In this document: positions 1-64,000 of the stretch, piece by piece
Layout: each line of letters begins with the position of its first letter
How positions within the stretch are numbered: the stretch's first letter is position 1
Source: Kiritimatiellia bacterium
GTDB taxonomy: Bacteria > Verrucomicrobiota > Kiritimatiellia > RFP12 > UBA1067
Direction: 5' to 3'
NCBI GenBank assembly: GCA_045656225.1
Contig: JAZOQU010000022.1
Coordinates: forward strand, 4,732 to 68,731
Length of the DNA stretch: 64,000 nt
The notes under the pieces: generated by a model
Seen by the model: the letters and a program-made list of their open reading frames with translations, nothing else
What the model was told of the DNA's origin: nothing
The model's database searches: none
Program-made: the position numbers and the translations under genes

Positions 1-107
1 CCATACCGACGATGACCTGGATATTCTTGTTGGCGCTGTCGCGCATATCCATAGCCTTCTGCTTCTCTTCGCGCATCTTGCGCAAATCATCAAGAGTAAG
101 TTTAGCC
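1..107 (-). CDS. NuoF-like / hydrogenase HndC-type NADH-binding subunit, N-terminal fragment (gene continues past the window start)
   Basis: Minus-strand ATG at 107 (MAKLTLDDLRKMREEKQKAMDMRDSANKNIQVIVGM...) sits 20 bp downstream of the nuoE-like gene and runs off the edge. Such an N-terminus typically precedes the thioredoxin-like 2Fe-2S segment of NuoF/HydB-like subunits. Partial, so low confidence. Confidence 0.4.
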
Positions 108-127
108 ATTTTTAAAACTCCTTTTTC

Positions 128-607
128 TTAGCCGCGCTCGCGGTAGATGTTGAGAATACGCGTAACGTCGCCGGTGACGACTTTACCATGAACTTCGCCG
201 TTGACGACGACGGCAGGCGCGAGACCGCAGCAACCGATGCAGCGGACGGCCTCGATCGAGAAAAGCCCGTCGGAAGTCGTAGCGTTTACGCCGACGCCGA
301 GCTGACGTTCGAATTCCTTGATGATGTCATCGCCGCCGCGGAGATAGCACGCGGTACCAAGGCAAACCTGAATATTGTACTTACCGGCCTTCTGAAGACG
401 GAAGAAGTTATAGAATGTAATAACGCCGTAGACCTTGGCGAGCGGAACGCCGAGAATCTCACTCGTCTCGATCGCGATCTCGCGGGGAATATACCCGTAG
501 GTCTGCTGTACGCGGTGCAAAACCATGATAAGGTTACCCGGCTTTGCCTTCCATTCTTCGACGAACGCCCTGAGCTCAGGCGTCATCGTTTCGAGGTTTT
601 TGCTCAT
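128..607 (-). CDS. nuoE: NuoE-like 24-kDa thioredoxin-like [2Fe-2S] ferredoxin subunit (NADH dehydrogenase / hydrogenase HndA-type)
   Basis: 159 aa with four Cys in the NuoE pattern (CLGTAC ... CIGCCGLAP). Followed in the same direction by a NuoF-like start. Confidence 0.75.
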   Translation of the reverse strand: MSKNLETMTPELRAFVEEWKAKPGNLIMVLHRVQQTYGYIPREIAIETSEILGVPLAKVYGVITFYNFFRLQKAGKYNIQVCLGTACYLRGGDDIIKEFERQLGVGVNATTSDGLFSIEAVRCIGCCGLAPAVVVNGEVHGKVVTGDVTRILNIYRERG

Positions 608-778
608 TAGTATTGTCCTTTATTGATTAAATCTAAAAATAGCGATAACGAATTAACTATTTTATATTATCTCATAGTACACACAAGTTAGGCAAGACTA
701 AATTTGGAGTTTTTTGAGATCATTTTATTGATAAATAGGCGTACTATATAAAAACCTGCTAATCAAAAACCATTCCGC

Positions 779-1648
779 TCATTTTTTCACATCTTCAAGA
801 TTGACAAAAACGGCATCATGATCTGAGATTTTACGGGAAGAAACAATCTGCGCCTGAAATTCCGGGGATATCCGCAAACCTCTTATAAAAATGTAATCGA
901 GCGCTGTTCCGCCCCACTTACCTCTTTTAGGGTAGGTTATTCTTTTCTCCGGCGGAAGAAATTCAAGCGGCGTAACGAAACCAGCCTCCGCAAGAATCTC
1001 AAAAATCGTATCCTTCTTGAAATCCTCGGACCATTTGTCCGCATTCAGATCACCCGCTATAATTACAGGAACATTCTTTCGACCGCGACGGGGACGCTCC
1101 TGTTCGACGAGTTGCTCTATCGCGCGGCTTCTTTTAGCGCGATTCAGGCGGGCAGTCTTTTCGTTTGTCTGACCGTAATTGGACTTCAAATGAACCGAAT
1201 AGACCTCGGTCGTGACAGAACCAGGGAATACGACCGTAGCATGCGCATAGCCGCGCGGAGGCGTTTCGGCTTTATAATTCTTCCACTTGGACCAATTGGC
1301 CGCGACGACAGGGAGCGTAGTCAAAATCGCATCCTGCTGCATATCGAAGCGGTCGCGCCTGCGGTAGGCCGTTATAACGGCGCAAGTGAGATTCGTTCTG
1401 CCGATGGCCGCGACAAGCTCATTTACGACTTTGGGCCCGCGCATCTCGTTGAGACAGATGATTACATCGTTCGTCCCGTAGGGATCGACCTTCTTAAGCC
1501 CCTCGCGCAGCATCGCACCAGCTTCGGCGACAGTTCGAGCCTCGATATGGGGCGCCGCTCTGTGTTCTGCCCTTCCCGACGGGAACCATTTCCCGTTCCA
1601 CGAACCTACCGTCACGGCGGCGACGAGAAATGCAGAAGAAAAAGTCAT
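779..1648 (-). CDS. Endonuclease/exonuclease/phosphatase (EEP) family protein, secreted
   Basis: 289 aa with an N-terminal hydrophobic signal, EEP-like motifs ([15 protein letters not shown]), and a 4-bp overlap with cysE. Confidence 0.55.
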
Positions 1649-2391
1649 TCAATCGTTTTTATTACAGGCGCGGGAGGTTTGTTGTAAACGCGTGAAAAAG
1701 GCGGAACGGAATCCTTTATCCATACGTTACCGCCGATTTCAGAGTCGTGACCGATCGTGGTCTCGCCGCCGAGAATCGTGGCGTTTGCGTAGATAACGAC
1801 ATTGTCCTCAATGTTGGGATGACGCTTAAGGCCCTTTACCAGAGCGCCTGAACTGTCTTTCGCGAACGAAAGACCGCCGAGGGTAACGCCCTGGTAGATT
1901 CTAACGTTACGCCCTATAATCGTCGTCTCGCCGATAACGACGCCCGTACCGTGGTCGATAAAAAACCTCTCACCGATGGTTGCGCCGGGATGAATGTCGA
2001 TACCCGTTTTCGAATGGGCGATTTCAGACATTATACGCGGAATGACAGGAACGCCGAGTCTGTAAAGCTCATGGGCGATGCGGTGAACTGTAACCGCATA
2101 AAGTCCGGGATAGGCCATAACGACCTCCATACGGCTCGTCGCCGCCGGATCGCCGTCGTACGCCGCGTCAATATCGGTCTCGACAAGACGGCGGATCTCG
2201 CCTATACGACCGGCAAACTCGGCGGCGATCGCACCGGCGTCCGCATCGGGCATCAAAAGCGCAATTTCGCGCTCCAAGTCCCGCGCCACGTTCGCTGCGG
2301 CGTCTTTAGAGCCGAGCTCGCCGTAGACGCAAGGATGGAGAATCGCGAAGGCGCGTCTTAAAATAGCAGTTATGCGCTGGGGGAGAATCAT
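1645..2391 (-). CDS. cysE: Serine O-acetyltransferase (hexapeptide-repeat acyltransferase)
   Basis: [29 protein letters not shown] hexapeptide core typical of CysE; 4-bp overlaps with the neighbours on both sides. Confidence 0.7.
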
Positions 2392-4163
2392 TTACCCTTC
2401 CTCCTTATACGCGCGACTATCTGGGAAGCTCCGAGATTCTTAAATCCGAGAGCGAGAAGAATCTTGCCGAAGAAGTGGCGTGAAATCGCCTTAATCTCCT
2501 TTATTTCGATACCGTCGGCTTCACAGAGCGCCTTGAAATCCTTAAGCGTTATGCAGTGAATGTTCGGGGTGTCGTACCACTGGAACGGAAGCGCCTTCGA
2601 AACGGGAAGACGTCCGGCAAGTCCGAGAGTAAGACGAATGCGGTACGCCGCGAAATTCGGGAAGGAAACTATCGCTTCGCCCGCAATGCGAAGAGCCTCG
2701 TCGAGAAGACCGCGCGGATTCTTAACCTCCTGAAGCGTATCGGAGCATATCGCGACGTCATAATGATTATCTGGAATCACGGAAAGCCCTTCGTCGGCAT
2801 CTTCCCAGTACGACATGTGACCGTCGGCCAAGGTCTCCTTGAATTTGTCGATATCGATCTCAACACCATCGCCCACGACATTCTTATCTTCGCGCAGGAC
2901 GTTCAGCATCGATCCGTCGCCGCAGCCGATGTCGATAACCTTTGCACCAGGCTTAACCATATCGGTAACGCCTTTGTAGAGACGGCGCTGCCAGTTCATC
3001 ACCTTGGGTTTGCGCGGTCTTAAAAAGCCGCCGATAAGCCCAGAGAGATCGTCGATATCGGTCAAAAACGAATCATGGCCCGTACCCGCTTCAAGATGGC
3101 AGTACGTCACATCCTTTTTATTTTTAAGAAGCGATTCTGTAATTTCCTTTGACTGACGAACAGTGAAAAGTACGTCGTTCTCGTATGAAACGACGAGGCA
3201 CTTCGCCTGAACGCGCGCGCACGCCGCGTCCAAAGAGCCGTATCTGTCGCCCGCGTCAAAAAGATCCATCGAGCGCGTGATATGCAGATAACTGTTTGCG
3301 TCGAAACGCTTGACGAACTTCATCGCCTGATAATCGAGATAGCTCTCGATCTGAAAGTACGTCTTAAAAGCGGCATCACGCTTAGCACGCTCTTCGGCGG
3401 GAGCCTCGACGAAATTTTTCTGAAGCTCGCGGCGGAACTTCTCCTGGAGGAGATCGCACGAAAGGTACGTGATGTGGGCGAGCTGTCTGGCGCTCGCAAG
3501 GCCGATTTTAGGCCCTTTGCCGTCACCTTCAAGATAATAGTCGCCACCCTTCCACGCCGGATCGTCGGTTATGGACGCGCGGCCGACGACGTCAAAAGCG
3601 AGAGCCTGGGTATTTAAAGAGGCCGAAGTCGCGATTAGACAGGCTTTCTCCATCTCATCGGGGCAGCGAGTAATCCAATCCATCACCTGCATTCCGCCGA
3701 AACTGCCGCCTATCAGCGCGGCGAGTTTTTTAACGCCGAGCTGCTTAAGCAAAAGTCTGTACACGTCGACGGAATCGGAAAAAGAATATTGGGGGAACGA
3801 AGAACCGTAAGGCTTACCGGTATCGGGATTTATCGACATAGGGCCCGTAGTCCCGCTGCATCCGCCGAGAACATTCGCGCAGATTACATGATAATGATTC
3901 GTGTCGATCGCTCGACCGGGACCGATCATAAGCTCCCACCAGCCGCTCGGCTTCTCCTCGCCGGGACGGATGCCGGCGACATGCGCGTCTCCCGTAAGCG
4001 CATGACAAATAAAAATCGCATTGTCTTCACGAAGTGGCGCACCGCACTCTTCGTAGACGACTTCGATTTTTTTCAAAACACCGCCCGGCTCGAGCTTAAG
4101 CCCCCCTTGGGGAAGTTCGAGTTCTATCTTCTTTTGTTCGACTATTCCTACACTTTCATTCAT
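2388..4163 (-). CDS. metX: Homoserine O-acetyltransferase MetX fused to a MetW methyltransferase-like domain
   Basis: N-terminal ~380 aa match the MetX alpha/beta-hydrolase (GGSFGGMQ nucleophile elbow). C-terminal ~200 aa match MetW ([12 protein letters not shown] motif, ICSDTLQEV). Confidence 0.8.
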
Positions 4164-4219
4164 ATTAAAATGTTTTGCCTCATATTATACAACAATGTCG
4201 ACACCGAACGCAAACGTAA

Positions 4220-4981
4220 TCACCCCAAGCGAAAGTCACCGGTTGCAACACCGAAATCTAACGCTGCGCGGATGACGCTGAGAGCGAAAATCGCGGCGGT
4301 TTCGGCACGCAAAATCTGCGAACCGAACGAGACGGGACGCGCTATTTCAAGAAGCGCCGAAAGCTCTTCCGGCGTAAAATCGCCTTCGGGACCGATGTAG
4401 ACGGCGTAATCGGCGTTCGGACTTTTAGCCTTGGCCGACATTACCTCTTCTAAAAGATGCTTAGGCGGCGGAGTCATAAGAGCGCCTATGAAACAGTTCG
4501 TTTTCTTAACCAGTTCAAGCGACTCTTTAAAATCGGCTATATCGGCAATCTCAGGGACAAAAACGGCATCGGACTGGCGCGCAGCCTCCTCGACGATGCG
4601 CATCCATCGTTCGCGCTTAACCGGGCGCTCTGCCGCATCCACGCGAACGATCGTTCTCGCCGAAATTACAGGGACTATTCTGTCGACACCGAGTTCAGTC
4701 GCTTTTTCAAGAGTCCAATCCCATCGCGAACCCTTTGTAACGCAGGCGAAAAGCGTAACCGACGATGAAGAGGCCTTGGCATGCCGCGTCAAATCTCCCG
4801 CCGCCTCAAGCTCACGCAAGGAGGCGTTGTAGCGATAAACGCGCGTTAAGCCCTTTCCATCAAAAAGTTCTACCTCCTCACCGTTCTTTGGACGCAGAAC
4901 CTTCAGATGATTCGCCGCCTCGCGCGAGAGGACCGGCGAATCACACTTAAGGGTTTCACTGTCAGCAAGAAGCCTGTGCAT
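4220..4981 (-). CDS. rsmE: 16S rRNA (uracil1498-N3)-methyltransferase RsmE family
   Basis: 253 aa with an RsmE-like PUA plus SPOUT layout (LFACVTKGSRWDWTLEKATELGVDRIVPV). Confidence 0.7.
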   Translation of the reverse strand: MHRLLADSETLKCDSPVLSREAANHLKVLRPKNGEEVELFDGKGLTRVYRYNASLRELEAAGDLTRHAKASSSSVTLFACVTKGSRWDWTLEKATELGVDRIVPVISARTIVRVDAAERPVKRERWMRIVEEAARQSDAVFVPEIADIADFKESLELVKKTNCFIGALMTPPPKHLLEEVMSAKAKSPNADYAVYIGPEGDFTPEELSALLEIARPVSFGSQILRAETAAIFALSVIRAALDFGVATGDFRLG

Positions 4982-4989
4982 CGGAAATC

Positions 4990-6159
4990 CTAAAGCCCCT
5001 TCTTCGCGTACTTAAGGCCGATCTCAAGCCCGCGTAATTCCGCAAGCCCGATAAGTCGGCCGCCGTAGCTGTAGCCGCAATAGCACTTACGCGACTTGTC
5101 GATCTCGAGAAACCGCCCGTGATCGGGACGCACGACGATCTTTTCGCCGCGACGCTTCTCTTCTTTAAGAAACGCTTCGAAGAGCGCGGGGATATCGGTC
5201 TGTCCGACAAGGTGGCACTGCGACTCGTGGAAAACCTTGTCGTCTGTATATTCGAGATTGCGGAAGTGGCAGAAGTAGACGCGCCTGCCGAACTTCTTCA
5301 TAATCTCGACCGCGTCGTTCGCCTTATCTCCGCCGAGAGAGCCCGTGCAGAGCGTAAGACCCACGTGCTTCGACGGGCACTTTTTATACATCTCGGCGAT
5401 ATCCCCGGCGTTTGAAAGAATACGCGGCAGTCCGAAAATCGGATGAGGCGGATCGTCGGGATGGATGCACATATTTACGCCCGTCTCCTCGAGTACCGGA
5501 GAAATTTCGTTCAGGAACCAATACATGTTCTCGCGCAGTTTCTTATCGTCGATACCGTCGTAAGTCTTTAGCTGGGCGAGAAATTCCCCAGGCGTCAGAT
5601 CGTCCACTGTGCCGGGCAGGCCGCACAGGACGGAATCCGCGACGCGCTTGCGGCCCTTAGCGTCGAGCTTCGCCCATACCTTCTTCGCCTTCGAGCGCGT
5701 TTTGGCGTCGTACTCTTTCTCCGCGCCGGGGCGCTTAAGATAAAACATATCGAACGCGGCAAGTTCGTACTCGTTGTATTCAAGACATGTCGAACCGTCG
5801 GGAAGCGCGTACTCGAGATTGGAGCGAGTCCAGTCGAGAACCGGCATAAAGTTGTAGCACACGGTCTTGATGCCGCACTTGGCGAGATTGCGAAGAGTCT
5901 GTTTATAATTGGCGACGTACTTGAGATAATCGCCCGTATGCTTCTTGATATCCTCGTGGATCGGCACCGACTCGACGACAGACCATACCATCCCCGCCTT
6001 TTTAACCTTGTCGGCACGGGACTTGATCTCCTTTACGGGCCACACCTCGCCCGGCTTGCGCTCGTAAAGCGCAGCGACCACGTCCGTCACGCCCGCCTGG
6101 CGAATCTCCTTAAGAGTTATCGAGTCGCCGTCACCGTACCATCTCCAGCCTTGTTTCAT
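4990..6159 (-). CDS. uxuA: Mannonate dehydratase
   Basis: Near-collinear with E. coli UxuA from the N-terminus (MKQGWRWYGDGD..., WSVVESVPIHEDIKKHTG, CYNFMPVLDWTR, HPDDPPHPIFGLPRI). Confidence 0.9.
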   Translation of the reverse strand: MKQGWRWYGDGDSITLKEIRQAGVTDVVAALYERKPGEVWPVKEIKSRADKVKKAGMVWSVVESVPIHEDIKKHTGDYLKYVANYKQTLRNLAKCGIKTVCYNFMPVLDWTRSNLEYALPDGSTCLEYNEYELAAFDMFYLKRPGAEKEYDAKTRSKAKKVWAKLDAKGRKRVADSVLCGLPGTVDDLTPGEFLAQLKTYDGIDDKKLRENMYWFLNEISPVLEETGVNMCIHPDDPPHPIFGLPRILSNAGDIAEMYKKCPSKHVGLTLCTGSLGGDKANDAVEIMKKFGRRVYFCHFRNLEYTDDKVFHESQCHLVGQTDIPALFEAFLKEEKRRGEKIVVRPDHGRFLEIDKSRKCYCGYSYGGRLIGLAELRGLEIGLKYAKKGL

Positions 6160-6181
6160 ATTTATCTCTCCGTAATTGTTC

Positions 6182-7597
6182 TCAATTCATTATACGTTCA
6201 GACGCACCGGGAATTCCGAGAATCTTTCTGTATTTCGCAACTGTGCGCCTTGCTATAGAATACCCCTTTGATTTCAATAGAGACGAAATCCTGTCGTCAG
6301 AATGAGGTTTCTTACGATCCTCAGATTCCACTATCGCCTTCAATGCGTCAAAAACGGCATCCTTAGCAACCAAACCTCCATCGTTCGTCGCGCATCCTGA
6401 AACAAAAAAGCGTCTAAGTTCTATAGTTCCGCGCGGCGTTGAAACGTATTTGTTGTTTACCGTACGCGAAACTGTCGCCGCATGAACGCCTACAACATCA
6501 CCGATTTCCTGCATTGTCAAAGGCTTCAAACCTTTCAGACCCTTTTCAAAGAAATCGCTTTGAGCATCAAAAACGGCCTGTGCGATCGACGTAACGGTTT
6601 CCTCACGTTTCTTCAGCGCTTCGGCAAACTCGTTTACAGACGCTATTTTAGCACGCAAGTACTCTTTCGTTTCGGAGTCGGTCGCGGGATCTTCAAGCAT
6701 CTTGAGATAACGCGGCGAAATCCTTATTTCCGGCAGACTTCTCGCATCTACCCTCGCTGCCCAGCCATTAGCCGTCTTTACCGCATGAATCTCAGGATTC
6801 ACATAGGACACCCCCTTACCCGAACGCGAATACGCCCGCGCCGGACGGGGATCCAGGGTCCGCAAGGCAGAAAGCACATCGGCGTACCGTTCATGGGAAA
6901 TGCCGAGGGTTTTCTCGACATTTGCGAGGCGTCCTTCCGCAACATCCTTCAAAAGCCCATTCTCGAGGAGTTCGCGCACCTCATCCTGATATGGCGAGGA
7001 ATCAAGTTTATCAAGCTGGGCGAGAAGACATTCCTCAAAAGTCGTTGCGCCGCACCCGGGAGGGTCGAACGTCATTATCACGCCAAGAACTTCACGGATC
7101 TTCTCTTCATTTTCCCCGGTCACCATCATGATGTCCGGCATAGACCCGGAAAAATAACCGTCATCATTGAGTTCTCCGATTAAAATTTCCGCCAATTGAA
7201 AATCATCTTCTTTAAGCTCAGAGGTTTTTATCTGTGAACAAAGATGCTCCTCAAGGGTCTCTTCGCTCGTTCGCGACTCGAGAAATCTTTGACGCCGGTC
7301 CATAGCCTCGGCATCGGCTTCATAAAACGAATCCGGCGCGGAATCATCGTCTGGATAATCGTCTTCGCGGGCTCTCTCTCTATCGGCGGTTTCACGCTCC
7401 TTCTGGGAAACGGTATCCTTCTCAAGCGTGCGCTCGACATCGTCGATAACAGGGTTCGTTTCGAGTTCCCGGTTCAATTCGACGCGCAGTTCAGGAAGGC
7501 TCATCGCCAACATGTCAAGCCCGCGGAGCATCCGCGGCGCGAGAACCATAGACTGCGACTGGGACTGCCGCTGCGAACCGGATAATGTCTGAGGCAT
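6182..7597 (-). CDS. rpoN: RNA polymerase sigma-54 factor
   Basis: C-terminal RpoN box ARRTVAKYR, an HTH region and an acidic region II; 471 aa. Confidence 0.9.
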   Translation of the reverse strand: MPQTLSGSQRQSQSQSMVLAPRMLRGLDMLAMSLPELRVELNRELETNPVIDDVERTLEKDTVSQKERETADRERAREDDYPDDDSAPDSFYEADAEAMDRRQRFLESRTSEETLEEHLCSQIKTSELKEDDFQLAEILIGELNDDGYFSGSMPDIMMVTGENEEKIREVLGVIMTFDPPGCGATTFEECLLAQLDKLDSSPYQDEVRELLENGLLKDVAEGRLANVEKTLGISHERYADVLSALRTLDPRPARAYSRSGKGVSYVNPEIHAVKTANGWAARVDARSLPEIRISPRYLKMLEDPATDSETKEYLRAKIASVNEFAEALKKREETVTSIAQAVFDAQSDFFEKGLKGLKPLTMQEIGDVVGVHAATVSRTVNNKYVSTPRGTIELRRFFVSGCATNDGGLVAKDAVFDALKAIVESEDRKKPHSDDRISSLLKSKGYSIARRTVAKYRKILGIPGASERIMN

Positions 7598-9288
7598 TAC
7601 TGCTCCTCAGTAACGCGCATGATTTCCTTGACGCTCGTAACTCCGCGAAAAGCCTTAGACCAGCCGTCTTCACGAAGCGTCTTCATGCCTTTGGCCATGG
7701 AACGGTTGCGGATCTCCGTCGCGTTTTCACGACGGACGATCGCTCCCTCTATGTCTTCATCGACCTCGAGCACCTCGAATAAAGCGCGACGCCCCTTATA
7801 TCCCGTTCGCGAACAGGAATCACACCCTATGGGCTCGAAAACCGTATTCTTTTCGGGCGCGTAATCAAGAGTGTAATACTTCATGTCGAGAGGGACTTCC
7901 TTCATACACTTCGGGCAAAGACGGCGGCATAGACGCTGCCCCATGACGCCGGCAACGGCCGAAGCGATCAGAAACGGCTCAACACCCATGTCGATCAGAC
8001 GCGGGAAAGCGCCTGCCGCATCATTGGTATGCAATGTCGAAAACACCATGTGACCCGTAAGCGATGCGTTAATCGCGATTTCAGCGGTCTCGCGGTCACG
8101 GATTTCACCGACCATGATGATATCGGGATCCTGACGCAGAAACGCTCTCAGTGCGCGCGCGAACGTCATACCGATATCGGCCTGCATCTGAACCTGATTG
8201 ATACCGGCCATATGATATTCGATCGGGTCCTCGGCAGTCATGATTCTCACGTCGATCTTATTGACTTCGTGAAGGAATGAATAAAGCGATGTCGATTTAC
8301 CGGAACCGGTCGGTCCGGTGACCAGGAAAATCCCGTTCGGACGGCGGATAATCCTGTCGACTACGGCAAAATCACGATCATTGAATCCAAGGTCGGCCAT
8401 CTTGACGAAACTGCCGCTCTTGGCGAGAAGACGCAGAGAAATCGACTCGCCGTACGCGGCAGGCATGGTTGAAACGCGGATATCGATATCCTGTCCCGAA
8501 ATTCTGATGCCGATACGACCGTCCATCGGCAGACGCTTCTCGGCGATATCGAGATTGGCCATAACCTTGATACGCGAAATGATCGCCGCCTTCAACCTGT
8601 TCAACTGCGGCGGGACGTCTACCTTGTGAAGCATACCGTCGATTCTATAACGTATCCGAAGTTCGGTTTCCTGAGGTTCGATATGAATATCGGTCGCGCC
8701 TTGACGGTCGGCTTCAACGATGATCTGGTTCACAAAACGGACGATCGACGCTTCCTCGCCCATTTCATTGACGTCGATCTTGGTCATCGTGCTGAATTCA
8801 TCGTCGACGGAATAGCGGTCGTCGTCGATCATTTTTTCAATCGCATCGGCACCGACACCGTAATATTTTTTGACGGCTTTCTCAACCTCGTCCTTGGTAC
8901 ATAGCACCATTTTCATCGGACAGTTGGCGACAAGCCTCAATGAATCCGCCGGAGTCGTATCAAAAGGATCTGAAACGACAATCGTCATCGACTGGCCGTC
9001 GTAACGGTACGGTAAAACATTGTATTGATAAACGGCACTGGCAGGCACTTTAGTCAAAGCGTCCGCTGTAGGTTGATTATGCTCAAGATCGACCACCTCA
9101 AGACCAAGCGCGGAACCGAACGCCCCAAGAACATCGATTTCGCGGTGACCGCCGAACTTGACAGCGGCTTCGCAAAGTCCCATTTCAGGATTCTCAGTCC
9201 TGCCGGAAATAATGCGGGAAATCTGCTCATCGGAAAAAATCCCGGCAGATTTAAGAACAATGTTCGTTAGAGACAAACTTTCACTCAT
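7597..9288 (-). CDS. gspE: GspE/PilB-family secretion ATPase (type II secretion / type IV pilus assembly)
   Basis: N-terminal T2SE_Nter-like domain, Walker A GPTGSGKST, and a tetracysteine CxxC...CxxC motif. The stop overlaps the rpoN start by 1 bp. Confidence 0.8.
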   Translation of the reverse strand: MSESLSLTNIVLKSAGIFSDEQISRIISGRTENPEMGLCEAAVKFGGHREIDVLGAFGSALGLEVVDLEHNQPTADALTKVPASAVYQYNVLPYRYDGQSMTIVVSDPFDTTPADSLRLVANCPMKMVLCTKDEVEKAVKKYYGVGADAIEKMIDDDRYSVDDEFSTMTKIDVNEMGEEASIVRFVNQIIVEADRQGATDIHIEPQETELRIRYRIDGMLHKVDVPPQLNRLKAAIISRIKVMANLDIAEKRLPMDGRIGIRISGQDIDIRVSTMPAAYGESISLRLLAKSGSFVKMADLGFNDRDFAVVDRIIRRPNGIFLVTGPTGSGKSTSLYSFLHEVNKIDVRIMTAEDPIEYHMAGINQVQMQADIGMTFARALRAFLRQDPDIIMVGEIRDRETAEIAINASLTGHMVFSTLHTNDAAGAFPRLIDMGVEPFLIASAVAGVMGQRLCRRLCPKCMKEVPLDMKYYTLDYAPEKNTVFEPIGCDSCSRTGYKGRRALFEVLEVDEDIEGAIVRRENATEIRNRSMAKGMKTLREDGWSKAFRGVTSVKEIMRVTEEQ

Positions 9289-9337
9289 AGTTCTTTTATT
9301 TTACCAAAACATCCGTCTCGTCTCAATGGCAATTTAC

Positions 9338-11146
9338 CTATTCGTGAGGTGTTGCGACAACTTTGAAAAATTGGTCGGTGGCTTCGCGAGTATGCCATGA
9401 CTTTAGATCCTTTGAGCCCTTTATGCTGTAATTCCAAAGCGTCGTGTTTTCTGGAGAGGCGTTAATTACCGGCGCTCCGTTTTTATCCATTTTTATTACC
9501 GCCAAAAGATTCGTCTCGTTCGCATTGTCCGGATCGAGCCCCCGCGCATACGACTGAGAGACTGAGTATCCGTTGGCGGAAACATGATCGGCAAGAGCGT
9601 TATATGAACCGTAGAAATAATCGGTAAAGTAATTGCCGCCCTCCTGAATAGATAGATACCTATCAAGCCACGAAAACGGAACTATCGGCTCGCTGGTCGT
9701 AGTGTAATTATCCTTTTCTTTCTTAGTGTACACCTTGCAACAGAAATATATTCCGTCAACTGACAAATCTTCCCAATACCAGGTTCTATACGAAGAATTG
9801 ATATAGCTCTTACCTTCTTGATCAACAACCTTAGAAAGATAGCCTTCGTAATTCTCCATTACCGCTATCGGGTAATAATTTCCAGGCGTATTAATCTCAA
9901 CACATATCGCGAATGTCTCGCCAGCAAAAACGGAAATCTCCTTATCGAACGGAATTACCTCATAGCCGGCGTCGGTACAAGTCCCAGACTTCACTAAGGT
10001 TTTCGTTCCGCTAAGACTCGAATACCAAGATGAAATTGAAGCATTTGTAACAATATACGCCTTATAAGTCGTTCCCGGCGAAAGTGCGTAAAAACCGAAT
10101 GCATCGAGCGTTTCATCGGCTTTAGCCTTAAAGAAATTAGCTCCTGCGGCCATTGTACTTTGTTCATACCCGTAACTTTTAATATATCCGTAAGGATCAT
10201 GCTGATATACTCGAGCATAATCAGTACCTTTAGACAAGGATGTAAAAACCGCCGAACCGCTCGCCCCTAAAGATGTATCGTAGTAGGAAATATAGTTATA
10301 TCCGTTATCTGTTTTAGACGAATTCGCGCCCCAACTGTTCCGAATTATAAAAGCGCCGTTCCCCGGGGGAGTAATTTTAAAGTTCGACTTATCATAATTA
10401 TCATCCCACCCGACGATTGCAATGGCATGATTTAATACATATGCGCCTGAAGCAACATAATTCGCTCCATTGTAAAAATATGATGCGCCATTGCAATATT
10501 CATCTTTGTGAAAATATCCAGATGAAACTGGCCCGTATTTAAGAACAGCGCTTTTAATCGAATCAAGATCGGGTCTTAACGTAGTTTGAACCTTATCTAA
10601 ATATCCTAAGGCCGAAAGAAATACAATCTTGCGCGGAATGCGCACGCCGCGCTCGCGCCTGCTCTTACCGATATTAGGATACGGATCAAGCGCTTCGGAA
10701 ATTGGAGAATCTTCTCTTAAGAAAACGGCTGACGCCATTTCGTTATTTCCGCCGCCATCGTATCCGAAATCATAGCCGTTTAAGTTAGCTAAATTATTCT
10801 CCGATAAATCAGCATCGATACCCTCATCGCGCCTCATCTGATATTCGATTCCAGCCATCGCCGCGAATGTCCAGCACGTACCATACTTCCCCTGATTGCG
10901 TACGGGAGAAAGATAACTCGTGCCCGCCCCGTCAATATCGCGAAGATCGTACTTCGCTGGGAGCGATGTCGCAGCAGCTCTCATCATGCGCACATTCGAT
11001 GACGCGCTGCTCACCGTATTTGTAAAATGAGTCAACGCATTAGGGTGAGGTCTATAGCCAGCTCGGGGCGCATCAAAGGCAAAAGCCCCTCCTGCAAAGA
11101 GCATACTCACGAAAAAAGCGCTTTTAGCGGCATGATAAAATGTCAT
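9338..11146 (-). CDS. Secreted papain-like cysteine peptidase (C1 family) with a C-terminal extension
   Basis: Signal peptide, catalytic Cys motif NQGKYGTCWTFAA, His motif HAIAIVGWD, and Asn/Trp motif NSWG. Confidence 0.75.
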   Translation of the reverse strand: MTFYHAAKSAFFVSMLFAGGAFAFDAPRAGYRPHPNALTHFTNTVSSASSNVRMMRAAATSLPAKYDLRDIDGAGTSYLSPVRNQGKYGTCWTFAAMAGIEYQMRRDEGIDADLSENNLANLNGYDFGYDGGGNNEMASAVFLREDSPISEALDPYPNIGKSRRERGVRIPRKIVFLSALGYLDKVQTTLRPDLDSIKSAVLKYGPVSSGYFHKDEYCNGASYFYNGANYVASGAYVLNHAIAIVGWDDNYDKSNFKITPPGNGAFIIRNSWGANSSKTDNGYNYISYYDTSLGASGSAVFTSLSKGTDYARVYQHDPYGYIKSYGYEQSTMAAGANFFKAKADETLDAFGFYALSPGTTYKAYIVTNASISSWYSSLSGTKTLVKSGTCTDAGYEVIPFDKEISVFAGETFAICVEINTPGNYYPIAVMENYEGYLSKVVDQEGKSYINSSYRTWYWEDLSVDGIYFCCKVYTKKEKDNYTTTSEPIVPFSWLDRYLSIQEGGNYFTDYFYGSYNALADHVSANGYSVSQSYARGLDPDNANETNLLAVIKMDKNGAPVINASPENTTLWNYSIKGSKDLKSWHTREATDQFFKVVATPHE

Positions 11147-11254
11147 AAAATATCAACAACCTTAAAGTCTATTTGCTCAAATTATAACATATTTCCCAAT
11201 GACGAGATTCACAAACTGTCACAACAAGGGCAAATCTATTTTTTTAACCTATGG

Positions 11255-12757
11255 TTACTTCATGATGTCTCTTAAACGGTTTTTAAGCGAGATGACAAGT
11301 TGAGGATTTTTCGCGGCGATGTCGTTCTTCTCTCCCGGATCATCCGCGAGATTGAAAAGCTTTGGCGAACCCTTTTTAGGACAAATAAGCTTCCAGTCGC
11401 CAGACCTGAAGCCTACCGGCCCCCATCCGGGCTGTTCTACAAGCTCCTTGCGCCCGGCGGAAGCGCCGCCTATCATAACATCCTCAAGGTTTACCGAATC
11501 GGGCATTGATCCGTCCGGAACATCGACGCCGAGAATCGCCGCGAGAGTGCGCGAAATGTCAGTCTGCGATAAAAGCGCCGACGACACGCTCCCTGGCTTA
11601 ACCTGTCCCGGCCACGATACGATAAACGGTACGCGCGTTCCACCCTCGTAGCACCCGTATTTCGTGCCGCTGAACGGATGAGCAGGATTGATGCCATCCC
11701 AGGCAGCGCGGGCGCCGTCTTCATAACCGTCGGAAATCCGCGGACCGTTATCACTCGTGAAGATAAAAAGCGTATCGTCGTAGCCGTATTTCTCAAGACT
11801 CGCTCTTATCTGACCGAGCGCGTCATCCATCTCGACAATCTGATCGCCTCTTATTCCGAGATCGGTCTTTCCCTTAAAGCGCTTATGGGGATCGCGAGGC
11901 ACATGCACATCGCTTGTACAAAAATACAGAAACACATTTTCGCCCGCAGAGTCCCTTAAAAAGCAATCGGCCTGGCGGCATAACGTGTCGCTGATATCTT
12001 GATCATTCCAGCATGCGGACTTTCCGCCGCGCATGTGGCCGATGCGTGAAATGCCGTCGATTATCGTTTTATCGTGCTGCCGGTCACTCGGATGAGCCCA
12101 CGCCTTCAGCTGCTCAGGATTCGTCCGGGCCGTGATCTCTCCGTCCCATTTTTCAGGCGCATTGTCATACGATATCTCTATGGGATCTTTAGGATCCAGA
12201 CCGACAACCTCGCCGTTTCGGAGAAAAACGCAAGGCACCCTGTCAGCCGTAGCCGCGAGAATGAACGAATAATCAAAACCAACCTCGTTCGGACCGGGAC
12301 TGATTTTCTTATTCCAATCGGTAGGTTCATCGCCGCACCCTAAGCCAAGATGCCACTTGCCGATAACTCCGGTACGGTAGCCGGATCGGCGCATCATTTC
12401 AGGCAACGTCAGTTTACCTTCACCCGGAAGCGGGAGAATAAGTTTGGCGTCGCCGTCAAGAATCGTAGTACCTGGACGCCTGAAAGCGTATTCACCAGTC
12501 AACAGAGAATAACGGCTGGGTGTACAGACGGATGTCGGACTGTGAGCATCGGTAAACCGGCATCCCTCAGCGGCGAGTTTATCGAGATTCGGACACGGAA
12601 CACGTTTCTGTCCGTATGTTGACGTGTCGGCGTAACCGAGATCGTCCACATAGAAAACAACTACCGCTTTCGGCTTACGACGTCCGGAAACGGCACCGAA
12701 CGACGGCGCGACTGCAACAGCCGACAAAATCGCCAAAAACTCACGTCTATTAATCAT
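11255..12757 (-). CDS. Sulfatase (arylsulfatase family), TAT-exported
   Basis: Twin-arginine signal RREFL and sulfatase signature CTPSRYSLLTGEY (site of formylglycine modification). Confidence 0.85.
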   Translation of the reverse strand: MINRREFLAILSAVAVAPSFGAVSGRRKPKAVVVFYVDDLGYADTSTYGQKRVPCPNLDKLAAEGCRFTDAHSPTSVCTPSRYSLLTGEYAFRRPGTTILDGDAKLILPLPGEGKLTLPEMMRRSGYRTGVIGKWHLGLGCGDEPTDWNKKISPGPNEVGFDYSFILAATADRVPCVFLRNGEVVGLDPKDPIEISYDNAPEKWDGEITARTNPEQLKAWAHPSDRQHDKTIIDGISRIGHMRGGKSACWNDQDISDTLCRQADCFLRDSAGENVFLYFCTSDVHVPRDPHKRFKGKTDLGIRGDQIVEMDDALGQIRASLEKYGYDDTLFIFTSDNGPRISDGYEDGARAAWDGINPAHPFSGTKYGCYEGGTRVPFIVSWPGQVKPGSVSSALLSQTDISRTLAAILGVDVPDGSMPDSVNLEDVMIGGASAGRKELVEQPGWGPVGFRSGDWKLICPKKGSPKLFNLADDPGEKNDIAAKNPQLVISLKNRLRDIMK

Positions 12758-12853
12758 AAAAAAAGAGATATATGAAGGTTGAAGGTGAAGAATGGTGTTT
12801 TGTGTTTTTCTTTAATTGTGCAAGAGAGGCCTGTCACAGAAACAACCTCCCAG

Positions 12854-13960
12854 CTATCCCATAAGATATTTACCAATGAAAGGTATCTTACGTACGATAA
12901 GGCTTACAACTGACGATGAGATAAACGCTACTGCCGCTACTAAGATAACTGCGAGCGGCATCGGTAAAACGCCCTTGAAATACTCACTAACTGGCGCGAG
13001 CGCAATCATGTGGATTAAATACGTTCCATAGCTCGCCTCAGAGAGCGGTACAATCACGCGGCGATAGATCGCTCCATCTGCTGTAAACTTTCTTATAATC
13101 ATAAATAACCCTACGACGGCAGCTGTTACGCCTATTGAGCAATATTCAATGCTCATTTCAAGATCGACAGCCGTAGCGTATGGAGCGCGAACAGGAAAAT
13201 CCCATCCAGGAAGCCTAAAATAAAATCCACCGGCCATAATAGCGAAACCCGCGACGAAAAGCGGTAGCGCTACAGCTAATGTTTTGCTCCAGGATAGTTC
13301 GCCTACGAACTTGCGGAAATAAAGCGCGATTAACATATACCCGAAAAACCCACTCACATACTGGAATGCGCCAAACTCATTCCAAGGGCATTCACCCCAT
13401 AAATATGCTACCGATCCAAAAGACGGCTCTCCAACGAATGCTAACGATAAACGGCGAAGATATGGGAATAGAGTTGTAAATAACCATACGCAAATCCATC
13501 CGCTAATTTCGCGTCTACTCGCCCTTTCAGCCCAAGGCGAGAGAAGCGGCATTAAAAGATATAGACCAATCAGCATCGGCACAAACCAAAGATGGCCCGC
13601 AGCCATCGGAAAATTAAAAGCCACCTCCTTAATATTGCCGCTAAAATGCCATACATAAAAGAGCGACCAGATAATAAACGGTATTAAAATACGCGAAAAT
13701 CTACGGCTGAAAAACCGCCCGGTCTCAACCTTAAGAGGGAATAATAAATAACATGAAGCTATTACGAATAGCGGTACGCACGAGCGCGCAATACCTTCGA
13801 AGAGACAGACCCAAATCGCGTCAGATTTAGTCGCGATACTTAAATCACCATTGGAAAAATCAAGATAATACGGCTCGACCGCGTGAATCAGCATAACCAT
13901 AAAACAGGCTATAAGGCGAAGGTAATCTAAAAATACAATGCGATCCTTTAGTAACTTCAT
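12854..13960 (-). CDS. Acyltransferase family 3 integral membrane protein
   Basis: About 10 TM helices and the N-terminal motif FLDYLRLIACFMVMLIHA typical of acyltransferase_3. Confidence 0.65.
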   Translation of the reverse strand: MKLLKDRIVFLDYLRLIACFMVMLIHAVEPYYLDFSNGDLSIATKSDAIWVCLFEGIARSCVPLFVIASCYLLFPLKVETGRFFSRRFSRILIPFIIWSLFYVWHFSGNIKEVAFNFPMAAGHLWFVPMLIGLYLLMPLLSPWAERASRREISGWICVWLFTTLFPYLRRLSLAFVGEPSFGSVAYLWGECPWNEFGAFQYVSGFFGYMLIALYFRKFVGELSWSKTLAVALPLFVAGFAIMAGGFYFRLPGWDFPVRAPYATAVDLEMSIEYCSIGVTAAVVGLFMIIRKFTADGAIYRRVIVPLSEASYGTYLIHMIALAPVSEYFKGVLPMPLAVILVAAVAFISSSVVSLIVRKIPFIGKYLMG

Positions 13961-14089
13961 CTTTTTTCTCCTATCGTAAAATCAACACCTGACTATAAAA
14001 CAGCAATATTTTCAATCTAAACAGGAGGACTCATATTAAGAGCCCTCCCTGTAGATGCCTTAATGGATAGATATCTGACGATAAAACGC

Positions 14090-16174
14090 TTAGTCAGCCG
14101 TAAAGACATCGTCGAGCCATTCGCGGCGCATATTCTCAACGATGAAGTTGATATTGAGCATCTTCTCGCCGACGGCATCGTAAGTCTCGAGAACCTCGTC
14201 TTCGGTCATAGCCGGCTTAATCTTCTTAAGATACGGAGTAATCGAATCTACGAGGGGCTTAACCTTAGCGAGATAGAACTTCTGGTCACCGAGCTCGGGG
14301 TCGGACCACTTTTCGATATAACCGTTCTCGCGCGGTGAACAAGACGCGTTAAAGATGTTCCTACCCTTAATAAGGAGCTTACGCTTAATAACAGCCATAG
14401 CCGCCTTATCAAAGCCAGTAAACTTCATCTCAGCGAACGAGGAGCGCGAGTGAACGGTCGTCGAACCGCCGAGACTGTAACCGCCCTTCATCCAGTTGAT
14501 GAACTCGACATACCAAGCGGGTGTCTTATCGCTCGGGATCGAAGCGAAGACGAGTTCCCACGGGAATGTAATGAGCGAGGCTACGCCATCATCAAGATAT
14601 ACGGTATCGATTCTAATGTTGTTCCTGTTAGCGCGATGACCCGTAAAGTTATCGTACTGAGTTAAGAACGAAGCATCCATCTTACCACCTTCTTTAGGCG
14701 AGAACATAAGGCAGTGATAAGGTGAATCAATACCCGTAGCGACATAAGACTCAAATCCGGGAACGCCAGCGAAGCCGTTCTTAACATCATTAATATTATC
14801 GAGGAAGAGTCTCAAAATCATTCTTACGCCCTCACCGTCAGCATACGCGAAGAACTCGGTCGGGCGGAACTTAGCTCCATCATCAACCGTCATCTCGCGT
14901 CCAGTAAGCGCCGCGTCAGTTTCGATAAGGAACTTAAGATTGTCGCCGTACTTCAAATTAAGAAGACCCTTCTTAGCCTTGGCGTAAACGAGAGAGTCAA
15001 CTACGCTCTTAACGTCGCGCGGCGCATCCGCCCACCAAAAGCACTCCGTCTTAACCTGCTTACGCGCAGGAACGACCTTCTCACGCATAGCGAGAACTTT
15101 GCGAAGAGCCTTCTCGTTATGCTTCTTATTGAGCTGTTTAGCGACATCCGAAAGGAACTTCGCGTACTCTACCTTATCGCCCTTCTTATTGATCGACTCG
15201 AGATAATCCTCAGCGATGTCATCAGCATCAGAATAATCTTCGACCGCGTCAACTATCGCGACAAAGCGCTTCGCCTGAACTAAAGCGTTGTCAATGCGCT
15301 TTTGAGCGTGGGGATCCTTAACTGTAATGGGATTAGCGATAAATTCTTTAGCGAACTTATACGTGTAAGAGGCGAGATAGTCGTAATTCGCAGCATAACT
15401 AAAGAGCTGCTGGCTCGTAGGACGCCTCTTGTCAGTGCGCTTAATAAAGAATTCAATCAACTCCTTACGACCCTTAACCGTAGCCGTATAACCCTGGGGA
15501 TTCCAGGTAACGGCGAGATTATTAAATACGGCGAAAAGCGCGTCGGAATTGGGATTAAGCTTAAGGTTATCATCAAGCATCTTCTCAATCTTGGCGAACA
15601 TATCCTTACCGTACGTAGCGTTGCAGAATTTCACATAGTCCGCGGCAAGACCATAGCCATAACCGTGAGGAGCCTTAGCCTTGGCAAAAAGAGCGCTAAA
15701 ATAGGCTTCGTCCTTTTTAGGGGCGGGCTTAGCCGCTGGATCAGGCATCGGCTCAACGCTCGTAATGCGCTTAACCTCAGCGAGTTTCGCCGCGGCTAAA
15801 TCGCGATCAGCACCCTGGAGATTAAGATTCTTAATCGGATATTCCACGGCTGCGATCGCCGCGTTCACATCGCGCGTCGCTTCGAGATGACACCTCGCGA
15901 TCTGGCGGCAGATCTCGATCTTCTCTCTCGGAAGATAAATATCCTTCTGAAGTTCCTCTTCGAGCTTTTTTAGCGCGGCATCAATGTCGTTGTGCCAATA
16001 GTTGGCGAAGCCACCCTTGAAGTTCTTGCTTATAAGGGCGTCGGTAGACTTTTTAAGTGCCCACCAAGCTTCCTGGCTAGCCTTAACGGGATTGACCTTT
16101 TTAGGCGCGGGCGCGGGAGCTGCCACAACCGCAAGAGCCGTCAATACAGAAAATACAAACATCAACTTTTTCAT
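14090..16174 (-). CDS. Hypothetical secreted protein (694 aa)
   Basis: Long ORF with a good signal peptide (MKKLMFVFSVLTALAVVAAPAPAP). No recognisable catalytic motif. Confidence 0.5.
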   Translation of the reverse strand: MKKLMFVFSVLTALAVVAAPAPAPKKVNPVKASQEAWWALKKSTDALISKNFKGGFANYWHNDIDAALKKLEEELQKDIYLPREKIEICRQIARCHLEATRDVNAAIAAVEYPIKNLNLQGADRDLAAAKLAEVKRITSVEPMPDPAAKPAPKKDEAYFSALFAKAKAPHGYGYGLAADYVKFCNATYGKDMFAKIEKMLDDNLKLNPNSDALFAVFNNLAVTWNPQGYTATVKGRKELIEFFIKRTDKRRPTSQQLFSYAANYDYLASYTYKFAKEFIANPITVKDPHAQKRIDNALVQAKRFVAIVDAVEDYSDADDIAEDYLESINKKGDKVEYAKFLSDVAKQLNKKHNEKALRKVLAMREKVVPARKQVKTECFWWADAPRDVKSVVDSLVYAKAKKGLLNLKYGDNLKFLIETDAALTGREMTVDDGAKFRPTEFFAYADGEGVRMILRLFLDNINDVKNGFAGVPGFESYVATGIDSPYHCLMFSPKEGGKMDASFLTQYDNFTGHRANRNNIRIDTVYLDDGVASLITFPWELVFASIPSDKTPAWYVEFINWMKGGYSLGGSTTVHSRSSFAEMKFTGFDKAAMAVIKRKLLIKGRNIFNASCSPRENGYIEKWSDPELGDQKFYLAKVKPLVDSITPYLKKIKPAMTEDEVLETYDAVGEKMLNINFIVENMRREWLDDVFTAD

Positions 16175-16193
16175 TTTTCAAACTCCTTTATTC

Positions 16194-18026
16194 TTACTTA
16201 CCGAGGGCCTTGCGCATTTCCATAATATAGCGAATCATCTCAAGTCGAGCGAGATTTAAATCTACAGACTCGCGATTGAGCATCGCCAAATACATAAGCG
16301 ACTTCTTAGCCGTGATGCGCGCGTCAACATCGCCCTTCTCTAAGCACTCGTCAGCGAGCTGCTTAAGATACGTACCATAGCGGATATCGTCACAAGCTTC
16401 GCGGAAGCCCGCGTACTGAATCGTCTCCATAAGACCCTGAGAGTTGGCGTAAGTTACGACCATCGGGCGATAAAGAACCGCGTAAAGATCGTTAAAATTA
16501 CCGATCGCGAACTCATAGTTAAACGACATAGTAGCGCCATTAAGCCAGCCTAAAAGACCGTGCTGACGACGCGTGAACTGGGGGTTCTCGCTGCCAGTAT
16601 GCTGACAAGCGTAAAAGCCGAGGTAATCAGCACCGATTTCGCGCCAAGGACGCGTAGACTCGTACATATTGTCAGGGCGAGAGCCAATAGGCTGGAACGA
16701 ATAAGCGTATCCTCCCTTATAAAGCAATGCTCCGTGACCCGCGCAACCTAAATGAATACCATACTTCTCATATTCGCGGAACATTTCGCGGTGAGCCGTA
16801 ACGAAGGCAGTACCCTGTTCATCGCCGTGAGGACAAAGAATAGTCGCGCCAGGGAAGTGCTTAGAATAATACTCGTGACACTTTTTAGCGCCCTTCTTAG
16901 CGTCCATAACATTCTGCCAGCTCATGCGACCGCCGAAGTTAAGCGCGTACCAGGGGACGAGGGGACTACCCATAACCACGTCGAGAGGAAATCCGATTTC
17001 CTTAAGCATCGGAATGCACCACTCATTGCTGCCGTTAAAGTAGGGAGCGTGGAACATGGAGTGATCGTAGAGAGACTGAAGCTGCTGCTTAAAATACTTC
17101 ATAGCCTTTTCTTTATCACCACCTAAATTAGCGGTAATGCGACCTATAGACGGCATAGCGCCCATGCACGAATGAACGTACGAAACCTTAGGATTAAGGT
17201 AGCCCTTAGGGAACGGAAGCTCGAATGGAAGAACCTTAACAGCTAAGGGAACAGTGTGAAGGAGCTTACCCTTGCGAGTAACCTTAACTACGCCCTTGTA
17301 AACGCCAGGCTTTTGATCCTTGGCGGCCTTGATCGTAAGGAAGAACTGTTTAAAGGAATTCTTCTCGAGTTTTACCGGCTGAAGCTTATCGGCATCAACA
17401 AAGCCCTCGTCGTACTGATTAAACGATCCCGCGCCTGATTCAGCAGTACGAGGAGCCGTAATCCATAAGAACTTATCCTTGCCGTCATTGCGAACGCGCG
17501 CATAGTTGGCAGGCTCTTCGTCCTTTACGACCTTAATAAGATTTTCATCATGAAGAAGAAGCTCCGGGGTAAGCTTAAGACCAACGTCCTCGAAGTAACT
17601 GACCCAACCGTTGCCGTTCTGGAACCAAAGCTTAACGACGCGAAGATCATTCTCAAGCTTAAGATCTACGTCCAACTCTACATTTTCAAGATTCTTAAAT
17701 GAGAAAAGCTGGAATGAGCAAGCTTCAAATTCACCCTTGGCGAGAACAGTCTTAACGGTACCGTTGAACTGACCATCCTCAGGCCAAGTATCTTCTAAAC
17801 GCATAAGTTCGCTCATCGCGGGAACTGCGAAGTGAACGACATCACCCTCGCCCTTCATAGCCTTAATGCGCTCGGCATTAACCTTCTTAAGCTCCTCAGC
17901 GCGCTCACGCTGAGAATGCCAAACGGATCTATCGACTCTAACCTCGGAGTCGGCAAACGCCGCGCACACCGTCAACTGCATAAAAAGCGCCGAAAGTGCT
18001 ACAGTTTTCAACGAACTTACATTCAT
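16194..18026 (-). CDS. Hypothetical secreted protein, possibly glycoside-hydrolase-like
   Basis: 610 aa with a signal peptide. The function guess is weak. Confidence 0.45.
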   Translation of the reverse strand: MNVSSLKTVALSALFMQLTVCAAFADSEVRVDRSVWHSQRERAEELKKVNAERIKAMKGEGDVVHFAVPAMSELMRLEDTWPEDGQFNGTVKTVLAKGEFEACSFQLFSFKNLENVELDVDLKLENDLRVVKLWFQNGNGWVSYFEDVGLKLTPELLLHDENLIKVVKDEEPANYARVRNDGKDKFLWITAPRTAESGAGSFNQYDEGFVDADKLQPVKLEKNSFKQFFLTIKAAKDQKPGVYKGVVKVTRKGKLLHTVPLAVKVLPFELPFPKGYLNPKVSYVHSCMGAMPSIGRITANLGGDKEKAMKYFKQQLQSLYDHSMFHAPYFNGSNEWCIPMLKEIGFPLDVVMGSPLVPWYALNFGGRMSWQNVMDAKKGAKKCHEYYSKHFPGATILCPHGDEQGTAFVTAHREMFREYEKYGIHLGCAGHGALLYKGGYAYSFQPIGSRPDNMYESTRPWREIGADYLGFYACQHTGSENPQFTRRQHGLLGWLNGATMSFNYEFAIGNFNDLYAVLYRPMVVTYANSQGLMETIQYAGFREACDDIRYGTYLKQLADECLEKGDVDARITAKKSLMYLAMLNRESVDLNLARLEMIRYIMEMRKALGK

Positions 18027-18229
18027 ATGTTTTCCTTTAATTTCGAATATCTTTTCTCTATTTGTAATGATTTAACCGCCTTTAAAACCGACTAAATAAA
18101 AACGTCCGTTGATTTTACTATAAATCGGCGCTTAAATGCAATGAAATTCCTAAGATTTAATGTTTCAGTTGACTGCATGTCTGTGAATAAGATATACTTC
18201 TGTTGGAAAATATCGGCAGAATCGGCAAT

Positions 18230-18928
18230 ATGAAAAAGAACAGAATAAAAGCGGTCATTATTTTAAGCGGCGGTCAGGATTCCGCGATATGTCTTGCGCT
18301 TGCGGTAAAAAAATACGGAGCCGCAGCCGTAGCGGCAATCACCTTTGAATATTCTCAACGCCATGCCGTTGAGACGCAGTACGCTTCAAGACTTGCCAAA
18401 CATTTCAACATTGCCGAACATAAGATCGTCGTTCTTGATTTTTACCGCGAACTCACCACTAACGCCCTTATGACGCCCGGCGCTAAAATCACCCGCGCTA
18501 AAAACGCGAAATGCCCAACGACCGTTGTAGAGGGGAGAAACGCTTTTTTCCTCCTGGCCGCTGCCGTATGGGCCAAGAGCCTCGGTGCGACGATAATATA
18601 CACGGGGGTTTCCGAAGCGGATTTCTCGGGCTATCCCGACTGCCGCAATGACTTTATAAAGGCCCAGCAGAAATCCATGCGCCTTGCACTCGACTGGCCC
18701 GTAAAAATCGAGACGCCCTTCATGCGCAAAACCAAAGCCGAAGAATGGGCGATCGCCGACAAACTCGGAATTATAGACCTCGTCAAAAACGAAACGGTAA
18801 CATGCTACAACGGGGTTCCCGGCGAAGGGTGCAAAAAATGCCCCGCCTGCAAATTACGCAACCGGGGCCTTAAGGAATTTGAAAAGTCGCGCGCTCTTAC
18901 TTCAAAAGCGCGGCGCGGCCGAGGCTGA
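18230..18928 (+). CDS. queC: 7-cyano-7-deazaguanine synthase
   Basis: SGGQDS PP-loop motif and a C-terminal zinc motif CxxC...CKKCPAC. The ORF track starts at TTG 18203; the ATG at 18230 (MKKNR) is the likelier start. Confidence 0.85.
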   Translation: MKKNRIKAVIILSGGQDSAICLALAVKKYGAAAVAAITFEYSQRHAVETQYASRLAKHFNIAEHKIVVLDFYRELTTNALMTPGAKITRAKNAKCPTTVVEGRNAFFLLAAAVWAKSLGATIIYTGVSEADFSGYPDCRNDFIKAQQKSMRLALDWPVKIETPFMRKTKAEEWAIADKLGIIDLVKNETVTCYNGVPGEGCKKCPACKLRNRGLKEFEKSRALTSKARRGRG

Positions 18929-19499
18929 ACGCCTTCTTGTTGATTTCAAGAAGCTTGGCTTTAGGACCGGAGAGAAGTTCCTCCATGGCCTGAAACCACT
19001 GGCCCTCTTCAAACGGACAGTACACGGAAAGCGCACCCGCGATGACCATATTCATCGTCCGCGGATTGCCGACTTCCTCCGTCGCGATTTTCATCGCATC
19101 AAGAAGCTTCAGATCCGCGATGGCGCCCTTGACGCGCTCGTCGAGATTTTCAACATCTGACTGCTGTCCCGACGAAACCGTAACCGGAACGAGATACATG
19201 TCGTTGACGATAGCGCGACCGCCTTCAGCAAGCAAGGACGCGCAGCGAAGAGCCTCAAGCTTATCGAAGCTAACAAGGATGTCGGTCGTGCCCTGCTGGA
19301 TAATCGGAGAGGCGACGCTCTCGCCGAAACGCACCTGGCTGCTGACGCTGCCGCCGCGCTGGGCCATGCCGTGAATCTCGCTCTTTTTTACGTCCATACC
19401 GGCGATGGCGGCCGTCTTCGCGAGAATGTCCGCGGTTAGAATGATACCCTGACCGCCGACGCCCACCAATGAAACATTAACAGTCTTCATCTCAAACAC
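18897..19499 (-). CDS. iorB: Indolepyruvate/2-oxoacid:ferredoxin oxidoreductase beta/gamma-type subunit (IorB-like)
   Basis: VGVGGQGIILTADIL ... SEIHGMAQRGGSV matches the IorB/PorG family. No iorA is adjacent. Confidence 0.6.
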   Translation of the reverse strand: MFEMKTVNVSLVGVGGQGIILTADILAKTAAIAGMDVKKSEIHGMAQRGGSVSSQVRFGESVASPIIQQGTTDILVSFDKLEALRCASLLAEGGRAIVNDMYLVPVTVSSGQQSDVENLDERVKGAIADLKLLDAMKIATEEVGNPRTMNMVIAGALSVYCPFEEGQWFQAMEELLSGPKAKLLEINKKAFSLGRAALLK

Positions 19500-19707
19500 G
19501 CTCTACGGTGATTTCAGGATCGATTTCTCTAAGACCGACTTCGATGCCCTGCTTGAGAGTCATCATCGCGAACGGGCAGCTGCCGCAATGTCCCACGAGT
19601 TTAAGATAAACGGTCTTGCCTTCAATTTTAACGAGTTCGAGATCGCCGCCGTCCGCCTGAAGGCCAACGCGCAATTCATCAAGTTTCGCTTTTATCTGTT
19701 CTTCCAT
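19492..19707 (-). CDS. NifU-like (Nfu-type) Fe-S cluster domain protein
   Basis: 71 aa with the CGSCP motif of NifU C-terminal domains. 8-bp overlap with the iorB-like gene. Confidence 0.55.
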   Translation of the reverse strand: MEEQIKAKLDELRVGLQADGGDLELVKIEGKTVYLKLVGHCGSCPFAMMTLKQGIEVGLREIDPEITVERV

Positions 19708-19807
19708 TTCTTCTCCTTGAATAAAACCAATGACGGTTGATGTCGGTTATTATATCATTTTTTTAACATATAGGTATGTTGCAATTATTATTAATCGGCA
19801 TGGCAAA

Positions 19808-20611
19808 TCAATCGGTGAGACCATCAAGCGCATTTAAATCTATCACGCCTTCAAAAACTTTTTTAACGGGCCCGGTAAGCGTAACGCGCGAAAATTTACC
19901 GTCGTCGAAAATCCCATCGACGGTTAGATCGTAACCATGAACGGTTTTGACGTGAACGGGGAATACGAGCCCGTAATCCCGAACCCCGATCACGCAAGCC
20001 GATACGGCTCCTGTGCCGCATGCGCCGGTCTCGGCCTCCACTCCACGTTCATACGTCCTTATGTGCACGGAATTCGGCTTTTTATAGCAGACAAAATCCA
20101 CATTCGTTCCTGACGGAGCGAACTCATCACTCATTCTAATTGACATCCCTTCTCTCGCAATGTCCACCTTGGCGAGATTTTCAACCGGAACTATCTTATG
20201 AGGAACTCCGACAACGACAAAATCATTGCGGAAGTCTTTAGGTTCCGGCATCACTATCTTAACAAGATTGCCGTTGAGAACCTCCGCGTCTATCACACCT
20301 GCCGCCGTCTCAAAGCGCATGGAGTCACATCCGACGGCTCCCGTTTCACGGGCGAACGCCGCTATACATCTTGCTCCGTTGCCGCAAAGTTCAGCCTCTG
20401 TTCCGTCGGGATTAAAAAACATCATCCTGAAATCGTAAATCTCCGATTTCTGAAGAATTATCACTCCTTCACACCCTATGCCGACATGTTGCGACGCCAT
20501 CATCGCAATGCGGCGGTGATCGTGAACAGGAAACTTCTCATCACGGTCATCAATTAAAATAAAATCATTCCCGGCACCGTGCATCTTTGTGAATTTCACC
20601 ATATTCATCAC
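19808..20611 (-). CDS. dapF: Diaminopimelate epimerase
   Basis: FTKMHGAGNDFIL N-terminal motif and a second catalytic Cys region (GACGTGAVSA). Confidence 0.85.
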   Translation of the reverse strand: MMNMVKFTKMHGAGNDFILIDDRDEKFPVHDHRRIAMMASQHVGIGCEGVIILQKSEIYDFRMMFFNPDGTEAELCGNGARCIAAFARETGAVGCDSMRFETAAGVIDAEVLNGNLVKIVMPEPKDFRNDFVVVGVPHKIVPVENLAKVDIAREGMSIRMSDEFAPSGTNVDFVCYKKPNSVHIRTYERGVEAETGACGTGAVSACVIGVRDYGLVFPVHVKTVHGYDLTVDGIFDDGKFSRVTLTGPVKKVFEGVIDLNALDGLTD

Positions 20612-20636
20612 CCCTCCCGCAAAAGAATAAACATGC

Positions 20637-22796
20637 TTAAAGATTATTCAAAAGAAGTTCCATCCAGTTGATCTTCGCGGCTGGAAGCTCTTCACCCCTT
20701 GTCATCGTGACAAGATCGGCAAGAACCTGAAACGCCTCCTTTAAAACGACATCATTTTTCCTGTCTATTTTGGAGAACGGGGCTCCTTCTGCATTGTCTT
20801 CGTTCTTCCGCCGATCAATGGAACGGTCCTGTTTCATCATTTTCCGGCGGGCTTCAAATTCAAGCGGCACCTCCTTGCGGTTAAAAATATCCTCGGCGAT
20901 ATTTACGGAGCTGATGTGCTTTATGTAATCAGCATCAACCTTTGTACGCGTCTCTGACCGTTTCACAAGTTCTGGAATATATGTATTGAGGTTCCATATT
21001 CTGCGGTGCGGGGTCAGTTTAAGCTTCGAGAACGGCAATGCGTTCGGAAGCTTGTCCTCTCCTATATCAAGATGATCCAGGAACGACGGAAGATGTATGC
21101 TCGACTCGACCCCCCTGACCTGTGTGGAATATCCGTTGATCCTGTAGAATCTCGCCGTGGTAATCTTAATCGAACCGAAATTCTCGACATCGTTCCTGCG
21201 GCCGATTTCCATTAAAGTCTGCACGGTTCCCTTGCCGTGGGTGCGCACATCACCGAGAACGACCGCTCGTCCTGAATCTTTGAGAAAGCCGGAAACGATT
21301 TCCGAGGCCGAGGCGCTCGCCCTGTCAATAAGAACAACAACAGGTTTTTTAAAAGCCACGGGGTTGCCGTGCGGAATGGACAGCGGCATAGCGCCGGTTC
21401 TGTCCTGAATGAACACAACAGGGCTTGACGACGAGAAAAGCGCCGAAAGAACCACCGCCTCCTTTAAGCTGCCGCCTCCGTTTCCGCGCATATCAAGCAC
21501 AAGACCTTTGACATCTTCGGCATTGAATTCGGCGATATATTTCGCCACATCCTGCGCGCAGCTCAGAAAACCTTCGTCATCGGGATTCTTGTCCATGGTT
21601 CCGTAAAAACTCGGCAGGTAAACGTATCCAAGTTTCATTTCGCGGGAAGCTGCACTGACGCGCTCCACATGCCCTGTGGCGGCCTGTTCGTCAAGTTTTA
21701 TCTCGTCGCGCACAAGTTCGATCTTCTTGCGCGATGCGCCGGAGGGATCTCCGCGAGGAATGATTTCAAGTGAAACGCGAGTACCCTTTTCGCCGCGGAT
21801 CTTTCGTACGGTCTTGTTCATGGGCTGCCACATGATATCTTCCCATTCTCCGTCGCCCTGTCTTATCGAGACAATCTTATCGCCCTTCTTTATACGTCCG
21901 TCCACATCCATCGGGCCGCCCGGCATGACCTCGGAAATCTTTAGAGCTCCGTCATCCATCTGAAGTACCGCGCCGACACCGCAAAGCTTCAGATTCATGC
22001 CCATCTGAAAATCCTCTTCACTCATCGGAGAAAGATAATCGGTATGAGGATCATAGGCTCTGCAGGCGGCCGAAAGATAATACTGCAACACATTCTCCTC
22101 GTCGGGTTCGGTCATCGCACGATAATACTGAAGATATTTTTTCACAAGAGAAGCGCTTACCGTAAGCTCAGGTTCTCTGTAATCATCGTCGCCGGATTTC
22201 TCCGCGCCGGCAGGCACTTCCGTTCCGGGTTTGCCGCCGTCGCCGTTTTTCTTTGCGGCATTCTCCTCGGCATCGAGTTCTCTGGACAACGTCATTGCGA
22301 GATATTCGTTTTTTAATCTTTTGCGCCAAAGCTCCTCCGCCTCCTCCCGCGTTTCAGGCCAAGGCGCATCCTTGCGCTTCATGGAATAGGTTTCGTTTTT
22401 TGTAAAATCCCATTCGGCATTGGCAAGAAAGTTCGTAGCGAACTCAATACGTTCGGCAAGACGCTTCGAATAAAGCGCGTGAACCGTATATCCGAACGAC
22501 ACATCGGCCGCTTTCAATTCATCGTCGATGGTAAACATCCGCGATGAAAGTCTGTCTAAATCGGATTTCAGGAATATGGTGTGGTCAAAATCGTAAAATG
22601 TCACGAGATTCGTCCACGCCCTTTGAGACATAGCGTCGTTAAAAGGCTGATTCAGGACATGATAACGCGGAAGCATCGCGGCGACACGTCTGCCGATTTC
22701 GCCGTAATGGGGTCGGGGCTTCAGAATCCGGTCGCCGTACGATGAAAACGCCGCGAGCGAGACGGCTGTTAAAACACCAAAAACGCTTTTTTTCAT
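20637..22796 (-). CDS. prc: Tail-specific (C-terminal processing) protease, S41 family
   Basis: 719 aa with a signal peptide, a PDZ region, and an S41 region (GNGGGS, DRASASASE). Confidence 0.75.
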   Translation of the reverse strand: MKKSVFGVLTAVSLAAFSSYGDRILKPRPHYGEIGRRVAAMLPRYHVLNQPFNDAMSQRAWTNLVTFYDFDHTIFLKSDLDRLSSRMFTIDDELKAADVSFGYTVHALYSKRLAERIEFATNFLANAEWDFTKNETYSMKRKDAPWPETREEAEELWRKRLKNEYLAMTLSRELDAEENAAKKNGDGGKPGTEVPAGAEKSGDDDYREPELTVSASLVKKYLQYYRAMTEPDEENVLQYYLSAACRAYDPHTDYLSPMSEEDFQMGMNLKLCGVGAVLQMDDGALKISEVMPGGPMDVDGRIKKGDKIVSIRQGDGEWEDIMWQPMNKTVRKIRGEKGTRVSLEIIPRGDPSGASRKKIELVRDEIKLDEQAATGHVERVSAASREMKLGYVYLPSFYGTMDKNPDDEGFLSCAQDVAKYIAEFNAEDVKGLVLDMRGNGGGSLKEAVVLSALFSSSSPVVFIQDRTGAMPLSIPHGNPVAFKKPVVVLIDRASASASEIVSGFLKDSGRAVVLGDVRTHGKGTVQTLMEIGRRNDVENFGSIKITTARFYRINGYSTQVRGVESSIHLPSFLDHLDIGEDKLPNALPFSKLKLTPHRRIWNLNTYIPELVKRSETRTKVDADYIKHISSVNIAEDIFNRKEVPLEFEARRKMMKQDRSIDRRKNEDNAEGAPFSKIDRKNDVVLKEAFQVLADLVTMTRGEELPAAKINWMELLLNNL

Positions 22797-23470
22797 ATAT
22801 TGTTCTCCATAAGACTGACAAGTCGGCCTAATTCATCAGCGGCTATTACGATACGCTCGGTAGAGAAGGCTTTCACTATCTCCGATGAATTCATGATGAC
22901 GACACCGTTCAGTTCGGCCATGCGGGCAACAAAAGAATCGGATGCGAAGACAAGGAGCGGTGTCACAGCCCCCTTCCATCCGGATTTTTCAAGCGAAGAC
23001 TTGAGAATCGAAGCCTCCCGCTGCACCTGCAGCAGCGGCGAACGGTTCGGTTTTGCGCCGTTGACAAGTATACGGGAATCCTCTATCGTAACTCTTCCGC
23101 GCCAAAACTTGGTCTCTACAGCAAAAACGCCGGCAGGTCCCACGACGACATGATCGATATGAAGCGAGCCTGCGACAAAATCATTGAAAACATGATACTT
23201 GTCGGGAAGTGCGGAAAGAAGATGCGAAACCCGCTCCTCTCCTCTGGCGCCGACAAAATGACGCTCAATGCGCTTGAAGCCGTTAAACAACCCTATGCAT
23301 CCGGCCCCAAGCGACAGAAGAAGCATCGTCATGCCGGCTATATAATGACCCAATAACGCCGTCGCCACGGAAATTCCGACGACAAAAACGGCGGCAAAGA
23401 CCGGCAACAGTCCGACGAGCGTTCCCTTCACACGGGCCCATTCGCCCGCTATTCCGTGAATTTCAGCCAT
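22793..23470 (-). CDS. Membrane-anchored NERD (nuclease-related) domain protein
   Basis: Two N-terminal TM helices then a NERD-like core (VVGPAGVFAVETKFWRG). 4-bp overlaps with prc and dxs. Confidence 0.55.
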   Translation of the reverse strand: MAEIHGIAGEWARVKGTLVGLLPVFAAVFVVGISVATALLGHYIAGMTMLLLSLGAGCIGLFNGFKRIERHFVGARGEERVSHLLSALPDKYHVFNDFVAGSLHIDHVVVGPAGVFAVETKFWRGRVTIEDSRILVNGAKPNRSPLLQVQREASILKSSLEKSGWKGAVTPLLVFASDSFVARMAELNGVVIMNSSEIVKAFSTERIVIAADELGRLVSLMENNI

Positions 23471-25217
23471 TCATATTCTCCTTGGATATTCTTTTAAAGC
23501 CTGCGTTTTCAAGCCGTGAAGCAATCGATTCCACATCGAAGGAATACGCTTTTTCAAGACTCGCAACGTCACCGTGAGGTATAAATTCGTCCGGCCAGGC
23601 AAAAATGAAATCAGCACCGACCGTCTCTCCGAGACCGCCTAATGCAGAGCCGTTCTCTATAGTCGCAATCTTAATCCCCTTGGATTTGAGTTCGGCGATT
23701 CTGGCCTTGTCAAAAGGCTTGATATATCGGGCGTGAACCACTTCAGCTCCGAACATATCGCCCAACAGGGACGCTTTGACATATTCATCGCCTGTTGCGA
23801 AAATCGCAAGTTCGGCATTCGGCCGATCGGGACAGACCGCGACTTTCTCGGCAGCGACCCCGCGAGGGTACCGGATGATGGTGGGGCCCGAGCGTTCCAA
23901 AGCCTCGTCGAGCAGCGATTTGAAGTCCTCGGCATCGCGAGGCTGGCAGATTGCGAGATTAGGGATCGCCTTAAGCATTGATATATCGTAAAGGCCTTGA
24001 TGGGTAACACCATCGGCACCGACGAGTCCCGCACGGTCGACACAGAAGACAACGGGAAGATTCGCTATCGCGACATCGTGCATAACCTGATCTGCGGCAC
24101 GCTGCAGAAAAGTTGAATACACGGCGACAACCGGTCTCATTCCTCCCGCGGCAAGTCCAGCCGCGAACGACACCATGTGCCCCTCCGCTATACCGACATC
24201 GAAGAACCGATTCCTGAAACGCGAGGCAAATTCGGACAGCCCAGTACCTTCTGACATGCCGGCGGTAAGCGCCACTATACGCGGATCCTTCTCGGCAGAG
24301 GCGACAAGACAGGACCCGAACACATCGCTCCAGGTGCGGGACGATGCACGGGCTGATGTCTGATGCGATTTCGCCGCTTCGATATCGAACGGCCCGACTC
24401 CGTGCCAGTATGTCGGCGACTTTTCCGCAGGGGCGAACCCCTTGCCTTTCTTTGTGACGACATGCACGATGACACTGCGTTTATCCTCTTTGGCGACGGT
24501 AAACGCCGATTTAAGAGCCTGTATATCATGTCCGTCGACAGGTCCTATATATCTCAATCCGAACTGTTCGAAATAACGGTTGCCGAGAAAAAGCGATTTA
24601 AGACGGCTTTCAAAATTGTGGTAGACACTGCGGAGAAAAGTCAATTTCATCACATGCCCCGCCTTTTCGGCCGCGGCCTTGACGCGATTATACCTTACAC
24701 CCGAAATCAACCGTCCGAGGAAACGGGAAAAACTGCCGGTAGGCTTGGATATGCTCATCCCGTTGTCGTTGAGAACGAGAATCACCTTGGCGGTTGCAGC
24801 GCTGCAATTGTTCAAGGCCTCGAAACTGGTACCGTTTACAAGCGACGAATCTCCGACAACCGCGACGACATTCTCGGAAGAACCGCGAATGTCGCGAGCA
24901 GCGGCATAGCCTTCGGCGACGGAAAGCGCAACTCCCGCGTGTCCGGCAACAGCAGCATCGCAGGGAGACTCAGCGGGATTTGGAAAGCCGGACATCCCTC
25001 CGAAACGCCGGAGAGTGGAAAACGATTCGGATCGCCCCGTGAGAATCTTCCACGCATACGCCTGATGACCGACATCCCATACGATACGATCAACCTCAGG
25101 ATCGAACACTTCTGAAAGAGCGATTGCAATTTCAACGGCTCCGAGCGGAGACGCAAGATGACCGCCGTTCCTGGAAACGGTTTGAATGATTTTTTCACGT
25201 ATTTCGTCAGGCGTCAT
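23463..25217 (-). CDS. dxs: 1-deoxy-D-xylulose-5-phosphate synthase
   Basis: N-terminal GGHLASPLGAVEI ... DVGHQAYAWKILTGR (TPP-binding) and transketolase-like middle and C domains. Confidence 0.9.
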   Translation of the reverse strand: MTPDEIREKIIQTVSRNGGHLASPLGAVEIAIALSEVFDPEVDRIVWDVGHQAYAWKILTGRSESFSTLRRFGGMSGFPNPAESPCDAAVAGHAGVALSVAEGYAAARDIRGSSENVVAVVGDSSLVNGTSFEALNNCSAATAKVILVLNDNGMSISKPTGSFSRFLGRLISGVRYNRVKAAAEKAGHVMKLTFLRSVYHNFESRLKSLFLGNRYFEQFGLRYIGPVDGHDIQALKSAFTVAKEDKRSVIVHVVTKKGKGFAPAEKSPTYWHGVGPFDIEAAKSHQTSARASSRTWSDVFGSCLVASAEKDPRIVALTAGMSEGTGLSEFASRFRNRFFDVGIAEGHMVSFAAGLAAGGMRPVVAVYSTFLQRAADQVMHDVAIANLPVVFCVDRAGLVGADGVTHQGLYDISMLKAIPNLAICQPRDAEDFKSLLDEALERSGPTIIRYPRGVAAEKVAVCPDRPNAELAIFATGDEYVKASLLGDMFGAEVVHARYIKPFDKARIAELKSKGIKIATIENGSALGGLGETVGADFIFAWPDEFIPHGDVASLEKAYSFDVESIASRLENAGFKRISKENMNG

Positions 25218-26746
25218 TCCGGCAATCCATCCTTTCCATAACGGAGAAAAAGAAGAGTTGTCGCATTTTGTCCGAAACGCTCAATTCCGCCGACGTACGA
25301 ATACCGTGACTTCAGGATATTCCAGAATTCAACCTGTTCTTCCAAGGGACGCTCACCGCATACAGGCGGATCTATGGCGAACGTGTACCCCGAAAGCGCA
25401 GCTATCGGAATATCGGTCGTAAAAAGAAGCCTGCGCCATTCATCATCGCTCAAAATACTGAACGGTCCCATTTCAAGCCCTTCCGGCACCTTTCTCCCGG
25501 TCTCAACGGCAAGATAAACATCCTGAGTCAACAATTCCCTGCCGCCGGGATCAAGCCGTTCTATTTCTCGCGCCGCATCTCGAAGAAGCGCCATTTCGGA
25601 TTTTTCCTTAAGTACAGGCCAAAATCTGTCCTGTCCGTCGCACATCCATTCCTGAAGAAGTGGAGAACCGAATGAAACGGCAAAAGAAAGCCCCGCAACG
25701 AGCAAAACGGATTTGCGGGAATCGAAAACCGGACGGTTCGTCGAAAAAGAGAAAAATGCGGCAACAGACACTACGGCAGCGAGCCCCATAAGAGGAACCT
25801 GATAATCATCGTAAGGACATGGGGCCGTCATCTGGAGCGTGACGACAGCGAGAGCGCCGAAAAGCATTGCGGCGACGCCTGCACGTACATGACGGGGAGC
25901 ATTGCAAAGACACACCTTCATGCCGCCGAATAAAACAGCTGATCCGGCTATAACGAAAACAGGCAGATACCACCTTACAAGACGACTTATACTGCCGACG
26001 ACGAGAAAGAACGAAGAACCGCCTCTGGCCGTATGATACCGTTGAGCGGCAAGCAACCCCTCAAAAGCCCCGCTGTCGCAAAGAAAGACACCGTAAACTA
26101 CCATAAGTCCTGCAAGACCGCCCAAACCAAAAAACAGAAAACTCCATCTGAAGCTTGAGAAATTCAAGAGAAGAACCAATCCGCATACAGGAAGAAGAAG
26201 AAGAAGACTGATTCTTGCACCGGAGGCGAAAGCAAGCAAGACGGCGCTTAGAGCAATCATGGAATAACGGATCTTCGGGCTGTCTGACCTGAGAGCGCCA
26301 ACAAAATACCAGAACCCCAGCGAAATAAAAAGAGTTGCAAGCGCATATGTCTTAGGAATCGAGAGGTAATAAACATGATACAGATTGCACGCAAGAATAA
26401 GAAACACCGATAATCGCGCAACTTTTGATTTTTCAGGCGGAACAAGACAACCTGCAATCCGTGATGCGATGAAAATCCCCGCTACACCTATCAGCGCCGT
26501 AAAAATACGGGCACCCAACAAACCGGCCATATCCCATACAAACTTAAATGGCGAATAAACAACGGGAAGAAGAGGTCCTTGGGTGTAAAAAAAGTCCCGA
26601 TACGGCATCTTGCCTTCGGAAACAAGATTTGCCGCATAAAGATACCAGCCTTCGTCCTGATTCAACCCACCGAGCCAAACAGCAGCTCCGACAAGAACAA
26701 AACAGGCGAAAGTCGCTAAAAACCAATATTTTTTTAAAGATTCCAT
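25214..26746 (-). CDS. Polytopic membrane protein, putative GT-C-type glycosyltransferase
   Basis: 510 aa with at least 10 TM helices and a C-terminal soluble domain. Only a general resemblance to ArnT/PMT-like membrane glycosyltransferases. Confidence 0.35.
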   Translation of the reverse strand: MESLKKYWFLATFACFVLVGAAVWLGGLNQDEGWYLYAANLVSEGKMPYRDFFYTQGPLLPVVYSPFKFVWDMAGLLGARIFTALIGVAGIFIASRIAGCLVPPEKSKVARLSVFLILACNLYHVYYLSIPKTYALATLFISLGFWYFVGALRSDSPKIRYSMIALSAVLLAFASGARISLLLLLPVCGLVLLLNFSSFRWSFLFFGLGGLAGLMVVYGVFLCDSGAFEGLLAAQRYHTARGGSSFFLVVGSISRLVRWYLPVFVIAGSAVLFGGMKVCLCNAPRHVRAGVAAMLFGALAVVTLQMTAPCPYDDYQVPLMGLAAVVSVAAFFSFSTNRPVFDSRKSVLLVAGLSFAVSFGSPLLQEWMCDGQDRFWPVLKEKSEMALLRDAAREIERLDPGGRELLTQDVYLAVETGRKVPEGLEMGPFSILSDDEWRRLLFTTDIPIAALSGYTFAIDPPVCGERPLEEQVEFWNILKSRYSYVGGIERFGQNATTLLFLRYGKDGLPE

Positions 26747-26867
26747 CTTTATTCCTTAAAAGGAATATAATTATACCAAAATCATTGCAAATATGGGTAT
26801 TATTTTTGGATAAATAGTACTAAAAATTAAGATATCGCAGTGCGATTGCTACTACGCAGATTCAAGA

Positions 26868-27779
26868 CTAAAATGTCGCAGTAAGTGAAAGACCGCCAAC
26901 GAAATTCCAGGTCTTGTCTTCGCCCGCGCCCCACTCGCCGTTATACGCAGCAGCGGCTTCGCGCATTTTGCCGTCAAAGAGGTAATCGTAATATGCGACA
27001 TAAGCGCCAAGTGTGAGCCAGTCGTTGATCGCGTATTCGAGATCGACCTTGATCGTCGTATCCATTAAACCAGCGTGATCGAAGCCTTCGACTTTTTCAA
27101 GGTCGCCGAAGTAGCCCTTAGTTCTAAGAGAATTGCCGAAGCCCTGACCAATCGCAGGACGGAGAGTAAGTCCGTCACAGATTTCAAAGGTATGGCCAAG
27201 CTCGAAATTAACATACGTTCCATTATCAGCCATAATGTCACGCTCAAAAGCGAGCTTCGGCTCGAGCCAATGACCACCTAATGAAAGCTCAGCCGTAAAG
27301 TACTGGGTGTCGCCAACTTCGCCCTGATAACGCGGCAGATACTCGTACATATAGCCAACGTCTACCCCGAGAGTTCCGATTTTTTCGCCTAAGTCAAACT
27401 CGTGCGCGAGGCCGACAAACGCATCAAGAGTAGTGTACTTAAACCCGCGCTTGCCGTAACCGCCGCGCTTACCGTTACCATCGGTTACGTCAAAGATCGA
27501 CTCTACCCCGATATACGCCCAATCGAAAAATGTTGCAGTCGCACCGGGAGTGAAAATTGGATCCTTACCGTCGATTACACCGTATGTCATATAACGCGAA
27601 TCTAACGAAAACGAAACCTCCGTACTTACAATCGGCGTTTCATCAAATGACACCCCTTCTCCCGCCGCCCATGTAAATTTAGACGACTCAGTCTCAGACG
27701 CGAAAAGACCAAATGCCAACCCAGCCAAAAGTATGATACACATTGTTTTGATATTGTTCATTACTGCTCTATTGCTCAT
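26868..27779 (-). CDS. Outer-membrane beta-barrel protein (porin-like), unknown function
   Basis: Signal peptide, alternating amphipathic beta-strand pattern, C-terminal Phe (...LSLTATF). Confidence 0.5.
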   Translation of the reverse strand: MSNRAVMNNIKTMCIILLAGLAFGLFASETESSKFTWAAGEGVSFDETPIVSTEVSFSLDSRYMTYGVIDGKDPIFTPGATATFFDWAYIGVESIFDVTDGNGKRGGYGKRGFKYTTLDAFVGLAHEFDLGEKIGTLGVDVGYMYEYLPRYQGEVGDTQYFTAELSLGGHWLEPKLAFERDIMADNGTYVNFELGHTFEICDGLTLRPAIGQGFGNSLRTKGYFGDLEKVEGFDHAGLMDTTIKVDLEYAINDWLTLGAYVAYYDYLFDGKMREAAAAYNGEWGAGEDKTWNFVGGLSLTATF

Positions 27780-27869
27780 TGCTGTTTTTCCTTATATTAT
27801 TTTCGTTTAAAACTTTGCTTGAGCTAACTTCAACTCTACATTTCTTTTTCTCAACATTCCACTCATTCG

Positions 27870-27946
27870 CTAACGACTAACCACTAACAACTAATCACTA
27901 ACTCCTAGCCCCTAACTCCTGACTACTGCCCCCTAACCACTAAATC
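27870..27946. repeat. Tandem heptanucleotide array (CTAACNN)x11 on the plus strand
   Basis: Eleven consecutive 7-mers: ctaacga ctaacca ctaacaa ctaatca ctaactc ctagccc ctaactc ctgacta ctgcccc ctaacca ctaaatc. It lies between the feoB stop and the outer-membrane-protein gene start. Confidence 0.8.
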
Positions 27947-30219
27947 ATATCAACTCTATGCTTCTTACCGTAAAGCCAGAACCCTCCGAACATCGCTACG
28001 AGAATGCTCGTTCCGATAATAAGCCACATTCCGCTGCCACTGACCATTACTGCGTGGTAGATCGTCGCGACGCTCCAACCGAGCAATGTTAAGTAACCTA
28101 CAAAAATCGTTCCATAGAGCTTACCGATTTCGCGGAATACTACACCAGTCGCTGCTAAGCACGGGATATAGAGTAAGACAAAGAGAAGGAACGAATACAT
28201 CTGATGAACGCCCTTGGGGAAATGACGCTTAAGCGAATCTATCGCCGCAGAATTTTCAGGCTCTTCGGTAGACGCTTCCTCTTCGGCACCAGATAGCCCA
28301 AGAGGATCAACAAGACCTTCCCAGACACCGGAAAGGTTCTCAGGTATCGAAGCGAACGCTTCCTTAAGTCCGCCGACAAGAGAATATTCATCCTCTTCTT
28401 CTGTCTCGTTATGATTCGCATCATCTTGACCGTAAAGCCCCTTCATTGTGCCGATAACCGATTCCTTAGCGAAAAGCCCGGTGAAGATCGAAACGCTCGC
28501 TGGCCAATTATCCTTCTCAACGCCAATCGGCTCAAATACGGGCGTAATCGACTTACCTACGACAGAGAGGAGCGACTCCTTTTTATCCTCGTGGCCGATT
28601 GACCCGTCGGTGCCGACCGTATTGAGGATACCGAGAACTAAAACCATCGGAACGATGAACTTACCCGCTCTCCAGATGAAGATTTTAAGCCGCTCCCACG
28701 TGTGAAGGAAGATGTGACGAGCACGCGGCAAATGATATGGGGGTAGCTCCATGATAAAGTGCGTAGGCTCGCCTTGGAAAAGCGTATGCTTAAGGATAAG
28801 ACCCGTTACAATACCAAGGACAATACCTGTAATATATATAAAGAAAACTAACTTACCGGGATTCTGCGGGAAGAACGCGGCAGCGAACAAGACCCAAATC
28901 GGGAGCTTAGCTCCGCAGCTCATAAACGGCGTCATAAAGACTGTTAAGAATCTGTCGCGCTTCGATTCTAAGGTGCGTGTAGCCATAATAGCGGGAACAG
29001 TGCACCCGAAACCGACGAGCATTGGAACGAAACTCTTGCCGGGCAGACCTATCCAACGCATAAAGCGATCCATAACGAACGCCGCGCGCGCCATATATCC
29101 CGAATCTTCAAGAATCGAAAGGCATAGGAACATAAATCCTACGGGCGGCAAAAACGTTCCGACGGTCTGAAGCGCAGTGCCGACACCGTTCGAAATAAGA
29201 GCGACGACCCATTCAGGAGCATTAACCATACCGAGTAAATGCGCGGTTCCGCTCACAAAGAGCGTATCGCCCGCAATATCAAAGAAATCGATAAACGCCC
29301 CTCCCACAATCTGGGTAATCCAAAATACGAGATACATCATCCCAAGAAAGATCGGAATGCCGAGAAAGCGGTTAATTACAATCTTATCAATCTTCTCTGA
29401 GAGAAATACCTTATCGGCTACTGTGCGCACTACATCCTTAACGAGACCTGCGATAATACCATAGCGAGTTTCGGCCAAGACTACGTCGGGCGGATCGCCG
29501 AGAACGTCGGTACAACGCTTAATCGCTCCGTCAATTACCTCGGGCGCCATGTCGCGATGGCGCTCTAACTGACGGCGAATTAGAGGATCGCCCTCAATCG
29601 CCTTCATCGCGACCCAACGCGCATCAACCTTATAATGTTCAGCCGTTTTAACCGAGGCTGAAGCTAAAATATCGACCTCCTGCTCAAGCTCATTAGGGAA
29701 CTCAACATGAATGCGCGGCAATTTAGGCGCGGCGATCGTCTCGTCGAGCATCGTGCGAAGGCGGGCAATATCGCGCGAATCCGTAGCGTTTACGCCGATT
29801 ACAGGAACGCCAAGATGCTTAGAAAGATGATCTAAATCTATAACCGTGCGGCGCTGGCGGGCGACATCCATCATCGTCACTACAATCACCATCGGTACCT
29901 TAAGCTCGCACATCAAAAGCGTAAGATACAAATTGCGCTCAATGGCGGTCGCGTCGATAATATTGATATAAAGTTCAGCTTCCTGCGAAAGGACGTATTC
30001 TAAACTCGCCTTTTCGTCTTCACTCGCGGCAGTAAGCGAATAAATGCCGGGAAGATCAACTATCTTAACCGCGCCGAACTTAGGAAGCGAAAACTCGCCT
30101 TCCTTTTTCTCAACCGTAACGCCAGGCCAGTTACCGATATGCTGATGAGAACCAGTTAATGCATTAAAAATCGTAGTTTTACCGCAATTAGGATTACCTA
30201 TTAAACCGATGGTCTTCAT
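27940..30219 (-). CDS. feoB: Ferrous iron transporter B
   Basis: N-terminal G-protein domain (GNPNCGKTTIFNALTG) followed by a polytopic membrane domain. Confidence 0.9.
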   Translation of the reverse strand: MKTIGLIGNPNCGKTTIFNALTGSHQHIGNWPGVTVEKKEGEFSLPKFGAVKIVDLPGIYSLTAASEDEKASLEYVLSQEAELYINIIDATAIERNLYLTLLMCELKVPMVIVVTMMDVARQRRTVIDLDHLSKHLGVPVIGVNATDSRDIARLRTMLDETIAAPKLPRIHVEFPNELEQEVDILASASVKTAEHYKVDARWVAMKAIEGDPLIRRQLERHRDMAPEVIDGAIKRCTDVLGDPPDVVLAETRYGIIAGLVKDVVRTVADKVFLSEKIDKIVINRFLGIPIFLGMMYLVFWITQIVGGAFIDFFDIAGDTLFVSGTAHLLGMVNAPEWVVALISNGVGTALQTVGTFLPPVGFMFLCLSILEDSGYMARAAFVMDRFMRWIGLPGKSFVPMLVGFGCTVPAIMATRTLESKRDRFLTVFMTPFMSCGAKLPIWVLFAAAFFPQNPGKLVFFIYITGIVLGIVTGLILKHTLFQGEPTHFIMELPPYHLPRARHIFLHTWERLKIFIWRAGKFIVPMVLVLGILNTVGTDGSIGHEDKKESLLSVVGKSITPVFEPIGVEKDNWPASVSIFTGLFAKESVIGTMKGLYGQDDANHNETEEEDEYSLVGGLKEAFASIPENLSGVWEGLVDPLGLSGAEEEASTEEPENSAAIDSLKRHFPKGVHQMYSFLLFVLLYIPCLAATGVVFREIGKLYGTIFVGYLTLLGWSVATIYHAVMVSGSGMWLIIGTSILVAMFGGFWLYGKKHRVDMI

Positions 30220-30470
30220 TTGCCGCTCCCCTTCTCAATCAAATTCACTTTAATTACGCTTACTTCATCACGTCTGAGAGAAAGATGAAATCCTCTAACC
30301 GCCAATTCAAATGGATCGCCGAGAGGAGCAACATTTATAATCTTAACCTTAACTCCACGAGTCATCCCTAAAGCGAGTAACTTGGCACGATAAGCGGCAT
30401 TACCGAGTTTATACCCTGTAATTTCGGCAATCTGCCCTTTCTTAAGTTGATCTAATGTCATTACGAACAC
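30216..30470 (-). CDS. feoA: Ferrous iron transport protein A
   Basis: 84-aa SH3-like FeoA domain immediately upstream of feoB with a 4-bp overlap. Confidence 0.8.
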   Translation of the reverse strand: MFVMTLDQLKKGQIAEITGYKLGNAAYRAKLLALGMTRGVKVKIINVAPLGDPFELAVRGFHLSLRRDEVSVIKVNLIEKGSGK

Positions 30471-30481
30471 TCTTTCTAAAT

Positions 30482-30512
30482 GTTAGATGCGGTAAAGTTT
30501 ACCAAATCTAAC
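30482..30512. promoter_or_regulatory. Nested palindrome in the feoAB upstream region (candidate metalloregulator operator)
   Basis: GTTAGAT gc GGTAAAGTTTACC aa ATCTAAC: a 7-bp outer inverted repeat enclosing a 13-bp inner palindrome, about 15–40 bp upstream of the feoA start. Confidence 0.4.
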
Positions 30513-30609
30513 TTTCAATGTCAACCGCGAATTTGACCGAAATAACCGCGCCTCTTCCCTTTTGATTTCATTCATTCTACGGTACAAAAGGTATGGATAT
30601 TTGGAGAAC

Positions 30610-31362
30610 CTATCCTAAAATGCTTTGAAGTACAAGAACAACAAGAAACCCGGCTATCAACGCGAATGTAGCGCCCTTCTCAAACCCGTGAGCGTGGGTT
30701 TCGGGAATAATTTCATCGCTGATGACATAAAGCATCGCGCCTCCCGCCGCCGCGAGAAGAAACGGCAGAACGCCTGTAAATACCGACACGAGCGCATAGC
30801 CCCCAAGGACAGAACAAATGCTTACAGCCCCTATGCCGAGTGAAATCGCGATTATGCGCGGAGATCTAACCCCGATAGCGAAAAGCGGCGCGACGATAAC
30901 GAACGCCTCGGGAATATTCTGAAGCGAAATCGCCATGGTTATTGTCATAACATCGCCGATATCGCCCGTACCGAAACTGACGCCGACCGCAAGCCCTTCA
31001 GGTATTTTATGGATCGCAAGCGCCGCAACAAAAAGCAGCGATTTACTGATCGAACCGTTTGAACTGTGTTTTTCAAATTCCACACCGGCAATTCTATGCA
31101 GATGCGGAATAAACCGGTCAAGAAGACTTATAACCGCCGCACCGGTAAGCGCACCTGTGACAGCGAGCAAAATCGATTGAAAATCAGGCGTAAACGCACC
31201 CGCCAAAAGGCCCACGGTAGCAGCCGCAAGCATTATGCCGGCCGAAAAGCCCATGACAATGTCGTTGAGCTTATGCGGAAGCACGCGAACTAAAAGCCCG
31301 CCAGCTACACCAATCGTCGTCGATAAGCCGACTGAAAAAAGAACTGTCAGTAATACCTTCAT
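30610..31362 (-). CDS. ZIP-family divalent metal transporter
   Basis: HKIPEGLAVGVSF ZIP signature helix and 8 TM segments. Confidence 0.8.
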   Translation of the reverse strand: MKVLLTVLFSVGLSTTIGVAGGLLVRVLPHKLNDIVMGFSAGIMLAAATVGLLAGAFTPDFQSILLAVTGALTGAAVISLLDRFIPHLHRIAGVEFEKHSSNGSISKSLLFVAALAIHKIPEGLAVGVSFGTGDIGDVMTITMAISLQNIPEAFVIVAPLFAIGVRSPRIIAISLGIGAVSICSVLGGYALVSVFTGVLPFLLAAAGGAMLYVISDEIIPETHAHGFEKGATFALIAGFLVVLVLQSILG

Positions 31363-31369
31363 TTAATGA

Positions 31370-32206
31370 TCAAGTTCTTTTAAAAGCGTCAGATTCGATT
31401 TCAAAAAGCCATTCATCTCTGCAGACATCGGCTACAATCGCGCGCGAATGCCGGCGCGGATATTCACTGTGCGCTTCAAGCCACCGCTCCCAATTCTCGC
31501 GATAGCGCTCTTCCTTCAAATAAACAAGCGCCCCGGAAACATCCTTAAGAGACATGCCGCGAGAGCGGTAAATCGCATCAACCGCATTCATCGTGCAGTT
31601 TATTTGAGCGTCAATATCGCCGATATGAGCCACCTCATGACTATCAGGCTTAATCGAGGCCGTTCCCGAAACGATGACGCGCTTCCACCCCGATGTGCGA
31701 ACCTCGGCTGCGCGCGAGAAACTCGAGCCATATTCCAGCGCGGGGCACTGTAACGGGCTCGGCAGCGCCTCGAATTCGACAGACCTTGGAAATTTCGGAG
31801 ATACCGCAAAAGCGCCGACCACAAGCTTTACACCAAGACCGTTCGTCCACCCGATTCCCGTCGAAGCGGGGACGTAGCGGTCGTAGACGCCGCGAGACGT
31901 AAAAAAAACGTTTCGCGCTCTATTAAAGTCTGCATACCAATCGAGAATATGATCGGCATAAATCCAAGTTCGTACAACATTTACAAATGTCATGCCCGCC
32001 TCAAATAATTCACTCTCAAGGCGCTCAAAAGCCGAAAGCGTCTGATCATACGGAGAAGAAACGGAATTACCCGGCGCAATTCCTTTCAAGAGAGCATAGC
32101 GCCCCCATTCATCCTCCGAGACGACGCCGTGCTCAAGCGAAGAGGCGTTAGACCCCGGAACAGCAAAATCTATTTCTGGAAAATCTGCCAACACTGATTT
32201 AAGCAT
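31370..32206 (-). CDS. RidA/YjgF-like protein (possibly tandem domains)
   Basis: Weak resemblance to the endoribonuclease L-PSP/RidA fold in two halves. Low-confidence family call. Confidence 0.35.
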   Translation of the reverse strand: MLKSVLADFPEIDFAVPGSNASSLEHGVVSEDEWGRYALLKGIAPGNSVSSPYDQTLSAFERLESELFEAGMTFVNVVRTWIYADHILDWYADFNRARNVFFTSRGVYDRYVPASTGIGWTNGLGVKLVVGAFAVSPKFPRSVEFEALPSPLQCPALEYGSSFSRAAEVRTSGWKRVIVSGTASIKPDSHEVAHIGDIDAQINCTMNAVDAIYRSRGMSLKDVSGALVYLKEERYRENWERWLEAHSEYPRRHSRAIVADVCRDEWLFEIESDAFKRT

Positions 32207-32318
32207 CCTTTGTATAACTTAATTTCATTTCTAATTTTAACAAATACCCACTCCAAAAACAAGTGACATAACTGGAATATCCATAGATGCAACAAGAATA
32301 ATTTGATACAATTACGGT

Positions 32319-34691
32319 ATGAAAAAAATCTCATTTATCAATAAATCCGTCCTTACCTTTTTAGCAGGATGCTCCTTTGTCTCCTTAAACGCCGCGGCCG
32401 AAGAATGGCCCGTAGTAAAACACTTCGATTCTGAACACACTTTGCGCGTCGCTCTTCCGATGGGCGGCATCGGTACAGGGGCTATCTCGCTCTCCGGGCG
32501 CGGCGAAATCGTCGACTGGGAAATCATGAACAGGCCCAACAAGACGATGAGCGAACTTGAGCGCCAAGCCGACTCGCGGACCTTCTTTGCCATCCGCGTT
32601 AAGGGTAAAACCCATGAATCGGTAACAATGCTCGCGGGCCCTCTTCATCCAACCGAACTTTACGCGGACGAAGGTAATAGCGTTCCTCAGGCGGGTCTGC
32701 CGCGCTTCAGAAACGCGACTTTCGATGGGGCTTTCCCGTTCGGAACAGTTTATTTAAGCGACAAAGACCTGCCGGTAAAAGTAAATATCAAAGGCTTCTC
32801 GCCCTTTGTTCCCGGCGACAGCGCGGCAAGTTCGCTCCCCGTCGCATCGCTCGAATATGAAGTGGAAAATCTCTCTGACGAACCGCTCGAAGTTTCCATC
32901 GCCGCGTTCGTAAGAAACACTGTCGGCAACGACGGTAAAATGACCGGCTTTACATGGCGCCGTCTTACACGCACAAGCGGAGAGAAAGACAATAGAACAG
33001 TCTACTTCGACGAGGCGGGGCTTAAAGGCGTCATGTGCCTTTCTGACGGCGTTGAGACTAATTCGACGGCGTGGGGAACATTCGCGCTCTCCACCCCCGA
33101 AACCAAAGCAGACATCTCTTACAAAACAAAATGCGCCGAAAACAGCTGGCGCAGAACAATCCTCGAATTTTGGGACGATCTCTCAGACGACGGAAATCTT
33201 AAGACGATAGATAACGAAGAGAAGACGACACCCCACGGCGCTCTTTGCGTAAAGAAGTCCTTAAACGCCAAATCAAAGGACTCCTTCCGCTTCGCCTTTA
33301 CATGGAACTTCCCCAACCGTCAGGCTTGGGAGGACGATAAAACGATCGTCGGAAACTGGTACTCTAAACACTACATCGACGCGAAAGACGCCGCGCTTAA
33401 AATCGTCCCGCGACTTAAAGACCTTGAAAAGCGCTCACTTGCTTTTACGCGTAAAATCATCGCGCTTGATGCGCCTGACGTGATTAAGGAGGCCGCGCTC
33501 TCCAATCTCGCCGTATTAAAGAGCCAAACCGTCTTTCGCATCCCGAGCGGCCACTTTATGGGTTGGGAAGGCTCGTTCCATCACGAGGGCTCCTGCCACG
33601 GAAGCTGCACGCACGTCTGGAATTACGAGAACGCCGTAGCATGTCTCTTTCCCGATCTTGCGCGTTCGATGCGCGATGTTGAATTCAATTATTCGATGAA
33701 TCCTAAAACAGGAGCGATGGACTTTAGAACGCCCCTTCCGCTCGGCTCTGAACTTAAGGGCGCTGTAGCAGCCGACGGTCAGATGGGAACGATCATGAAA
33801 GTCTACCGCGATTGGAAAATAAGCGGAGACGACGAGTGGCTGAAATCAATTTGGCCGAAGGTAAGAAAAGCGCTCGAATTCGCATGGTGCGGCGAGGGAG
33901 TCCACAAATGGGATAAAGAATGGCAAACGGTCGGGTGGGACGCTAAAAAATCTGGCCTTATGGACGGCGAACAGCACAACACGATGGACGTAAACTACTA
34001 TGGTCCCAATTCTCAGATGGGCTTTTGGTACTTAGGCGCTCTCAGAGCGGCCGAAGAAATGGCGAAAGCGACGCGCGATAATGATTTTGCAGCCGAATGC
34101 CGCGCCATTTTCGAGAAAGGCTCCAAACGCATTGACGAAGAACTCTTTAACGGAGAGTATTACGAACAGAGAATCCCCGAGGGACGCGGAGAACTGAGAT
34201 ACCAGCTCGGCAAATGCTGTCTCGTCGATCAGCTCGTCGGTCAGCAGATGGCCCACCTTTGGGATTTAGGCGATCTCGCGAAAAAGGACAACCTTAAAAC
34301 CACGTGCCGTTCAATCATGAAGTATAACTTCCTGGCCGACTTTACGCATCACTTCAACAATATGCGCTCATACTGCGTCGGCGACGAGGCGGGTCTTCTT
34401 ATGGGCAGCTGGCCCCGCGGTCGCGAGAAGATACCCTTCCCCTATTTCGGCGAAGTCATGACAGGCTTTGAATATGTCGCCGCCGCCGAAATGATATTCC
34501 AAGGCTTTGACAAAGATGCGCTTACAGTAATAAAGGCTATTCGCGATCGTCACGAAGGTCTTAAGCGCAATCCCTTCAACGAGCCTGAATGCGGCCACAA
34601 CTACGCGCGTTCCATGGCAAGCTGGAACTGCCTCATAGCATGGCTTAAGATGCACGGCGGCGATGTTAATGAGATCATCTGCCGCCGTTGA
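32319..34691 (+). CDS. GH116-family beta-glucosidase (GBA2-type glucosylceramidase-like), secreted
   Basis: Signal peptide, GBA2-type N-terminal domain motif GGIGTGAISLSGRGEIVDWEIMNRP, and a C-terminal (alpha/alpha)6 catalytic domain. Confidence 0.8.
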   Translation: MKKISFINKSVLTFLAGCSFVSLNAAAEEWPVVKHFDSEHTLRVALPMGGIGTGAISLSGRGEIVDWEIMNRPNKTMSELERQADSRTFFAIRVKGKTHESVTMLAGPLHPTELYADEGNSVPQAGLPRFRNATFDGAFPFGTVYLSDKDLPVKVNIKGFSPFVPGDSAASSLPVASLEYEVENLSDEPLEVSIAAFVRNTVGNDGKMTGFTWRRLTRTSGEKDNRTVYFDEAGLKGVMCLSDGVETNSTAWGTFALSTPETKADISYKTKCAENSWRRTILEFWDDLSDDGNLKTIDNEEKTTPHGALCVKKSLNAKSKDSFRFAFTWNFPNRQAWEDDKTIVGNWYSKHYIDAKDAALKIVPRLKDLEKRSLAFTRKIIALDAPDVIKEAALSNLAVLKSQTVFRIPSGHFMGWEGSFHHEGSCHGSCTHVWNYENAVACLFPDLARSMRDVEFNYSMNPKTGAMDFRTPLPLGSELKGAVAADGQMGTIMKVYRDWKISGDDEWLKSIWPKVRKALEFAWCGEGVHKWDKEWQTVGWDAKKSGLMDGEQHNTMDVNYYGPNSQMGFWYLGALRAAEEMAKATRDNDFAAECRAIFEKGSKRIDEELFNGEYYEQRIPEGRGELRYQLGKCCLVDQLVGQQMAHLWDLGDLAKKDNLKTTCRSIMKYNFLADFTHHFNNMRSYCVGDEAGLLMGSWPRGREKIPFPYFGEVMTGFEYVAAAEMIFQGFDKDALTVIKAIRDRHEGLKRNPFNEPECGHNYARSMASWNCLIAWLKMHGGDVNEIICRR

Positions 34692-34702
34692 AAATAAAAC
34701 TA

Positions 34703-35368
34703 TTAATCCTCTTTCTTCGAAATGCGGCGCTCGATCCCCTCGCGAGGTTCGGCTTCCGGCGGAATTTTAAGAGGTTCTAAATCGTATTCTGGAATATCGA
34801 GCGACTTCCACGCCGCGCTGTAGACGGGGAGGCCCTGCGAGCGGAACATCGTCTCAAACTCCGTCCATACCTCTTTAGGCCGCGGCATCGGATCGACGCG
34901 CTCAAAGCGCTTATCGAGCGAAAAACATTCGCATACGGTCTCGAAATATTCCTTATGGTCGGTCGCGAACTCGAGTTTACCGCCGACCTCAAGACGCTTC
35001 CAGAGCGCGTTTAAAAAGAGCGGCCCAAAAAGCCTATGCGAATGATGCTTTTTCTTAGGCCACGGATCGGGGAAGAAAACATATACCGTTCGCGCGTGGT
35101 GATCGGGCAGAAGATAGTGGAAGGTATAGAGAGCTTCCAACCTTAAAACGCGCGCGTTCGTAAGCCCGCCCCTTTTGCACTTCCCGGCGAAAAGTCTCAC
35201 GCGCTCAAGCATACGCTCGATACCGAGAAAATCACAATCTGGATTCTCCTTCGCGCGCTTCGCCAAAAACTGCCCTTTACCGCAACCGACCTCAATTTCC
35301 AAAGGTCGATCAAGATTTATGTCTAAAGGCTTACAGGGATCGGTAACGGTTATGATATGATCTGTCAT
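34703..35368 (-). CDS. trmB: tRNA (guanine46-N7)-methyltransferase
   Basis: EVGCGKGQFL SAM motif and YVFFPDPWPKK motif. Confidence 0.85.
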   Translation of the reverse strand: MTDHIITVTDPCKPLDINLDRPLEIEVGCGKGQFLAKRAKENPDCDFLGIERMLERVRLFAGKCKRGGLTNARVLRLEALYTFHYLLPDHHARTVYVFFPDPWPKKKHHSHRLFGPLFLNALWKRLEVGGKLEFATDHKEYFETVCECFSLDKRFERVDPMPRPKEVWTEFETMFRSQGLPVYSAAWKSLDIPEYDLEPLKIPPEAEPREGIERRISKKED

Positions 35369-35841
35369 TTGAAAAATAGAAGATAAATAGTCCAGTTAAT
35401 CGCGAGCGAATAAAGATTGGCGAAGAAGTCGTCAATCACAATCCCGAACCCACCGTGAAACGCCTGAAGCTGGCGCGCAGGCGGCGGCTTAACGATATCG
35501 ACAAGGCGGATTACCGCGAAGAAAACCGCCATCGCCGTCCAAGGGAGCTCAAGAATCGGAATCCCTATGAGAGCGATCGGATAAAGCATCCATTCATCGG
35601 CTGTTATGCGCCCGTCGTCCTTTACGCCGAGCGACTTCTCGGCAACATCGCAAAAACCGACAGCCGAGAGCGTAAGCCCAAGACAAGCGACAATTTGCCA
35701 AGTAAGCCCAAGGTGCGCGAGCGCATACGCGAGCGCGACACCTGGCAGACTACCGAACGTTCCGGGAGCGAACGGAACGAAAAGCCCGATCCCAAAACCT
35801 GTCGCTACGAAAAGGCAGAATTTCTCAGCGAGCGATCTCAT
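35365..35841 (-). CDS. pgpA: Phosphatidylglycerophosphatase A
   Basis: GFGIGLFVPFAPGTFGSLPG motif; 158 aa; 4-bp overlaps on both sides. Confidence 0.8.
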   Translation of the reverse strand: MRSLAEKFCLFVATGFGIGLFVPFAPGTFGSLPGVALAYALAHLGLTWQIVACLGLTLSAVGFCDVAEKSLGVKDDGRITADEWMLYPIALIGIPILELPWTAMAVFFAVIRLVDIVKPPPARQLQAFHGGFGIVIDDFFANLYSLAINWTIYLLFFK

Positions 35842-36656
35842 TTCGACGAGACGCCCATCTTATAGCCGTTGAAGCGATGCGTATTATAGAGCTTCTGCTT
35901 CTCGTCGACGGGTAGACCGAGCGACTTGCGAATCGCGAGGAAGTCCTTAACGCTCTTAGGCCCGACCTGATTGAGCTTAGCGCCATGGCCGCTCGCAAGA
36001 AGAAGAACCTGGCAGTAGGAGTCTGCGTTCTCTGCAAACCATTCGGCCTCTTCAATGTCGCGCGCACCGCAGACGATACCGTGATTTTCCATAAAGACGA
36101 CATTCGACTTTTTGGACATCTTAGCGACGTTCGCTGCGACCTCGTCAGTTCCAGGCGTTCCGTACGGAGCGAGAGGAATCTGATTAAAGAAAATATCAGC
36201 CTCGGGATTGATGCCGTTCGGCGGAACCTGACCCGCGAAAAGAAACGCGTTGCAGTGCGGAGGATGGCAGTGAACGCAGGCATCCCAGCCGGCGGTTTTC
36301 ATCATCGCGATGTGAACCTTGACCTCGCTCGTGCGCGGACGGTAGCCGCAGAGCTGCCCGGCGTTCATGTCGACAAGGCAGATATCCTCTTCCTTCATGA
36401 AGCCCTTGCAGCACAAGGTGGGCGAGCAGAGAACGAGATCCTCGCCGACGCGGACGGAGAGATTGCCGCCGTTGCCGTCGGTGAAGCCGCGCGCATAGAT
36501 GCGGCGACCCATCTCGCACATGTCGGCCTTAACCTTGCGGATAGCGGGCGAGTTGAAGAACTTGTCGAGCTCCTTGCGCGTTTTAGGCTGGGGACCGTTT
36601 TTCCAGTCGTAAGCGCGATTAACGAGCGGGGGATTGATATAAAGTTTTTTATCCAT
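35838..36656 (-). CDS. Class II aldolase/adducin-family protein (possibly rhamnulose-1-phosphate or fuculose-phosphate aldolase)
   Basis: GNLSVR, HCHPPH and ENHG motifs of class II aldolases. Located in the rha gene neighbourhood. Confidence 0.65.
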   Translation of the reverse strand: MDKKLYINPPLVNRAYDWKNGPQPKTRKELDKFFNSPAIRKVKADMCEMGRRIYARGFTDGNGGNLSVRVGEDLVLCSPTLCCKGFMKEEDICLVDMNAGQLCGYRPRTSEVKVHIAMMKTAGWDACVHCHPPHCNAFLFAGQVPPNGINPEADIFFNQIPLAPYGTPGTDEVAANVAKMSKKSNVVFMENHGIVCGARDIEEAEWFAENADSYCQVLLLASGHGAKLNQVGPKSVKDFLAIRKSLGLPVDEKQKLYNTHRFNGYKMGVSSK

Positions 36657-36661
36657 TTTTC

Positions 36662-37459
36662 TTAACCTCTCTGTCGTAAAACTTCGTAAAGCGTGATCGC
36701 CGTAGCGACACCGGCGTTAAGCGATTCAAATCCGCCCGGCATCGGGAGCTCGGCGATGAAATCGCAGTTCTCTCTTACAAGGCGCGAAATGCCGTTACCC
36801 TCGGCGCCGACGACGAGACCGGTTCTGCCGCGAAAATCTATGTCTGTATATGTTTTCGCGTCCTCGCCCCAATCAAGCCCCGTAAACCAGACGCCCGCGT
36901 CCTTCAGGTCCTGCATCGCGCGAACGAGATTCACAACGTGAGCGACCTTGACGTATTCGGTGCCACCGGCTGAAGCGCGGGCTACCGCGGGCGTAATGCC
37001 GCAGGCTCTATCTTCGGGAATGATTACGCCCGTTACGCCGACGGCGCTCGCGGTGCGCAAAATCGAACCGACATTCTGAGGATCTTCAAGATGATCGAGA
37101 ACGATTACCGTCGCATTTTCGTCGGCTTCAACCGCCGCGAGAATTTCCTCAAAACCGACATAAGGATAACCCGTCGTTTTTAAGGCGACTCCCTGATGAT
37201 GCCCAAAGCGCGTAAGCTTATCGAGCTGATTGCGCTCCATCGTGCGGATCACGAGACGACGCGCTTTAGCTTCGTCGCGGATTCGCTGGAGCTGATCGTC
37301 CTCATCGGGAAACGCGGGAGGGAGAATAATCTCGTTCGCCGTGCGGCGCCCCGCGGCGAGCGCCTCTTCGACAGGATTGCGCCCGTAAATCCACTCGCCC
37401 CCCGTAAGCATTTCGCGGGGGCCTTTGGCGTGGTGACGTGTATTTTGATAATTACCCAT
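36662..37459 (-). CDS. rlmB: 23S rRNA 2'-O-methyltransferase (SpoU/TrmH family, RlmB-like)
   Basis: SPOUT motifs GAEGNGIS ... LNAGVATAI. Confidence 0.75.
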   Translation of the reverse strand: MGNYQNTRHHAKGPREMLTGGEWIYGRNPVEEALAAGRRTANEIILPPAFPDEDDQLQRIRDEAKARRLVIRTMERNQLDKLTRFGHHQGVALKTTGYPYVGFEEILAAVEADENATVIVLDHLEDPQNVGSILRTASAVGVTGVIIPEDRACGITPAVARASAGGTEYVKVAHVVNLVRAMQDLKDAGVWFTGLDWGEDAKTYTDIDFRGRTGLVVGAEGNGISRLVRENCDFIAELPMPGGFESLNAGVATAITLYEVLRQRG

Positions 37460-37462
37460 AGT

Positions 37463-38698
37463 TTAGCGCTTAAGAAGAACGTCCTTTTCGTATTTCTGAA
37501 CGAGCTTAAACCACTCTTCACCTGCGGGAACGCCCATGCGCTTGCAGAACTCTTCCCAGACGGCTTCGAACGGATAGTTCTTATACTCCTCCTGGAGAAC
37601 GAGCTGGGCCGTAAATTCGCCAGCGTCCTGAAGAGCCTTAAGCTGGGCGTTAGGAGTGAGCATAGCCTTCATAAGCTCCTTCTGCATATTACGCATACCG
37701 AGAACCCACGCGGCGACGCGGCAGATCGACGCGTCGAAATAGTCGAGAGCGATGATAAAGTTCTCAGGTCCCATTCTCACGATTTCACGTGCGGCCGCGG
37801 CGAGATCGTCATTCTGACGCAGAACATGATCGGAATCCCAACGGACGGGACGCGAAATGTGAAACGCAACCTTACCGAAGAACATTAAGAACGAGCTGAT
37901 CTTATCGGCGACATTCTCGCTGATATGGAAGTGGCCCATATCGAGAAGCGCGAGAATCTTGCGGCTCTGGGCGTAGCCCATAACGAACTCGTGGGAGTTT
38001 ACCGTATAGCTCTCAACGCCGATACCGAAAAGCTTCGATTCGAGAGTAGGAATAACAGCCTTCTTATCGTACTTCGTCTTGAAAATCTTATCGAGAGAAT
38101 CAGCCATTCTCTGACGCGGACCTAAACGATCGGAAGGATCATCCTTAAAGCCGTCGGGCGCCCAGAAGTTGATGACAGAGGGCGACTTAAGTTCCTTACC
38201 GAAATACTCGGCGATCTTAAGGCACTGAATACCGTGCTTAACCCAGAACTTGCGGATCTCAGGATCGGTCGCCGCGAGGGTAAGTCCGTCGACAACATTG
38301 CCGTGAGAGAAGAACGTCGGGTTAAAGTCGAGGCCTACTCCGCGCTTTTTAGCCCACGCGACCCAGGGCTTAAACTGCTCGATCGAAAGCTGATCGCGAT
38401 CGACAACTTTATCCTTATGAATACCGTAGCACGCATGGAGATTAAGGCGATGCTTACCGGGAATAAGCGACATCGCGAAATCAACGTCGGCCATAAGCTG
38501 TTCGGGAGTCGTAGCCTTACCGGGATAGTTACCTGTCGTCTGAATACCGTTCGACGCGCCGCCGACAGATTCAAAACCGGTTACATCATCGCCCTGCCAG
38601 CAATGCATCGAAATCGGAATTTTAGAAAGCTGCGCGATCACCTTCTCGGTATCAACACCAATCTTAGCATATTTCTTTTTAGCTTGTGCGTAACTCAT
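37463..38698 (-). CDS. rhaA: L-rhamnose isomerase
   Basis: N-terminus collinear with E. coli RhaA (PISMHCWQGDDVTGFE ... TGNYPGKA). Confidence 0.85.
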   Translation of the reverse strand: MSYAQAKKKYAKIGVDTEKVIAQLSKIPISMHCWQGDDVTGFESVGGASNGIQTTGNYPGKATTPEQLMADVDFAMSLIPGKHRLNLHACYGIHKDKVVDRDQLSIEQFKPWVAWAKKRGVGLDFNPTFFSHGNVVDGLTLAATDPEIRKFWVKHGIQCLKIAEYFGKELKSPSVINFWAPDGFKDDPSDRLGPRQRMADSLDKIFKTKYDKKAVIPTLESKLFGIGVESYTVNSHEFVMGYAQSRKILALLDMGHFHISENVADKISSFLMFFGKVAFHISRPVRWDSDHVLRQNDDLAAAAREIVRMGPENFIIALDYFDASICRVAAWVLGMRNMQKELMKAMLTPNAQLKALQDAGEFTAQLVLQEEYKNYPFEAVWEEFCKRMGVPAGEEWFKLVQKYEKDVLLKR

Positions 38699-38723
38699 CT
38701 TGAGGTTCCTTTCTTAAAATTTA

Positions 38724-39746
38724 TTAAAGACTTTTAGCGACGACGGCAATCGCGATCGAAGACGCGAGGGTCGCGAGTCCCAGCCCGAGCGCCGTCTTCG
38801 TTTTAGCGCCCGTCCCCCTCCATTCGCCGAGCATAACGCCCAGAAGCGAAGAGAAAAGAACGCAGCTACCCATAACTACCGCGAACGAAATATACGCCAT
38901 ATCACCCATCGCAGGCTCGCCTACCTTCTGACAGGCGAACTGCATCGCCCAGATTACGCCTGCAAGCGCGGCGAAAATCCAGTTAACAGGTTTAAACGAA
39001 AGATAATCGCCGAAGGAGCGGTTCTTAAAATTCTGCCAGAGACACCACGCGGCGTTTACCGCGAAGCCTCCCCAAAGAACGACAACAAGAACGCTCATAC
39101 CGACCCACTTTGCATCAGTCCCCATCTCCTTTGCCGCCATCTCCATAGCGCCGCCCGACTGAAGACCGAAGTTCATGCCCGCCGAAGCGATACCGCTAAA
39201 GAGCGCGACTATCATGCCCTTTTTGAAATTAAATTCGGCGACGGCTTTCTTTTTAGCCTCTTCATCGAGTTCGCCTTCTTTAAGCTTACCAGCTAAGCCA
39301 ACAAGAACAATACCCAAGAGAGAGACGATAACCGAAACGAGCGTAACGACAGCAGGCGTATCCTTAACGAGATCGGCGGCCTTACCGGTAACAATCGGTG
39401 GAATTAAAGTACCCGTCGCCGAGCAAAGCCCGCACCCGATCGCTAGCCCGAGCCCGATACCGAGATAGCGGATCATAAGCCCCCACGTTAAACCACCGAC
39501 ACCCCAGAGCGCGCCGAAACCGAAACACGCCGCGAGAGTCTTGGGCTCGGCGCTGGAGATAACGCCAAAAAGATCGTTATTCGTGGTAAGCGCTAGCGCG
39601 AGCGGAAAAACGATCAACCCCGCAATCGCATAAACGAACCATCCCGATTCGTACTTCCAACCTTTAACGCCTCTAAAAGGAAGCGCGAAAACCGCCCCCG
39701 CCAAACCGCCGAGAGCACAAACAAGCGTACCAAGTGTAATATTCAT
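38724..39746 (-). CDS. rhaT: L-rhamnose-proton symporter
   Basis: 10-TM RhaT-like protein (N-terminal VFALPFRGVKGWKYE). Confidence 0.8.
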   Translation of the reverse strand: MNITLGTLVCALGGLAGAVFALPFRGVKGWKYESGWFVYAIAGLIVFPLALALTTNNDLFGVISSAEPKTLAACFGFGALWGVGGLTWGLMIRYLGIGLGLAIGCGLCSATGTLIPPIVTGKAADLVKDTPAVVTLVSVIVSLLGIVLVGLAGKLKEGELDEEAKKKAVAEFNFKKGMIVALFSGIASAGMNFGLQSGGAMEMAAKEMGTDAKWVGMSVLVVVLWGGFAVNAAWCLWQNFKNRSFGDYLSFKPVNWIFAALAGVIWAMQFACQKVGEPAMGDMAYISFAVVMGSCVLFSSLLGVMLGEWRGTGAKTKTALGLGLATLASSIAIAVVAKSL

Positions 39747-39788
39747 AATTGCTTATATTATATCAAAAATGCTTTAAGATTTCCGCAC

Positions 39789-40508
39789 TCAGTCGAGAGA
39801 GAGGAATTCTTTAGCCCGCTTAACTGCCGCGTCATCGGCCGGTAGAACACCTTCAAGCGGATACCTTAAGCCGAGATTGCGCCATTTTTCAACGCCGAAA
39901 TCGTGATAAGGTAGCACCTCTACACGCTCGACGTTTTTAAGGGAGCTGATAAACTCGCCCATCTTCTTAAGGTCGTCCTCGCCGTCAGTCAAGCCTGGAA
40001 CGATCACGCGCCTAATCCAAGTCGAAACACCCTTTTCCGACAGATAACGGGCGAAATCTAAAATCTGCGAATTGTCCGCGCCGGTAACTTCACGATGAAG
40101 TAAAGGATCAAAAGCCTTGATATCCAATAAAACCGTATCTGTCGCGGCGATCAAACGCTCAATCGCCGCGTCACCGCGCTTAAACGAACCGCCTGATGTA
40201 TCAAGACAAGTCGTGACCCCTTCTGCGTGGGCGAGCTCAAAAAGTTCAGCTACAAATTCCGCCTGCAAAAGCGGCTCTCCCCCCGAAAGCGTTATGCCGC
40301 CCTTTTCGCCCCAATAATCGCGGTAACGCAAGGCGCGCTTCAAAACTTCTTCGGGAGAAAATTCCATCGCAGGCTTTTCGTTCGCCCACGTATCGGGATT
40401 ATGGCAATATACGCATCGGAGCGGACAGCCGTGCAGAAATACGATAAAGCGTACTCCAGGGCCGTCCGCCGCGCCGAACGATTCAAAAGAATGAATCTTA
40501 CCTGTCAC
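39789..40508 (-). CDS. pflA: Pyruvate formate-lyase activating enzyme (radical SAM)
   Basis: [15 protein letters not shown] radical-SAM motif. Confidence 0.9.
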
Positions 40509-42760
40509 AAGCTCTTGTGGCAGGTGCGCCTGATCACGTCGAGCTGCTGCTCGCGCGTAAGATCGATGAACTTAACGGCGTAGCCGCTTACACGAATCGT
40601 AAAGTTAGCGTATTCGGGCTTTTCGGGATGCTCCATCGCGTCGATAAGCTTCTCCGTACCGAAAACGTTGACGTTAAGATGGTGAGCGCCGCGCGAGAAA
40701 TAACCGTCCATGATCGATACGAGCGTCGAAACGCGCGTTTCGGGATCGTTGCCTAGCGCAGAGGGATGAATCGTCTGGGTATTGGAAATACCGTCGAGCG
40801 CGTATTCATACGGAAGCTTAGCGACGGAATTGAGCGAGGCGAGAAGCCCGTTCTGCTCGGCGCCGTACGCAGGATTCGCGCCAGGAGCGAGCGGTTCGCC
40901 CGCTTTGCGACCGTCGGGCATCGAGCCCGTCGCCTTACCGTAAACGACGTTGGAGGTAATCGTAAGAATCGAGGTCGTCGGCATCGCGTTGCGATAAGTA
41001 TGATGGCTCTTAATCTTACGCATAAACTCCGTCAAGAGCCACTCGCCGATCGCATCGGCGCGCTCATCGTCGTTGCCGTAACGCGGGAAGTCGCCCTCAG
41101 TCTCGTAACCGACCGCGAGCCCCGTCTCATCGCGCACGACGCGCACTTTAGCGTACTTGATGGCCGAAAGGGAGTCGACCGCATGCGAGAATCCGGCGAT
41201 ACCGGTCGCGAACGAGCGCTTAACGTCAGTATCGATAAGCGCCATCTGAGACGCCTCGTAATTATAGCGGTCGTGCATAAAGTGGATGATGTTAAGCGTA
41301 TGGACATAGAGCCCAGCGAGCCAATCCATCATTCGCTCGTATGCGTGCAACACTTCGTTGTAATCAAGAACGTCGCCAGTTATAGGGCGAAACTCGGGGC
41401 CGACCTGTACGCGCGTCACTTCATCGACGCCACCGTTGATGGCGTAAAGAAGACACTTCGCGAGATTGGCGCGTGCGCCGAAGAACTGCATCTCCTTACC
41501 GGTCTGGGTAGCCGACACGCAGCAGCAGATGGCGTAGTCGTCGCTCCAGACGCGGCGCATCACCTCGTCGTTCTCGTACTGAACGCTGCTCGAATCGATC
41601 GAAACCTTAGCGGCGTAATCCTTAAACGCTTTCGGGAGACGCGGCGAATAAAGGACTGTGAGATTCGGTTCGGGCGAGGGACCCATCGTTTCGAGCGTAT
41701 GGAGAATGCGGAAGTCGGTCTTCGTTACCATACTGCGCCCATCGCCGCACATACCGGCGAGGTTGATCGTCGCCCAGACGGGATCTCCGCTAAAAAGCTC
41801 ATTGTACGCCGGAATTCGCGCGAACTTAACCATGCGGAACTTCATCACGAGGTGATCGATAAGCTCCTGAGCCTGAACCTCAGTAAGAACGCCGCGCTTA
41901 ATATCGCGCTCGATATAAATATCGAGGAACGTCGAAATGCGCCCGATCGACATCGCAGCACCGTTCTGAGTCTTAATTGCGGCGAGGTAACCGAAGTACG
42001 TCCACTGAACGGCCTCGCGCGCATTCGTCGCGGGACGCGAAATATCGTAGCCGTACGAAAGAGCCATCTCCTTCATCGCCTTAAGAGCGCGAATCTGGGC
42101 GGTAACCTCTTCGCGTCCGCGAATTACGTCTTCGGGCATGGAACCCGCGCCGACCATCGGCAAATCGTGTTCCTTCGCCGCGATAAGACGGTCGATACCA
42201 TAGAGAGCCACACGGCGATAATCGCCTACGATTCGCCCGCGACCGTACGAATCGGGAAGGCCCGTAATAATCTTATTTTTACGGGCTATGCGCATCTCAG
42301 GGGTGTACGCATCAAAAACGCCCTGATTGTGAGTCTTATGATACTCGGTAAAAATGCGGTGCAATTCCGGATTAGGCGTATAGCCGTAAGTGCGAAGAGC
42401 TTCTTCGGCGAGCTTTATACCACCATAAGGCATAAACGCACGCTTAAGAGGTTTATCAGTCTGAAGACCGACAACCTTTTCGAGATCCTTGTCGAGATAG
42501 CCGGGCGCATGCGAGGTAATCGACGAGACGATGTCGGTATCCATATCGAGGACGCCGCCCTTCGCGCGCTCCTCATGCTGAAGCTCCTGAAGCTTACCCC
42601 AAAGAACATTCGTCGCCTCTGTAGCATCGGCGAGAAAATCCGGTCCGCTCTCGTAAGGGGTATAGTTAAGACGTACAAAAACGGCTACGTCGATATCTTT
42701 TTGCCATTGGCCACCGACGAAACCGTCCCATCCAGGCTCATTGATTTCTTCTAAGTTCAT
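40505..42760 (-). CDS. pflB: Formate C-acetyltransferase (pyruvate formate-lyase)
   Basis: Glycyl-radical C-terminus RVSGYAV, typical PFL length. The start was moved to [14 protein letters not shown] (42760); the track's 42856 start adds 32 non-conserved residues across the leader. Confidence 0.9.
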
Positions 42761-43060
42761 ATCCACAACCTTATTTTGAAGAATAAAGCCCAGGCGAACG
42801 ACACACTCGAGTCCCCTCGACAGCGGTCCACGTGGTAAACTCCACTTCAGGCACACGCCCGTAATCGCCAGTCCCGCTTGAGAGATATTATATCATAAAA
42901 TCTATGATAATCCTACGTCCCGCCTCCGAGTTCTGCTCTCGGAGCTCCATCGCCGAGCCCCGTCCTTTTCGTCCTACACCGCACTCCCCGTCCTGACCTT
43001 GGCGCTCCTGCGCCAAGCCTATCCCTAACGCCCGTCCATCCTGCGCCGAGGCGAGAATGC
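42761..43060 (-). promoter_or_regulatory. pflB 5' leader and promoter region: long, structured, purine-rich on the coding strand
   Basis: A 300-bp gap. It has a TATAAT-like element (rc of gatattatatcat) and several 7-bp hairpins (CTCCGAG...CTCGGAG; TTGGCGC...GCGCCAA). Confidence 0.4.
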
Positions 43061-43061
43061 C

Positions 43062-43424
43062 TTATTGGCCGCGTTCTGCCCGATGAACAATCTCGCGCCA
43101 CAAGTTCTGAACCCATTGATCGTACTTACGAACAGGAATATTACTTTCCACTGGCAATATGGAAAAACTCTTTTCTCCATTCATGACAACATCAACCACG
43201 CAACGATTTTTTCGCTGAATAATCGTCAACCGATATGTCTTTTCGTCTGTTTTCTTGGGCAGCCATCTTCGCCTTTGCGCCGCAGAAACTATTGCTCGTT
43301 CCAACGAATATCCTTCCGCAACAAAAACTGGCACATCAACCACAGGCTCACCCACCCCAATCGCAACCGATTTGCATCCGGAAACTGCTGCGAGAAGACC
43401 TAATATTATAATAATCTTTTTCAT
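43062..43424 (-). CDS. Small lipoprotein, unknown function
   Basis: Lipobox MKKIIIILGLLAAVSGC; the gene is lower in GC than its left flank. Confidence 0.5.
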   Translation of the reverse strand: MKKIIIILGLLAAVSGCKSVAIGVGEPVVDVPVFVAEGYSLERAIVSAAQRRRWLPKKTDEKTYRLTIIQRKNRCVVDVVMNGEKSFSILPVESNIPVRKYDQWVQNLWREIVHRAERGQ

Positions 43425-43457
43425 TGTATTAAATTCCTTTCTTTATATCACAAATCG

Positions 43458-43560
43458 CCTTATAGGAAAAATAAACTATGTTATCATACCACAACACGCC
43501 TTATAAGGTCAATTAGAAGCCCATCTTTATAACTGTAGCCACTAAGAATCCAAAATCATA
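43458..43560. repeat. Direct repeat copy 1 (~100 bp) carrying two CCTTATAAGG-type palindromes
   Basis: Aligns with 44499..44600. The core ccttataaggNcaattagaaNcccatcNttataaNtgtagccactaagaatccaaaatcata is near-identical in both copies. Confidence 0.8.
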
Positions 43561-43628
43561 ATGCCCCAATATCATGTCTGCATTGGATGCAGCCCCTTAC
43601 CAGCGCTTTTATATAAATGCGGTGGTCG

Positions 43629-44108
43629 CTACAGCCTCTCAACTGCAGCGAAAACTTTTGCCGCGAGAGAGTCTGATAGCTGCCACATACCGACATTGCC
43701 GCGGCATGGGATGGGTTCGGGTAAGCGCCTTACGTTCGAGAGGTCCCACCAGAACCGATAGCCTTCATCCCATTTCTGCTTTGGCGTTGGCTTGGACTTA
43801 TAGACACCATCCTCCAACACTAGATTTAAGCCATCCCGCGCCTTGTAGTCACAAACTGCAATAATCTTACCAGGCCAATCCTTAACCTCGCGCCAAGAAG
43901 GAAGCTTCTCAAAATCCTCGTCCGAAAGCTCATGCGCAGCCATCGCCATAAACATCCCATATTGCTCCTTGCAAAACGACTTCGAACACGAAATCGCCAC
44001 CCGCCCTTCCCTCGGCTCTGGCATCATACTGCGATTCTCCGTCCGCTTGATTCCGTAAAGAATCATAATCGCATACGATCCAGTACAAGTAAAGGCGTTC
44101 ATAATCAA
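43629..44108 (-). CDS. ASCH-domain protein
   Basis: ASCH signature GxKxxExR present as GIKRTENR. About 70% amino-acid identity to the N-terminal half of the ASCH–RadC fusion at 49492..50319. Confidence 0.6.
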   Translation of the reverse strand: MIMNAFTCTGSYAIMILYGIKRTENRSMMPEPREGRVAISCSKSFCKEQYGMFMAMAAHELSDEDFEKLPSWREVKDWPGKIIAVCDYKARDGLNLVLEDGVYKSKPTPKQKWDEGYRFWWDLSNVRRLPEPIPCRGNVGMWQLSDSLAAKVFAAVERL

Positions 44109-44171
44109 GTATTCACAAAAACTGATTTAACATCTTTTAAAACACGTTCCGCTGTTCCGATTGCAAATCGA

Positions 44172-44492
44172 TCAGCAAGCTGCATAAGATCCCTTCTTAG
44201 TTTTACGCCCCGCCCTCTGCCGTTTCTTTTCAATATCTCTTCTCTTAAACAGTGATTCATCTATCTCAGGCGGTGCAATAGCCATAAGCCAATCCACCTT
44301 ACCGAGAGTACGGCAGTATGCAAGAAGCGAAAGAGTTGAAGAATTTTCCCCTAACTCAAGATTACGAATAGCCTTAAGCGACACGCCGCTCCTATCAGCA
44401 GCAGTTTGCTGTGATATATTAGCGGCAAGTCGCTGCGCCCTCAAGTTTTCACCCAGAACCTTGAGCATTTCTTCTTTTGTTCGATATATCAT
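44172..44492 (-). CDS. XRE-family helix-turn-helix transcriptional regulator
   Basis: Classic HTH_XRE: LRAQRLAANISQQTAADRSGVSLKAIRNLELGE. Immediately upstream of the ASCH gene. Confidence 0.6.
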   Translation of the reverse strand: MIYRTKEEMLKVLGENLRAQRLAANISQQTAADRSGVSLKAIRNLELGENSSTLSLLAYCRTLGKVDWLMAIAPPEIDESLFKRRDIEKKRQRAGRKTKKGSYAAC

Positions 44493-44498
44493 AAATCA

Positions 44499-44600
44499 TC
44501 TTATAAGGAAAATAAACAGCAATATTATAGCATAAGATTCCTTATAAGGCAATTAGAAACCCATCCTTATAATTGTAGCCACTAAGAATCCAAAATCATA
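44499..44600. repeat. Direct repeat copy 2 (~100 bp) carrying two CCTTATAAGG-type palindromes
   Basis: See copy 1. It lies directly upstream of the HTH gene start. Confidence 0.8.
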
Positions 44601-44848
44601 CAACTGCCCTGCGAGAGTTTTAAATTTCAACAAATCAAGCGTCGTTGTCCATAGTTTGCTTTCCTATGGCTTTAGCATAGACGACCTGGATGGATAGACG
44701 CTGAAATACTGTCTTGATTGCACATTAGAATTTTCCGCACAAGATTCTCATTTTCTCAAACGAAAGAAGATAACTCAAGATATTTGCCAGAAACACGAGA
44801 TTTTTGATTGCCTGCGCGGAGCTCGGCCCTAAGAAAGCACAAGATAAA

Positions 44849-44881
44849 AGTTGCAAAGTTGGTCAGACCTACTTTGCAACT
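44849..44881. repeat. 33-bp near-perfect palindrome AGTTGCAAAGT-tGGTCaGACCt-ACTTTGCAACT
   Basis: Inverted repeat read directly, with one mismatch pair. Homologous to the 45-bp palindrome at 45147..45191. Confidence 0.8.
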
Positions 44882-45146
44882 ATTATTACATCTAAGACTC
44901 CCATCACAACTTTGCCAATAGTGCAGCTGTACAATCTTACGATACGCTGTCCTTCGTGGAGAAGGCGAACTTGCGAATTGCGATTTTCGCTTTTTTGTGT
45001 TACACTACTCACCGTCTTAGGGAATTGGCCTTGCGACTTGTCGTATTGAGTCATCAAGCCCTGAGACATTTCTTTTGTTTCGGTTACATCGCAACAAACC
45101 TGACCATTTTCATTGTTTCACATTTAATCCGAGAATACAAATACGC

Positions 45147-45191
45147 ACCAAAAGTTGCAAAGTAGGTCTGACCTACTTTGCAACTTTTGGT
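45147..45191. repeat. 45-bp perfect palindrome (accaaaagttgcaaagtaggtc-t-gacctactttgcaacttttggt)
   Basis: 22-bp arms around a single central T, followed by TTATTT. Candidate bidirectional terminator, protein-binding site or MITE-like end. Confidence 0.8.
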
Positions 45192-45526
45192 TATTTCTTC
45201 GCTCCTCCGCATTTTGCGAAATCCGGCAAGCAAGGGATTGCGATAATCATTTACAAACAGGAAATTATCGGGATTTGCGCGACCGAAAAGCCCTCAGAGA
45301 TTGTGGATTGAGAAAGTTCGCAATCATACAATTACAATATCTTCTCAGCATTCGAAACAGAACTCTACCGCCGCATTTTGAGAAATGCGGCGGTAACTAC
45401 AGACAGCAGAATGCCGCGTAAATATGCCGCTGGACACAGTTTGCAAACTATGGATTAGCAGACGCTATTTAATAAGTCGGTGATGGTGGTGTCGAATGGC
45501 ATTGTAGCATACAATCATCTTTTAGT

Positions 45527-47533
45527 TCAATTGCCAAGCAGTCGCGAAAGCAGCGATCTTGACTTAAAGTCAATATCAAAGAAGTCTTTCGCCGCTGCCA
45601 AATCCATGATGACACTATCACGAGAACGTTTTGCACAAAGATTCTCCGGCAGCTCCTTCATCAATCGGTCAGCGTCCCAGTTTTCGCCAGCAACATATCG
45701 AAGTGTATTCATCCTCTTGTTTACTTCGAACGCATTGGGATTTGCTTGCCACGCCGTTTTAATTGTCTGTATGGCATATTTACCAGTGACCTTCTCACTG
45801 AAATAATCCTCCAAAGACAACTCCCGTATGAATGTAGGACAATTTGACAAATTTTCACTAAATATGGAACGCAAGATTACCGACGAAGCCTTAAGTATAT
45901 CTGGCGACTCTGATTCGGGGTTATCATCCTTGAGCGCCTCCATCAATTCAAGAACAGAATCAAGCATCCTACGAAGATACTCACGATAAAGCGCCGTTCC
46001 GATTTTTTGCTGAACAGATCGGACGATATTGCTTTTCATTACCTCCGTATTTGTAAGTCCAGCCTGAACGCGACAAATTACAGTTCGCCTTATAACTTCC
46101 TGTGCGACAGCCTTCACATCCTCATTTGCACTAATTACTACAGCGGGATAATTGAGAAGATGCTCAAGCGAACCGAAATCATCATTCTTAATCGTCTCAA
46201 TTGCGTGTTGATTAAACCTTGTATTAGTCAAATCGTCAACAATGATGGGCGCCCCTTGCACAGTACGTCGAAGCCCATCAATTGTCGTACGAGTAAACTC
46301 AGGCGCACTTATTTTCACCTTTTGTCCAATCATCATCTTAAGTAAGGTTTCCAGAAATGACGTCTTTCCAGCCTTAGACTGTCCATAGATGAGACCAAAC
46401 ACAGGATACGGAAGGGTTTTCTGATCATAACGCAAAGCTGTATCACGCATTACAGCCATAAAAGGCGAACAGAAGAACCAGTTCGCGAACTCGTAGTACC
46501 TATATTGCATCCCTTCGCAGTCACCATGGAATCTCTCAAAACCATTCATGTAACGAATAAAAAGTTCAACGTCAGATTTAATTTCATCTTGAGTAGGATG
46601 CAAATCAAGCGTAACACCATTAAGCAGCACACAACTCTTTTCAACATCAACGGCGAGCTGCGGATATTCACTCCTCAGTTCCTTCTCATGTTCGCTTTCC
46701 TTCACTTGCTGCCGTTTTACCTTCTGTATGACATCAGGCGTTACAAGAACTTTTCCTTTCCGCTTTTCTTCCTTTGAAATAGATATTGACGGCGCAATGC
46801 GTTTTGCCAAATTGCGAGTATCAAGAATAAAATTAACGTCCTCTTCCACATCCTTGACTGGCTCAATATAAATCGCCTTCTCAACCCTCGCAGTTTCAGC
46901 GATAGGTAATGCGTCTACATTCTCCGTGCTATCCGATATTTCAATAGCCTTTTTCGTTATAGTATCTACACTATCCTGTTTCAAATCCTCATAAGCCTCT
47001 TCAAACCGTTCGTATGCCTCCTGAGAATCAATATAACATATAATCTCTCTCTGTCGCCCGCCAAAAGCATTGAATGACATGTTTGCTGAACCGAATACAA
47101 CCCGAGCCCGTCCATCTTCCGCCTTGAGCAAATACAACTTTTCATGCGATAACCTTCTGCGCGCGACAAAAAGCCGCACATCACCACGCTCAACACGCGC
47201 AATCATCTTCTCCTTTGATGTAGAATCCGTCTTACGAATACGCTCCATTAACTTCGCCTGATAAGCCATTATCTCTTGAAGAGTATACGACATAACCTCT
47301 TCACATCCGAAAATAATTTCAGCGTCTTTGAACAAGTCAAGCAGTTGATATACAAAACCTATCCCCGATGAAAACGTAATTGCTTTGATTGAATTGAAAC
47401 CTGAAAAAAGTTCTTGCCACGTAATACTTTCTGAATAAACATAGTCCATCTTAACTACATCTATCTTGCTCATTCCACCATTTGACATCCCGTCAGATGA
47501 TGAAAATAAATCATCGCCAAAGTCTTTTGCCAT
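45527..47533 (-). CDS. Fused PLD-family nuclease and SF3-like P-loop NTPase (668 aa)
   Basis: N-terminal single HKD-type motif HEKLYLLKAEDGRARVVFGSANMS (HxK...D...GSxN). C-terminal Walker A GQSKAGKTS, Walker B IIVDDL, and a downstream VVISANE that resembles SF3-helicase motif C. Confidence 0.55.
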   Translation of the reverse strand: MAKDFGDDLFSSSDGMSNGGMSKIDVVKMDYVYSESITWQELFSGFNSIKAITFSSGIGFVYQLLDLFKDAEIIFGCEEVMSYTLQEIMAYQAKLMERIRKTDSTSKEKMIARVERGDVRLFVARRRLSHEKLYLLKAEDGRARVVFGSANMSFNAFGGRQREIICYIDSQEAYERFEEAYEDLKQDSVDTITKKAIEISDSTENVDALPIAETARVEKAIYIEPVKDVEEDVNFILDTRNLAKRIAPSISISKEEKRKGKVLVTPDVIQKVKRQQVKESEHEKELRSEYPQLAVDVEKSCVLLNGVTLDLHPTQDEIKSDVELFIRYMNGFERFHGDCEGMQYRYYEFANWFFCSPFMAVMRDTALRYDQKTLPYPVFGLIYGQSKAGKTSFLETLLKMMIGQKVKISAPEFTRTTIDGLRRTVQGAPIIVDDLTNTRFNQHAIETIKNDDFGSLEHLLNYPAVVISANEDVKAVAQEVIRRTVICRVQAGLTNTEVMKSNIVRSVQQKIGTALYREYLRRMLDSVLELMEALKDDNPESESPDILKASSVILRSIFSENLSNCPTFIRELSLEDYFSEKVTGKYAIQTIKTAWQANPNAFEVNKRMNTLRYVAGENWDADRLMKELPENLCAKRSRDSVIMDLAAAKDFFDIDFKSRSLLSRLLGN

Positions 47534-47662
47534 ACATCCTCCTTAAATTAAACTTTTGATGAAAATGTTGTAATCTCCATTTCTATTAGCTCAAACCGAG
47601 AAAGTAGGTCAGACATAACTTCTTAATTAAAAGTGTTAACATAAGCATCTTTACCTAATATC

Positions 47663-49465
47663 TCACAAAGCCTCATAATATTTCCTGATTTTTTCAGCCA
47701 TCATTTTACGACGCTTCGGCAAGAAGCACGTCTCAAAATCCTCAACACCCATCGTTATCACATCCTCTGGAACGCAATTCATTTCCATTGTCTGCTTCAC
47801 CATATCAATATCCGTCATTGATCCTATGACCGGACTCTTCGTTTCGCATTGCTTGAAAACACATCCGAAATACTCAGCGGGCGACTTTTTGCCGATTGCG
47901 ATGTTTATCGGAGTTTCTAAATAGGTGAAATTCGCCACCTGATTATACTGCGTAAACCGAAGCCCATTGTTCTTGAGGAATTCCTTCGGGAAAATATGGT
48001 GTACATCTCCATTATCAATAAGATTAGCAACCGCTGTTACCGAAAACAGGGACTGATCTCTAAAAAATACCTGTGCCGCCTTAAATACATTTAACGCAGG
48101 GCATTTAGCCGCCGACGTTTCCAGCTGTTGCACAATATTTACCGTCCAGAATGATTCCCCTAATTCTGCCGCTTCAATATCTGCAAGACACTTACGCACG
48201 CCTTTCTCTGCGATTGCGCGTAAATCTCGATCCATCTGAGATTCTGGAGACCCAGAATAACGCCCTGTCAATGTACTTAAGACGAACCACCTTCTGACAA
48301 ACGATTTAATTTCTGTAGCACCAACTTCTTTTGTCTCATTCAAGAGAAGATGCAATGTATAAGCGAAATCAAGCGACATTTGTGAGCGTAAGAGCTTAGA
48401 GGAAATAAACCCAGCCGACTCAATAGCCTCCACAAACTGCTTAAAATGATATTCCTTCACGAAGTTGTGAACACCAGACTCTAACTTGGCAAAGCTCTCC
48501 TGCATAATTTCGTCTTTAAAAGTACGATCCTTGAAATCACGTCCTGAAAGCAAACTGACAAGATCCTTCAATCTGCCGCGTCCGAACTTATGCATCATTG
48601 CCACTCGGAGCATATCACTATACTCAGGATCATAAATATCCTTGCGGTCATCCTTGAGCCATTTCATTTCGCCAGCATACGGCGTCGCCATAAACTCTAC
48701 ATCTTTCTCGACACTTGAATAGAACGCAGGATCAACCGCCAAATGACAAAAATAATCAATCGCCTTGCGCAAATCATTGCCTCCATAACGATTATCTGCC
48801 GCAATCTTCGACATTGCAAAATCAGCCTCATTAAGAATCTTACCTTGCGAATTTATGCGTACGAAAATCTCGGTAACCTCATCAATTCCAATATCCTGAC
48901 TAAGCTGAATTACGCCAATCTGACGCTGTTCAATGCGTAGCAACTCTCGAATCTTGGCATTTATCGCCTTGCGCTCCACGCCTAGGTTATCAGCAACATA
49001 CTGTTCTATAAATTCATAATCATCAAAATCCTTCTTAAAGAGAACGGAGATATCTGCAATCCAGCGCTTATCCTTTATATGAACCGGTGTCTGCACCTCA
49101 AAAGAAGGCTCTTCATCCGCCGCCCACGGATTAAATGCTATCTTGATCTGCTTAGATGAATAATCATCCCGCAAAACAGATCGCCCATCAATCGCCGTCA
49201 TAATAGCTGTGACGCGCTGCTGACCATCAATAAGAATCTTCTTCCCAAGCGACAACGATCCGTCCTTAAGCTTAACATCAGGATTTTGCCAGACAATAAT
49301 ATACCCTGCCGGATATCCACGATAAAGCGAATCTATCAAATCGCGGACCTGCGCACCGCTCCAAACAAACGGGCGCTGAATCTCCGGAATAGCAATCTCT
49401 CCATTCCTTACAAACCCAAGAATGTTCTCAATTGTCTTCTGCTCTATCGAATATTTCTCTGCCAT
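47663..49465 (-). CDS. GmrSD-family type IV restriction endonuclease (DUF262 plus DUF1524)
   Basis: N-terminal DUF262/ParB-like motif IPEIQRPFVWSGAQVRDLIDSLYRGYP. C-terminal DUF1524 His-Me finger motif DNGDVHHIFPKEF. 600 aa. Confidence 0.7.
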   Translation of the reverse strand: MAEKYSIEQKTIENILGFVRNGEIAIPEIQRPFVWSGAQVRDLIDSLYRGYPAGYIIVWQNPDVKLKDGSLSLGKKILIDGQQRVTAIMTAIDGRSVLRDDYSSKQIKIAFNPWAADEEPSFEVQTPVHIKDKRWIADISVLFKKDFDDYEFIEQYVADNLGVERKAINAKIRELLRIEQRQIGVIQLSQDIGIDEVTEIFVRINSQGKILNEADFAMSKIAADNRYGGNDLRKAIDYFCHLAVDPAFYSSVEKDVEFMATPYAGEMKWLKDDRKDIYDPEYSDMLRVAMMHKFGRGRLKDLVSLLSGRDFKDRTFKDEIMQESFAKLESGVHNFVKEYHFKQFVEAIESAGFISSKLLRSQMSLDFAYTLHLLLNETKEVGATEIKSFVRRWFVLSTLTGRYSGSPESQMDRDLRAIAEKGVRKCLADIEAAELGESFWTVNIVQQLETSAAKCPALNVFKAAQVFFRDQSLFSVTAVANLIDNGDVHHIFPKEFLKNNGLRFTQYNQVANFTYLETPINIAIGKKSPAEYFGCVFKQCETKSPVIGSMTDIDMVKQTMEMNCVPEDVITMGVEDFETCFLPKRRKMMAEKIRKYYEAL

Positions 49466-49491
49466 ATAAATTCTCCTTATTGCTTACGGTT

Positions 49492-50319
49492 TTAAAGTTT
49501 GTCCATCACTGACACATACCCTCGCCCTTCATCGCAATCAGGCGAACCAAGGATGAGGTGGTCAAGAAACTTGATACCAAGCAGTTGGGCGGCGGATTGC
49601 AATGCTTTAGTAATCTGCAAATCAGCCCTGCTCGGCGTAGGATTGCCGCTTGGATGATTGTGAGCGACGATGATTGCATCTGCCTGCGCCTTGAACGCCG
49701 CACGAAAGACTTCTCCCAAGTCCACGGTTGTTGTGCCTTGCGTGTGTCCGAGAGATACAAGCACAGGCAAACCAATCGGGCGACACTCCGCGTCAATCGG
49801 CAACACAAAGAAACCTTCCTGCTCACCCGCAATCGGAATTGCCACACGAAACAGCGGATAGGCGTCATCTGCCGTCTCAATGCGCGAGTTCAAAGCACAT
49901 TCAGCCGCAGACACTTTTGCCGCAAGATCGGACGGCATCTGCCACATGCCGACGTTGCCGCGGCAGGGAATCGGTTCGGGTAAACGCACAACGTTCAACA
50001 AATCCCACCAATACGGATAACCCTCGCCCCAAGATTCGGCTTTCTGCCTTTGCCGCGCCTTGTAGTCGCACACGCCAACAATCTTGCCCGGCCAGTTCTT
50101 CACCTCGCGCCACGCGGGCAGTTTCTCGAAATCCTCTGGCGACAGGCTCACCGACGCCCACGCGATGAACTGCCCGTACTCTTCTTTGCAAAACGACTTC
50201 GAACACGAAATCGCCGCCCGCCCCTCGCACGGCTCCGGCCACGCGCTGCGGTTCTCCGTGCGCTTGATTCCGTAAAGAATCAATATCGCGTATGCTCCAG
50301 TGCATGTAAAGGCGTTCAT
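49492..50319 (-). CDS. ASCH domain fused to a RadC-like JAB/MPN domain
   Basis: N-terminal ASCH (GIKRTENR) paralogous to 43629..44108. C-terminal JAMM-type motif VAHNHPSGNPTPSRADLQIT typical of RadC. Confidence 0.7.
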   Translation of the reverse strand: MNAFTCTGAYAILILYGIKRTENRSAWPEPCEGRAAISCSKSFCKEEYGQFIAWASVSLSPEDFEKLPAWREVKNWPGKIVGVCDYKARQRQKAESWGEGYPYWWDLLNVVRLPEPIPCRGNVGMWQMPSDLAAKVSAAECALNSRIETADDAYPLFRVAIPIAGEQEGFFVLPIDAECRPIGLPVLVSLGHTQGTTTVDLGEVFRAAFKAQADAIIVAHNHPSGNPTPSRADLQITKALQSAAQLLGIKFLDHLILGSPDCDEGRGYVSVMDKL

Positions 50320-50606
50320 AACTTACTTTGTGAGACTGCCGCGAATAATGGCAAATCAGTTTCTGAATCAACAAGTTCTATATTCTCGTTGTTCTCTCCA
50401 TAGAACTCAAATTTATGCTCGCGGCGAGAAATGCAAACGCCGCGTTTTTTCAATTCAACTGCAAACCACCGCCGTAATGACTGCGGCGTTGCTGCGAATT
50501 CATCAATAGAATCGAAATCTTCCCAACCGACATTTCCGTCAGCATCAGAAAATGGCTTGATTTTTAAAAGTTCATAGGTCATATTGACAGGACTTTTCAT
50601 TGACAT
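50316..50606 (-). CDS. Hypothetical protein (96 aa), first gene of the ASCH–JAB/GmrSD operon
   Basis: ATGA overlap with the downstream ASCH–RadC gene. No recognisable motif. Confidence 0.4.
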   Translation of the reverse strand: MSMKSPVNMTYELLKIKPFSDADGNVGWEDFDSIDEFAATPQSLRRWFAVELKKRGVCISRREHKFEFYGENNENIELVDSETDLPLFAAVSQSKL

Positions 50607-50780
50607 TCTGTTTTGATGCTATTCATCTCAGTTGTATAATTATCCTTACATAATTGGTATTCACAACGGAAGAAATCACTAGCACCATCATCATTCGTAT
50701 TCTTCATGAAGTGATAATTTTCCCCATGTCGTAAGCAAGATTAATCAACAGTTCTGTCGCCTTCACATAACAACACTTCA

Positions 50781-51779
50781 TTATCCCTTGAAAACATATT
50801 GACGATGATATTCCATGTATTTCTCTCTTTCATCATCTAATGGAAGTGCTTGAATATACGAACCCGTCTTGATATTACATTTAGCTTGGTTTGTGGGAGA
50901 TATCCAATTGGAGACTAACATACACTTCTTTTCATCAAAGGAAATAAACCCCTGATCAAACAAACGGTCATAAAGCGGAGATAATATGAATCCGTTTTTA
51001 GGATCAAATGCTTCATCGTCTTCTGATACAGAATATGGTTTTATATGACTCGCAACCAATAGTCTTTCATCAGAAATCTTGGTTATTGGACAATAGGGAC
51101 ACTCTTCCAAAAGTTTATCTCGATATCTCTTTTGGGCAACCGCATCACGATTACTTGTTTTTACAGATGTTTGTATCTCTTTCTCCTGTTTAGCGGCATT
51201 GTTATCACTAACAGAAGCTGTACCTTTCCCATAAGTAAACACTTGTGGAGTTAGCCCTCTTTGTTTTAATGCATCGAAATCCACGAAAAGTTTCCAGTAA
51301 TAACGAATCATCCCTTTGGGATCAGATAATCTCATAATAGAGATATAACTTATCAATGGAAGAGAAAGGGTTCTAAAAAGCTTGTATGCAAGATCATTGG
51401 AATTGATATATCCACGAGGTCCCGCAATTTGTGTTTGGACATGTACTTTAAATTCAATAATATCAGGCATCTTCAACAACGACCGAACACGCTCTTCCCA
51501 CAATTCGGGCATTTTGGATTTGCCTGCATAATTTTGAGTGGGGAACTTGTATTCCTTCTCGGCTGTCTGCATGTATTTCAATAAATCACTTTTCAAGAAA
51601 AAGCAATCTATAGTAGACGCGCCAAGAACGAACGAATGTAAATCAGATTTTGATCCGAAGTAGAATTTAGCCTCTCCGTTCCCTGTACCAAGTTTATTAG
51701 GTCCAAGAACATTGCAATCTGGAACTGTCAGAATGCGTGAGACATCTTGAAATTTATAAGTCTTTCCATCAATTCTCAT
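50781..51779 (-). CDS. HNH_2-type (His-Me finger) endonuclease, putative restriction enzyme partner of the adjacent methyltransferase
   Basis: C-terminal CPYCPITKISDERLLVASHIKPYS...NGFILSPLYDRLFDQGFISF, an ASHIKP...N...H-type HNH_2 core. 4-bp overlap with the methyltransferase stop. Confidence 0.6.
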   Translation of the reverse strand: MRIDGKTYKFQDVSRILTVPDCNVLGPNKLGTGNGEAKFYFGSKSDLHSFVLGASTIDCFFLKSDLLKYMQTAEKEYKFPTQNYAGKSKMPELWEERVRSLLKMPDIIEFKVHVQTQIAGPRGYINSNDLAYKLFRTLSLPLISYISIMRLSDPKGMIRYYWKLFVDFDALKQRGLTPQVFTYGKGTASVSDNNAAKQEKEIQTSVKTSNRDAVAQKRYRDKLLEECPYCPITKISDERLLVASHIKPYSVSEDDEAFDPKNGFILSPLYDRLFDQGFISFDEKKCMLVSNWISPTNQAKCNIKTGSYIQALPLDDEREKYMEYHRQYVFKG

Positions 51780-53848
51780 TTCTCGACCTCCTCCTTAAAC
51801 AATTCGGGAATAACATTTTTGATAGAGTCAAGTATCGCAACAAGCACATCAACGACAATAGCATTTCCTGCTTGCTGATACATTGGAGTGTCCGGAACAA
51901 CAATTTTAAAAGTATCGCTAAATCCCATCAGCCTGAGACATTCTCTCGGCGCTAATTTTCTAATTCTACCTTCCCTAGTTATGTAATTATCAACACCAGC
52001 TCTGTGCATTTTATGCATAGAGGTTAACAAAGGTCTTGCTATCTCCAAGTCAGTTTTGGGTCGAGAATAAAAGGTTTTAGTTCCTGTAGAAAGAACGTAC
52101 TTTCTCACCTTTTCAGAGAGAAAATATTTTTCAAGTTCAGGCATTCCAAAGCTCTTGGCAGTCTCTTCATCAACGAAAACAAAATCTCCGTGCCAATTAA
52201 ATTGCTGATTCTTCTTTTGACATAGCTGAACCTTGCCGTCAACTTGTGTATACCGCTTTGTAAGATTTCCCTCATCAAGAACAAATCGAACACCTTTTTC
52301 TGGAAGATAGTATTTACCTGGAACGACATCAAGTAAATAATCTTGCATCGTCGTTTTTAGTTTCTTCGGTGCTGGAAATTTGAAGCTTCCACCGATTTTT
52401 AAATCCTTACGAAACCCAACAACAAAAACACGTTCCCTATTTTGTGGTATTCCATAATCCTTAGAATTTAACACTTGATAATGCCAGTCATAACCTAAAT
52501 CTGTAAAAATCTTTGAAATAGTAGCCCATGTTTTTCCACCATCATTACTCAACAGTGCACGAACATTTTCATATATGAAACATTTTGGCTTAATTTCTGA
52601 TACTAAACGAGCATACTCATAAAACAATGTGCCACGAGTATCAGATAATCCCATCTGCTTGCCTACAAGACTAAACGATTGGCATGGGCTTCCTCCAACA
52701 AAGAGATCGACTTCATTTTTGTATGGCGCCCCCTCAAGAAATGTAACATTCCAATGAAATCTATCATCTGTAACCGGGTAATTCGCCATATATGATTGGC
52801 GAACCTTATTTCGAGGAAGCATTGGTCGATAAAGCATATCGACTAACTTCTTTCTTTCTTGCCAATCCTTTTCCGATTCCCAACCAACTCTAAATTTGTA
52901 AAATCCAATTGCTTCATGAAGCATTTGAACGCGGTCTTTTAACTCACGCTCAGGTCGCTTACTCATAGCTGGCGCACCGTCTAACAATGCCTGAATATTA
53001 TTGCGCTGATTTACAATCAACTCATAGGCCTGTTGAAGGCTTTCGCTGTTTGGCTTTAACTCGTCAATGCGCTCGCATAATTCCTTAAACGCCGCCACAC
53101 ATTCAGACCATTCTTTAGCACCACAAACAAAAGGAGTTTGGTCGCCATTATCACAAGCAAAAACAATTTCATGAGCGACATGAGTACGCAACAATGCTTG
53201 TTCAATAGCTCCTATCCCGCTAAAAACTGTCGCTAGTCTTAATTTTTCGCCTTTGGCTGATAACGCTTGTGCAACAACAGGCATTAAGCCATCGAAGAAA
53301 TCCAACTGTACTGGATTAAACGTTGTAGCTGAATGCCATTTCTTGAAATATGGTTTTAGTTTGTCAAAGATGTACGGCATTGACTTTCCGCCAGTTTTGG
53401 GGTAGGGCTTAGCGTAAAATGCCGCGTCAATCTTTACATTAGGACAACGCTGTGACGAAACAAAAACGTCTGCCGCGGAATCAGAAAGTGTCGCGGCAAA
53501 AGAAACCTTCTCTCCAAGTTCATATAGCGCGTATGCTGAACCATGCGCTTTATCTGCCGCGGCAACTTTATAACCATTTTCTTTGAGCCACGCGGCATCT
53601 ACAACTTCACGAAACTTTGCTTCGTAAGCTAAAGGAGTAAATCCATCAGCGATTAGAACGATTCGTGATATATTTTCATGAAACGCAACTTTCCCACAAG
53701 GCGGCAATGGAAGATTATAGAACTTCTTCTCCTTAATCCATTCCGCATTTTCCTTGCGAAAAGTCCCAACAAGAACAGCTGTATTAGCTTTATTTTCCCT
53801 TTTCTTTCCCATCTTCAATTCACTTTCTTTATCGCTCATATCATCCAC
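51776..53848 (-). CDS. DNA (cytosine-5)-methyltransferase with a ~200-aa N-terminal extension and a ~100-aa insertion between motifs I and IV
   Basis: Motif I ATVFSGIGA, IV GGSPCQSFS, VI ENVRALL, VIII QNRERVF, IX RKLAPRECLRLMGF, X GNAIVV. The likely true start is MSDKESELK at 53839, with AGGTGG 5 nt upstream. Confidence 0.85.
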   Translation of the reverse strand: MDDMSDKESELKMGKKRENKANTAVLVGTFRKENAEWIKEKKFYNLPLPPCGKVAFHENISRIVLIADGFTPLAYEAKFREVVDAAWLKENGYKVAAADKAHGSAYALYELGEKVSFAATLSDSAADVFVSSQRCPNVKIDAAFYAKPYPKTGGKSMPYIFDKLKPYFKKWHSATTFNPVQLDFFDGLMPVVAQALSAKGEKLRLATVFSGIGAIEQALLRTHVAHEIVFACDNGDQTPFVCGAKEWSECVAAFKELCERIDELKPNSESLQQAYELIVNQRNNIQALLDGAPAMSKRPERELKDRVQMLHEAIGFYKFRVGWESEKDWQERKKLVDMLYRPMLPRNKVRQSYMANYPVTDDRFHWNVTFLEGAPYKNEVDLFVGGSPCQSFSLVGKQMGLSDTRGTLFYEYARLVSEIKPKCFIYENVRALLSNDGGKTWATISKIFTDLGYDWHYQVLNSKDYGIPQNRERVFVVGFRKDLKIGGSFKFPAPKKLKTTMQDYLLDVVPGKYYLPEKGVRFVLDEGNLTKRYTQVDGKVQLCQKKNQQFNWHGDFVFVDEETAKSFGMPELEKYFLSEKVRKYVLSTGTKTFYSRPKTDLEIARPLLTSMHKMHRAGVDNYITREGRIRKLAPRECLRLMGFSDTFKIVVPDTPMYQQAGNAIVVDVLVAILDSIKNVIPELFKEEVEK
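53802..53841. repeat. 40-bp perfect direct repeat (copy 1) covering the methyltransferase start codon
   Basis: tttctttcccatcttcaattcactttctttatcgctcata is identical to 54965..55004 and encodes MSDKESELKMGKK on the minus strand. Confidence 0.85.
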
Positions 53849-53866
53849 CTATCATGCGCCCTGCCA

Positions 53867-55003
53867 TCAGTCGCATTTCCCTTTCTCAGAAAGACGATTT
53901 CGTGCAGCCTCTATCGCCAAACGGAACTTCGCCTCCAGCACCTTCTTCGGCGGCAATTCCGTCATATATGACGCGACCCTTATATTGCTACGCCCCAACT
54001 CCAACAATTCAACATGTTCCTCGTTCTTCCCAGCGCACAAAATTAATCCGATTGGCTTGTTTTCACCTTTGCACATCTCATTCTTCTCAAGCCATTTCAA
54101 ATACAACTCCATCTGACCTTTGTACTCAGCTTTAAAAGTATCTATTTTGAGGTCGATAGCCACAAGCCTGCGAAGACGCCTGTGGAAAAACAATAAATCA
54201 AGATAATAATCTTCGTTGTCCACGCTGATACGCTTCTGTTCTGCAAGAAACGCCATATCACCACCAAGCTCAAGTATAGCGTTCCTCATGTCTGCAACAA
54301 GAGCCTTCTCAAGTTCCTTCTCCGAAAAATTGCCGCGCAGCCCAAGAAAATCTAAAACATACGGATCTCGAAAGGCAAGGTCGGCAGACATCTTGCCTTC
54401 TTCACGCAGTGCTTCCAAATCCTTTTTTATAACTGCCTTAGGCTTTTTTGCTATTGCTGTACGTTCATACATCATCGAAGCGATGCGTCCTTGCAATGTA
54501 CGCGTCCCCCAATGTTCCGTTGCGCACATTTCAAGGTAGAACTGCCTCTTAAGAGAATCTGAAATGTAAGAGAGCGTCTTGATGTGCGTCCACGACAATT
54601 GTCTCCGCAATGCGGAGAGAATCTCATCCTCGCCGAAAGTCTCCGCGGCGCGGAGACAATGCCTCAACGTCTTCTCATCCCATCCACCCCCATGAAAAAG
54701 CATAAGACGAGATGCCAACCCCTTGACAACCTTCTTACCATACTCAGCGCGACCGCAACCGAGAATTTCTCTATTAATGCAGTTGCCAACATTCCAATTC
54801 AATTTGGTCAACTCAGTATTAACTCCAACAGCCACGCGCTCCCTTGCCGCTGTTATCAATGATGATATTTCGTTGAAGAGCCTGGTAATCGCATCATCTA
54901 CAAAATTGACACCTGATGATGATTGTCCTAAAACATCATTTTTCTCTTTAACTTCAGAACTCTTTTTCTTTCCCATCTTCAATTCACTTTCTTTATCGCT
55001 CAT
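53867..55003 (-). CDS. YhcG/DUF1016-family PDDEXK nuclease-like protein
   Basis: YhcG-like N-terminal motifs (LSWTHIKTL) and a C-terminal PDDEXK-like core (VAIDLKIDTFKAEYKGQMELYLKWL). Start set to MSDKESELK (55003); the track's 55048 start crosses the upstream HTH gene. Confidence 0.6.
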   Translation of the reverse strand: MSDKESELKMGKKKSSEVKEKNDVLGQSSSGVNFVDDAITRLFNEISSLITAARERVAVGVNTELTKLNWNVGNCINREILGCGRAEYGKKVVKGLASRLMLFHGGGWDEKTLRHCLRAAETFGEDEILSALRRQLSWTHIKTLSYISDSLKRQFYLEMCATEHWGTRTLQGRIASMMYERTAIAKKPKAVIKKDLEALREEGKMSADLAFRDPYVLDFLGLRGNFSEKELEKALVADMRNAILELGGDMAFLAEQKRISVDNEDYYLDLLFFHRRLRRLVAIDLKIDTFKAEYKGQMELYLKWLEKNEMCKGENKPIGLILCAGKNEEHVELLELGRSNIRVASYMTELPPKKVLEAKFRLAIEAARNRLSEKGKCD

Positions 55004-55004
55004 A
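54965..55004. repeat. 40-bp perfect direct repeat (copy 2) covering the YhcG-like start codon
   Basis: See copy 1. Confidence 0.85.
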
Positions 55005-55013
55005 GTCTTCGCC

Positions 55014-55217
55014 TCATTCATGCACAACGTCCATAATATCGCCAACATTGCAATTTAGCACCTTGCATATTCTCGTCATCAGATCAAACGAGATATACTC
55101 ATCTTTAGATAACTTTGCAAAGGTAGACGAAGACGCGCCGACAGCTATTCGCAGATCTGTCCGCGTCATTTCTTTATCTATAAGAAGCTTCCACAATTTC
55201 TTATACGAAACACCCAT
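55014..55217 (-). CDS. Small HTH (XRE-like) DNA-binding protein, candidate R–M controller (C-protein-like)
   Basis: 67 aa from MGVSYKKLWKLLIDKEMTRTDLRIAVGASSSTFAKLSK. AGGAG RBS 7 nt upstream. Extended -10 element TGgTATAAT about 35 bp upstream. Confidence 0.55.
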   Translation of the reverse strand: MGVSYKKLWKLLIDKEMTRTDLRIAVGASSSTFAKLSKDEYISFDLMTRICKVLNCNVGDIMDVVHE

Positions 55218-55344
55218 ACCATCTCCTAATTGACGTGTAATATTATACCAAATCACATCCTAAACATACAAATATAACCTTTGACTTTTCAAAGGTGGAC
55301 AGATATGAAAAAACTGCATTTTATACCTTATTTCATACCCAAAC

Positions 55345-55400
55345 AGTGCGCATCTCTCACTTGAAAAGTGCGCACTTCTCGACCAAGAGGTGCACACTTC
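55345..55400. promoter_or_regulatory. Three direct repeats (a)GTGCGCAcTTC phased at 22 bp
   Basis: agtgcgcatctc at 55345, agtgcgcacttc at 55367, ggtgcacacttc at 55389. They lie between small ORF copy 1 and the HTH promoter. Confidence 0.6.
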
Positions 55401-55457
55401 TTTTCTTGGAGCTTACGACACCCCATCAACCGCTTTGCGCAATCGCCGCTTGTCGGA

Positions 55458-55619
55458 TTACGCTTTCAGCAGCGCAAGAATACCGCATAAAATGATTATC
55501 CCGAGAAACCACACAACACACTCGAGGCACGACTGCGTGCCGTCGCATGAATCATCCGGTCCGGAAGGCATCCTTAAGCCTCTCTCAAACTCCTCTTTAA
55601 ATTTTTCCCATCTAGTCAT
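55458..55619 (-). CDS. Small tail-anchored Cys-rich membrane protein (53 aa), copy 1; below the ORF-track size cutoff
   Basis: MTRWEKFKEEFERGLRMPSGPDDSCDGTQSCLECVVWFLGIIILCGILALLKA, with RBS AAGGTGA 4 nt upstream. Lies inside a ~180-bp repeat (55444..55627). Confidence 0.45.
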   Translation of the reverse strand: MTRWEKFKEEFERGLRMPSGPDDSCDGTQSCLECVVWFLGIIILCGILALLKA

Positions 55620-55758
55620 AATCACCTTTTATCATAAAATATAAACCACACCTACCCCAATCCTGTTAATCCTGTCAAAAAAACTTTATCCACAAATCTG
55701 CACATATCGACACAAATCAATTTGTGGAAATTTGTGACGATTTGTGGACTCCAACTCC

Positions 55759-56160
55759 CTACCCGAACAACTTCTCAACCAGCTCTCTATCCGCAGGACA
55801 AAAATCAATATCGCGCATTTGATCTACCGTTACCCAGCGAATCTCCTGATGTTCCAATGCTTGCGGCACAGCCCCATTTTTCGGATTACATTCGATCAAT
55901 GTAAGACGAATTGTCTTTTCGGGATATTCATGCACAACAGAATCGATAATTCGCTCGTTTTCAATCTCTAGCGCCAGCTCTTCAAGACACTCTCGCTTAA
56001 GCGCCTTTTCAGAAGTTTCGCCAGGCTCGATCTTCCCACCCATAAACTCCCATAATCCACCCTGCGACTTATGCGCCGGCCGCTGCCCGATAAGATACTT
56101 ATCACCATCTTTGATGATGGCTCCAACAACCTCTATCACATTATCATTATACATTTTCAA
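55759..56160 (-). CDS. NUDIX hydrolase (MutT-like)
   Basis: Nudix box GGKIEPGETSEKALKRECLEELAL. Confidence 0.8.
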   Translation of the reverse strand: MKMYNDNVIEVVGAIIKDGDKYLIGQRPAHKSQGGLWEFMGGKIEPGETSEKALKRECLEELALEIENERIIDSVVHEYPEKTIRLTLIECNPKNGAVPQALEHQEIRWVTVDQMRDIDFCPADRELVEKLFG

Positions 56161-56182
56161 TTATCGCAAAACTTTTTTGTTA

Positions 56183-56917
56183 TTATAACGCATCTATCGC
56201 ATCCCGAGCAGTCGCATTTCTTCGCGCATCAATTCGCTTAGCTTTTTCAGCATCCAACTCAGCCTGCTCTTTTTTTGCCTGCGCATATCCCAAAGAATCA
56301 ACTAGAGAAACAGAACTATTACCATAACTACCAAGAACAGAAATCCTCCTTATTCTATCTCGGTACGTTCCATCCAATTCACACCTAAAAACCATATTAG
56401 ATTTCTTTACCATTTCCGCATCGAATTTCTTCTCAATTGCTTTCTTGGCTAAAATCGGCAATTCGTTGACTTCTGAAGATTTCGGCAACGGAAATGCGTC
56501 TTGCATCGCTTTATCCTTGATCAAAAACTTACTAGTTATAGCGCACGCCACAATCTTATAGACAAGATGCGTTTTCGGGGTTACACACACGTAATAAACG
56601 TTATAGCCGAGAAATTGTTTTTCAGGAATAAAATAAATCTTCGATTCCGCTGACAAATCAGATGGAACATCCTCTATTTTTTCCGCAATTTTCTTACCGA
56701 AAAGTCCGTTAAATTGATTATACAACCGATTCGATATTAATGAATTTTTAGACTGAGAAGCTCTTTGTCCACCCCTATTTTCTGATATACGCTGGCTTCT
56801 TCTTGTCAGTTTTGGGCTATCCATTGTATAAGAACTAGCCCTTACATCAAAGCAACATATGGACATAGAAGTTATGATAGTTGATAAGATCAATGTTCTT
56901 ATATAATCAACCTTCAT
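56183..56917 (-). CDS. Hypothetical secreted protein (244 aa), AT-rich gene
   Basis: Signal-peptide-like N-terminus. Upstream promoter with TGgTATAAT extended -10 at about 57075. Confidence 0.45.
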   Translation of the reverse strand: MKVDYIRTLILSTIITSMSICCFDVRASSYTMDSPKLTRRSQRISENRGGQRASQSKNSLISNRLYNQFNGLFGKKIAEKIEDVPSDLSAESKIYFIPEKQFLGYNVYYVCVTPKTHLVYKIVACAITSKFLIKDKAMQDAFPLPKSSEVNELPILAKKAIEKKFDAEMVKKSNMVFRCELDGTYRDRIRRISVLGSYGNSSVSLVDSLGYAQAKKEQAELDAEKAKRIDARRNATARDAIDAL

Positions 56918-57126
56918 TTTTATTCTAACCTTTTTTATTATTGCGCTATTTCTGCCGATTATGATAATTTTCCAGATTTCCGTATTAGGAGCGTTAATGC
57001 GCTTTTTAGTTCTCTACGCGAGCTCCTTTCCACGCGGCAACAAGGCATTTCACCGCCTCGTCTATATGCCAATATTATACCAAATCCCATACCCCAAAAA
57101 AACACTTTGATAATAGCTATTCTCTC

Positions 57127-57148
57127 CTTCACATATTGCAATATGTGA
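57127..57148. promoter_or_regulatory. 22-bp perfect palindrome ttcacatattgcaatatgtgaa upstream of the 56183..56917 promoter
   Basis: Read directly. About 40–60 bp upstream of the extended -10 element. Confidence 0.6.
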
Positions 57149-57292
57149 AATAAACCTCGATGAACAGCCCCTCGGCTATTCTGAGACAGGATCAACAGGA
57201 TTGGAATTGCAGTATTTTCAACCACGAAATACACGAAAACTAACGGGGACAATCCCCTCGGCAATTACCCAGAATAATGGTTTATTTTACTT

Positions 57293-58615
57293 TCACGCCT
57301 TGCAATCTAAACACCCTAAAACGCGCATTGATTCGTTGCGCGCGTCAACGAGATAGATTTTATATGTATCTCCCCCTGGCGCGACCTTAACGACAACATG
57401 CACACCAAAACGCGTCGCCTCAGGTATGCCGCTAAAACGCCCTTCCTTTTCAAATCTCGTCTTGCGCGAGATCGGATAAATAGTCGGTATGACAATCGGC
57501 AGCTTATCGTTATGCATTTCACGCGACATCATACGCGAAAGCGTTTCTGGCGCTACTTGTCCCGGGCACCAAATGCACGAGATGTAATTCTGCGCCTGGA
57601 CGGCGCGAACAAAACCCTCGCTCATTGCGTCCGCACATCCGTGATGATTCGCCTTGCATACGCTGACACGCCCAGCGAGACGCCCAACAACTCCTTCATA
57701 ATCGACAGACGACCCATCCTCGCGTTTCAAGACTCCGCTCAAATCGCCGCCGGCGAAGTACCCAAACTTGCCGTAACGCACAACAAAAGCGAGAGAACGG
57801 ACATTTTCATTGACGACATCTCCGCCAGTAGCCTTCTCGTGAGCGGACAAATAATCGCAGGATCCTTTTTCGCCATCCCAGGCGACACCGTTCGCGCACA
57901 GATTGCGAACGGAAAAAACACCTCTGAACCTGGAAGCGTCGTTCCGCAACATCTCAATCTGATTCAATGCACCAATTTTGAAAGGCTCGACGACAAGCCC
58001 TTTCTTCGATTCGCGCTCGAACCAAGGCTTCACGGCAGCGCTGAAGCTCAGCCAATCGTTAGACTTAAACTGTCCCTGTCTGGGATACTGATGATCAAAA
58101 TACCGCCTGAACGAAAAATCCTGCGCCACGCTCACTATGCCATTTCCGGAAAGTCCATCCGGATATTTGCGATAGCGAAAGTGAGCTCCGGGAGTTTTTT
58201 CACGATCAATGGGGCCCGTCCCGGTATGGTCGGCATGCCAATGCGAAAAAACGAGATAATCAATCGTCTTCTCGGGATAAACGCGCTGAATATACCGACT
58301 GACCCATTCTCCCCCAATCCTGTCTGAAGACGGGAGAAGCGGAATTTCACCCAAATCGCGCGGACGGTAAAAATCACCTACATCATTCAGCATCGAAGTT
58401 CCGTCGGGGAATCGGTAAAAACAGTTCTCGCCGCAACCCGTATAAATAAAATGGAGTTCCAGCTCACCAGGTTTCCACTCCGGCAAAACAGATCCCGTTT
58501 CCGGCGATTCAACAGCTCGAGCGAGCCATGGAGGCAAAGTCCCGCATGCCATTGCAACTCCGGCGAACGACGTTTTCAAAAATTCTCTTCTGTTCATAAT
58601 ATTTCTTCTCTCCAA
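57293..58615 (-). CDS. TAT-exported MBL-fold metallo-hydrolase
   Basis: Twin-arginine signal NRREFLKTSFAG and metallo-beta-lactamase motif HWHADHTG. Confidence 0.75.
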   Translation of the reverse strand: MERRNIMNRREFLKTSFAGVAMACGTLPPWLARAVESPETGSVLPEWKPGELELHFIYTGCGENCFYRFPDGTSMLNDVGDFYRPRDLGEIPLLPSSDRIGGEWVSRYIQRVYPEKTIDYLVFSHWHADHTGTGPIDREKTPGAHFRYRKYPDGLSGNGIVSVAQDFSFRRYFDHQYPRQGQFKSNDWLSFSAAVKPWFERESKKGLVVEPFKIGALNQIEMLRNDASRFRGVFSVRNLCANGVAWDGEKGSCDYLSAHEKATGGDVVNENVRSLAFVVRYGKFGYFAGGDLSGVLKREDGSSVDYEGVVGRLAGRVSVCKANHHGCADAMSEGFVRAVQAQNYISCIWCPGQVAPETLSRMMSREMHNDKLPIVIPTIYPISRKTRFEKEGRFSGIPEATRFGVHVVVKVAPGGDTYKIYLVDARNESMRVLGCLDCKA

Positions 58616-58659
58616 ATCTTCTAATCTCCAAGCAACGAAAGTATCAGCCGCTTGTCGGA

Positions 58660-58821
58660 TTACGCTTTAAGCAGAGCAAGAACAACGCACAAAACGATTA
58701 TCCCGAGAAACCACACGACACACTCAATGCACGACTGCGGGCCGTCGCATGAATCATCCGGTCCGGAAGGCATCCTTAAGCCTCTGTCAAACTCCTCTTT
58801 AAATTTTTCCCATCTAGTCAT
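58660..58821 (-). CDS. Small tail-anchored Cys-rich membrane protein (53 aa), copy 2
   Basis: MTRWEKFKEEFDRGLRMPSGPDDSCDGPQSCIECVVWFLGIIVLCVVLALLKA, with RBS GGTGA. Lies inside repeat 58644..58827, 30 bp downstream of the GH gene stop. Confidence 0.45.
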   Translation of the reverse strand: MTRWEKFKEEFDRGLRMPSGPDDSCDGPQSCIECVVWFLGIIVLCVVLALLKA

Positions 58822-58850
58822 AATCACCATCGCTCCACACTTGCAGAAAT

Positions 58851-60956
58851 TTATCTTATGTATTTTCTTATGTATTTCAGGGTTACAGGCCCGATAAGTC
58901 CAGAAGGTCGAACACGATATTTAGCGGCATCAAGCGGCAGATAATTACTGCCGACCATATTTATGTCATTAAAAATTTTCCACTTAACGCCCGTCATGTC
59001 ATTCCAACGCAGACGGTTCGCTCCAAGATTCGTAACTTCGACTTCAAGAACATTATCCGTAGCTTTCAAATTAGCGATAAAGCTAAGGTATTTGTAAGGC
59101 GGCATAAACCTGACGCCGATATCCCGCCCATTCAATTTAACGCGGGCGATTTCGCAAACTTCACCAAGATCCACATAAATAACAGTGCGGCCCCACTTAA
59201 GTTCGCCTCGCCGATGCTCATCAACATCGAATTTTGCGGTATATCGCATCGTTCCCGAAAAAGCTTCATCCCACTTATGCCAGGACTCGAGCGATGAGAG
59301 TTTTCTTGCCTCCGGCATAACCGGACCGCCGCAAACAGGTTCAACCTTCCACTCGCCGATTTCAATTTCAAGGCTCCGTTCAACCGCGTTCGTCAACACT
59401 CTCGTGCGAATATTCGCCGCGTCGGCGATAAAAAGCGAGTGACCAGGCTCAATGTCAACTCTAAGCTCCCTTCTTCTGATACTGCCATCAAGAGGATTCA
59501 TGATTACAAAGGCCTCTTCGGGCTCAGACGAATCATGCTCAATACGAACTGGATTGACTCCCTGATTGACGACGAAATACATGGTATGTCCGTTCCTCTT
59601 CCAACGCGTCGCCGAAAGTCCACTCTTGGGATCGAACGGACTCTTTCGCGCCTTAAGAGGTTTTGAAACAAGTGCGGGATCAATGACTTCGGCATATTTT
59701 TCTCCGAGTCCTTGCGCGAGCATACGCCGTGAAATATAATCAAAAAAGTACCCTTCAGCATACAGTTTTTTAGCGACCTTGCCGATCGGTTCGCCATAAA
59801 ACCACTCACGTCCGTGAACACTCATTTGCCTGACTTCATTAGGCTTTTTCTTGCGGAACGAATCAGGATCCCACACAATAGCAAGATCATTGTCGCTCTC
59901 CCATGTCTGAAAAATCGACTGACAGCGCGTAATGTAATCGTTAAGCGCCTTCACTTCGCGCCAGATAGGATTTCGAGGATTCATCTCCAACGATGCGTAA
60001 AAGCACCACCCCGGCCAAGGCGCATCGACAGGCGAATAATTAAGCCCGTGATAAAATACATGATTGACACCTGCGAGAAAAAGTCTGTCGATAAACTCCT
60101 TTATTTCCCGAGGCCGCTCGCAAAAATGCTCATCGATCCATGTGCAGCTTTCCGCAGAGACTAGACGCGTACCTTTAACGTGCGCGACCGAAGAGGCGAA
60201 TTTAGAAATGAGAATATCGCGATCGCCCTTGCCGAACATTTCAGTTTCGGGAATATCCGCCAAAGCGTAAAAGTCGAGCCAGTTCGACGGCGCACCATGC
60301 GCCTCATTACGCGTTATATAACCGTTTCTACGACACCAATCTGTCCATACGCTAAACGTCGCAAGCTGAAGTTCGTCTATATCGCCTCCGTTTTTAGGAC
60401 GAGCGTTGTAATACTCGTAGCTGTCATGATAGAATGCGCGGGGCTTTTCAGCTGAACCGTTGAGGCCGAACGCGGCCTCGAAGCGCTCGACGTGATTCGA
60501 CATTGCCCCCGGCGAAAACGGGTCGATCATATAGCCCTCGCCGCCGAGACCGGCGCGCTTTACCTTCATCTTTGAACTCGCGGCATCCGACTCCGTCACC
60601 CACGGCCCTCCGAAACACCATCCCGCTCCCATAGTAAGATCGACATTAAGATCGTATTTGCGAGCAGTCCTTACGGCCATGTTCCACGCGTCGATCCATT
60701 CGGGCGAAAGAAGCGAACGATACTGTTTCTCATACCCTTTGACGCCGTATATTGGAATTACATGAAAACCGCCAAATCCTTTATCAGCCAATTCGCGACA
60801 CTGATATTCAATGCCTTCTTGATCGACAGCCGAACCCATCCACCAGTTGTAAACCCAAGGCTTCATCTCCTGAGTAGGCTCAGGCCACCTAAACACATCG
60901 CCAAAGCTCGCGGCAACAACACCCAAACAACTAAAAATTAAATATACCCTTTTCAT
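58851..60956 (-). CDS. Secreted glycoside hydrolase, possibly GH106-like alpha-L-rhamnosidase
   Basis: Signal peptide from MKRVYLIFSCLGVVAASFG (start moved to 60956). The family guess rests on general resemblance and the rha gene context. Low confidence on family. Confidence 0.5.
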   Translation of the reverse strand: MKRVYLIFSCLGVVAASFGDVFRWPEPTQEMKPWVYNWWMGSAVDQEGIEYQCRELADKGFGGFHVIPIYGVKGYEKQYRSLLSPEWIDAWNMAVRTARKYDLNVDLTMGAGWCFGGPWVTESDAASSKMKVKRAGLGGEGYMIDPFSPGAMSNHVERFEAAFGLNGSAEKPRAFYHDSYEYYNARPKNGGDIDELQLATFSVWTDWCRRNGYITRNEAHGAPSNWLDFYALADIPETEMFGKGDRDILISKFASSVAHVKGTRLVSAESCTWIDEHFCERPREIKEFIDRLFLAGVNHVFYHGLNYSPVDAPWPGWCFYASLEMNPRNPIWREVKALNDYITRCQSIFQTWESDNDLAIVWDPDSFRKKKPNEVRQMSVHGREWFYGEPIGKVAKKLYAEGYFFDYISRRMLAQGLGEKYAEVIDPALVSKPLKARKSPFDPKSGLSATRWKRNGHTMYFVVNQGVNPVRIEHDSSEPEEAFVIMNPLDGSIRRRELRVDIEPGHSLFIADAANIRTRVLTNAVERSLEIEIGEWKVEPVCGGPVMPEARKLSSLESWHKWDEAFSGTMRYTAKFDVDEHRRGELKWGRTVIYVDLGEVCEIARVKLNGRDIGVRFMPPYKYLSFIANLKATDNVLEVEVTNLGANRLRWNDMTGVKWKIFNDINMVGSNYLPLDAAKYRVRPSGLIGPVTLKYIRKYIR

Positions 60957-60957
60957 A

Positions 60958-62601
60958 TTAAAACTCCCTGATTTCAAGAGGCTTAAGTTCCACTGTTTTT
61001 TCATAGTAAGGCAGCCGATCTATCGGAACATTCTTTAATTTCAGCGTTACAGGCCCTGCATGGATCTGACCGAGATCGTCCCGCCAATTTCCAGGAGGTA
61101 AGCGCACCGTTCGCGAATCGCTCTGCGAGAGAACGGGGGCAACTATCAAATCGCCACCCAAGCACCATTGGTCGCGAATCTCTTCAAAGCCGTTACCGGG
61201 AAACGCATATTCCATGTGCGCAGCGATTGGCTCTCCAGTTTTAGCCGACGACTTAGCTAACGCAAGTATCTTATCGGCGTACTTAGAGCGTATTTTCGCC
61301 GCCTTCGAAATCGCATCTAGATACTTTTTATCTTCTTGCCTTGTCATCACGCGCCATGGATTAAGCGAGAATTGCATCATAGGCATAAGCGCCTGCATTT
61401 GAGCCGAACGCGCGATAACCTTGAAATTAACTTTCTTTATCGCATCGCCGTGAAAGACCATCCACTGCCCGCCACCGATCATATCGGGACAACAAAACGG
61501 ATATCCCATCACGCCACATGCAAGGATGTCGCTTACGCACTGCTTAAGATCGTGCCAGCCGTTCCCCTTATCCTGAAGACGCTGAGCGAGCGGACGACCC
61601 GCCAACTGCCACACCGTGCGATATTCATTCAAGGAATAGCGAAGACCGAATTCGCCATAAGCCTTTGATTGACCGTGAGCCGTAGAGCCTTCAGGAGTAT
61701 GGGCCTTAAATTTAAACGCATAAGCCGACATATCACCGGCATCGAACTTAAAGCCGTCAACACCGTATTCTTTTTGAAGAAAATCCAATTTGCCTGCAAA
61801 CCACTTTTGTCCCATCGGGCTTGAAAAATCAACACATGCGGATTGTCCGTTCCACCAATGGAAAACGGCAAGATTGCCCCATTTATCGCGAATGCACCCG
61901 CACCCGTCTTTCGTCCAAAGTTCCTGGCGTATCTCCCAGGTATCTAAACCTACATAAGGACAAACCCAAAGCATCACCTTAAATCCCATTTTATGAAGTT
62001 TATCACACATCGCTTTAGGATCGGGAAAGCGCTTGAAGTTAAAATCCCAAACGCCGTATGCGTGCTGCCACGTATCATCAACCATAAGAACACCTGGTTT
62101 GAAGCCGTTTTTCACGATTGATTCGGCGTATGCAAGGATATCCTTCTGATTCTGATTGTAGGTCAATTCAACCCAAGTATTCCATTGAGGGGCCGTAAAA
62201 AGAAGTTCGTCCGGCATTTTTCCGTCGGCAGGGAAAAAGCGTTTTGACGCTTCGCGAAATGCTCCGCGCAATGTCGTATCCTCAGAACTCCCCATAACGA
62301 ACTTACCGCTTCCATTATCCTTCGCTTTGAATACGCCGTTAGTGAACTCAAAAGAAAAAGGTTCATCGTTCCACAACCACCGTCCCTTTGAGGAAAGCAA
62401 CAAGCCAGAAGTCTGATTATACGAATTATTATTTATCAAATTATCCTTAAAAGGCTTTTCCGCCGAGTATGGCATCGACCTTCCTTTAAAAGAATGACCT
62501 CCCCACCAATACTCGTTCTCCAATAGCTTGAATTCCGTTTGATCTCCCGAGGCGATTAACGCCATAAAAGACAATGCGATTACAGAAGATTTCTTAATCA
62601 T
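60958..62601 (-). CDS. Secreted TIM-barrel glycoside hydrolase, GH31-like
   Basis: Signal peptide. GVDGFKFDAGD resembles the GH31 nucleophile motif GVDxFKxDFGE. Also VLMVDDTWQ. Confidence 0.5.
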   Translation of the reverse strand: MIKKSSVIALSFMALIASGDQTEFKLLENEYWWGGHSFKGRSMPYSAEKPFKDNLINNNSYNQTSGLLLSSKGRWLWNDEPFSFEFTNGVFKAKDNGSGKFVMGSSEDTTLRGAFREASKRFFPADGKMPDELLFTAPQWNTWVELTYNQNQKDILAYAESIVKNGFKPGVLMVDDTWQHAYGVWDFNFKRFPDPKAMCDKLHKMGFKVMLWVCPYVGLDTWEIRQELWTKDGCGCIRDKWGNLAVFHWWNGQSACVDFSSPMGQKWFAGKLDFLQKEYGVDGFKFDAGDMSAYAFKFKAHTPEGSTAHGQSKAYGEFGLRYSLNEYRTVWQLAGRPLAQRLQDKGNGWHDLKQCVSDILACGVMGYPFCCPDMIGGGQWMVFHGDAIKKVNFKVIARSAQMQALMPMMQFSLNPWRVMTRQEDKKYLDAISKAAKIRSKYADKILALAKSSAKTGEPIAAHMEYAFPGNGFEEIRDQWCLGGDLIVAPVLSQSDSRTVRLPPGNWRDDLGQIHAGPVTLKLKNVPIDRLPYYEKTVELKPLEIREF

Positions 62602-62616
62602 TTTTCCCTTTCTAAA

Positions 62617-64000
62617 TCAATCAACCGTTTTATTAAGAACCTTGTCGGACTCTTCTCGAATCTCTGTAAAATATGACGCTTTTTTCCATAATGCCTTTTT
62701 GGCATCGAAAAGTTTTACAACCTTATCAAGTTCGTCATCACATTTACCCTCAGCACGAAGAAGTTTATATTTCTCTGCCGCCTCCAAGCCGTTTTGCAAC
62801 ATCAAGAGACGAATCGAGGGTGAGCCGTCCGGATAAACAAGAAAAGTGTCACCGGCAAAAAGCCCGGCGTAATCCGCATTCTCTATTGGCTTGGGCGGCC
62901 ATGAATTGTACGCCCAGCGAAGTAGCCCATCAAGCCCGGCAACCGCAGGATAAAGCCCAAGCCAATACCCTTCATCGGGCGAGGAAAATACAAAAGTATT
63001 GGGCGACAAGGGACTGTTGCAAACGTAAAACGTCGTCTTTAGCCCCTTTGCCTTACGAGTGGCAACATCTTCAAAAAACCTCTTTGAAACATGTTCCATA
63101 CTCTGCGAATAAACGTCCGGCTCAATTCCAACAAACGCATCGAAAGCGCGATTGCCCGCAAGCTTCAATCTAAGCCCAGGCGCTACACGGCGAACAAGCT
63201 CAGCCGCCGCTTTCGTCTCTTCGGGGCTGCGCTCATCGAGAGCGACCGTCGTTTTTTCAAACCATCCTTTATCTTTCAGATGCTTGGCAAAATCTTCAAG
63301 AAACGGCGACCAGTATTCTTCATATTCCTTTGACCCGGGTTTTGCCCGCATAGAGTGATGTTTGCCGTCTGGCGTTTCCCACCAGATACGCCCTCCATCC
63401 CACGGACAAATTGAATAACACGCGATTTCCGGCCCAATTCCGCACGAGAGAGCGAATGCAACATACTCGTCAAAAATCGTGTAATCAAATTTCCAGCTCC
63501 CGTCATCCATCTTGATGTGACGCACCATCGTGTCGTATGCATCAGTGCATTGGCGACTCCATGGGTATCGTACTATCGTTGTCGTAATCACCTTTTGACC
63601 AAGAGAAGCAAGCTCACACCAAAAAGGACGCATCGCCTCATAATGCTCCTTTGAAAACGGTTTCGTATTGCTCGTTCTTGCTATCGCCCACGGATGTTGC
63701 CAGATATCAAGATGGTAGGTTCGCTTCGAAACAGGTGTTATTGTTCGATTTAAAACTTTTACGCGAAGGTCTCCAAACTTATAAACGCCCGATTTTATCT
63801 TCCGCGGCACATTCACTTGGACAACACGAGCGGTTGCAGCATTGTCACCCCAAACGACACGATCAAGAGCATTGGAAAATGTCTTTCGCCAGATTTTAGG
63901 AGCCTGGCTGTACTGAACGCCTTTAAGGGCGCCAACTTTTATCTGAAACCCGTTGCGATCCCGACCAACCTTCTCTCCGTCAGGAAGAAACGCATTGACC
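62617..64000 (-). CDS. Hypothetical protein, possibly glycoside-hydrolase-associated; 5'-partial (continues beyond the window end)
   Basis: The track starts at GTG 63816, but the reading frame stays open upstream to position 64000 (...FQIKVGALKGVQYSQAPKIWRKTFSNALDRVVWGDNAATARVVQVNVPRK...), so the true start is outside the window. Confidence 0.5.
   Translation of the reverse strand, partial: VNAFLPDGEKVGRDRNGFQIKVGALKGVQYSQAPKIWRKTFSNALDRVVWGDNAATARVVQVNVPRKIKSGVYKFGDLRVKVLNRTITPVSKRTYHLDIWQHPWAIARTSNTKPFSKEHYEAMRPFWCELASLGQKVITTTIVRYPWSRQCTDAYDTMVRHIKMDDGSWKFDYTIFDEYVAFALSCGIGPEIACYSICPWDGGRIWWETPDGKHHSMRAKPGSKEYEEYWSPFLEDFAKHLKDKGWFEKTTVALDERSPEETKAAAELVRRVAPGLRLKLAGNRAFDAFVGIEPDVYSQSMEHVSKRFFEDVATRKAKGLKTTFYVCNSPLSPNTFVFSSPDEGYWLGLYPAVAGLDGLLRWAYNSWPPKPIENADYAGLFAGDTFLVYPDGSPSIRLLMLQNGLEAAEKYKLLRAEGKCDDELDKVVKLFDAKKALWKKASYFTEIREESDKVLNKTVD

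What the first reader, a model, noticed from the sequence alone, without database searches (positions are those of the whole stretch)
43062..57290. A ~14-kb AT-shifted, single-orientation defence island between pflB and an MBL hydrolase gene, with no integrase, transposase or tRNA
From about 43060 the sequence becomes visibly AT-richer, with long A/T-rich coding runs at 45500–47600 and 50400–53900, while the flanks are about 55–60% GC. Every gene is on the minus strand. The content is dominated by nuclease, methyltransferase, HTH and PUA-like-reader genes: HTH–ASCH, PLD–NTPase, GmrSD, ASCH–JAB, HNH_2, Dcm, YhcG and a C-protein-like HTH. Neither boundary has a recombinase or tRNA; there are only repeat families (CCTTATAAGG repeats on the left, a ~180-bp sORF repeat on the right). 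That combination is typical of a horizontally acquired defence island but gives no clue to how it moved.
Basis: partly seen in the sequence, partly recalled or inferred. Interest (0 to 1): 0.8.

Follow-up and report, generated by a model that had tools for sequence, protein, structure and literature searches.

The report
Mosaic anti-phage defence island, Kiritimatiellia
A 14-kb AT-rich stretch in a gut/rumen Kiritimatiellia genome is a real but fairly ordinary patchwork of restriction and other anti-phage genes, and related strains carry different genes between the same conserved neighbours, including an uncharacterised ASCH-RadC gene that follows many different cytosine-methylating restriction systems.

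Summary
Window 43062-57290 has 42.3% GC against 50.7% (left) and 48.4% (right), and its tetranucleotide usage lies 6-9 SD from the rest of the window. There is no tRNA and no recombinase nearby. Nearly all domain calls were verified: Xre HTH, ASCH, PLD-P-loop, GmrSD, ASCH-RadC/JAB, HNH_2, Dcm, YhcG, HTH_26 and NUDIX. Two details were overstated: the flanks are 48-56% GC, not 55-60%, and almost the whole 64-kb window is minus-strand coded.

It is a mosaic defence island. The closest relative found (L103; Dcm 95% aa) has HTH_26-Dcm-HNH_2 and the left-hand HTH at 88-94% nt identity. It has no YhcG, and it carries Hachiman (HamAB) where the window has hyp96/ASCH-RadC/GmrSD/PLD-NTPase. In the window YhcG is an insertion after Dcm codon 13, flanked by a perfect 41-nt duplication.

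ASCH-RadC is conserved (71-90% aa). In 31 of 36 related loci it lies just downstream of a Dcm and a variable restriction endonuclease. Those Dcm proteins share a roughly 200-aa N-terminal domain with weak PUA-like fold matches.

The likely route of change is recombination at conserved frame genes, not self-mobility. Verdict: new member of a known kind, moderate interest.

The parts
43062..43424 (-). 120-aa predicted lipoprotein (lipo120), the leftmost island gene. It is driven by a copy of the HTH106 promoter/operator.
   Evidence: LPAM_1 lipobox, E 1.2e-4. GC 0.44. Promoter repeat upstream. No homologue in any fetched locus.
43439..43560 (-). Copy B of the roughly 125-nt promoter/operator repeat. 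It carries -35/-10 boxes and CCTTATAAGG / CCTATAAGG palindromes and lies ahead of lipo120.
   Evidence: the repeat finder D4/D5. Alignment A4. Promoter-like site 43512-43483.
43629..44108 (-). Stand-alone ASCH-domain protein (159 aa). It is a paralogue of the N-terminal half of ASCH-RadC (73% aa) and probably a truncated copy of that gene.
   Evidence: Alignment A1. Profile A6 against PDB: ASC-1 ASCH E 3e-20, EOLA1 5e-11. Pfam ASCH in 14 of 30 distant relatives. GC 0.51, GC3 0.59.
44172..44492 (-). Xre-type HTH regulator (106 aa), probably autoregulated through the CCTTATAAGG palindromes.
   Evidence: HTH_3, E 2.7e-7. 99% aa identical in L103. Operator-like palindromes overlap its -35 box and RBS region. 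That it binds these palindromes is inferred.
44480..44600 (-). Copy A of the promoter/operator repeat, ahead of HTH106.
   Evidence: Homology to L103 starts at 44557.
44601..45526 (.). 0.9-kb non-coding stretch with two 43-45-nt perfect palindromes (44844-44886, 45147-45191) and terminator-like hairpins. Pieces recur, in a different order, downstream of HTH106 in L103.
   Evidence: No ORF above noise. No Rfam match. Repeats I1/I4/I8. Terminator-like hits. L103 matches.
45527..47533 (-). 668-aa PLD (NgoFVII-like) nuclease domain fused to a P-loop NTPase; a candidate single-gene defence nuclease.
   Evidence: RE_NgoFVII E 3e-9, PLDc_2 E 8e-6. HxK and GSxN motifs and Walker A GQSKAGKT read from the sequence. 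74% aa homologue in L011-13, with further family members in L022. Weak PADLOC ZacB/mad8 hits. No PDB sequence relative.
47663..49465 (-). GmrSD-family (DUF262) Type IV restriction enzyme, 600 aa.
   Evidence: GmrSD_N E 7e-30. PADLOC HEC-05 E 3e-29. N-terminal match to 7p9k, a DUF262-domain protein, E 4e-8. The C-terminal DVHHIFP...N...N His-Me-like motif was read by eye only. The same family follows ASCH-RadC in L015, L029 and L049.
49492..50319 (-). ASCH-RadC/JAB fusion (275 aa), the conserved 'frame' gene of this island family.
   Evidence: RadC E 1.6e-27. Intact HNHPSGNPTPSRAD JAMM motif. ASCH by profile. 1589 homologues, the top 120 at 71-90% identity. dN/dS 0.09-0.29. GC 0.56 against 0.42 for the island.
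50316..50606 (-). 96-aa protein of unknown function, overlapping the ASCH-RadC start by 4 nt.
   Evidence: No family hit. 90% nt homologue directly upstream of ASCH-RadC in L047.
50781..51779 (-). HNH_2 restriction endonuclease (332 aa), overlapping the end of Dcm by 4 nt.
   Evidence: HNH_2 E 1.5e-10. PADLOC HNH 2e-22 and REase_II 8e-21. The Dcm-HNH_2 pair is conserved in at least 8 loci.
51776..53839 (-). C5 cytosine methyltransferase (687 aa from the MSDKESELK start). Its roughly 200-aa N-terminal extension (53234-53839) has a possible PUA-like fold.
53800..53840 (-). 41-nt perfect repeat, copy 1: the base before the ATG plus the first 13 codons of Dcm.
   Evidence: Repeat D8. Alignments A3 and A8.
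53867..55003 (-). YhcG/DUF1016 PD-(D/E)xK nuclease (PADLOC PDC-S02). Relative to L103/L105 it is a cassette inserted after codon 13 of Dcm, and it borrows Dcm's first 13 codons.
   Evidence: YhcG_C E 3e-45, DUF1016_N E 6e-35. PDC-S02 E 5e-114. Absent between HTH_26 and Dcm in L103 and L105. Junction alignment A8.
54964..55004 (-). 41-nt perfect repeat, copy 2, at the start of YhcG.
55014..55256 (-). HTH_26 small regulator (C-protein-like), directly upstream of the R-M operon.
   Evidence: HTH_26 E 7e-18. 92% aa in L103/L105, where it sits 8 nt before Dcm. No PADLOC control-protein hit.
55345..55398 (.). Three GTGCGCAC-like palindromes upstream of HTH_26; a putative operator (C-box-like).
   Evidence: Repeat I2. 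Sequence. Lies partly inside the segment shared with L103, which ends at 55296. Function is inferred.
55461..55619 (-). 53-aa membrane sORF, copy 1. Copy 2 is at 58663-58821, ahead of the MBL gene.
   Evidence: 94% nt and 89% aa identity between the copies. Absent next to MBL in L001/L002.
55759..56160 (-). NUDIX hydrolase (133 aa), a defence-island-associated family.
   Evidence: NUDIX_4 E 1e-23. PADLOC PDC-S07 E 2e-43. 75% aa homologues next to related islands in L030 and L087.
56183..56917 (-). 244-aa AT-rich (GC 0.38) protein with an N-terminal signal-like segment and no known function; the rightmost island gene.
   Evidence: No family hit. Composition. Homology to relatives' MBL locus stops at 57291.

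Best explanation
Window 42.9-57.3 kb is a mosaic, non-autonomous anti-phage defence island in a gut/rumen Kiritimatiellia chromosome.

Contents, read along the minus strand:
- A NUDIX hydrolase (PDC-S07 family) and a secreted protein of unknown function.
- A small HTH_26 regulator that heads an operon of YhcG nuclease, a C5-cytosine methyltransferase and its HNH_2 restriction endonuclease (a Type II m5C R-M system).
- A 96-aa protein and the ASCH-RadC/JAB protein.
- A GmrSD Type IV enzyme against modified DNA.
- A PLD-P-loop nuclease/NTPase.
- An Xre regulator with a truncated ASCH copy and a lipoprotein under a duplicated, palindrome-bearing promoter.

How it defends (inferred from family knowledge). 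The R-M pair cuts unmethylated incoming DNA. GmrSD cuts DNA that escapes by hypermodification. The other nucleases add further layers.

How it changes (partly shown). The island has no recombinase of its own. Individual modules are replaced or inserted between conserved 'frame' sequences. These are the regulator-Dcm-REase block, the PUA-like N-terminal domain of Dcm, the ASCH-RadC gene and the HTH106 module. The most likely mechanism is host homologous or illegitimate recombination with DNA from related bacteria. One such event, the YhcG insertion with a 41-nt duplication, is visible directly.

ASCH-RadC is most likely an accessory of cytosine-methylation-linked restriction systems. Its biochemical role is not known.
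For: Shown:
- Composition shift.
- Defence-family assignments.
- No tRNA or recombinase nearby.
- Relatives' pflBA homology stops at 42896 and MBL homology stops at 57291. pflBA of the three closest relatives (92-93% aa) lies in three other contexts without the island.
- L103/L105 carry HTH_26-Dcm(95% aa)-HNH_2(92%) without YhcG. L103 then has HamA-HamB where the window has hyp96/ASCH-RadC/GmrSD/PLD-NTPase, followed by HTH106 (99% aa).
- Junction alignment: the 41 nt that occur once in L103 flank the 1.16-kb YhcG insertion as two perfect copies in the window.
- L011-13 share Dcm-HNH_2, ASCH-RadC and PLD-NTPase in the same order, with different genes in between and different flanks.
- In 31 of 36 loci with at least 3 kb upstream, a co-oriented Dcm lies within 3.5 kb upstream of ASCH-RadC. 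The endonuclease between them belongs to different families, at least 10 by clustering: HNH_2, MvaI/BcnI, EcoRII, NotI, BsaWI, DUF4928 and unnamed ones.
- Those Dcm proteins share the N-terminal domain, while other Dcm genes in the same loci lack it.
- The window's Dcm is itself mosaic relative to L011/L030/L058: core 82-89% aa, N-domain 24-28% aa.
- Frame parts are GC-richer than the cargo in 28 loci: N-domain 0.52, ASCH-RadC 0.56, Dcm core 0.45, REase 0.44.
- ASCH-RadC nucleotide homology between loci begins and ends at the gene borders, and the gene is under purifying selection.
- The same Dcm-HNH_2 pair occurs alone between MoxR and DUF58 genes in a 60% GC genome, so single modules do travel.

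Inferred:
- The recombination mechanism.
- Regulation by the two HTH proteins.
- The layered-defence logic.
Against: - No empty site in a conspecific genome was found. All relatives are different species or rearranged: L001 shares 34730-39768 at 91% nt but has the MBL gene on the other side. Recent acquisition of the island as a whole is therefore not demonstrated.
- All comparison loci are metagenome contigs or MAGs, many short and not independent of one another.
- No direct repeats mark the outer ends of the island.
- A 41-nt duplication is not what simple homologous recombination predicts. The window may itself be an assembly in which repeats could be collapsed or mis-joined.
- None of the defence activities, the methylation specificity or the regulator-operator pairs has been tested.
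Confidence: 0.8

Rival explanations
1. The region is the decayed cargo end of an integrative (conjugative or mobilisable) element. Its integrase, att sites and transfer genes have been lost or lie elsewhere. RadC-like JAB proteins and small acidic proteins would then be remnants of an anti-restriction or establishment module.
For: - RadC-type JAB domains are typical of conjugative elements and prophage-like islands (PMC5512222, read; PMC3239186).
- The RadC half matches plasmid and phage genes at 34-46% identity.
- Small genes of unknown function often precede ASCH-RadC (8 of 51 loci).
- One related locus (L083) has what reads as an IS110-like transposase next to a truncated ASCH gene. This was judged from the sequence and not confirmed by a family search.
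Against: - No integrase, relaxase, T4SS, replication or phage gene was found in 37-64 kb, or in the annotated contexts of about 15 related loci.
- The ASCH-RadC fusion is absent from 72,556 plasmids, 50,697 phages and IMG/VR.
- No terminal repeats at the island ends.
- ASCH-RadC sits consistently at the 3' end of R-M operons rather than in a transfer or leading-region context.
Confidence: 0.08
2. The region is an old, vertically inherited hypervariable defence locus of this lineage, not a horizontally acquired island. Its AT-richness would reflect the general low GC of defence genes and local diversification.
For: - The same architecture recurs in many Kiritimatiellia-like contigs of 47-61% GC.
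- Frame genes (ASCH-RadC, GC 0.56) have host-like composition.
- Synteny around pflBA and the MBL gene is poor in all relatives, so absence elsewhere is weak evidence.
Against: - The cargo is 8-13 GC points below the flanks, and its tetranucleotide usage is 6-9 SD away.
- Modules at 88-94% nt identity occur in L103 with none of the window's other sequence on the contig.
- The Dcm-HNH_2 pair also sits in an unrelated 60% GC genome.
- ASCH-RadC homologues carry both Kiritimatiellae and Bacteroidales MAG labels.
- This view overlaps with the best explanation (frame resident, cargo exchanged) rather than excluding it.
Confidence: 0.2
3. The region is a prophage or phage-satellite remnant that carries defence genes.
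For: - Xre-type repressors, a lipoprotein possibly under repressor control, and NUDIX and RadC families have PHROG matches.
- phrog_3193 (unknown function) matches the ASCH domain (E 3e-12 to 3e-14).
Against: - No structural, packaging, lysis, integrase or replication gene.
- No IMG/VR contig encodes the ASCH-RadC family.
- No phage record covers more than 47% of it.
Confidence: 0.02

Closest known systems
Defence islands and defence hotspots, that is, variable defence cargo between conserved genes (for example the E. coli immigration control region mcrBC-hsdRMS-mrr; hotspot concepts of Makarova et al. 2011/2013, PMC3632139). Cited from own knowledge.
   Same: - Restriction and other anti-phage genes are clustered, with low GC.
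- Content differs between close relatives, while conserved neighbouring genes stay (L103 against the window).
- There is no dedicated recombinase.
- Methylation-dependent (GmrSD) and methylation-protected (Type II) systems lie side by side.
   Different: - The conserved anchors here are not housekeeping genes. They are parts of the systems themselves: a PUA-like N-domain on Dcm, the ASCH-RadC gene and an Xre regulator.
- The genomic position is not conserved among the relatives available.
C-protein-controlled Type II R-M systems (such as PvuII, AhdI, Esp1396I). Cited from own knowledge.
   Same: - A small HTH protein lies immediately upstream of, and co-oriented with, an overlapping M-R gene pair.
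- Palindromes lie upstream of the HTH gene.
   Different: - The HTH is HTH_26, with no match to PADLOC control-protein models.
- It precedes the methyltransferase (and here YhcG), not the endonuclease.
- Operator binding and delayed-restriction control are untested.
GmrSD/BrxU family Type IV restriction enzymes (7p9k is deposited as a DUF262-domain protein; its identity as BrxU is from own knowledge).
   Same: DUF262 N-terminal domain (E 7e-30), a length of about 600 aa, a PADLOC HEC-05 match and a PDB 7p9k match.
   Different: - Only the N-terminal 50-220 residues match known members.
- The C-terminal nuclease motif was seen by eye only.
- Substrate is unknown.
RadC-type JAB domain fusions described by Iyer/Aravind: HhH-RadC, ArdC-RadC, primase-RadC, DinG-RadC (PMC3239186, PMC5512222).
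   Same: A RadC JAB domain with intact metal-binding motif is fused to a nucleic-acid-binding domain and found in conflict-system neighbourhoods.
   Different: - The partner domain is ASCH (ASC-1/EOLA1-like). Those papers do not list that fusion in the passages read.
- The context is the 3' end of m5C R-M operons, not conjugative polyvalent proteins.
Dcm-Vsr pairs, and eukaryotic reader-writer couples (SRA/UHRF1 with DNMT1). An analogy only, from own knowledge.
   Same: An accessory gene sits directly downstream of m5C methyltransferase systems, and putative modified-base reader folds are attached to the methylation machinery.
   Different: - There is no sequence or fold relation to Vsr.
- No evidence of mismatch repair or hemimethylated-DNA reading.
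- The analogy is a lead, not a finding.

Membership tests
Type II restriction-modification system (m5C) | C5-cytosine methyltransferase with the conserved catalytic motifs | tested here: met
   Pfam DNA_methylase E 2.3e-67, TIGR00675 E 7e-70, PADLOC MTase_II E 4e-76. FSGIG and PCQ motifs read from the sequence.
Type II restriction-modification system (m5C) | Cognate endonuclease gene adjacent and co-transcribed | tested here: met
   HNH_2 protein overlaps the end of Dcm by 4 nt. PADLOC REase_II E 8e-21. The pair is conserved in at least 8 loci, and occurs alone in L106-109.
Type II restriction-modification system (m5C) | Sequence-specific cleavage blocked by the cognate methylation | not testable with these tools
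   Needs biochemistry or methylome data.
C-protein-controlled R-M | Small HTH regulator upstream of, and co-oriented with, the R-M genes | tested here: met
   HTH_26, E 7e-18. It lies 10 nt before YhcG in the window and 8 nt before Dcm in L103/L105.
C-protein-controlled R-M | Homology to known controller proteins, and C-box operators bound by them | tested here: inconclusive
   No PADLOC control-protein hit for HTH_26. Three GTGCGCAC-like palindromes at 55345-55398. Binding was not tested.
GmrSD Type IV restriction enzyme | N-terminal DUF262 (ParB-like NTPase) domain | tested here: met
   GmrSD_N E 7.4e-30. PADLOC HEC-05 2.6e-29. PDB 7p9k E 3.7e-8.
GmrSD Type IV restriction enzyme | C-terminal DUF1524 His-Me finger nuclease | tested here: inconclusive
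   No Pfam hit for the C-terminal half. A DVHHIFPK...N...N motif is visible in the sequence.
ASCH domain (PUA-like superfamily) | Significant profile similarity to ASCH domains over the whole domain | tested here: met
   A direct Pfam scan found nothing, and a shallow profile gave E 0.36. The deep profile A6 gave ASC-1 E 3.3e-20 over about 150 residues, EOLA1 5e-11 and TTHA0113 3e-5. 14 of 30 family members match PF04266.
RadC-type JAB domain | RadC profile match and an intact JAMM motif (E...HxHx7Sx2D) | tested here: met
   PF04002 E 1.6e-27. The HNHPSGNPTPSRAD motif is invariant in alignment A1. The AF2 JAB half has pLDDT 70-88.
YhcG / DUF1016 (PADLOC PDC-S02) | DUF1016_N plus the YhcG_C PD-(D/E)xK domain | tested here: met
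   E 5.7e-35 and 2.8e-45. PDC-S02 E 5e-114.
PLD-family nuclease (NgoFVII/BfiI-like) | PLD domain with the HxK(x)4D...GSxN motif | tested here: met
   RE_NgoFVII E 3.1e-9. SHEKLYLL...GSANMS read from the sequence. Fusion to a P-loop (GQSKAGKT) is by eye, with a weak mad8 hit.
Classical genomic island or integrative element | Integrase or recombinase gene at one end | tested here: not met
   None among the ORFs of 37.4-64 kb or the seven further ORFs tested.
Classical genomic island or integrative element | Insertion at a tRNA/tmRNA gene with flanking direct repeats (att) | tested here: not met
   No tRNA or tmRNA in the window. No repeat pair joins the two island ends.
Prophage or satellite | Phage structural, packaging or replication genes, or relatives in viral collections | tested here: not met
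   PHROGs give only regulators, NUDIX and RadC. IMG/VR scan negative. Phage records match only the JAB half.
Defence island (operational: several defence genes clustered, variable between relatives) | At least three independent defence-family genes within about 15 kb, with different content in close relatives | tested here: met
   R-M II, GmrSD, PDC-S02, PDC-S07 and the PLD nuclease. L103 has Hachiman in place of four window genes.

The most novel reading that the evidence does not exclude
The ASCH-RadC/JAB gene and the roughly 200-aa N-terminal domain (possibly PUA-like) fused to Dcm form the conserved frame of a previously undescribed class of m5C restriction-modification loci in gut and rumen bacteria. 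In this class the methyltransferase core and the endonuclease are exchangeable. ASCH-RadC would be a functional third component. It could, for example, read methylated cytosine and process DNA, or resolve trapped methyltransferase-DNA adducts, or serve as the homology anchor that allows integrase-free exchange of specificities and downstream defence genes.
Probability: 0.3. Interest if true: 0.65.

Novelty: new member of a known kind. Interest (0 to 1): 0.4.

Why it matters
As a defence island it adds little. Such clusters are common, and each main component belongs to a known or candidate family.

Its value lies in three things that the comparison exposed.

1. It is a concrete, base-resolved example of how an island without recombinases changes. 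One 1.16-kb nuclease cassette was inserted into the start of a methyltransferase gene with a 41-nt duplication. A four-gene block was exchanged for Hachiman between the same flanking modules.

2. A strongly conserved ASCH-RadC fusion trails many different m5C R-M systems, at least ten REase families by clustering. RadC-type JAB proteins have had no settled function since 'RadC, a misleading name?', so this gives them a testable context.

3. An unannotated N-terminal domain on the associated methyltransferases may be a modified-base reader.

These are leads for people who study restriction systems, epigenetic readers and rumen phage-host biology.

Tried and rejected
- Exact-sequence look-ups of the window's GmrSD and GH106 proteins found nothing. 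The source genome is not in the collection.
- Synteny through the MBL gene and through pflB gave no empty site. Every relative has different neighbours. L001 shares only 34730-39768 and the MBL gene, in a different order.
- Pfam, NCBIfam and PADLOC did not recognise ASCH directly. A shallow profile gave only E 0.36. The AF2 model of ASCH-RadC, built from 26 close homologues, was poor in the ASCH half (pLDDT 28-62) and was not used for fold search.
- Rfam at a permissive threshold found no RNA family in the island or in its 0.9-kb non-coding stretch. No convincing ORF lies there either.
- I tested whether the palindromes, the 20-nt inverted repeat, CCTTATAAGG or the CACAAAT array recur in related loci. 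None does.
- The 20-nt inverted repeats around NUDIX-hyp244 were considered as transposon ends. There is no target duplication and no transposase, so the idea was dropped.
- An integron-like reading of the repeat-flanked cassettes was considered and dropped. The repeats are promoter or 5'-coding duplications, not attC-like, and there is no IntI.
- The Dcm N-domain has no Pfam or PDB sequence match.
- The PLD-NTPase has no PDB sequence relative.
- The ORF at 56959-57264 (hyp101) looks spurious: odd composition and no family hit.

Full report
**Observation.** The segment 43062-57290 is AT-shifted. Its GC is 0.423, against 0.507 for 1-43061 and 0.484 for 57291-64000. One-kb windows inside it run 0.38-0.49. 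The tetranucleotide distance of 4-kb windows from the rest of the window is 5.8-9.2 SD above background between 43 and 58 kb, and never above 3.2 SD elsewhere. All island genes are on the minus strand. So is nearly every gene of the window, and GC skew is negative throughout, so orientation is not a mark of the island. ARAGORN finds no tRNA or tmRNA in the window. The only Rfam hit is a ZTP riboswitch at 42781-42885, ahead of pflB, which moves the true pflB start to 42760.

**Gene content.** Pfam, PADLOC and NCBIfam give the following, read along the minus strand from right to left:
- a 244-aa protein of unknown function (56183-56917)
- NUDIX (55759-56160; PADLOC PDC-S07, E 2e-43)
- a 53-aa membrane sORF (55461-55619)
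- HTH_26 (55014-55256)
- YhcG/DUF1016 (53867-55003; PDC-S02, E 5e-114)
- Dcm (51776-53839)
- HNH_2 endonuclease (50781-51779; REase_II, E 8e-21; 4-nt overlap with Dcm)
- a 96-aa protein (50316-50606)
- ASCH-RadC/JAB (49492-50319)
- GmrSD (47663-49465; HEC-05; N-terminal match to PDB 7p9k, a DUF262-domain protein)
- a PLD(NgoFVII-like)-P-loop protein (45527-47533)
- 0.9 kb without genes
- an Xre HTH (44172-44492)
- a stand-alone ASCH protein (43629-44108)
- a lipoprotein (43062-43424)

No recombinase, transposase, phage or conjugation domain appears in 37.4-64 kb, or in seven other ORFs tested.

**The ASCH call.** Pfam missed ASCH. The two ASCH-bearing proteins are paralogues (73% aa). A phmmer search of 1.84 billion cluster representatives found 464 related clusters. 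A profile of 30 diverse members matches the ASC-1/TRIP4 ASCH domain over its full length (E 3e-20) and EOLA1 (5e-11). Fourteen of the 30 members match PF04266.

**Repeats.**
- A roughly 125-nt promoter/operator segment with CCTTATAAGG-type palindromes precedes both HTH106 and the lipoprotein gene.
- A 182-nt segment (94% identity) carrying the sORF and its RBS lies both before the MBL gene and after NUDIX.
- A third repeat is more telling. It is 41 nt, 100% identical, and comprises the base before the ATG and the first 13 codons (MSDKESELKMGKK) of both YhcG and Dcm.

**Organism and synteny.** The window comes from a Kiritimatiellia bacterium of animal guts. The best genome hit (L001, a MAG labelled 'MAG: Kiritimatiellia bacterium') shares 34730-39768 at 91% nt and the MBL gene at 81% nt, but in a different order and with neither pflBA nor the island. 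The closest pflB proteins (92-93% aa) lie in three different neighbourhoods, and nucleotide homology covers only 39882-42896. MBL homology ends at 57291. The 14.4 kb between 42897 and 57290 thus has no counterpart at either anchor in relatives. Because these genomes are so rearranged, this is not a clean empty-site demonstration.

**The island family.** The ASCH-RadC protein has 1589 homologues. The top 120 are 71-90% identical, and named sources are Kiritimatiellae and one Bacteroidales MAG. dN/dS is 0.09-0.29. It is absent as a fusion from PLSDB plasmids, INPHARED phages and IMG/VR.

I collected 80 metagenome loci and 11 further contexts. I called ORFs with a simple script and clustered them.
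- In 31 of 36 loci with at least 3 kb upstream, a co-oriented Dcm lies within 3.5 kb upstream of ASCH-RadC.
- The gene between them is a different restriction endonuclease in different loci: HNH_2, MvaI/BcnI, EcoRII, NotI-like, BsaWI-like, DUF4928 and several unnamed families.
- Three of the five exceptions have instead a large ATPase (unannotated here, read as McrB-like) plus a DUF2357/PDDEXK_7 protein upstream.
- Downstream genes are again variable defence genes: GmrSD, GmrSD_N-HNH, DUF4268, AbiH, NERD, EMARD and PLD-NTPase.
- Nucleotide similarity between loci starts at the ASCH-RadC start codon and ends about 10 nt before its stop.

**A second frame element.** Almost all Dcm proteins that precede ASCH-RadC carry a conserved roughly 200-aa N-terminal domain (VLVGTYK...YNYP...ELWLY...AEFVG), whatever endonuclease follows. 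Other Dcm genes in the same loci lack it.
- It has no Pfam or PDB sequence match.
- These scores are modest, so the assignment is suggestive only.
- Across 28 loci the frame parts are GC-richer (N-domain 0.52, ASCH-RadC 0.56) than the exchangeable parts (Dcm core 0.45, REase 0.44).
- The window's own Dcm is mosaic. Its core is 82-89% aa identical to L011/L030/L058, but its N-domain is only 24-28% identical.

**Direct evidence of turnover.** The closest Dcm homologue (P0391, 95% aa) lies on L103-L105.
- There, HTH_26 (92% aa) is followed 8 nt later by Dcm and HNH_2 (92%). There is no YhcG.
- In L103, the R-M pair is followed by a 41-aa ORF, HamA and a ResIII/DEAD helicase (Hachiman), two small ORFs, HTH106 (99% aa), only the last 39 codons of an ASCH gene, and rearranged pieces of the window's non-coding stretch.
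- Matching blocks are window 54964-55296 (92% nt), 50772-53850 (88%) and 44196-44557 (94.5%).
- So between the same two modules the window has 6.2 kb (hyp96, ASCH-RadC, GmrSD, PLD-NTPase, non-coding DNA) and L103 has 3.9 kb (Hachiman).
- The three-way junction alignment shows the following. Upstream of the 41 nt, L103 matches the window's HTH_26/YhcG junction. Downstream of it, L103 matches the window's Dcm. The two window copies of the 41 nt are identical to each other but differ from L103 at four positions.
- YhcG is therefore a 1.16-kb insertion after Dcm codon 13, with duplication of the translation start.
- A 77% identical Dcm-HNH_2 pair sits alone between MoxR and DUF58 genes in a 60% GC genome (L106-109), so the two-gene R-M unit also travels by itself.
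- L011-13 share Dcm-HNH_2, ASCH-RadC and PLD-NTPase with the window in the same order, but with other genes between them and other flanks.
- NUDIX homologues (75% aa) lie next to related islands in L030 and L087, which places NUDIX inside the island.

**Mechanism.** What is shown:
- the gene families
- the operon-like spacing
- the composition shift
- the module replacements
- the duplication-flanked insertion

What is inferred from family knowledge:
- The Type II pair restricts unmethylated DNA.
- GmrSD restricts hypermodified DNA.
- YhcG, the PLD-NTPase and NUDIX add further layers.
- HTH_26 and HTH106 regulate through the nearby palindromes.
- Exchange proceeds by host recombination at the conserved frame sequences after DNA uptake, which would explain the absence of any integrase or transposase.

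The role of ASCH-RadC is open. Published analyses suggest that RadC-type JAB domains process nucleic acids (PMC3239186, PMC5512222) and that ASCH domains may read modified bases (PMC7641849). Its position suggests an accessory of cytosine-methylation-linked restriction. A repair role analogous to Vsr, or removal of trapped methyltransferase-DNA adducts, are speculations.

**Verdict.** The island as such is a new member of a well-known kind. The extra interest lies in the base-level record of integrase-free cassette turnover and in the conserved frame (possibly PUA-like Dcm N-domain plus ASCH-RadC). I did not find that frame described in the papers searched. That literature check was limited.

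Noticed in passing
window 42781-42885 (-): A ZTP (pfl-motif) riboswitch lies directly upstream of pflB. The long GTG-started ORF is therefore spurious at its 5' end, and pflB starts at 42760.
   Followed up: partly
window 39768-42896: pflBA is a 3.1-kb unit with synteny breaks on both sides. L001 homology stops at 39768. Relatives' pflBA homology spans 39882-42896 only. pflBA of relatives at 92-93% aa identity sits in three unrelated neighbourhoods.
   Followed up: partly
window 55657-55676 and 57185-57204: 20-nt inverted repeats (19 of 20 matching; 0 expected by chance), each a tandem of AATCCTGT, bracket NUDIX and the 244-aa gene (1.5 kb). There is no target duplication, no transposase, and no copy in related loci.
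   Followed up: partly
window 55689-55748: A dense array of (C/T)CACAAAT heptamers, three direct and two inverted copies, lies just after the NUDIX stop codon. Function is unknown.
   Followed up: no
window 44844-44886, 45147-45191, 47601-47617: Two 43-45-nt perfect palindromes (AAAAGTTGCAAAGTAGGTC.GACCTACTTTGCAACTTTT) lie 304 nt apart in the 0.9-kb non-coding stretch. A partial third copy lies between GmrSD and the PLD-NTPase gene. In L103 the pieces flanked by them are in a different order.
   Followed up: partly
window 55461-55619 and 58663-58821: Two copies (89% aa) of a 53-aa Cys-rich membrane sORF (MTRWEKFKEEFERGLRMPSGPDDSCDG...) flank the NUDIX-to-MBL segment. Relatives' MBL genes lack it.
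   Followed up: partly
L106-L109 (about 10001-13002): A Dcm-HNH_2 pair (77% and 70% aa to the window's) is inserted alone between MoxR-AAA and DUF58/VWA genes of a 60% GC genome. It is a minimal mobile R-M unit. In L109 the HNH_2 gene is split.
   Followed up: partly
L083 2641-3645 (-): A 334-aa ORF that reads like an IS110-family transposase lies immediately after a truncated ASCH-RadC gene. This was judged from the sequence only, without a family search. It is the only transposase-like gene seen in about 100 related loci.
   Followed up: no
L103 12551-15528; L103 6866-8930: The closest relative of the island carries Hachiman (HamA plus a helicase) and a DUF6339-Dcm pair that the window lacks. 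L014 has the same DUF6339-Dcm combination.
   Followed up: partly
window 13000-18000: A second, weaker tetranucleotide anomaly (+2.3 to +3.2 SD) covers an Acyl_transf_3 gene (12854-13960) and two large proteins with only faint family hits (14090-16174, 16194-18026).
   Followed up: partly
window 9338-11146 (-); L030 1205-2998; L022 894-2687: The window has a papain-like Peptidase_C1 plus lectin-domain gene. In L030 and L022 a roughly 597-aa protein that reads as papain-like by eye (not scanned against Pfam or compared with the window gene) lies directly beside the related defence islands.
   Followed up: no
L059, L070, L071, L073, L087, L090-L092, L047; window 50316-50606: Small genes (70-110 aa) of several unrelated families often sit directly upstream of, or overlap, ASCH(-RadC). 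Several looked rich in acidic residues on reading. No charge calculation or function test was done.
   Followed up: no
PHROGs phrog_3193: The ASCH domain of both window proteins matches a phage protein family of unknown function (E 3e-12 to 3e-14), although no viral contig encodes the ASCH-RadC family itself.
   Followed up: no

Follow-up and report, generated by a model that had tools for sequence, protein, structure and literature searches.

Duplicated hipBA-type promoter-operator regions beside an orphan hipB and a lipoprotein gene in a Kiritimatiellia defence island

A pair of direct repeats was found in the window, the whole 64-kb stretch of Kiritimatiellia DNA that was analysed, and in all likelihood represents the promoter-operator region of a hipBA type II toxin-antitoxin operon, which is present twice because two modules of independent origin adjoin in a defence island of variable content. 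The first module (approximately 44600 to 43629) comprises the native promoter, hipB, a 28-codon stub of hipA and an ASCH gene, while the second (approximately 43634 to 43078) consists of a hairpin, a spacer and a relic of the hipB promoter fused to a lipoprotein gene. In a defence island whose content has been shuffled such a repeat pair is nothing unusual, and it is not the scar of a mobile element. Three points go beyond an earlier note on this DNA, which had described the genes between the repeats as an HTH-ASCH pair: the HTH gene corresponds to hipB, hipA has been deleted, and HTH and ASCH did not form the original gene pair, since the HTH is the HipB antitoxin and hipA was lost from between the two.

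Direct repeats and their promoters

A repeat search and a MAFFT alignment placed copy 1 at 43439-43560 and copy 2 at 44480-44600, both on the minus strand, approximately 122 nt each and spaced 1040-1041 bp apart. The pair exists as the earlier note had claimed, and on the side of the genes it extends roughly 20 nt beyond the bounds given there. The distal 51 nt (43510-43560 in copy 1 and 44550-44600 in copy 2) were 94% identical between the copies and the proximal 70 nt 74% identical. Two sites only in the 64 kb matched the 51-mer with three or fewer mismatches where none were expected, so the direct repeat is real and chance is excluded. The distal 50 nt were the best-conserved section between both window copies and were otherwise present in close relatives only.

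Each copy lies immediately upstream of a minus-strand gene, and the assignment of the copies as promoter regions of the HTH and lipoprotein genes held. The copies included the two best sigma-70-like matches in positions 42850-45550. Copy 2, the native hipB region, carried TTGCCT (44552-44547) and TATAAT (44529-44524) separated by 17 bp and with a TG extension. The promoter scan of copy 1, the relic now serving as promoter of the lipoprotein gene, gave TTGACC (43512-43507), a spacer of 18 bp and TATGAT (43488-43483) within an extended -10 box, TGGTATGAT, which also has the TG. Copy 2 takes in the first hipB codons ATG ATA TAT, and the counterpart in copy 1 is GTG ATA TAA (43443..43451, minus strand), a relic of the hipB start just past which the homology between the repeats stops.

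Operator sites

Two CCTTATAAGG palindromes had been proposed for each copy. One perfect palindrome per copy, designated O1, was confirmed at 43499..43508 and 44540..44549, and these were the only perfect CCTTATAAGG matches in the 64-kb window, while the second site, O2, was imperfect in both copies. The distance within each copy measured 40-41 bp, in agreement with the earlier figure of about 40 bp. In copy 2, O1 lies 57 nt ahead of the hipB ATG and overlaps the -35 box, and O2 (44499..44508; TCTTATAAGG, or CCTTATAAGA on the gene strand) differs from the palindrome by a single mismatch, lies 16 nt upstream of the ATG and overlaps the ribosome-binding site. In copy 1, O1 is likewise over the -35 box and the O2 relic at about 43458-43467 (CCTTATAGG, or TCCTATAAGG on the gene strand) is the palindrome minus one base. 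No further pairs of the O1/O2 type were located in the 64-kb window.

Regions of the copy 2 type were also present 5' of hipB in L002-L010 and L014-L018. Across 30+ hipB loci, with 57-100% amino acid identity, two 10-bp palindromes of the form CCYTRTRRGG were found in each promoter at constant positions, O1 at -57 over the -35 box and O2 at -16 over the ribosome-binding site, exactly 41 bp apart. The sole shifted pair was that of L026 (-60/-19), where the spacing was still 41 bp, and L025 featured a symmetric palindrome variant, CCCTATAGGG. Column conservation in the hipB promoter comparison was 0.89 for O1 and 0.93 for O2 versus 0.48 upstream and 0.63 between the sites. Distant relatives kept only the -35 box, the -10 box and both palindromes of the repeat, and a possible third operator half-site was seen in close relatives only. 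O2 was a perfect CCTTATAAGG in L002, L004, L006, L018, L019-L021, L023 and L026 and degenerate, CCTTTTGGGG, in L003, L005, L007, L009 and L010, the last of which is an intact hipBA locus. With O2 imperfect or degenerate in this way, it may matter less than O1, or repression of such alleles may be looser.

The palindromes very probably serve the HTH protein as operators, and their arrangement has the character of a typical autoregulatory operator pair. Autoregulation by the HTH protein, as proposed earlier, gains support from the constant placement of the two sites, with a spacing of 41 bp, across more than 30 related promoters, from which HipB binding is predicted. Briefly, HipB dimers would bind the CCTTATAAGG palindromes, at O1 overlapping the -35 hexamer and at O2 41 bp (about four helical turns) downstream between the -10 box and the start codon, and would in this way repress their own transcription by analogy with E. 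coli hipBA.

A scan of 596 Gb of genome contigs for the pattern from O1 to the -10 box resulted in four matches, where approximately one was expected by chance for 20 specified bases by our estimate. The relevant match was in a Kiritimatiellia metagenome-assembled genome (L010) and the others were in Rikenellaceae (L013), Streptococcus and a member of the Gammaproteobacteria. The L013 site had no adjoining HTH gene.

The hipB gene and the loss of hipA

The gene at 44172..44492 (minus strand) encodes a Cro/XRE-type HTH protein of 106 aa, matching Pfam HTH_3 (E=2.7e-7), NCBIfam TIGR03070 couple_hipB (E=4.4e-8, under the curated cut-off) and, weakly, the PADLOC entry Control_protein (E=3.4e-4). 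It shared 97% amino acid identity with the hipB that precedes an intact hipA in L010 and L014-L017, and promoter and hipB together were 91-97% identical at the nucleotide level to related Kiritimatiellia contigs with intact hipA. On the basis of orthology and synteny the XRE HTH protein is identified as a HipB antitoxin.

In L010 and L014-L017, the promoter and hipB are followed by a gene whose product of 400-402 aa carries the domains Couple_hipA and HipA_C, and in these loci as well as in L043-L052 the hipA Ser/Thr kinase gene is directly downstream of hipB and overlaps it. Next to the window hipB, hipA is absent save for a 3' remnant of the last 28 or so codons and the stop (44105..44194, minus strand), recognised by the match of residues 372-399 of HipA P0121 to 44194-44111. 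The last 23 residues of P0121 were identical in the stub, as was the terminal ADRFAIGTAERVLKDVKSVFVNT. Homology between the window and L015 extended over 44556-44206 and resumed at 44178-43966, and this comparison indicates that approximately 1.15 kb of hipA has been deleted between hipB and the ASCH gene. No other hipA was found in the 64-kb window, and with hipA reduced to a stub the locus is a degraded hipBA rather than a functional module.

The deletion leaves HipB as an orphan with an altered tail, in which codons 1-96 are native while the last ten (KTKKGSYAAC) derive from the junction and out-of-frame hipA 3' sequence. The native form of the protein, as in L010 or L015, has 104 aa. The stub itself may be retained only for the translation signals of the next gene. 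The hipA-deleted allele was present in at least ten sources (the window, L001-L008 and L009), most of the related loci being short metagenome contigs among which chimeras are possible. In eight contigs with this allele hipB differed from the window by 8-15 nt, all of the differences being synonymous in a set that was retrieved by identical protein and is synonymous-only by selection. The pattern points to hipB still being under purifying selection in the hipA-deleted allele.

The ASCH gene

The gene that follows the stub (43629..44102, minus strand, ATG at 44102) encodes 157 aa from this ATG, the family searches having used a 159-aa form, and the protein is paralogous, with 68% amino acid identity, to the N-terminal domain of the ASCH-RadC/JAB protein encoded at 49492-50319. 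Its ASCH label had no direct backing, as neither Pfam, NCBIfam and PADLOC nor a single-sequence PDB search gave a match, and it was sustained transitively through distant homologues. A family profile recovered ten distant full-length homologues at E about 1e-9, eight of which matched PF04266, six of these at or above the gathering score, and in a PDB profile search with the family the ASC-1 ASCH domains ranked top at E about 0.3. The ASCH superfamily was reportedly defined with an N-terminal GxKxxExR motif. Residues 18-26 of the window protein, YGIKRTENR, fit this motif, are invariant or nearly so in the alignment, and align to GIKRVEGRS of human ASC-1. An AlphaFold2 model built from a 31-sequence alignment reached a mean pLDDT of only 49, a quality too low for a structural comparison with the PUA-like beta-barrel fold of the superfamily.

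The ASCH gene is directly 3' of hipA in L015, L016 and L017. Neither the hipBA loci whose HipA is 83-86% identical nor the informative metagenome loci contain it, and it also occurs behind other genes, for example vsr in L009. On these grounds ASCH was rejected as the cognate partner of the HTH protein.

The lipoprotein gene and copy 1

Copy 1 precedes a minus-strand gene (43062..43424) for a 120-aa lipoprotein with the lipobox LLAAVSGC and a match to Pfam LPAM_1. No identical record of this protein was found by exact look-up, and its homologues span 98% to 43% identity, the closest being P0241 (98%). The same junction between relic and lipoprotein gene, with P0241, was present in six contigs (L029-L034), upstream of which was mcrC or a 382-aa gene and no hipB-ASCH cassette. 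The unit of hairpin, spacer, promoter and lipoprotein gene was 96-98% shared with L029 and L033, its first element being the hairpin 3' of the ASCH gene that an inverted-repeat search located at 43599..43626 (minus strand). More distant lipoprotein homologues (71%) were behind an FMN-reductase gene and lacked a hipB promoter upstream. For L001, alignment of the lipoprotein upstream region with the repeat was marginal, with a score of 13 versus 9.7 +/- 1.5 that was reached by 49 of 1000 shuffles.

Taken from these comparisons, copy 1 is best described as a hipB promoter relic captured by the lipoprotein gene. The fusion would have had a single origin and is found at other sites in related strains.

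Origin of the two copies

Two independent modules follow from the fusion in six contigs without an upstream cassette and from the cassette elsewhere with a single promoter copy, since L014-L017 have hipBA with ASCH or an ASCH remnant and one promoter copy, and L010 has hipBA alone with one copy. The copies also differ in promoter type. Copy 1 has variant B (TTGACCTTATAAGGCGTGTTGTG), like the hipB promoters of L003, L005 and L010, and copy 2 has variant A, so that the copies are paralogous lineages and not a fresh duplication.

Co-regulation of the lipoprotein gene by HipB, put forward in the earlier note, is possible in the window strain, where repression by the orphan HipB could extend to the lipoprotein promoter by way of the perfect O1 over the strong -35 box of copy 1, which retains a -10 box as well. 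A stronger version, in which selection maintains copy 1 as a shared operator because control of the lipoprotein gene together with the hipB operon is required, would also be consistent with the position of the lipoprotein gene less than 0.5 kb from a hipB module in three arrangements (the window; L001; L030, L031 and L034). However, O1 was degraded to CCATTAAAGG in all six close relatives (L029-L034), O2 has a 1-bp deletion everywhere, the window included, the contigs of L029 and L033 carry the lipoprotein module and no hipB, and the more distant homologues lack any hipB-type promoter. The operators are accordingly not conserved at the lipoprotein gene, and a selected regulon seems improbable.

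The other origin proposed earlier was insertion of the HTH-ASCH cassette by a duplication that left attL/attR-like repeats. In a wider form, the cassette with its promoter would have been inserted, or tandemly duplicated, before the lipoprotein gene, with the repeats as attL/attR-like sites or duplication junctions. Like the attachment sites of integrated elements, the two repeats bracket a small cassette in direct orientation within a low-GC island. Overlapping contig ends in L004, with a period of 1050 bp and 96% identity, suggest tandem hipB-stub-ASCH units in some strains, and L003 and L007 have the ASCH 3' end and hairpin directly 5' of the promoter and an intact hipB. The comparison of relatives that the earlier note had called for contradicted insertion, as the cassette or intact hipBA occurred with one promoter copy (L010, L014 and L015, and likewise L016 and L017) and the identical junction of copy 1 with the lipoprotein gene occurred without the cassette behind differing upstream genes in L029-L034. 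Copy 1 was, moreover, 96-98% identical to the lipoprotein promoters of the L029-L034 type and only 74-94% identical to copy 2, a different promoter variant. Unlike attL/attR, the repeats are promoters at equal and fixed distances from the downstream start codons, and in relatives each is accompanied by the gene that it precedes here. Among the neighbours of the repeats (PFL, lipoprotein, ASCH, hipB, PLD/NgoFVII-like and GmrSD) there was no site-specific recombinase, integrase or transposase, and a tRNA scan for an attachment site gave no tRNA gene. Insertion or duplication is already largely refuted by the relatives and is very unlikely.

A structured RNA, or a small mobile element of the non-autonomous MITE or REP type, is scarcely credible as the nature of the repeat in place of a promoter, since a sharply bounded non-coding sequence of approximately 120 nt in more than one copy, on related contigs as short as would be expected if assemblies break at repeats, is offset by the lack of an Rfam match in the repeat (the sole match of the scan was the ZTP riboswitch of pfl) and of terminal inverted repeats, by a single orientation at a constant distance to the start codon, and by conserved blocks that coincide with the -35 and -10 boxes and the two palindromes, which alone survive in distant relatives.

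Comparison with known systems

As a Cro-like HTH dimer, HipB binds to operators that are palindromic, and it is autoregulatory (PMC8262856). In E. coli it binds four TATCCN8GGATA operators cooperatively, and its C-terminal tail is dispensable for DNA and HipA binding (PMC3376134). The loci orthologous to the window share with E. coli K-12 hipBA a Cro/XRE-type antitoxin gene placed first and overlapping the hipA kinase gene, and several palindromic operators over the core promoter, from which autoregulation would be expected by analogy. They differ in having two conserved operators and not four, with O1 and O2 fixed at a spacing of 41 bp and O2 over the ribosome-binding site, and the window locus differs further in its deleted hipA and in the altered tail of its orphan HipB. 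The core here is a contiguous 10 bp (CCYTATARGG) as opposed to the 18-bp split site of E. coli, so the recognition geometry of the latter is not simply transferable.

The window locus resembles orphan (solo) antitoxins and degraded toxin-antitoxin loci in that the toxin gene was lost internally while antitoxin and promoter were kept, apparently under purifying selection. The orphan HipB could serve in anti-addiction, in cross-regulation of intact hipBA copies or in control of neighbouring genes. Restriction-modification controller (C) proteins and their C-boxes are similar in the small XRE HTH gene, the defence island and the palindromes over its own promoter, but differ in that the orthologues here are paired with a HipA kinase and no nuclease gene is in the operon. 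A C-protein reading was rejected as the orthologues pair with HipA and as hipB is followed here by the hipA stub and ASCH, not by a restriction endonuclease gene.

Conclusions

On a wider and decidedly speculative reading, which we consider doubtful, hipB-hipA-ASCH would be a three-gene unit inside a defence island of this Kiritimatiellia lineage, and the orphan HipB of the hipA-deleted allele would have taken on a new role in local regulation, acting on the ASCH gene, on the lipoprotein gene with its captured promoter and perhaps on intact copies of hipBA at other sites. Homology handles for shuffling the cassettes would then be provided by the ASCH genes, which are multi-copy, and by the promoter and hairpin sequences shared as linkers.

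Knowledge of toxin-antitoxin regulation is unchanged by these findings. What they provide is a comparative operator motif for an unstudied Kiritimatiellia HipB clade, two CCYTATARGG sites at a spacing of 41 bp, one covering the -35 box and the other the ribosome-binding site, and the documentation of a widespread hipA-deleted allele in which the orphan antitoxin appears to be still selected. They also describe a toxin-antitoxin promoter that seems to have been captured by an unrelated lipoprotein gene. For the annotation of such islands, the HTH-ASCH pair is to be read as a hipBA remnant and not as a new two-gene system.

A direct repeat carrying two promoters

A repeat search with pairwise alignment located two direct copies at 43439-43560 (copy 1) and 44480-44600 (copy 2), offset by 1040-1041 bp, which bears out the repeat described in the earlier note. 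Identity between the copies was 94% over the distal 51 nt, a block ending sharply at ...AAAATCATA, and 74% over the proximal 70 nt. The 51-mer, with up to three mismatches allowed, occurred only at these two sites in the 64-kb window, with none expected by chance. Every gene in this region is read from the minus strand, so both copies lie just 5' of a gene, copy 1 of a lipoprotein gene (43062-43424, minus strand) and copy 2 of an XRE helix-turn-helix (HTH) gene, hipB (44172-44492, minus strand). The first codons of the HTH gene are inside the repeat and read ATG ATA TAT in copy 2 and GTG ATA TAA in copy 1. The best two sigma-70-like matches within 42850-45550 were exactly copies 1 and 2, namely TTGACC/18/TATGAT at 43512-43483 and TTGCCT/17/TATAAT at 44552-44524, each with a TG extension. 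The repeat is real and its explanation is ordinary, as a probably autoregulated hipBA promoter is present twice. Copy 2 is in its native position ahead of a hipB whose hipA has been deleted and copy 1 is a relic captured by the lipoprotein gene.

Each copy had been described as holding two palindromes. The perfect CCTTATAAGG does occur once per copy (43499 and 44540), with no other instance in the window, and the spacing of 40-41 bp was correct, but the second site is imperfect in both, being CCTTATAGG with one base missing at 43458 and TCTTATAAGG at 44499. Nine CCTTATAAGG-like matches were found in the window against 1.2 expected from shuffles. Six of these, each with one mismatch and outside the repeats, five within long ORFs (10060, 16028, 16715, 29628 and 62445) and one intergenic (26754), had no partner site 41 bp away and are probably a composition effect.

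Identity of hipB and deletion of hipA

The exact 106-aa HTH protein was found on eight short metagenome contigs with differing gene arrangements. A pattern scan of species-representative genomes picked up this promoter in L010, a Kiritimatiellia MAG. The HTH gene region there was 91% identical to the window over 680 nt, and the next gene downstream encodes Couple_hipA and HipA_C domains. Full-length HipA proteins of this clade, such as the 400-aa P0121, end in ...ADRFAIGTAERVLKDVKSVFVNT. This end is reproduced exactly by a short reading frame located in the window between HTH and ASCH. Three related loci with intact genes (L015, L016 and L017) have the order promoter-hipB-hipA-ASCH, while L014 has promoter-hipB-hipA followed by an internally deleted ASCH gene. 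Homology between the window and L015 covers 44556-44206 and resumes at 44178-43966; together with the HipA-end frame, this split match indicates that approximately 1.15 kb of hipA was lost from the window, and no other hipA was found anywhere in it. The last 10 codons of the HTH protein are thus junction sequence and hipA 3' sequence read in another frame, and the apparent HTH-ASCH pair is the leftover of hipB-hipA-ASCH.

At least ten sources carry the hipA-deleted allele, namely the window, L001-L008 and L009. Its hipB differed from that of the window by 8-15 nt in the eight contigs and all differences were synonymous, which argues for purifying selection even though an identical protein was the basis on which the contigs had been selected. 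In L017 unrelated sequence (~1000-1095) replaces the hipB promoter upstream of the -10 box, with the -35 box and the palindrome over it missing, reflecting either a recombinant or a chimeric assembly.

Origin of the two copies

As an alternative, the earlier note had suggested that a duplication inserted the cassette and left att-like repeats. Relatives with a single promoter copy, the outcome that the note itself had named as its refutation, and relatives with the lipoprotein fusion and no hipB-ASCH argue strongly against this. In L010 and L014-L017, hipBA has one promoter copy whether or not ASCH is present, and no recombinase or tRNA gene was found near the repeats. The closest homologue of the window lipoprotein (P0241, 98%) is on six contigs, L029-L034, each with a copy-1-type promoter and the identical junction ...GTGATATAAAGAAAGGAATTTAATACA-ATG ahead of the lipoprotein gene. 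The gene upstream is mcrC or a 382-aa gene and never hipB-ASCH. The block shared with the window begins at a hairpin after the upstream gene in L029 and L033 (window 43634) and only at the -35 box in L030-L032 and L034 (window 43515). In Kiritimatiellae MAGs, more distant lipoprotein homologues (71%) lie 35 nt downstream of an FMN-reductase gene and lack a hipB-type promoter. Copy 1 is promoter variant B (TTGACCTTATAAGGCGTGTTGTG), which also precedes intact hipB in L003, L005 and L010, while copy 2 is variant A. Separate occurrence in relatives and the different variants indicate that the copies belong to two modules that are adjacent by chance. One module is promoter-hipB-stub-ASCH, the stub being the hipA 3' remnant, and the other joins a hipB promoter relic to the lipoprotein gene in an older fusion.

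The ends of L004 (1-180 and 1051-1230) overlap with a 1050-bp period and 96% identity (173/180), which reflects either two non-identical hipB-stub-ASCH units in tandem or a mixed-strain assembly. An ASCH end and hairpin also lie upstream of promoter-hipB in L003 and L007. Such units may therefore be in tandem in some strains, which does not explain copy 1.

Palindromes as candidate operators

Loci encoding HipB proteins 57-100% identical to that of the window were collected from metagenomes and HipA look-ups. In all loci whose sequence includes the promoter region, two 10-bp palindrome-like sites CCYTRTRRGG precede the hipB ATG. O1 begins at -57, overlapping the -35 hexamer TTGACC, and O2 begins at -16, where it covers the AAGG ribosome-binding site in the interval from the -10 box to the ATG. 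Every locus had the two sites 41 bp apart, with the arrangement in L026 shifted whole to -60/-19. The fully symmetric variant CCCTATAGGG was in L025 alone and CCTTATAAGG was in other loci. Mean column conservation over ten non-redundant promoters was 0.89 for O1, 0.93 for O2, 0.88 for the -35 box, 0.80 for the -10 box, 0.63 from the -10 box to O2 and 0.48 further upstream, a pattern that matches the footprint expected of a dimeric HTH autorepressor's operators. Autoregulation through the palindromes, one of the two readings offered in the earlier note, is consistent with this conserved footprint at fixed positions, from which we infer HipB binding. O1 is probably the main site, since some close relatives, among them L010 with its intact hipBA, have a degenerate O2 (CCTTTTGGGG).

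HipB, a Cro-like HTH dimer, is an autoregulator whose binding sites are palindromic operators (PMC8262856). The E. coli protein binds cooperatively at four operators, TATCCN8GGATA, and its disordered C-terminal tail is a Lon degron dispensable for binding DNA or HipA (PMC3376134). The present footprint agrees with this picture of HipB, with another motif and another number of sites than in E. coli.

In copy 1 of the window O1 is still perfect and lies over a good -35 box, so HipB expressed from copy 2 could repress the lipoprotein promoter. However, O1 of this promoter was degraded to CCATTAAAGG in all six relatives and O2 has a 1-bp deletion everywhere. Co-regulation of the lipoprotein gene is possible in this strain, but it is not a feature that selection has conserved.

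The ASCH gene and the defence island

The 159-aa protein (43629-44108, minus strand) probably starts at ATG 44102, giving 157 aa. It had no direct family match; distant full-length relatives were found by a family profile, and eight of the ten tested matched Pfam ASCH, six of these at or above the gathering score. A PDB profile search placed ASC-1 ASCH domains at the top (E about 0.3, aligned on GIKRxExRS) and the structure model was poor. The ASCH label seems reasonable on these grounds. The protein shares 68% amino acid identity with the N-terminal domain of the window's RadC/JAB protein, so that the window holds two paralogues, one free-standing (43629-44102, minus strand) and one in a RadC-like JAB fusion (49492-50319, minus strand). 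Hundreds of homologues in both forms were found, mostly on short contigs, and L009 has two full copies and one remnant. Present in many copies, these genes may serve as substrates for recombination within the island. ASCH as a conserved hipBA partner was rejected, as neither the hipBA loci with 83-86% HipA identity nor the informative metagenome loci carry it, and it follows a vsr gene in L009.

GC content drops from ~54% to ~43% at ~43000 and stays low up to ~55500. This stretch (~43000-55700) of defence-type genes lies between pfl (pyruvate formate-lyase; 40505-42856, minus strand) and a NUDIX gene (55759-56160), and includes a PLD/NgoFVII-like protein with a P-loop region (45527-47533), GmrSD (47663-49465), the ASCH-RadC/JAB protein (itself 54% GC), HNH (50781-51779), Dcm (51776-53848) and YhcG (53867-55048). 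The NUDIX flank is common to the window, L014 and L029, the latter two with other defence genes (PLD-helicase, GIY-YIG, McrBC and hipBA in L014), and the repeat therefore lies at the pfl-side edge of a variable defence island. Directly upstream of pfl is a ZMP/ZTP riboswitch (pfl motif; 42781-42885, minus strand; 46 bits against a gathering score of 39), an already known arrangement.

A 925-bp stretch (approximately; 44601-45526) without a convincing gene carries two copies of a 39-nt near-perfect hairpin (AAAAGTTGCAAAGTNGGTCNGACCTACTTTGCAAC...; 44846-44884 and 45150-45188), 304 bp apart and the only ones in the window. In L003, L005 and L010 similar hairpins lie where modules meet. Between the two copies, the 265-bp sequence had no match in L001-L016 and L029-L042, which were compared with the window by BLAST. 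A second hairpin family, CGCATTT...AAANGCG, occurs at 43599-43626 and 45366-45395 and in L002, L007, L009, L014, L015, L029 and L033. Its members follow different island genes and recur where homology between contigs breaks, as if they were linkers shared between cassettes. On the downstream side of its lipoprotein homologue, L001 has a short ORF (1487-1705) whose product resembles a helix-turn-helix protein (MQNCYTRGKPFQSKLAPYEAEIKELKASGASIRAITAEM...) and might be an insertion-sequence accessory protein.

The main value of these results lies in a correct annotation of the region and a well-supported candidate operator motif for this HipB clade.

Follow-up and report, generated by a model that had tools for sequence, protein, structure and literature searches.

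A palindrome-bearing mosaic gap beside an orphan hipB gene in a probable Kiritimatiellia hot spot of defence and toxin-antitoxin cassettes

What fills the longest gap between genes in a 64-kb window of DNA (the whole stretch analysed, 64,000 nucleotides), and what are the two long, mutually similar palindromes within it? The gap, 1,034 bp at 44493-45526, is bounded by the start of hipB (44492) and the stop of a PLD gene (45527), that is, by an orphan antitoxin gene on one side and a defence nuclease gene on the other. An earlier, sequence-only reading had described a 0.9-kb gene-free spacer at 44601-45526 in a region whose other gaps are under 300 bp. The gap stands, but its true extent is larger, and the window also holds gaps of 390 (30220-30609), 461 (50320-50780) and 710 bp (55049-55758). 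ORFs within the gap reach 88 aa, above the ceiling of about 80 aa given by that reading, and none has a Pfam match; likewise, an intact gene is indeed lacking, but coding remnants are present, and a minus-strand frame (45117-44869) is open and has relatives.

The gap lies in a low-GC island (about 43-57 kb) with PLD/NgoFVII-like, GmrSD, RadC, HNH, Dcm and YhcG genes, and is most likely a mosaic built by recombination within a hot spot for defence and toxin-antitoxin (TA) cassettes. This hot spot is bounded by a NUDIX gene and a ZTP-riboswitch/pfl operon and is probably located on the chromosome of a member of the Kiritimatiellia; the riboswitch (42781-42885) was the sole match of the window to Rfam at gathering thresholds. 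Neither tRNA nor tmRNA was found in the 64-kb window, and a tRNA or attachment site was therefore rejected as an explanation; nor did its long ORFs include an integrase, transposase or relaxase. No contig was matched when PLD, GmrSD, RadC and lipoprotein genes of the window were looked up by exact protein, sensitive BLAST of 44560-45530 against plasmid and phage collections gave no match, and comparing the gap with all loci by tblastx brought no homology to light that was not already visible in the DNA. Three features had escaped the sequence-only reading: the adjoining XRE gene is a hipB with its own operators, the spacer is most likely a mosaic produced by recombination, and homology between loci breaks off at the palindromes.

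Composition of the gap

Rather than a uniform spacer, the gap is a mosaic of a hipB promoter, the 3' remnants of two genes, a second, truncated copy of the promoter and three hairpin families, which we call P, H and Q. The neighbouring hipB (44172-44492, minus strand; Pfam HTH_3) encodes an XRE-type antitoxin and is an orphan: of hipA, no more than the final ~24 codons persist (44191-44120, the sole match in a tblastn search with HipA). Locus L009 retains a full hipA, and in hipB relatives (69-76% identity) a 398-aa HipA gene comes next and overlaps hipB. Upstream of hipB, the minus-strand module at 44493-44603 scored 10/12 in the promoter scan, with a -35 element TTGCCT (44552-44547), an extended -10 element TGn-TATAAT (44529-44524), and an inverted repeat; CCTTATAAGG-type boxes lie at 44500-44510, 44538-44549 and about 44565-44575. 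The module is conserved in L001-L009, with an 83%-identity copy at 43444-43560, and its box is also found upstream of distant hipBA loci. By these elements, 44493-44603 reads as a typical autoregulated TA promoter, with the features of a hipBA promoter/operator. The E. coli HipB operator box is TATCC-N8-GGATA. The repeated dyad boxes that overlap -35 and -10 in 44493-44603 resemble the E. coli hipBA operators, while the box here is CCTTATAAGG, hipA is deleted, and P, H and Q are unrelated to the boxes. Binding of HipB to P was rejected, given that the HipB box differs and that distant hipBA loci lack P.

A truncated second copy of the upstream part of a hipB-type promoter module (45322-45365, minus strand) ends at TTGTATGATT, which reappears at 44603-44594. 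Positions 50-200 of L007 align to 45460-45311, after which the alignment resumes at 44604, and a 10-bp repeat, AATCATACAA, is present at both 44594-44603 and 45322-45331. We rejected this repeat as a target-site duplication flanking a 718-bp insertion relative to L007; we read it instead as a homology junction, because both variants upstream of the hipB promoter exist intact elsewhere. The segment at 44725-44800 (minus strand, ending in NILSYLLSFEKMRILCGKF and a stop codon) is probably the 3' remnant of a lost gene: it is conserved in L009 and L002, with the stop position kept and the codon changed (TAA versus TGA), and frame-breaking indels occur further upstream; it has no Pfam match. Filler sequence at 45228-45321 (no strand assigned; TTTCTCAATCC...) weakly resembles, as read from the sequences, the 3' ends of RadC-associated modules in L007 and L012, a resemblance to which BLAST and tblastx give no significant support.

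Between the palindromes P1 and P2 lies a module, S (44887-45146, minus strand), that is 98.5% identical in L012, the only locus in which its interior was found as DNA. The first 16 codons of its open frame (45117-44869) resemble the end of an LPD3-domain protein, and four small metagenomic ORFs begin with a version of the ~37 codons that follow. Among the relatives (P0361-P0365), P0363 is a weak LPD3 match; by tblastn, the match to P0363 extends upstream and that to P0364 continues after a frameshift. Two hairpins of the plus strand each precede a T-run (44973-44990 followed by T6, and 45014-45067 followed by TTTCTTTTGTTT). There is a slim chance that S is itself the functional unit, either a plus-strand small RNA or a minus-strand small protein (66-83 codons), and that P1 and P2 merely flank it. 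Five other contigs share about 110 nt of S, and its identity to L012 is high; three of the four substitutions relative to L012 are synonymous in the minus-strand frame, two of them also being compensatory in hairpin 44973-44990, and of the two strands the plus strand gives the better fold of hairpin 45014-45067 (-22.6 kcal/mol, z -2.4). However, S matches neither Rfam nor Pfam, its plus strand has no convincing promoter, no Shine-Dalgarno sequence precedes the ATG at 45069, the P0364 homology needs a frameshift, the relatives diverge fully past about 37 codons, and four other contexts have P without S. The simpler reading of S is the decaying 3' end of a gene, since its open frame begins with a match to the terminal part of an LPD3-type protein.

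Palindromes and hairpins in the window

Both palindromes are where the sequence-only reading had placed them. P1 (AGTTGCAAAGT-TGGTCAGACCT-ACTTTGCAACT) has its core at 44849-44881, with one T.T mismatch, and with its flanks spans 44844-44886 as 21-nt arms that are 90% complementary; P2 (45147-45191) is a perfect 45-bp palindrome of 22-nt arms around a 1-nt centre, followed by TATTTCTT. As that reading had also held, the two are homologous, having 39 nt in common at 92-95% identity, and lie 304 bp apart; neither has an assigned strand. They are real, and chance falls far short of explaining them. No perfect hairpin of the 64 kb is longer than P2, and only four have arms of at least 9 nt (P2 and H being the top two by length); hairpin arms in shuffled sequence never exceed 12 nt. 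The 14-nt half-site, allowing up to two mismatches, matches seven times, versus 0.31 expected. The RNA folding that had been proposed as a check gave strong hairpins, all far below shuffles in energy: -32.8 kcal/mol for P2 (z -8.5), -19.3 for P1 (z -5.1), and -22.2 for H (z -6.2).

The hairpin noted earlier near 45373 is likewise present (CCGCCGCATTTTGAGAAATGCGGCGG at 45368-45393), within the element that we call H (45366-45395, no strand assigned), TACCGCCGCATTT-N4-AAATGCGGCGGTA, with 13-nt perfect arms. Further copies of H occur at 43596-43634 and in L002, L003, L007, L012 and L025, and one stem pair is A-T or G-C depending on the copy. Homology between the window and L025 stops exactly at H; in L025 a single 191-aa gene lies between two H copies, and the window has about 2.3 kb in its place. 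Direct and inverted repeats, together with alignment, reveal a decayed copy, H' (45204-45227), 13 nt from P2, and this H-13 nt-P arrangement is found also in L003, L005 and L012. On the minus strand, a linker and the Q palindrome (45396-45458, Q itself at 45435-45454) form with H a conserved ~95-nt unit 3' of the PLD gene; a five-copy alignment (77% mean identity) yields a consensus fold of three hairpins, with one covarying pair. Alignment also places a degenerate copy, Q' (GCCATAGTTTGCAAACTATGGC in relatives), at 44648-44677, immediately upstream of which L004, L006 and L007 lose homology to the window.

A recurring half-site had been reported at about 47596, between the GmrSD and PLD genes; AAAGTAGGTCAGAC is indeed present, but at 47601-47614. 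This possible decayed P half-site, P*, lies 49 nt past the GmrSD stop within a 1,955-bp GmrSD segment missing from L026/L027, and has no fold. We regard it as suggestive only (p about 0.02), because an equally long match to P arises in 4 of 200 shuffles. A covariance model (R1) run on the 64 kb matched P1 and P2 and no more diverged copies, and across related loci totalling 235 kb its sole match was an AT-rich palindrome that is unrelated. The hexamer TTGCAA, located in each arm of P and at the centre of Q, of R and of one H variant, was rejected as a special motif, as it is not clearly enriched in the window (28 copies versus 16-21 expected).

Recurrence of P and homology breakpoints

Uniqueness of the palindromes, which the sequence-only reading had named as a reason to set them aside, does not hold. 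The P core is an invariant 29 bp, TTGCAAAGTAGGTC-N-GACCNACTTTGCAA, a 14-1-14 dyad that A-rich and T-rich flanks, remaining complementary, extend to 33-45 bp, and it recurs in seven other metagenome or MAG contigs: one match in 185,579 species-representative genomes, four metagenome contigs, and L003/L005. The single species-representative contig carries one exact copy, and the closest genome hit is a Kiritimatiellia MAG. Exact-pattern scans of viral contigs for the P core, H and the S core gave no match, and a scan for the Q pattern gave a single, probably unrelated match, which lies within an apparent coding sequence; neither Rfam nor the searched plasmid and phage collections contain P, H, Q or R. 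On a contig that holds one P copy, another AT-rich palindrome lies between convergent genes.

The P contexts include three that are independent, without common flanking homology, one of them a contig of ~60% GC. Every copy is intergenic, at or just past an ORF end, and near defence operons, TA genes or other accessory genes: P lies 8 nt after a Gp15-like ORF in L011 and 10 nt after a 1,089-aa helicase/nuclease ORF in L013, where it is convergent with relB-yoeB, and it overlaps the ORF stop codon in L009 and at P1. In the gap, 335 nt, including the Q-H unit, separate P2 from the PLD stop, and P1 precedes hipB by about 350 nt. Over 40 nt, conservation of P is 100%, against about 88-91% identity in its flanks, and P2 and the L011 copy agree at 42 of 42 nt; these two are perfect, and the other copies have one internal mismatch pair each. 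The outer stem covaries, six outer pairs changing on both sides, as was reached by 1 of 500 shuffles; an outer pair of P2, for example, is C-G in the window and T-A in L012.

Homology between loci begins or ends at the edge of P. P1 is a breakpoint with both L009 and L012, and L040/L041, which share the Macro-gene promoter but are without P, give a further breakpoint there. The flanks are combinatorial, reading a-P-x in L003, a-P-S-P-x in L012, a-P-S-P-y in the window, and b-P-y in L009. The comparison with relatives suggested by the sequence-only reading thus revealed a presence/absence polymorphism of the segment between the palindromes: L012 has P2, 265 nt and P1, the block being 96% identical to that of the window, and L003/L005 have a single hybrid P.

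Possible roles of the hairpins

The sequence-only reading had offered four candidates: bidirectional terminators insulating island modules, a dimeric regulator site, a MITE-like element of ~340 bp, and a structured non-coding RNA. The first fits best, and we put at about even the chances that P, together with H and Q, serves as a portable bidirectional terminator/insulator whose copies double as crossover points for cassette shuffling. On either strand, P2 passes a test for a hairpin with a T-tract. T-rich tails flank most P copies on both sides: counted over the 8 nt that follow the core stem, at least five T are present in five of the eight copies when read in the gene direction, and in most copies on the opposite strand. 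The strong stem-loop, in most copies preceded by an A-tract and followed by a T-tract so as to read on both strands, and the placement just past stop codons or operon ends, once between convergent operons, are those of bidirectional intrinsic (Rho-independent) terminators. On the other hand, the P stem is perfect, 15-22 bp long (much longer than usual) and about 47% GC, and its core is identical across contexts without other homology, although a terminator need not keep its sequence. T-tracts are poor in L003, L012-P1 and L010/L013; H passes the test on the minus strand, and elsewhere H and Q are counted as without a T-tract. The distances of P2 from the PLD stop, with the Q-H unit in front, and of P1 from hipB also sit uneasily with termination, the copies are few and partly related by descent, and gene conversion within the palindrome, rather than selection, could account for the apparent covariation. 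The rest of the window has no excess of terminator-like sites (25 versus 24.7, 25 versus 28.2, and 13 versus 16.1 in shuffles), so the host may not rely on intrinsic termination.

The same breakpoints could instead mean that P (perhaps with H, Q and R) is a site dedicated to recombination or mobility, which we consider unlikely. Either a trans-encoded site-specific recombinase would cross over at P in an integron-like cassette system with its own hairpin sites, or the half-palindrome GACCTACTTTGCAAC would be the terminal inverted repeat of small non-autonomous elements inserting into the centre of an existing P, the element here being 303 bp centre to centre (44866-45168). Breakpoints coincide with P in every comparison, the core is conserved without flanking homology, and S plus P is present or absent at an otherwise identical site, the "empty" allele being one hybrid P, as after excision or insertion. 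Further, ORFs end at or inside P, as is often so for cassette ORFs and attC sites, the H loop is found in both orientations, a possible truncated P follows the GmrSD segment that L026/L027 lack, and nearly all contigs with these modules are <3 kb. Yet 39-45 bp of identity suffices for ordinary homologous recombination to give these patterns, there is no integrase or transposase in the 64 kb or among the checked ORFs near P in L009, L010 and L013, the single matching MAG has only one exact copy, and some cassette boundaries are without P: no P-like site is present at RadC-GmrSD, HNH-Dcm or Dcm-YhcG, and the GmrSD insertion joins at the RBS/ATG region. As regards a MITE, the ~300-bp, ORF-poor unit has inverted termini of ~19 nt (the inner halves of P1 and P2), and is a discrete block in L012 and absent from the allelic sites in L003/L005. 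Those sites nonetheless retain a full P, no target-site duplication flanks the unit, its interior resembles a gene 3' remnant, no cognate transposase is known, and neither multiple copies, an autonomous relative, nor plasmid, phage or viral-contig matches were found.

Comparison with described systems bears on the same question. Like integron attC sites and CALINs, P is a hairpin site at the cassette 3' end, with ORFs stopping at or inside it and one hybrid site after cassette loss, and the cargo, rich in defence and TA genes in a single orientation, resembles that of integron cassette arrays. However, P reads ...GTTGCAA...TTGCAAC..., the inverse order of the R''/R' consensus RYYYAAC ... GTTRRRY, is 33-45 bp rather than 55-141 bp, and is essentially symmetric, lacking extrahelical-base asymmetry; on boxes, length and asymmetry we rejected an attC identity, and the window has no intI or tyrosine recombinase. 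Small TA and accessory modules between short dyad sites, shuffled across contexts, also recall the pdif (XerC/D) modules of Acinetobacter plasmids, but P is 14-1-14 rather than 11-6-11, unlike dif sequences, and chromosomal in setting. REP/BIME elements (REP, ERIC, Correia-type) are, similarly, short conserved 3'-end palindromes in both orientations, rearrangement hot spots and possible mRNA stabilisers; they have many dispersed copies per genome, unlike P (two in 64 kb, one copy on one contig in the species scan), which is confined to accessory cassettes and forms perfect palindromes, and no long ORF of the window matched a RAYT (Y1_Tnp). CRISPR, retron and type III TA RNA were rejected, there being no array periodicity, reverse transcriptase or tandem repeats. 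That P, H, Q and R are sites of an undescribed, hairpin-guided, integron-like cassette exchange in a gut/rumen Kiritimatiellia hot spot, with its recombinase elsewhere or unrecognised, strikes us as distinctly unlikely, as does the corollary that such a system would assemble and reshuffle defence, TA and anti-defence cassettes via short, near-perfect palindromes.

A slimmer prospect still is that a dimeric DNA-binding protein, its gene lying elsewhere in the genome, uses P as its operator and would co-regulate or silence accessory-island genes. The dyad is real and perfect, with an invariant 14-1-14 core in unrelated contexts; in L003/L012 a good Macro-gene promoter follows P at a distance of about 20 nt, Q lies just upstream of the hipB promoter, and two copies 304 bp apart could loop DNA. 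But the P contexts have no regulator gene in common, HipB uses its own, different operator, and in L011 and L013 P adjoins the 3' end of an ORF, in one case separating convergent genes, and has no promoter close to it; moreover, complementarity continues to 45 bp through covarying, non-conserved flanks, which points to a hairpin rather than a protein footprint. We hold it quite improbable, too, that the palindromes are without selected function, by-products of template switching or hairpin repair in a fast-recombining region and kept by hitch-hiking. Quasi-palindrome correction can produce perfect palindromes and imitate covariation, the copies are few, and the surroundings are full of debris; against this, the core is identical in three contexts with nothing else in common, including the ~60% GC contig, its position at ORF ends is consistent, and P is conserved beyond its flanks. 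The structured non-coding RNA gained no support: no Rfam family matches, a permissive search of 44300-45700 yielded, on the palindrome, nothing but noise below threshold from eukaryotic miRNA/snoRNA families, and the z-scores of folding are extreme simply because of the palindromes.

Returning to terminator/insulator hairpins, the working parts of the gap would be the autoregulated hipB promoter with its CCTTATAAGG operators and the P, H and Q hairpins at cassette 3' ends. Transcribed, P most likely forms an RNA hairpin that stops or insulates transcription both ways; it would also protect mRNA 3' ends and shield a downstream, tightly autoregulated TA or accessory gene from read-through of an upstream defence operon; termination or insulation would be the function under selection. 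Since P, H and Q are the only sequence common to otherwise unrelated cassettes, they would also be crossover points for swap, truncation and deletion, presumably by homologous or template-switch recombination, and the P2-S-P1 arrangement and surrounding remnants would be the debris of such events. On the sequence evidence, then, the spacer, whose hairpins turn up as exchangeable junction elements in related gut-type bacteria, most likely marks stop or insulator signals for transcription at points of cassette exchange, and is not a new kind of system.

If this is correct, the locus offers a concrete case of the remodelling of a defence/TA hot spot, in which cassettes carry short, strong insulating 3' hairpins that, because they are the only shared sequence, become seams for swap, truncation and loss. 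The P, H and Q hairpins would then be a practical marker with which to delimit cassettes in poorly studied PVC-group genomes, and would help to explain assembly breaks at these loci. Were they true site-specific recombination sites, they would represent a second, integron-independent solution to cassette capture, a much weightier matter.

Palindromes and hairpins of the gap

The palindrome-bearing gap between the start of hipB, an XRE-type antitoxin gene, and the stop of a PLD/NgoFVII-like nuclease gene is a real, non-random feature. Both palindromes described in the sequence-only reading, here copies of a family P, were recovered: P1 (AGTTGCAAAGT-TGGTCAGACCT-ACTTTGCAACT, 44849-44881) forms with its flanks a palindrome at 44844-44886 with arms of 21 nt, and P2 (45147-45191, 45 bp) is a perfect palindrome. 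Their homology was confirmed, with 39 nt in common at 92-95% identity and a spacing of 304 bp. The third hairpin, H (45366-45395), has perfect 13-nt arms. Only four perfect hairpins with arms of at least 9 nt occur in the whole 64 kb, P2 and H being the longest two, while in shuffled sequence perfect arms never exceeded 12 nt. RNA folding gave -32.8, -19.3, and -22.2 kcal/mol for P2, P1, and H, respectively. The 14-nt half-site claimed between the GmrSD and PLD genes is present (47601-47614), but a match this long arose in 4 of 200 shuffles and is suggestive only.

Across eight P copies a 29-bp core is invariant, an invariance partly imposed by the search pattern, while the outer eight pairs vary yet stay complementary. 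Six of these outer pairs change on both sides, a count reached in 1 of 500 shuffles, which would point to the shape of the hairpin being under constraint. The outer pair of P2 reads C-G in the window but T-A in contig L012. One internal mismatch is common to six of the eight copies. In H, one stem pair is A-T or G-C depending on the copy. Among the H copies compared (window 45366-45395; L007, 116-145; L012, ~1199-1226 and 1611-1642; L025, 8039-8072), the loop is CTCAAA in some and its reverse complement, TTGAGA, in others with the stem unchanged, indicating that either (i) the hairpin inverts, or (ii) the H module inserts in both orientations.

Recurrence of P and re-assortment of its flanks

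Besides the window, seven contigs carry the P core pattern, namely L009, L010/L013, L011, L012, and L003/L005, and P is the sole sequence common to three contexts, the window family, L011, and L010/L013. In L011, P is flanked by a phage Gp15-like ORF and a gene for a metallophosphoesterase; in L010/L013 (a ~60% GC contig), it lies 10 nt past a 1,089-aa helicase/TnsA-like/S24 ORF, convergent with relB-yoeB; and in L009, a Kiritimatiellia MAG locus, it lies between a Z1/DUF4420/AIPR/Dcm defence operon and hipBA, in that order. The edge of P is where homology between loci starts or stops, as seen for L009 and for L012 against the window and for L040/L041, which have the Macro-gene promoter of L003/L012 without P. 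With a, b, x, and y denoting different flanking sequences and S the stretch between P1 and P2, the combinations are a-P-x (L003/L005), a-P-S-P-x (L012), a-P-S-P-y (window), and b-P-y (L009). The flanks thus re-assort freely at P, which is a discrete, portable module, and S together with one P is polymorphic for presence among the relatives. Neither the rest of the window nor 235 kb of related loci contained a further P copy, and plasmid, phage, and viral collections gave no match.

Other repeats were also observed. A fourth palindrome family, R (core CACATATTGCAATATGTG), occurs at the far island edge (57128-57149), 40 nt past the PLD stop in L026 (~4479-4496), and after a Macro gene, between convergent genes, in L032 (3276-3301) and L035 (839-864). 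The ~60% GC contig L010, besides its P copy, holds a ~95-bp AT-rich palindrome of tandem AAAAGTTC units and their complement between convergent genes (3050-3145). Hot-spot relatives carry a further intergenic repeat, GGGACTCGT.AAGAC.AG...GCGATGCGGAAGC, after consecutive genes (L026, ~4690-4740; L028, ~6385-6430 and ~8480-8530). There appear to be several cassette-end repeat families in this lineage.

Make-up of the gap and its island

The gap spans 44493-45526 (1,034 bp), rather than the 0.9 kb (44601-45526) proposed earlier, and it is not alone in exceeding 300 bp, as the window has further gaps of 390-710 bp. Its ORFs reach 88 aa, above the suggested ceiling of about 80 aa; none has a Pfam match, and the supposed lack of coding signal is qualified by one frame that carries a probable gene remnant. 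That frame, in S (minus strand, 45117-44869), is open and terminates at a TAG inside P1. Its codons 1-16 match the end of P0363, a 257-aa metagenomic protein with a weak LPD3-domain match, and four small ORFs on short contigs begin with a counterpart of the ~37 codons that come next. One of the four, P0364, stays homologous only past a frameshift, and all diverge thereafter. S is 98.5% identical in L012, where three of the four differences are synonymous in this frame; two of those three also compensate each other in a hairpin on the plus strand (44973-44996, with T6 behind the stem). We read S as the probable 3' end of a decaying gene plus downstream sequence, although it may instead be a small gene or sRNA.

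Beyond its first 110 bp, the gap is a mosaic. In minus-strand order from the PLD stop, it consists of a conserved ~95-nt unit of a third palindrome family, Q, a linker, and H (45458-45366), which is likewise found behind genes in L007, L012 (two copies), and L025; the segment upstream of the promoter in a truncated copy (45365-45322); ~95 bp of unassigned filler; a decayed H (45227-45204); P2, S (260 nt), and P1; a probable gene 3' end (~44800-44725), whose stop position is retained in L002 with a different stop codon; and a degenerate Q (44677-44648), next to the hipB promoter. In a relative, this hot spot is represented by L025 (PLD gene 96% identical). Its homology to the window covers Q and H and ends at H, past which L025 has one 191-aa gene, a second H, and the island end; in the window, ~2.3 kb, including the entire palindrome region, replaces that single gene. 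The GmrSD segment (49498-47544) is a 1,955-bp insertion relative to L026/L027, where PLD starts within 20 nt after RadC; its junctions lie in a common RBS/ATGGCA region and not at a hairpin.

By sequence comparison, the XRE gene is identified as hipB, which accounts for the first 110 bp of the gap; in relatives (69-76% identity) an overlapping 398-aa HipA gene comes next. In the window (44120-44492, minus strand), hipB is an orphan antitoxin, hipA being cut to its last ~24 codons (44191-44120), and hipBA is intact in L009. The segment 44493-44603 carries a promoter close to consensus with CCTTATAAGG-type dyads on its flanks, and such boxes are kept upstream of distant hipBA loci too. This promoter/operator module is duplicated at 43444-43560; the stretch 43444-43634 holds a second H copy and the module (83% identical) ahead of a 120-aa lipoprotein gene, which may therefore also be under HipB control. 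The hipB-identical and close Macro/PLD-relative contigs (L001-L008, L030-L041, homologue tables) are almost all <3 kb despite many-member protein clusters; assemblies break at these loci, as expected for sequence found in many contexts or strains.

The gap sits within a low-GC segment (~43-57 kb) in which, on the minus strand, NUDIX, YhcG, Dcm-type methylase, HNH nuclease, RadC-domain, GmrSD, and PLD/NgoFVII-like nuclease genes precede it and the XRE gene, a 159-aa gene, and the lipoprotein gene follow. The 159-aa gene (43629-44108), in which Pfam gave no domain, is a DNA-level paralogue of the N-terminal portion (50053-50319) of the RadC-domain gene, which is 275 aa long. Into the annotated YhcG/DUF1016 gene start runs a short HTH-like frame (~55060-55216, minus strand; MGVSYKKLWKLLIDKEMTRTDL...), preceded by a TGGTATAAT promoter resembling that of hipB. 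Housekeeping and glycan-degradation genes flank the island. Its right-hand edge is marked by a ZMP/ZTP riboswitch just outside it (42781-42885, minus strand), which scores 46.1 bits where the gathering threshold is 39 and stands immediately upstream of pfl, a PFL-like glycyl-radical enzyme gene (40505-42856), and its activase gene (39789-40508). No integrase, transposase, relaxase, or tRNA was found in the 64-kb window. The single match among species-representative genomes was a Kiritimatiellia MAG, and one XRE-gene relative is likewise annotated Kiritimatiellae.

Function of P and origin of the gap

The architecture of P (A-run, 15-22-bp stem, T-run), its location where ORFs end and where operons converge, and its placement between a defence operon and a toxin-antitoxin (TA) gene in the window, L009, and L010/L013 fit a bidirectional terminator or insulator and mRNA-end hairpin; TA genes need tight autoregulation. 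Against this reading, which had been proposed earlier, the P core is conserved without flanking homology, T-tracts are weak in some copies, and terminator-like sites are not enriched in the remaining window. P would work like a bidirectional intrinsic terminator and also like a REP-type element, but it lacks the high copy number of the latter, and a search for RAYT gave none. In logic (3' hairpin, cassette presence/absence, defence/TA cargo) it is similar to integron attC sites, which it does not match in boxes, length, asymmetry, or integrase. The empty site and the missing target duplication around P-S-P tell against the suggested MITE-like element. From these comparisons, P is a sequence family not described before, but its kind is known.

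Cassettes are shuffled at this locus. As to mechanism, we favour ordinary recombination at common modules over a dedicated system, because repeats of 39-45 bp would be enough for homologous exchange and because the neighbouring GmrSD insertion has its junctions in the RBS/ATG region instead of a hairpin. The best explanation of the gap is a recombination scar with portable terminator-like hairpins. That the hairpins are instead true recombination sites serving a new cassette system seems to us improbable; if they were, the finding would be of considerably greater interest.
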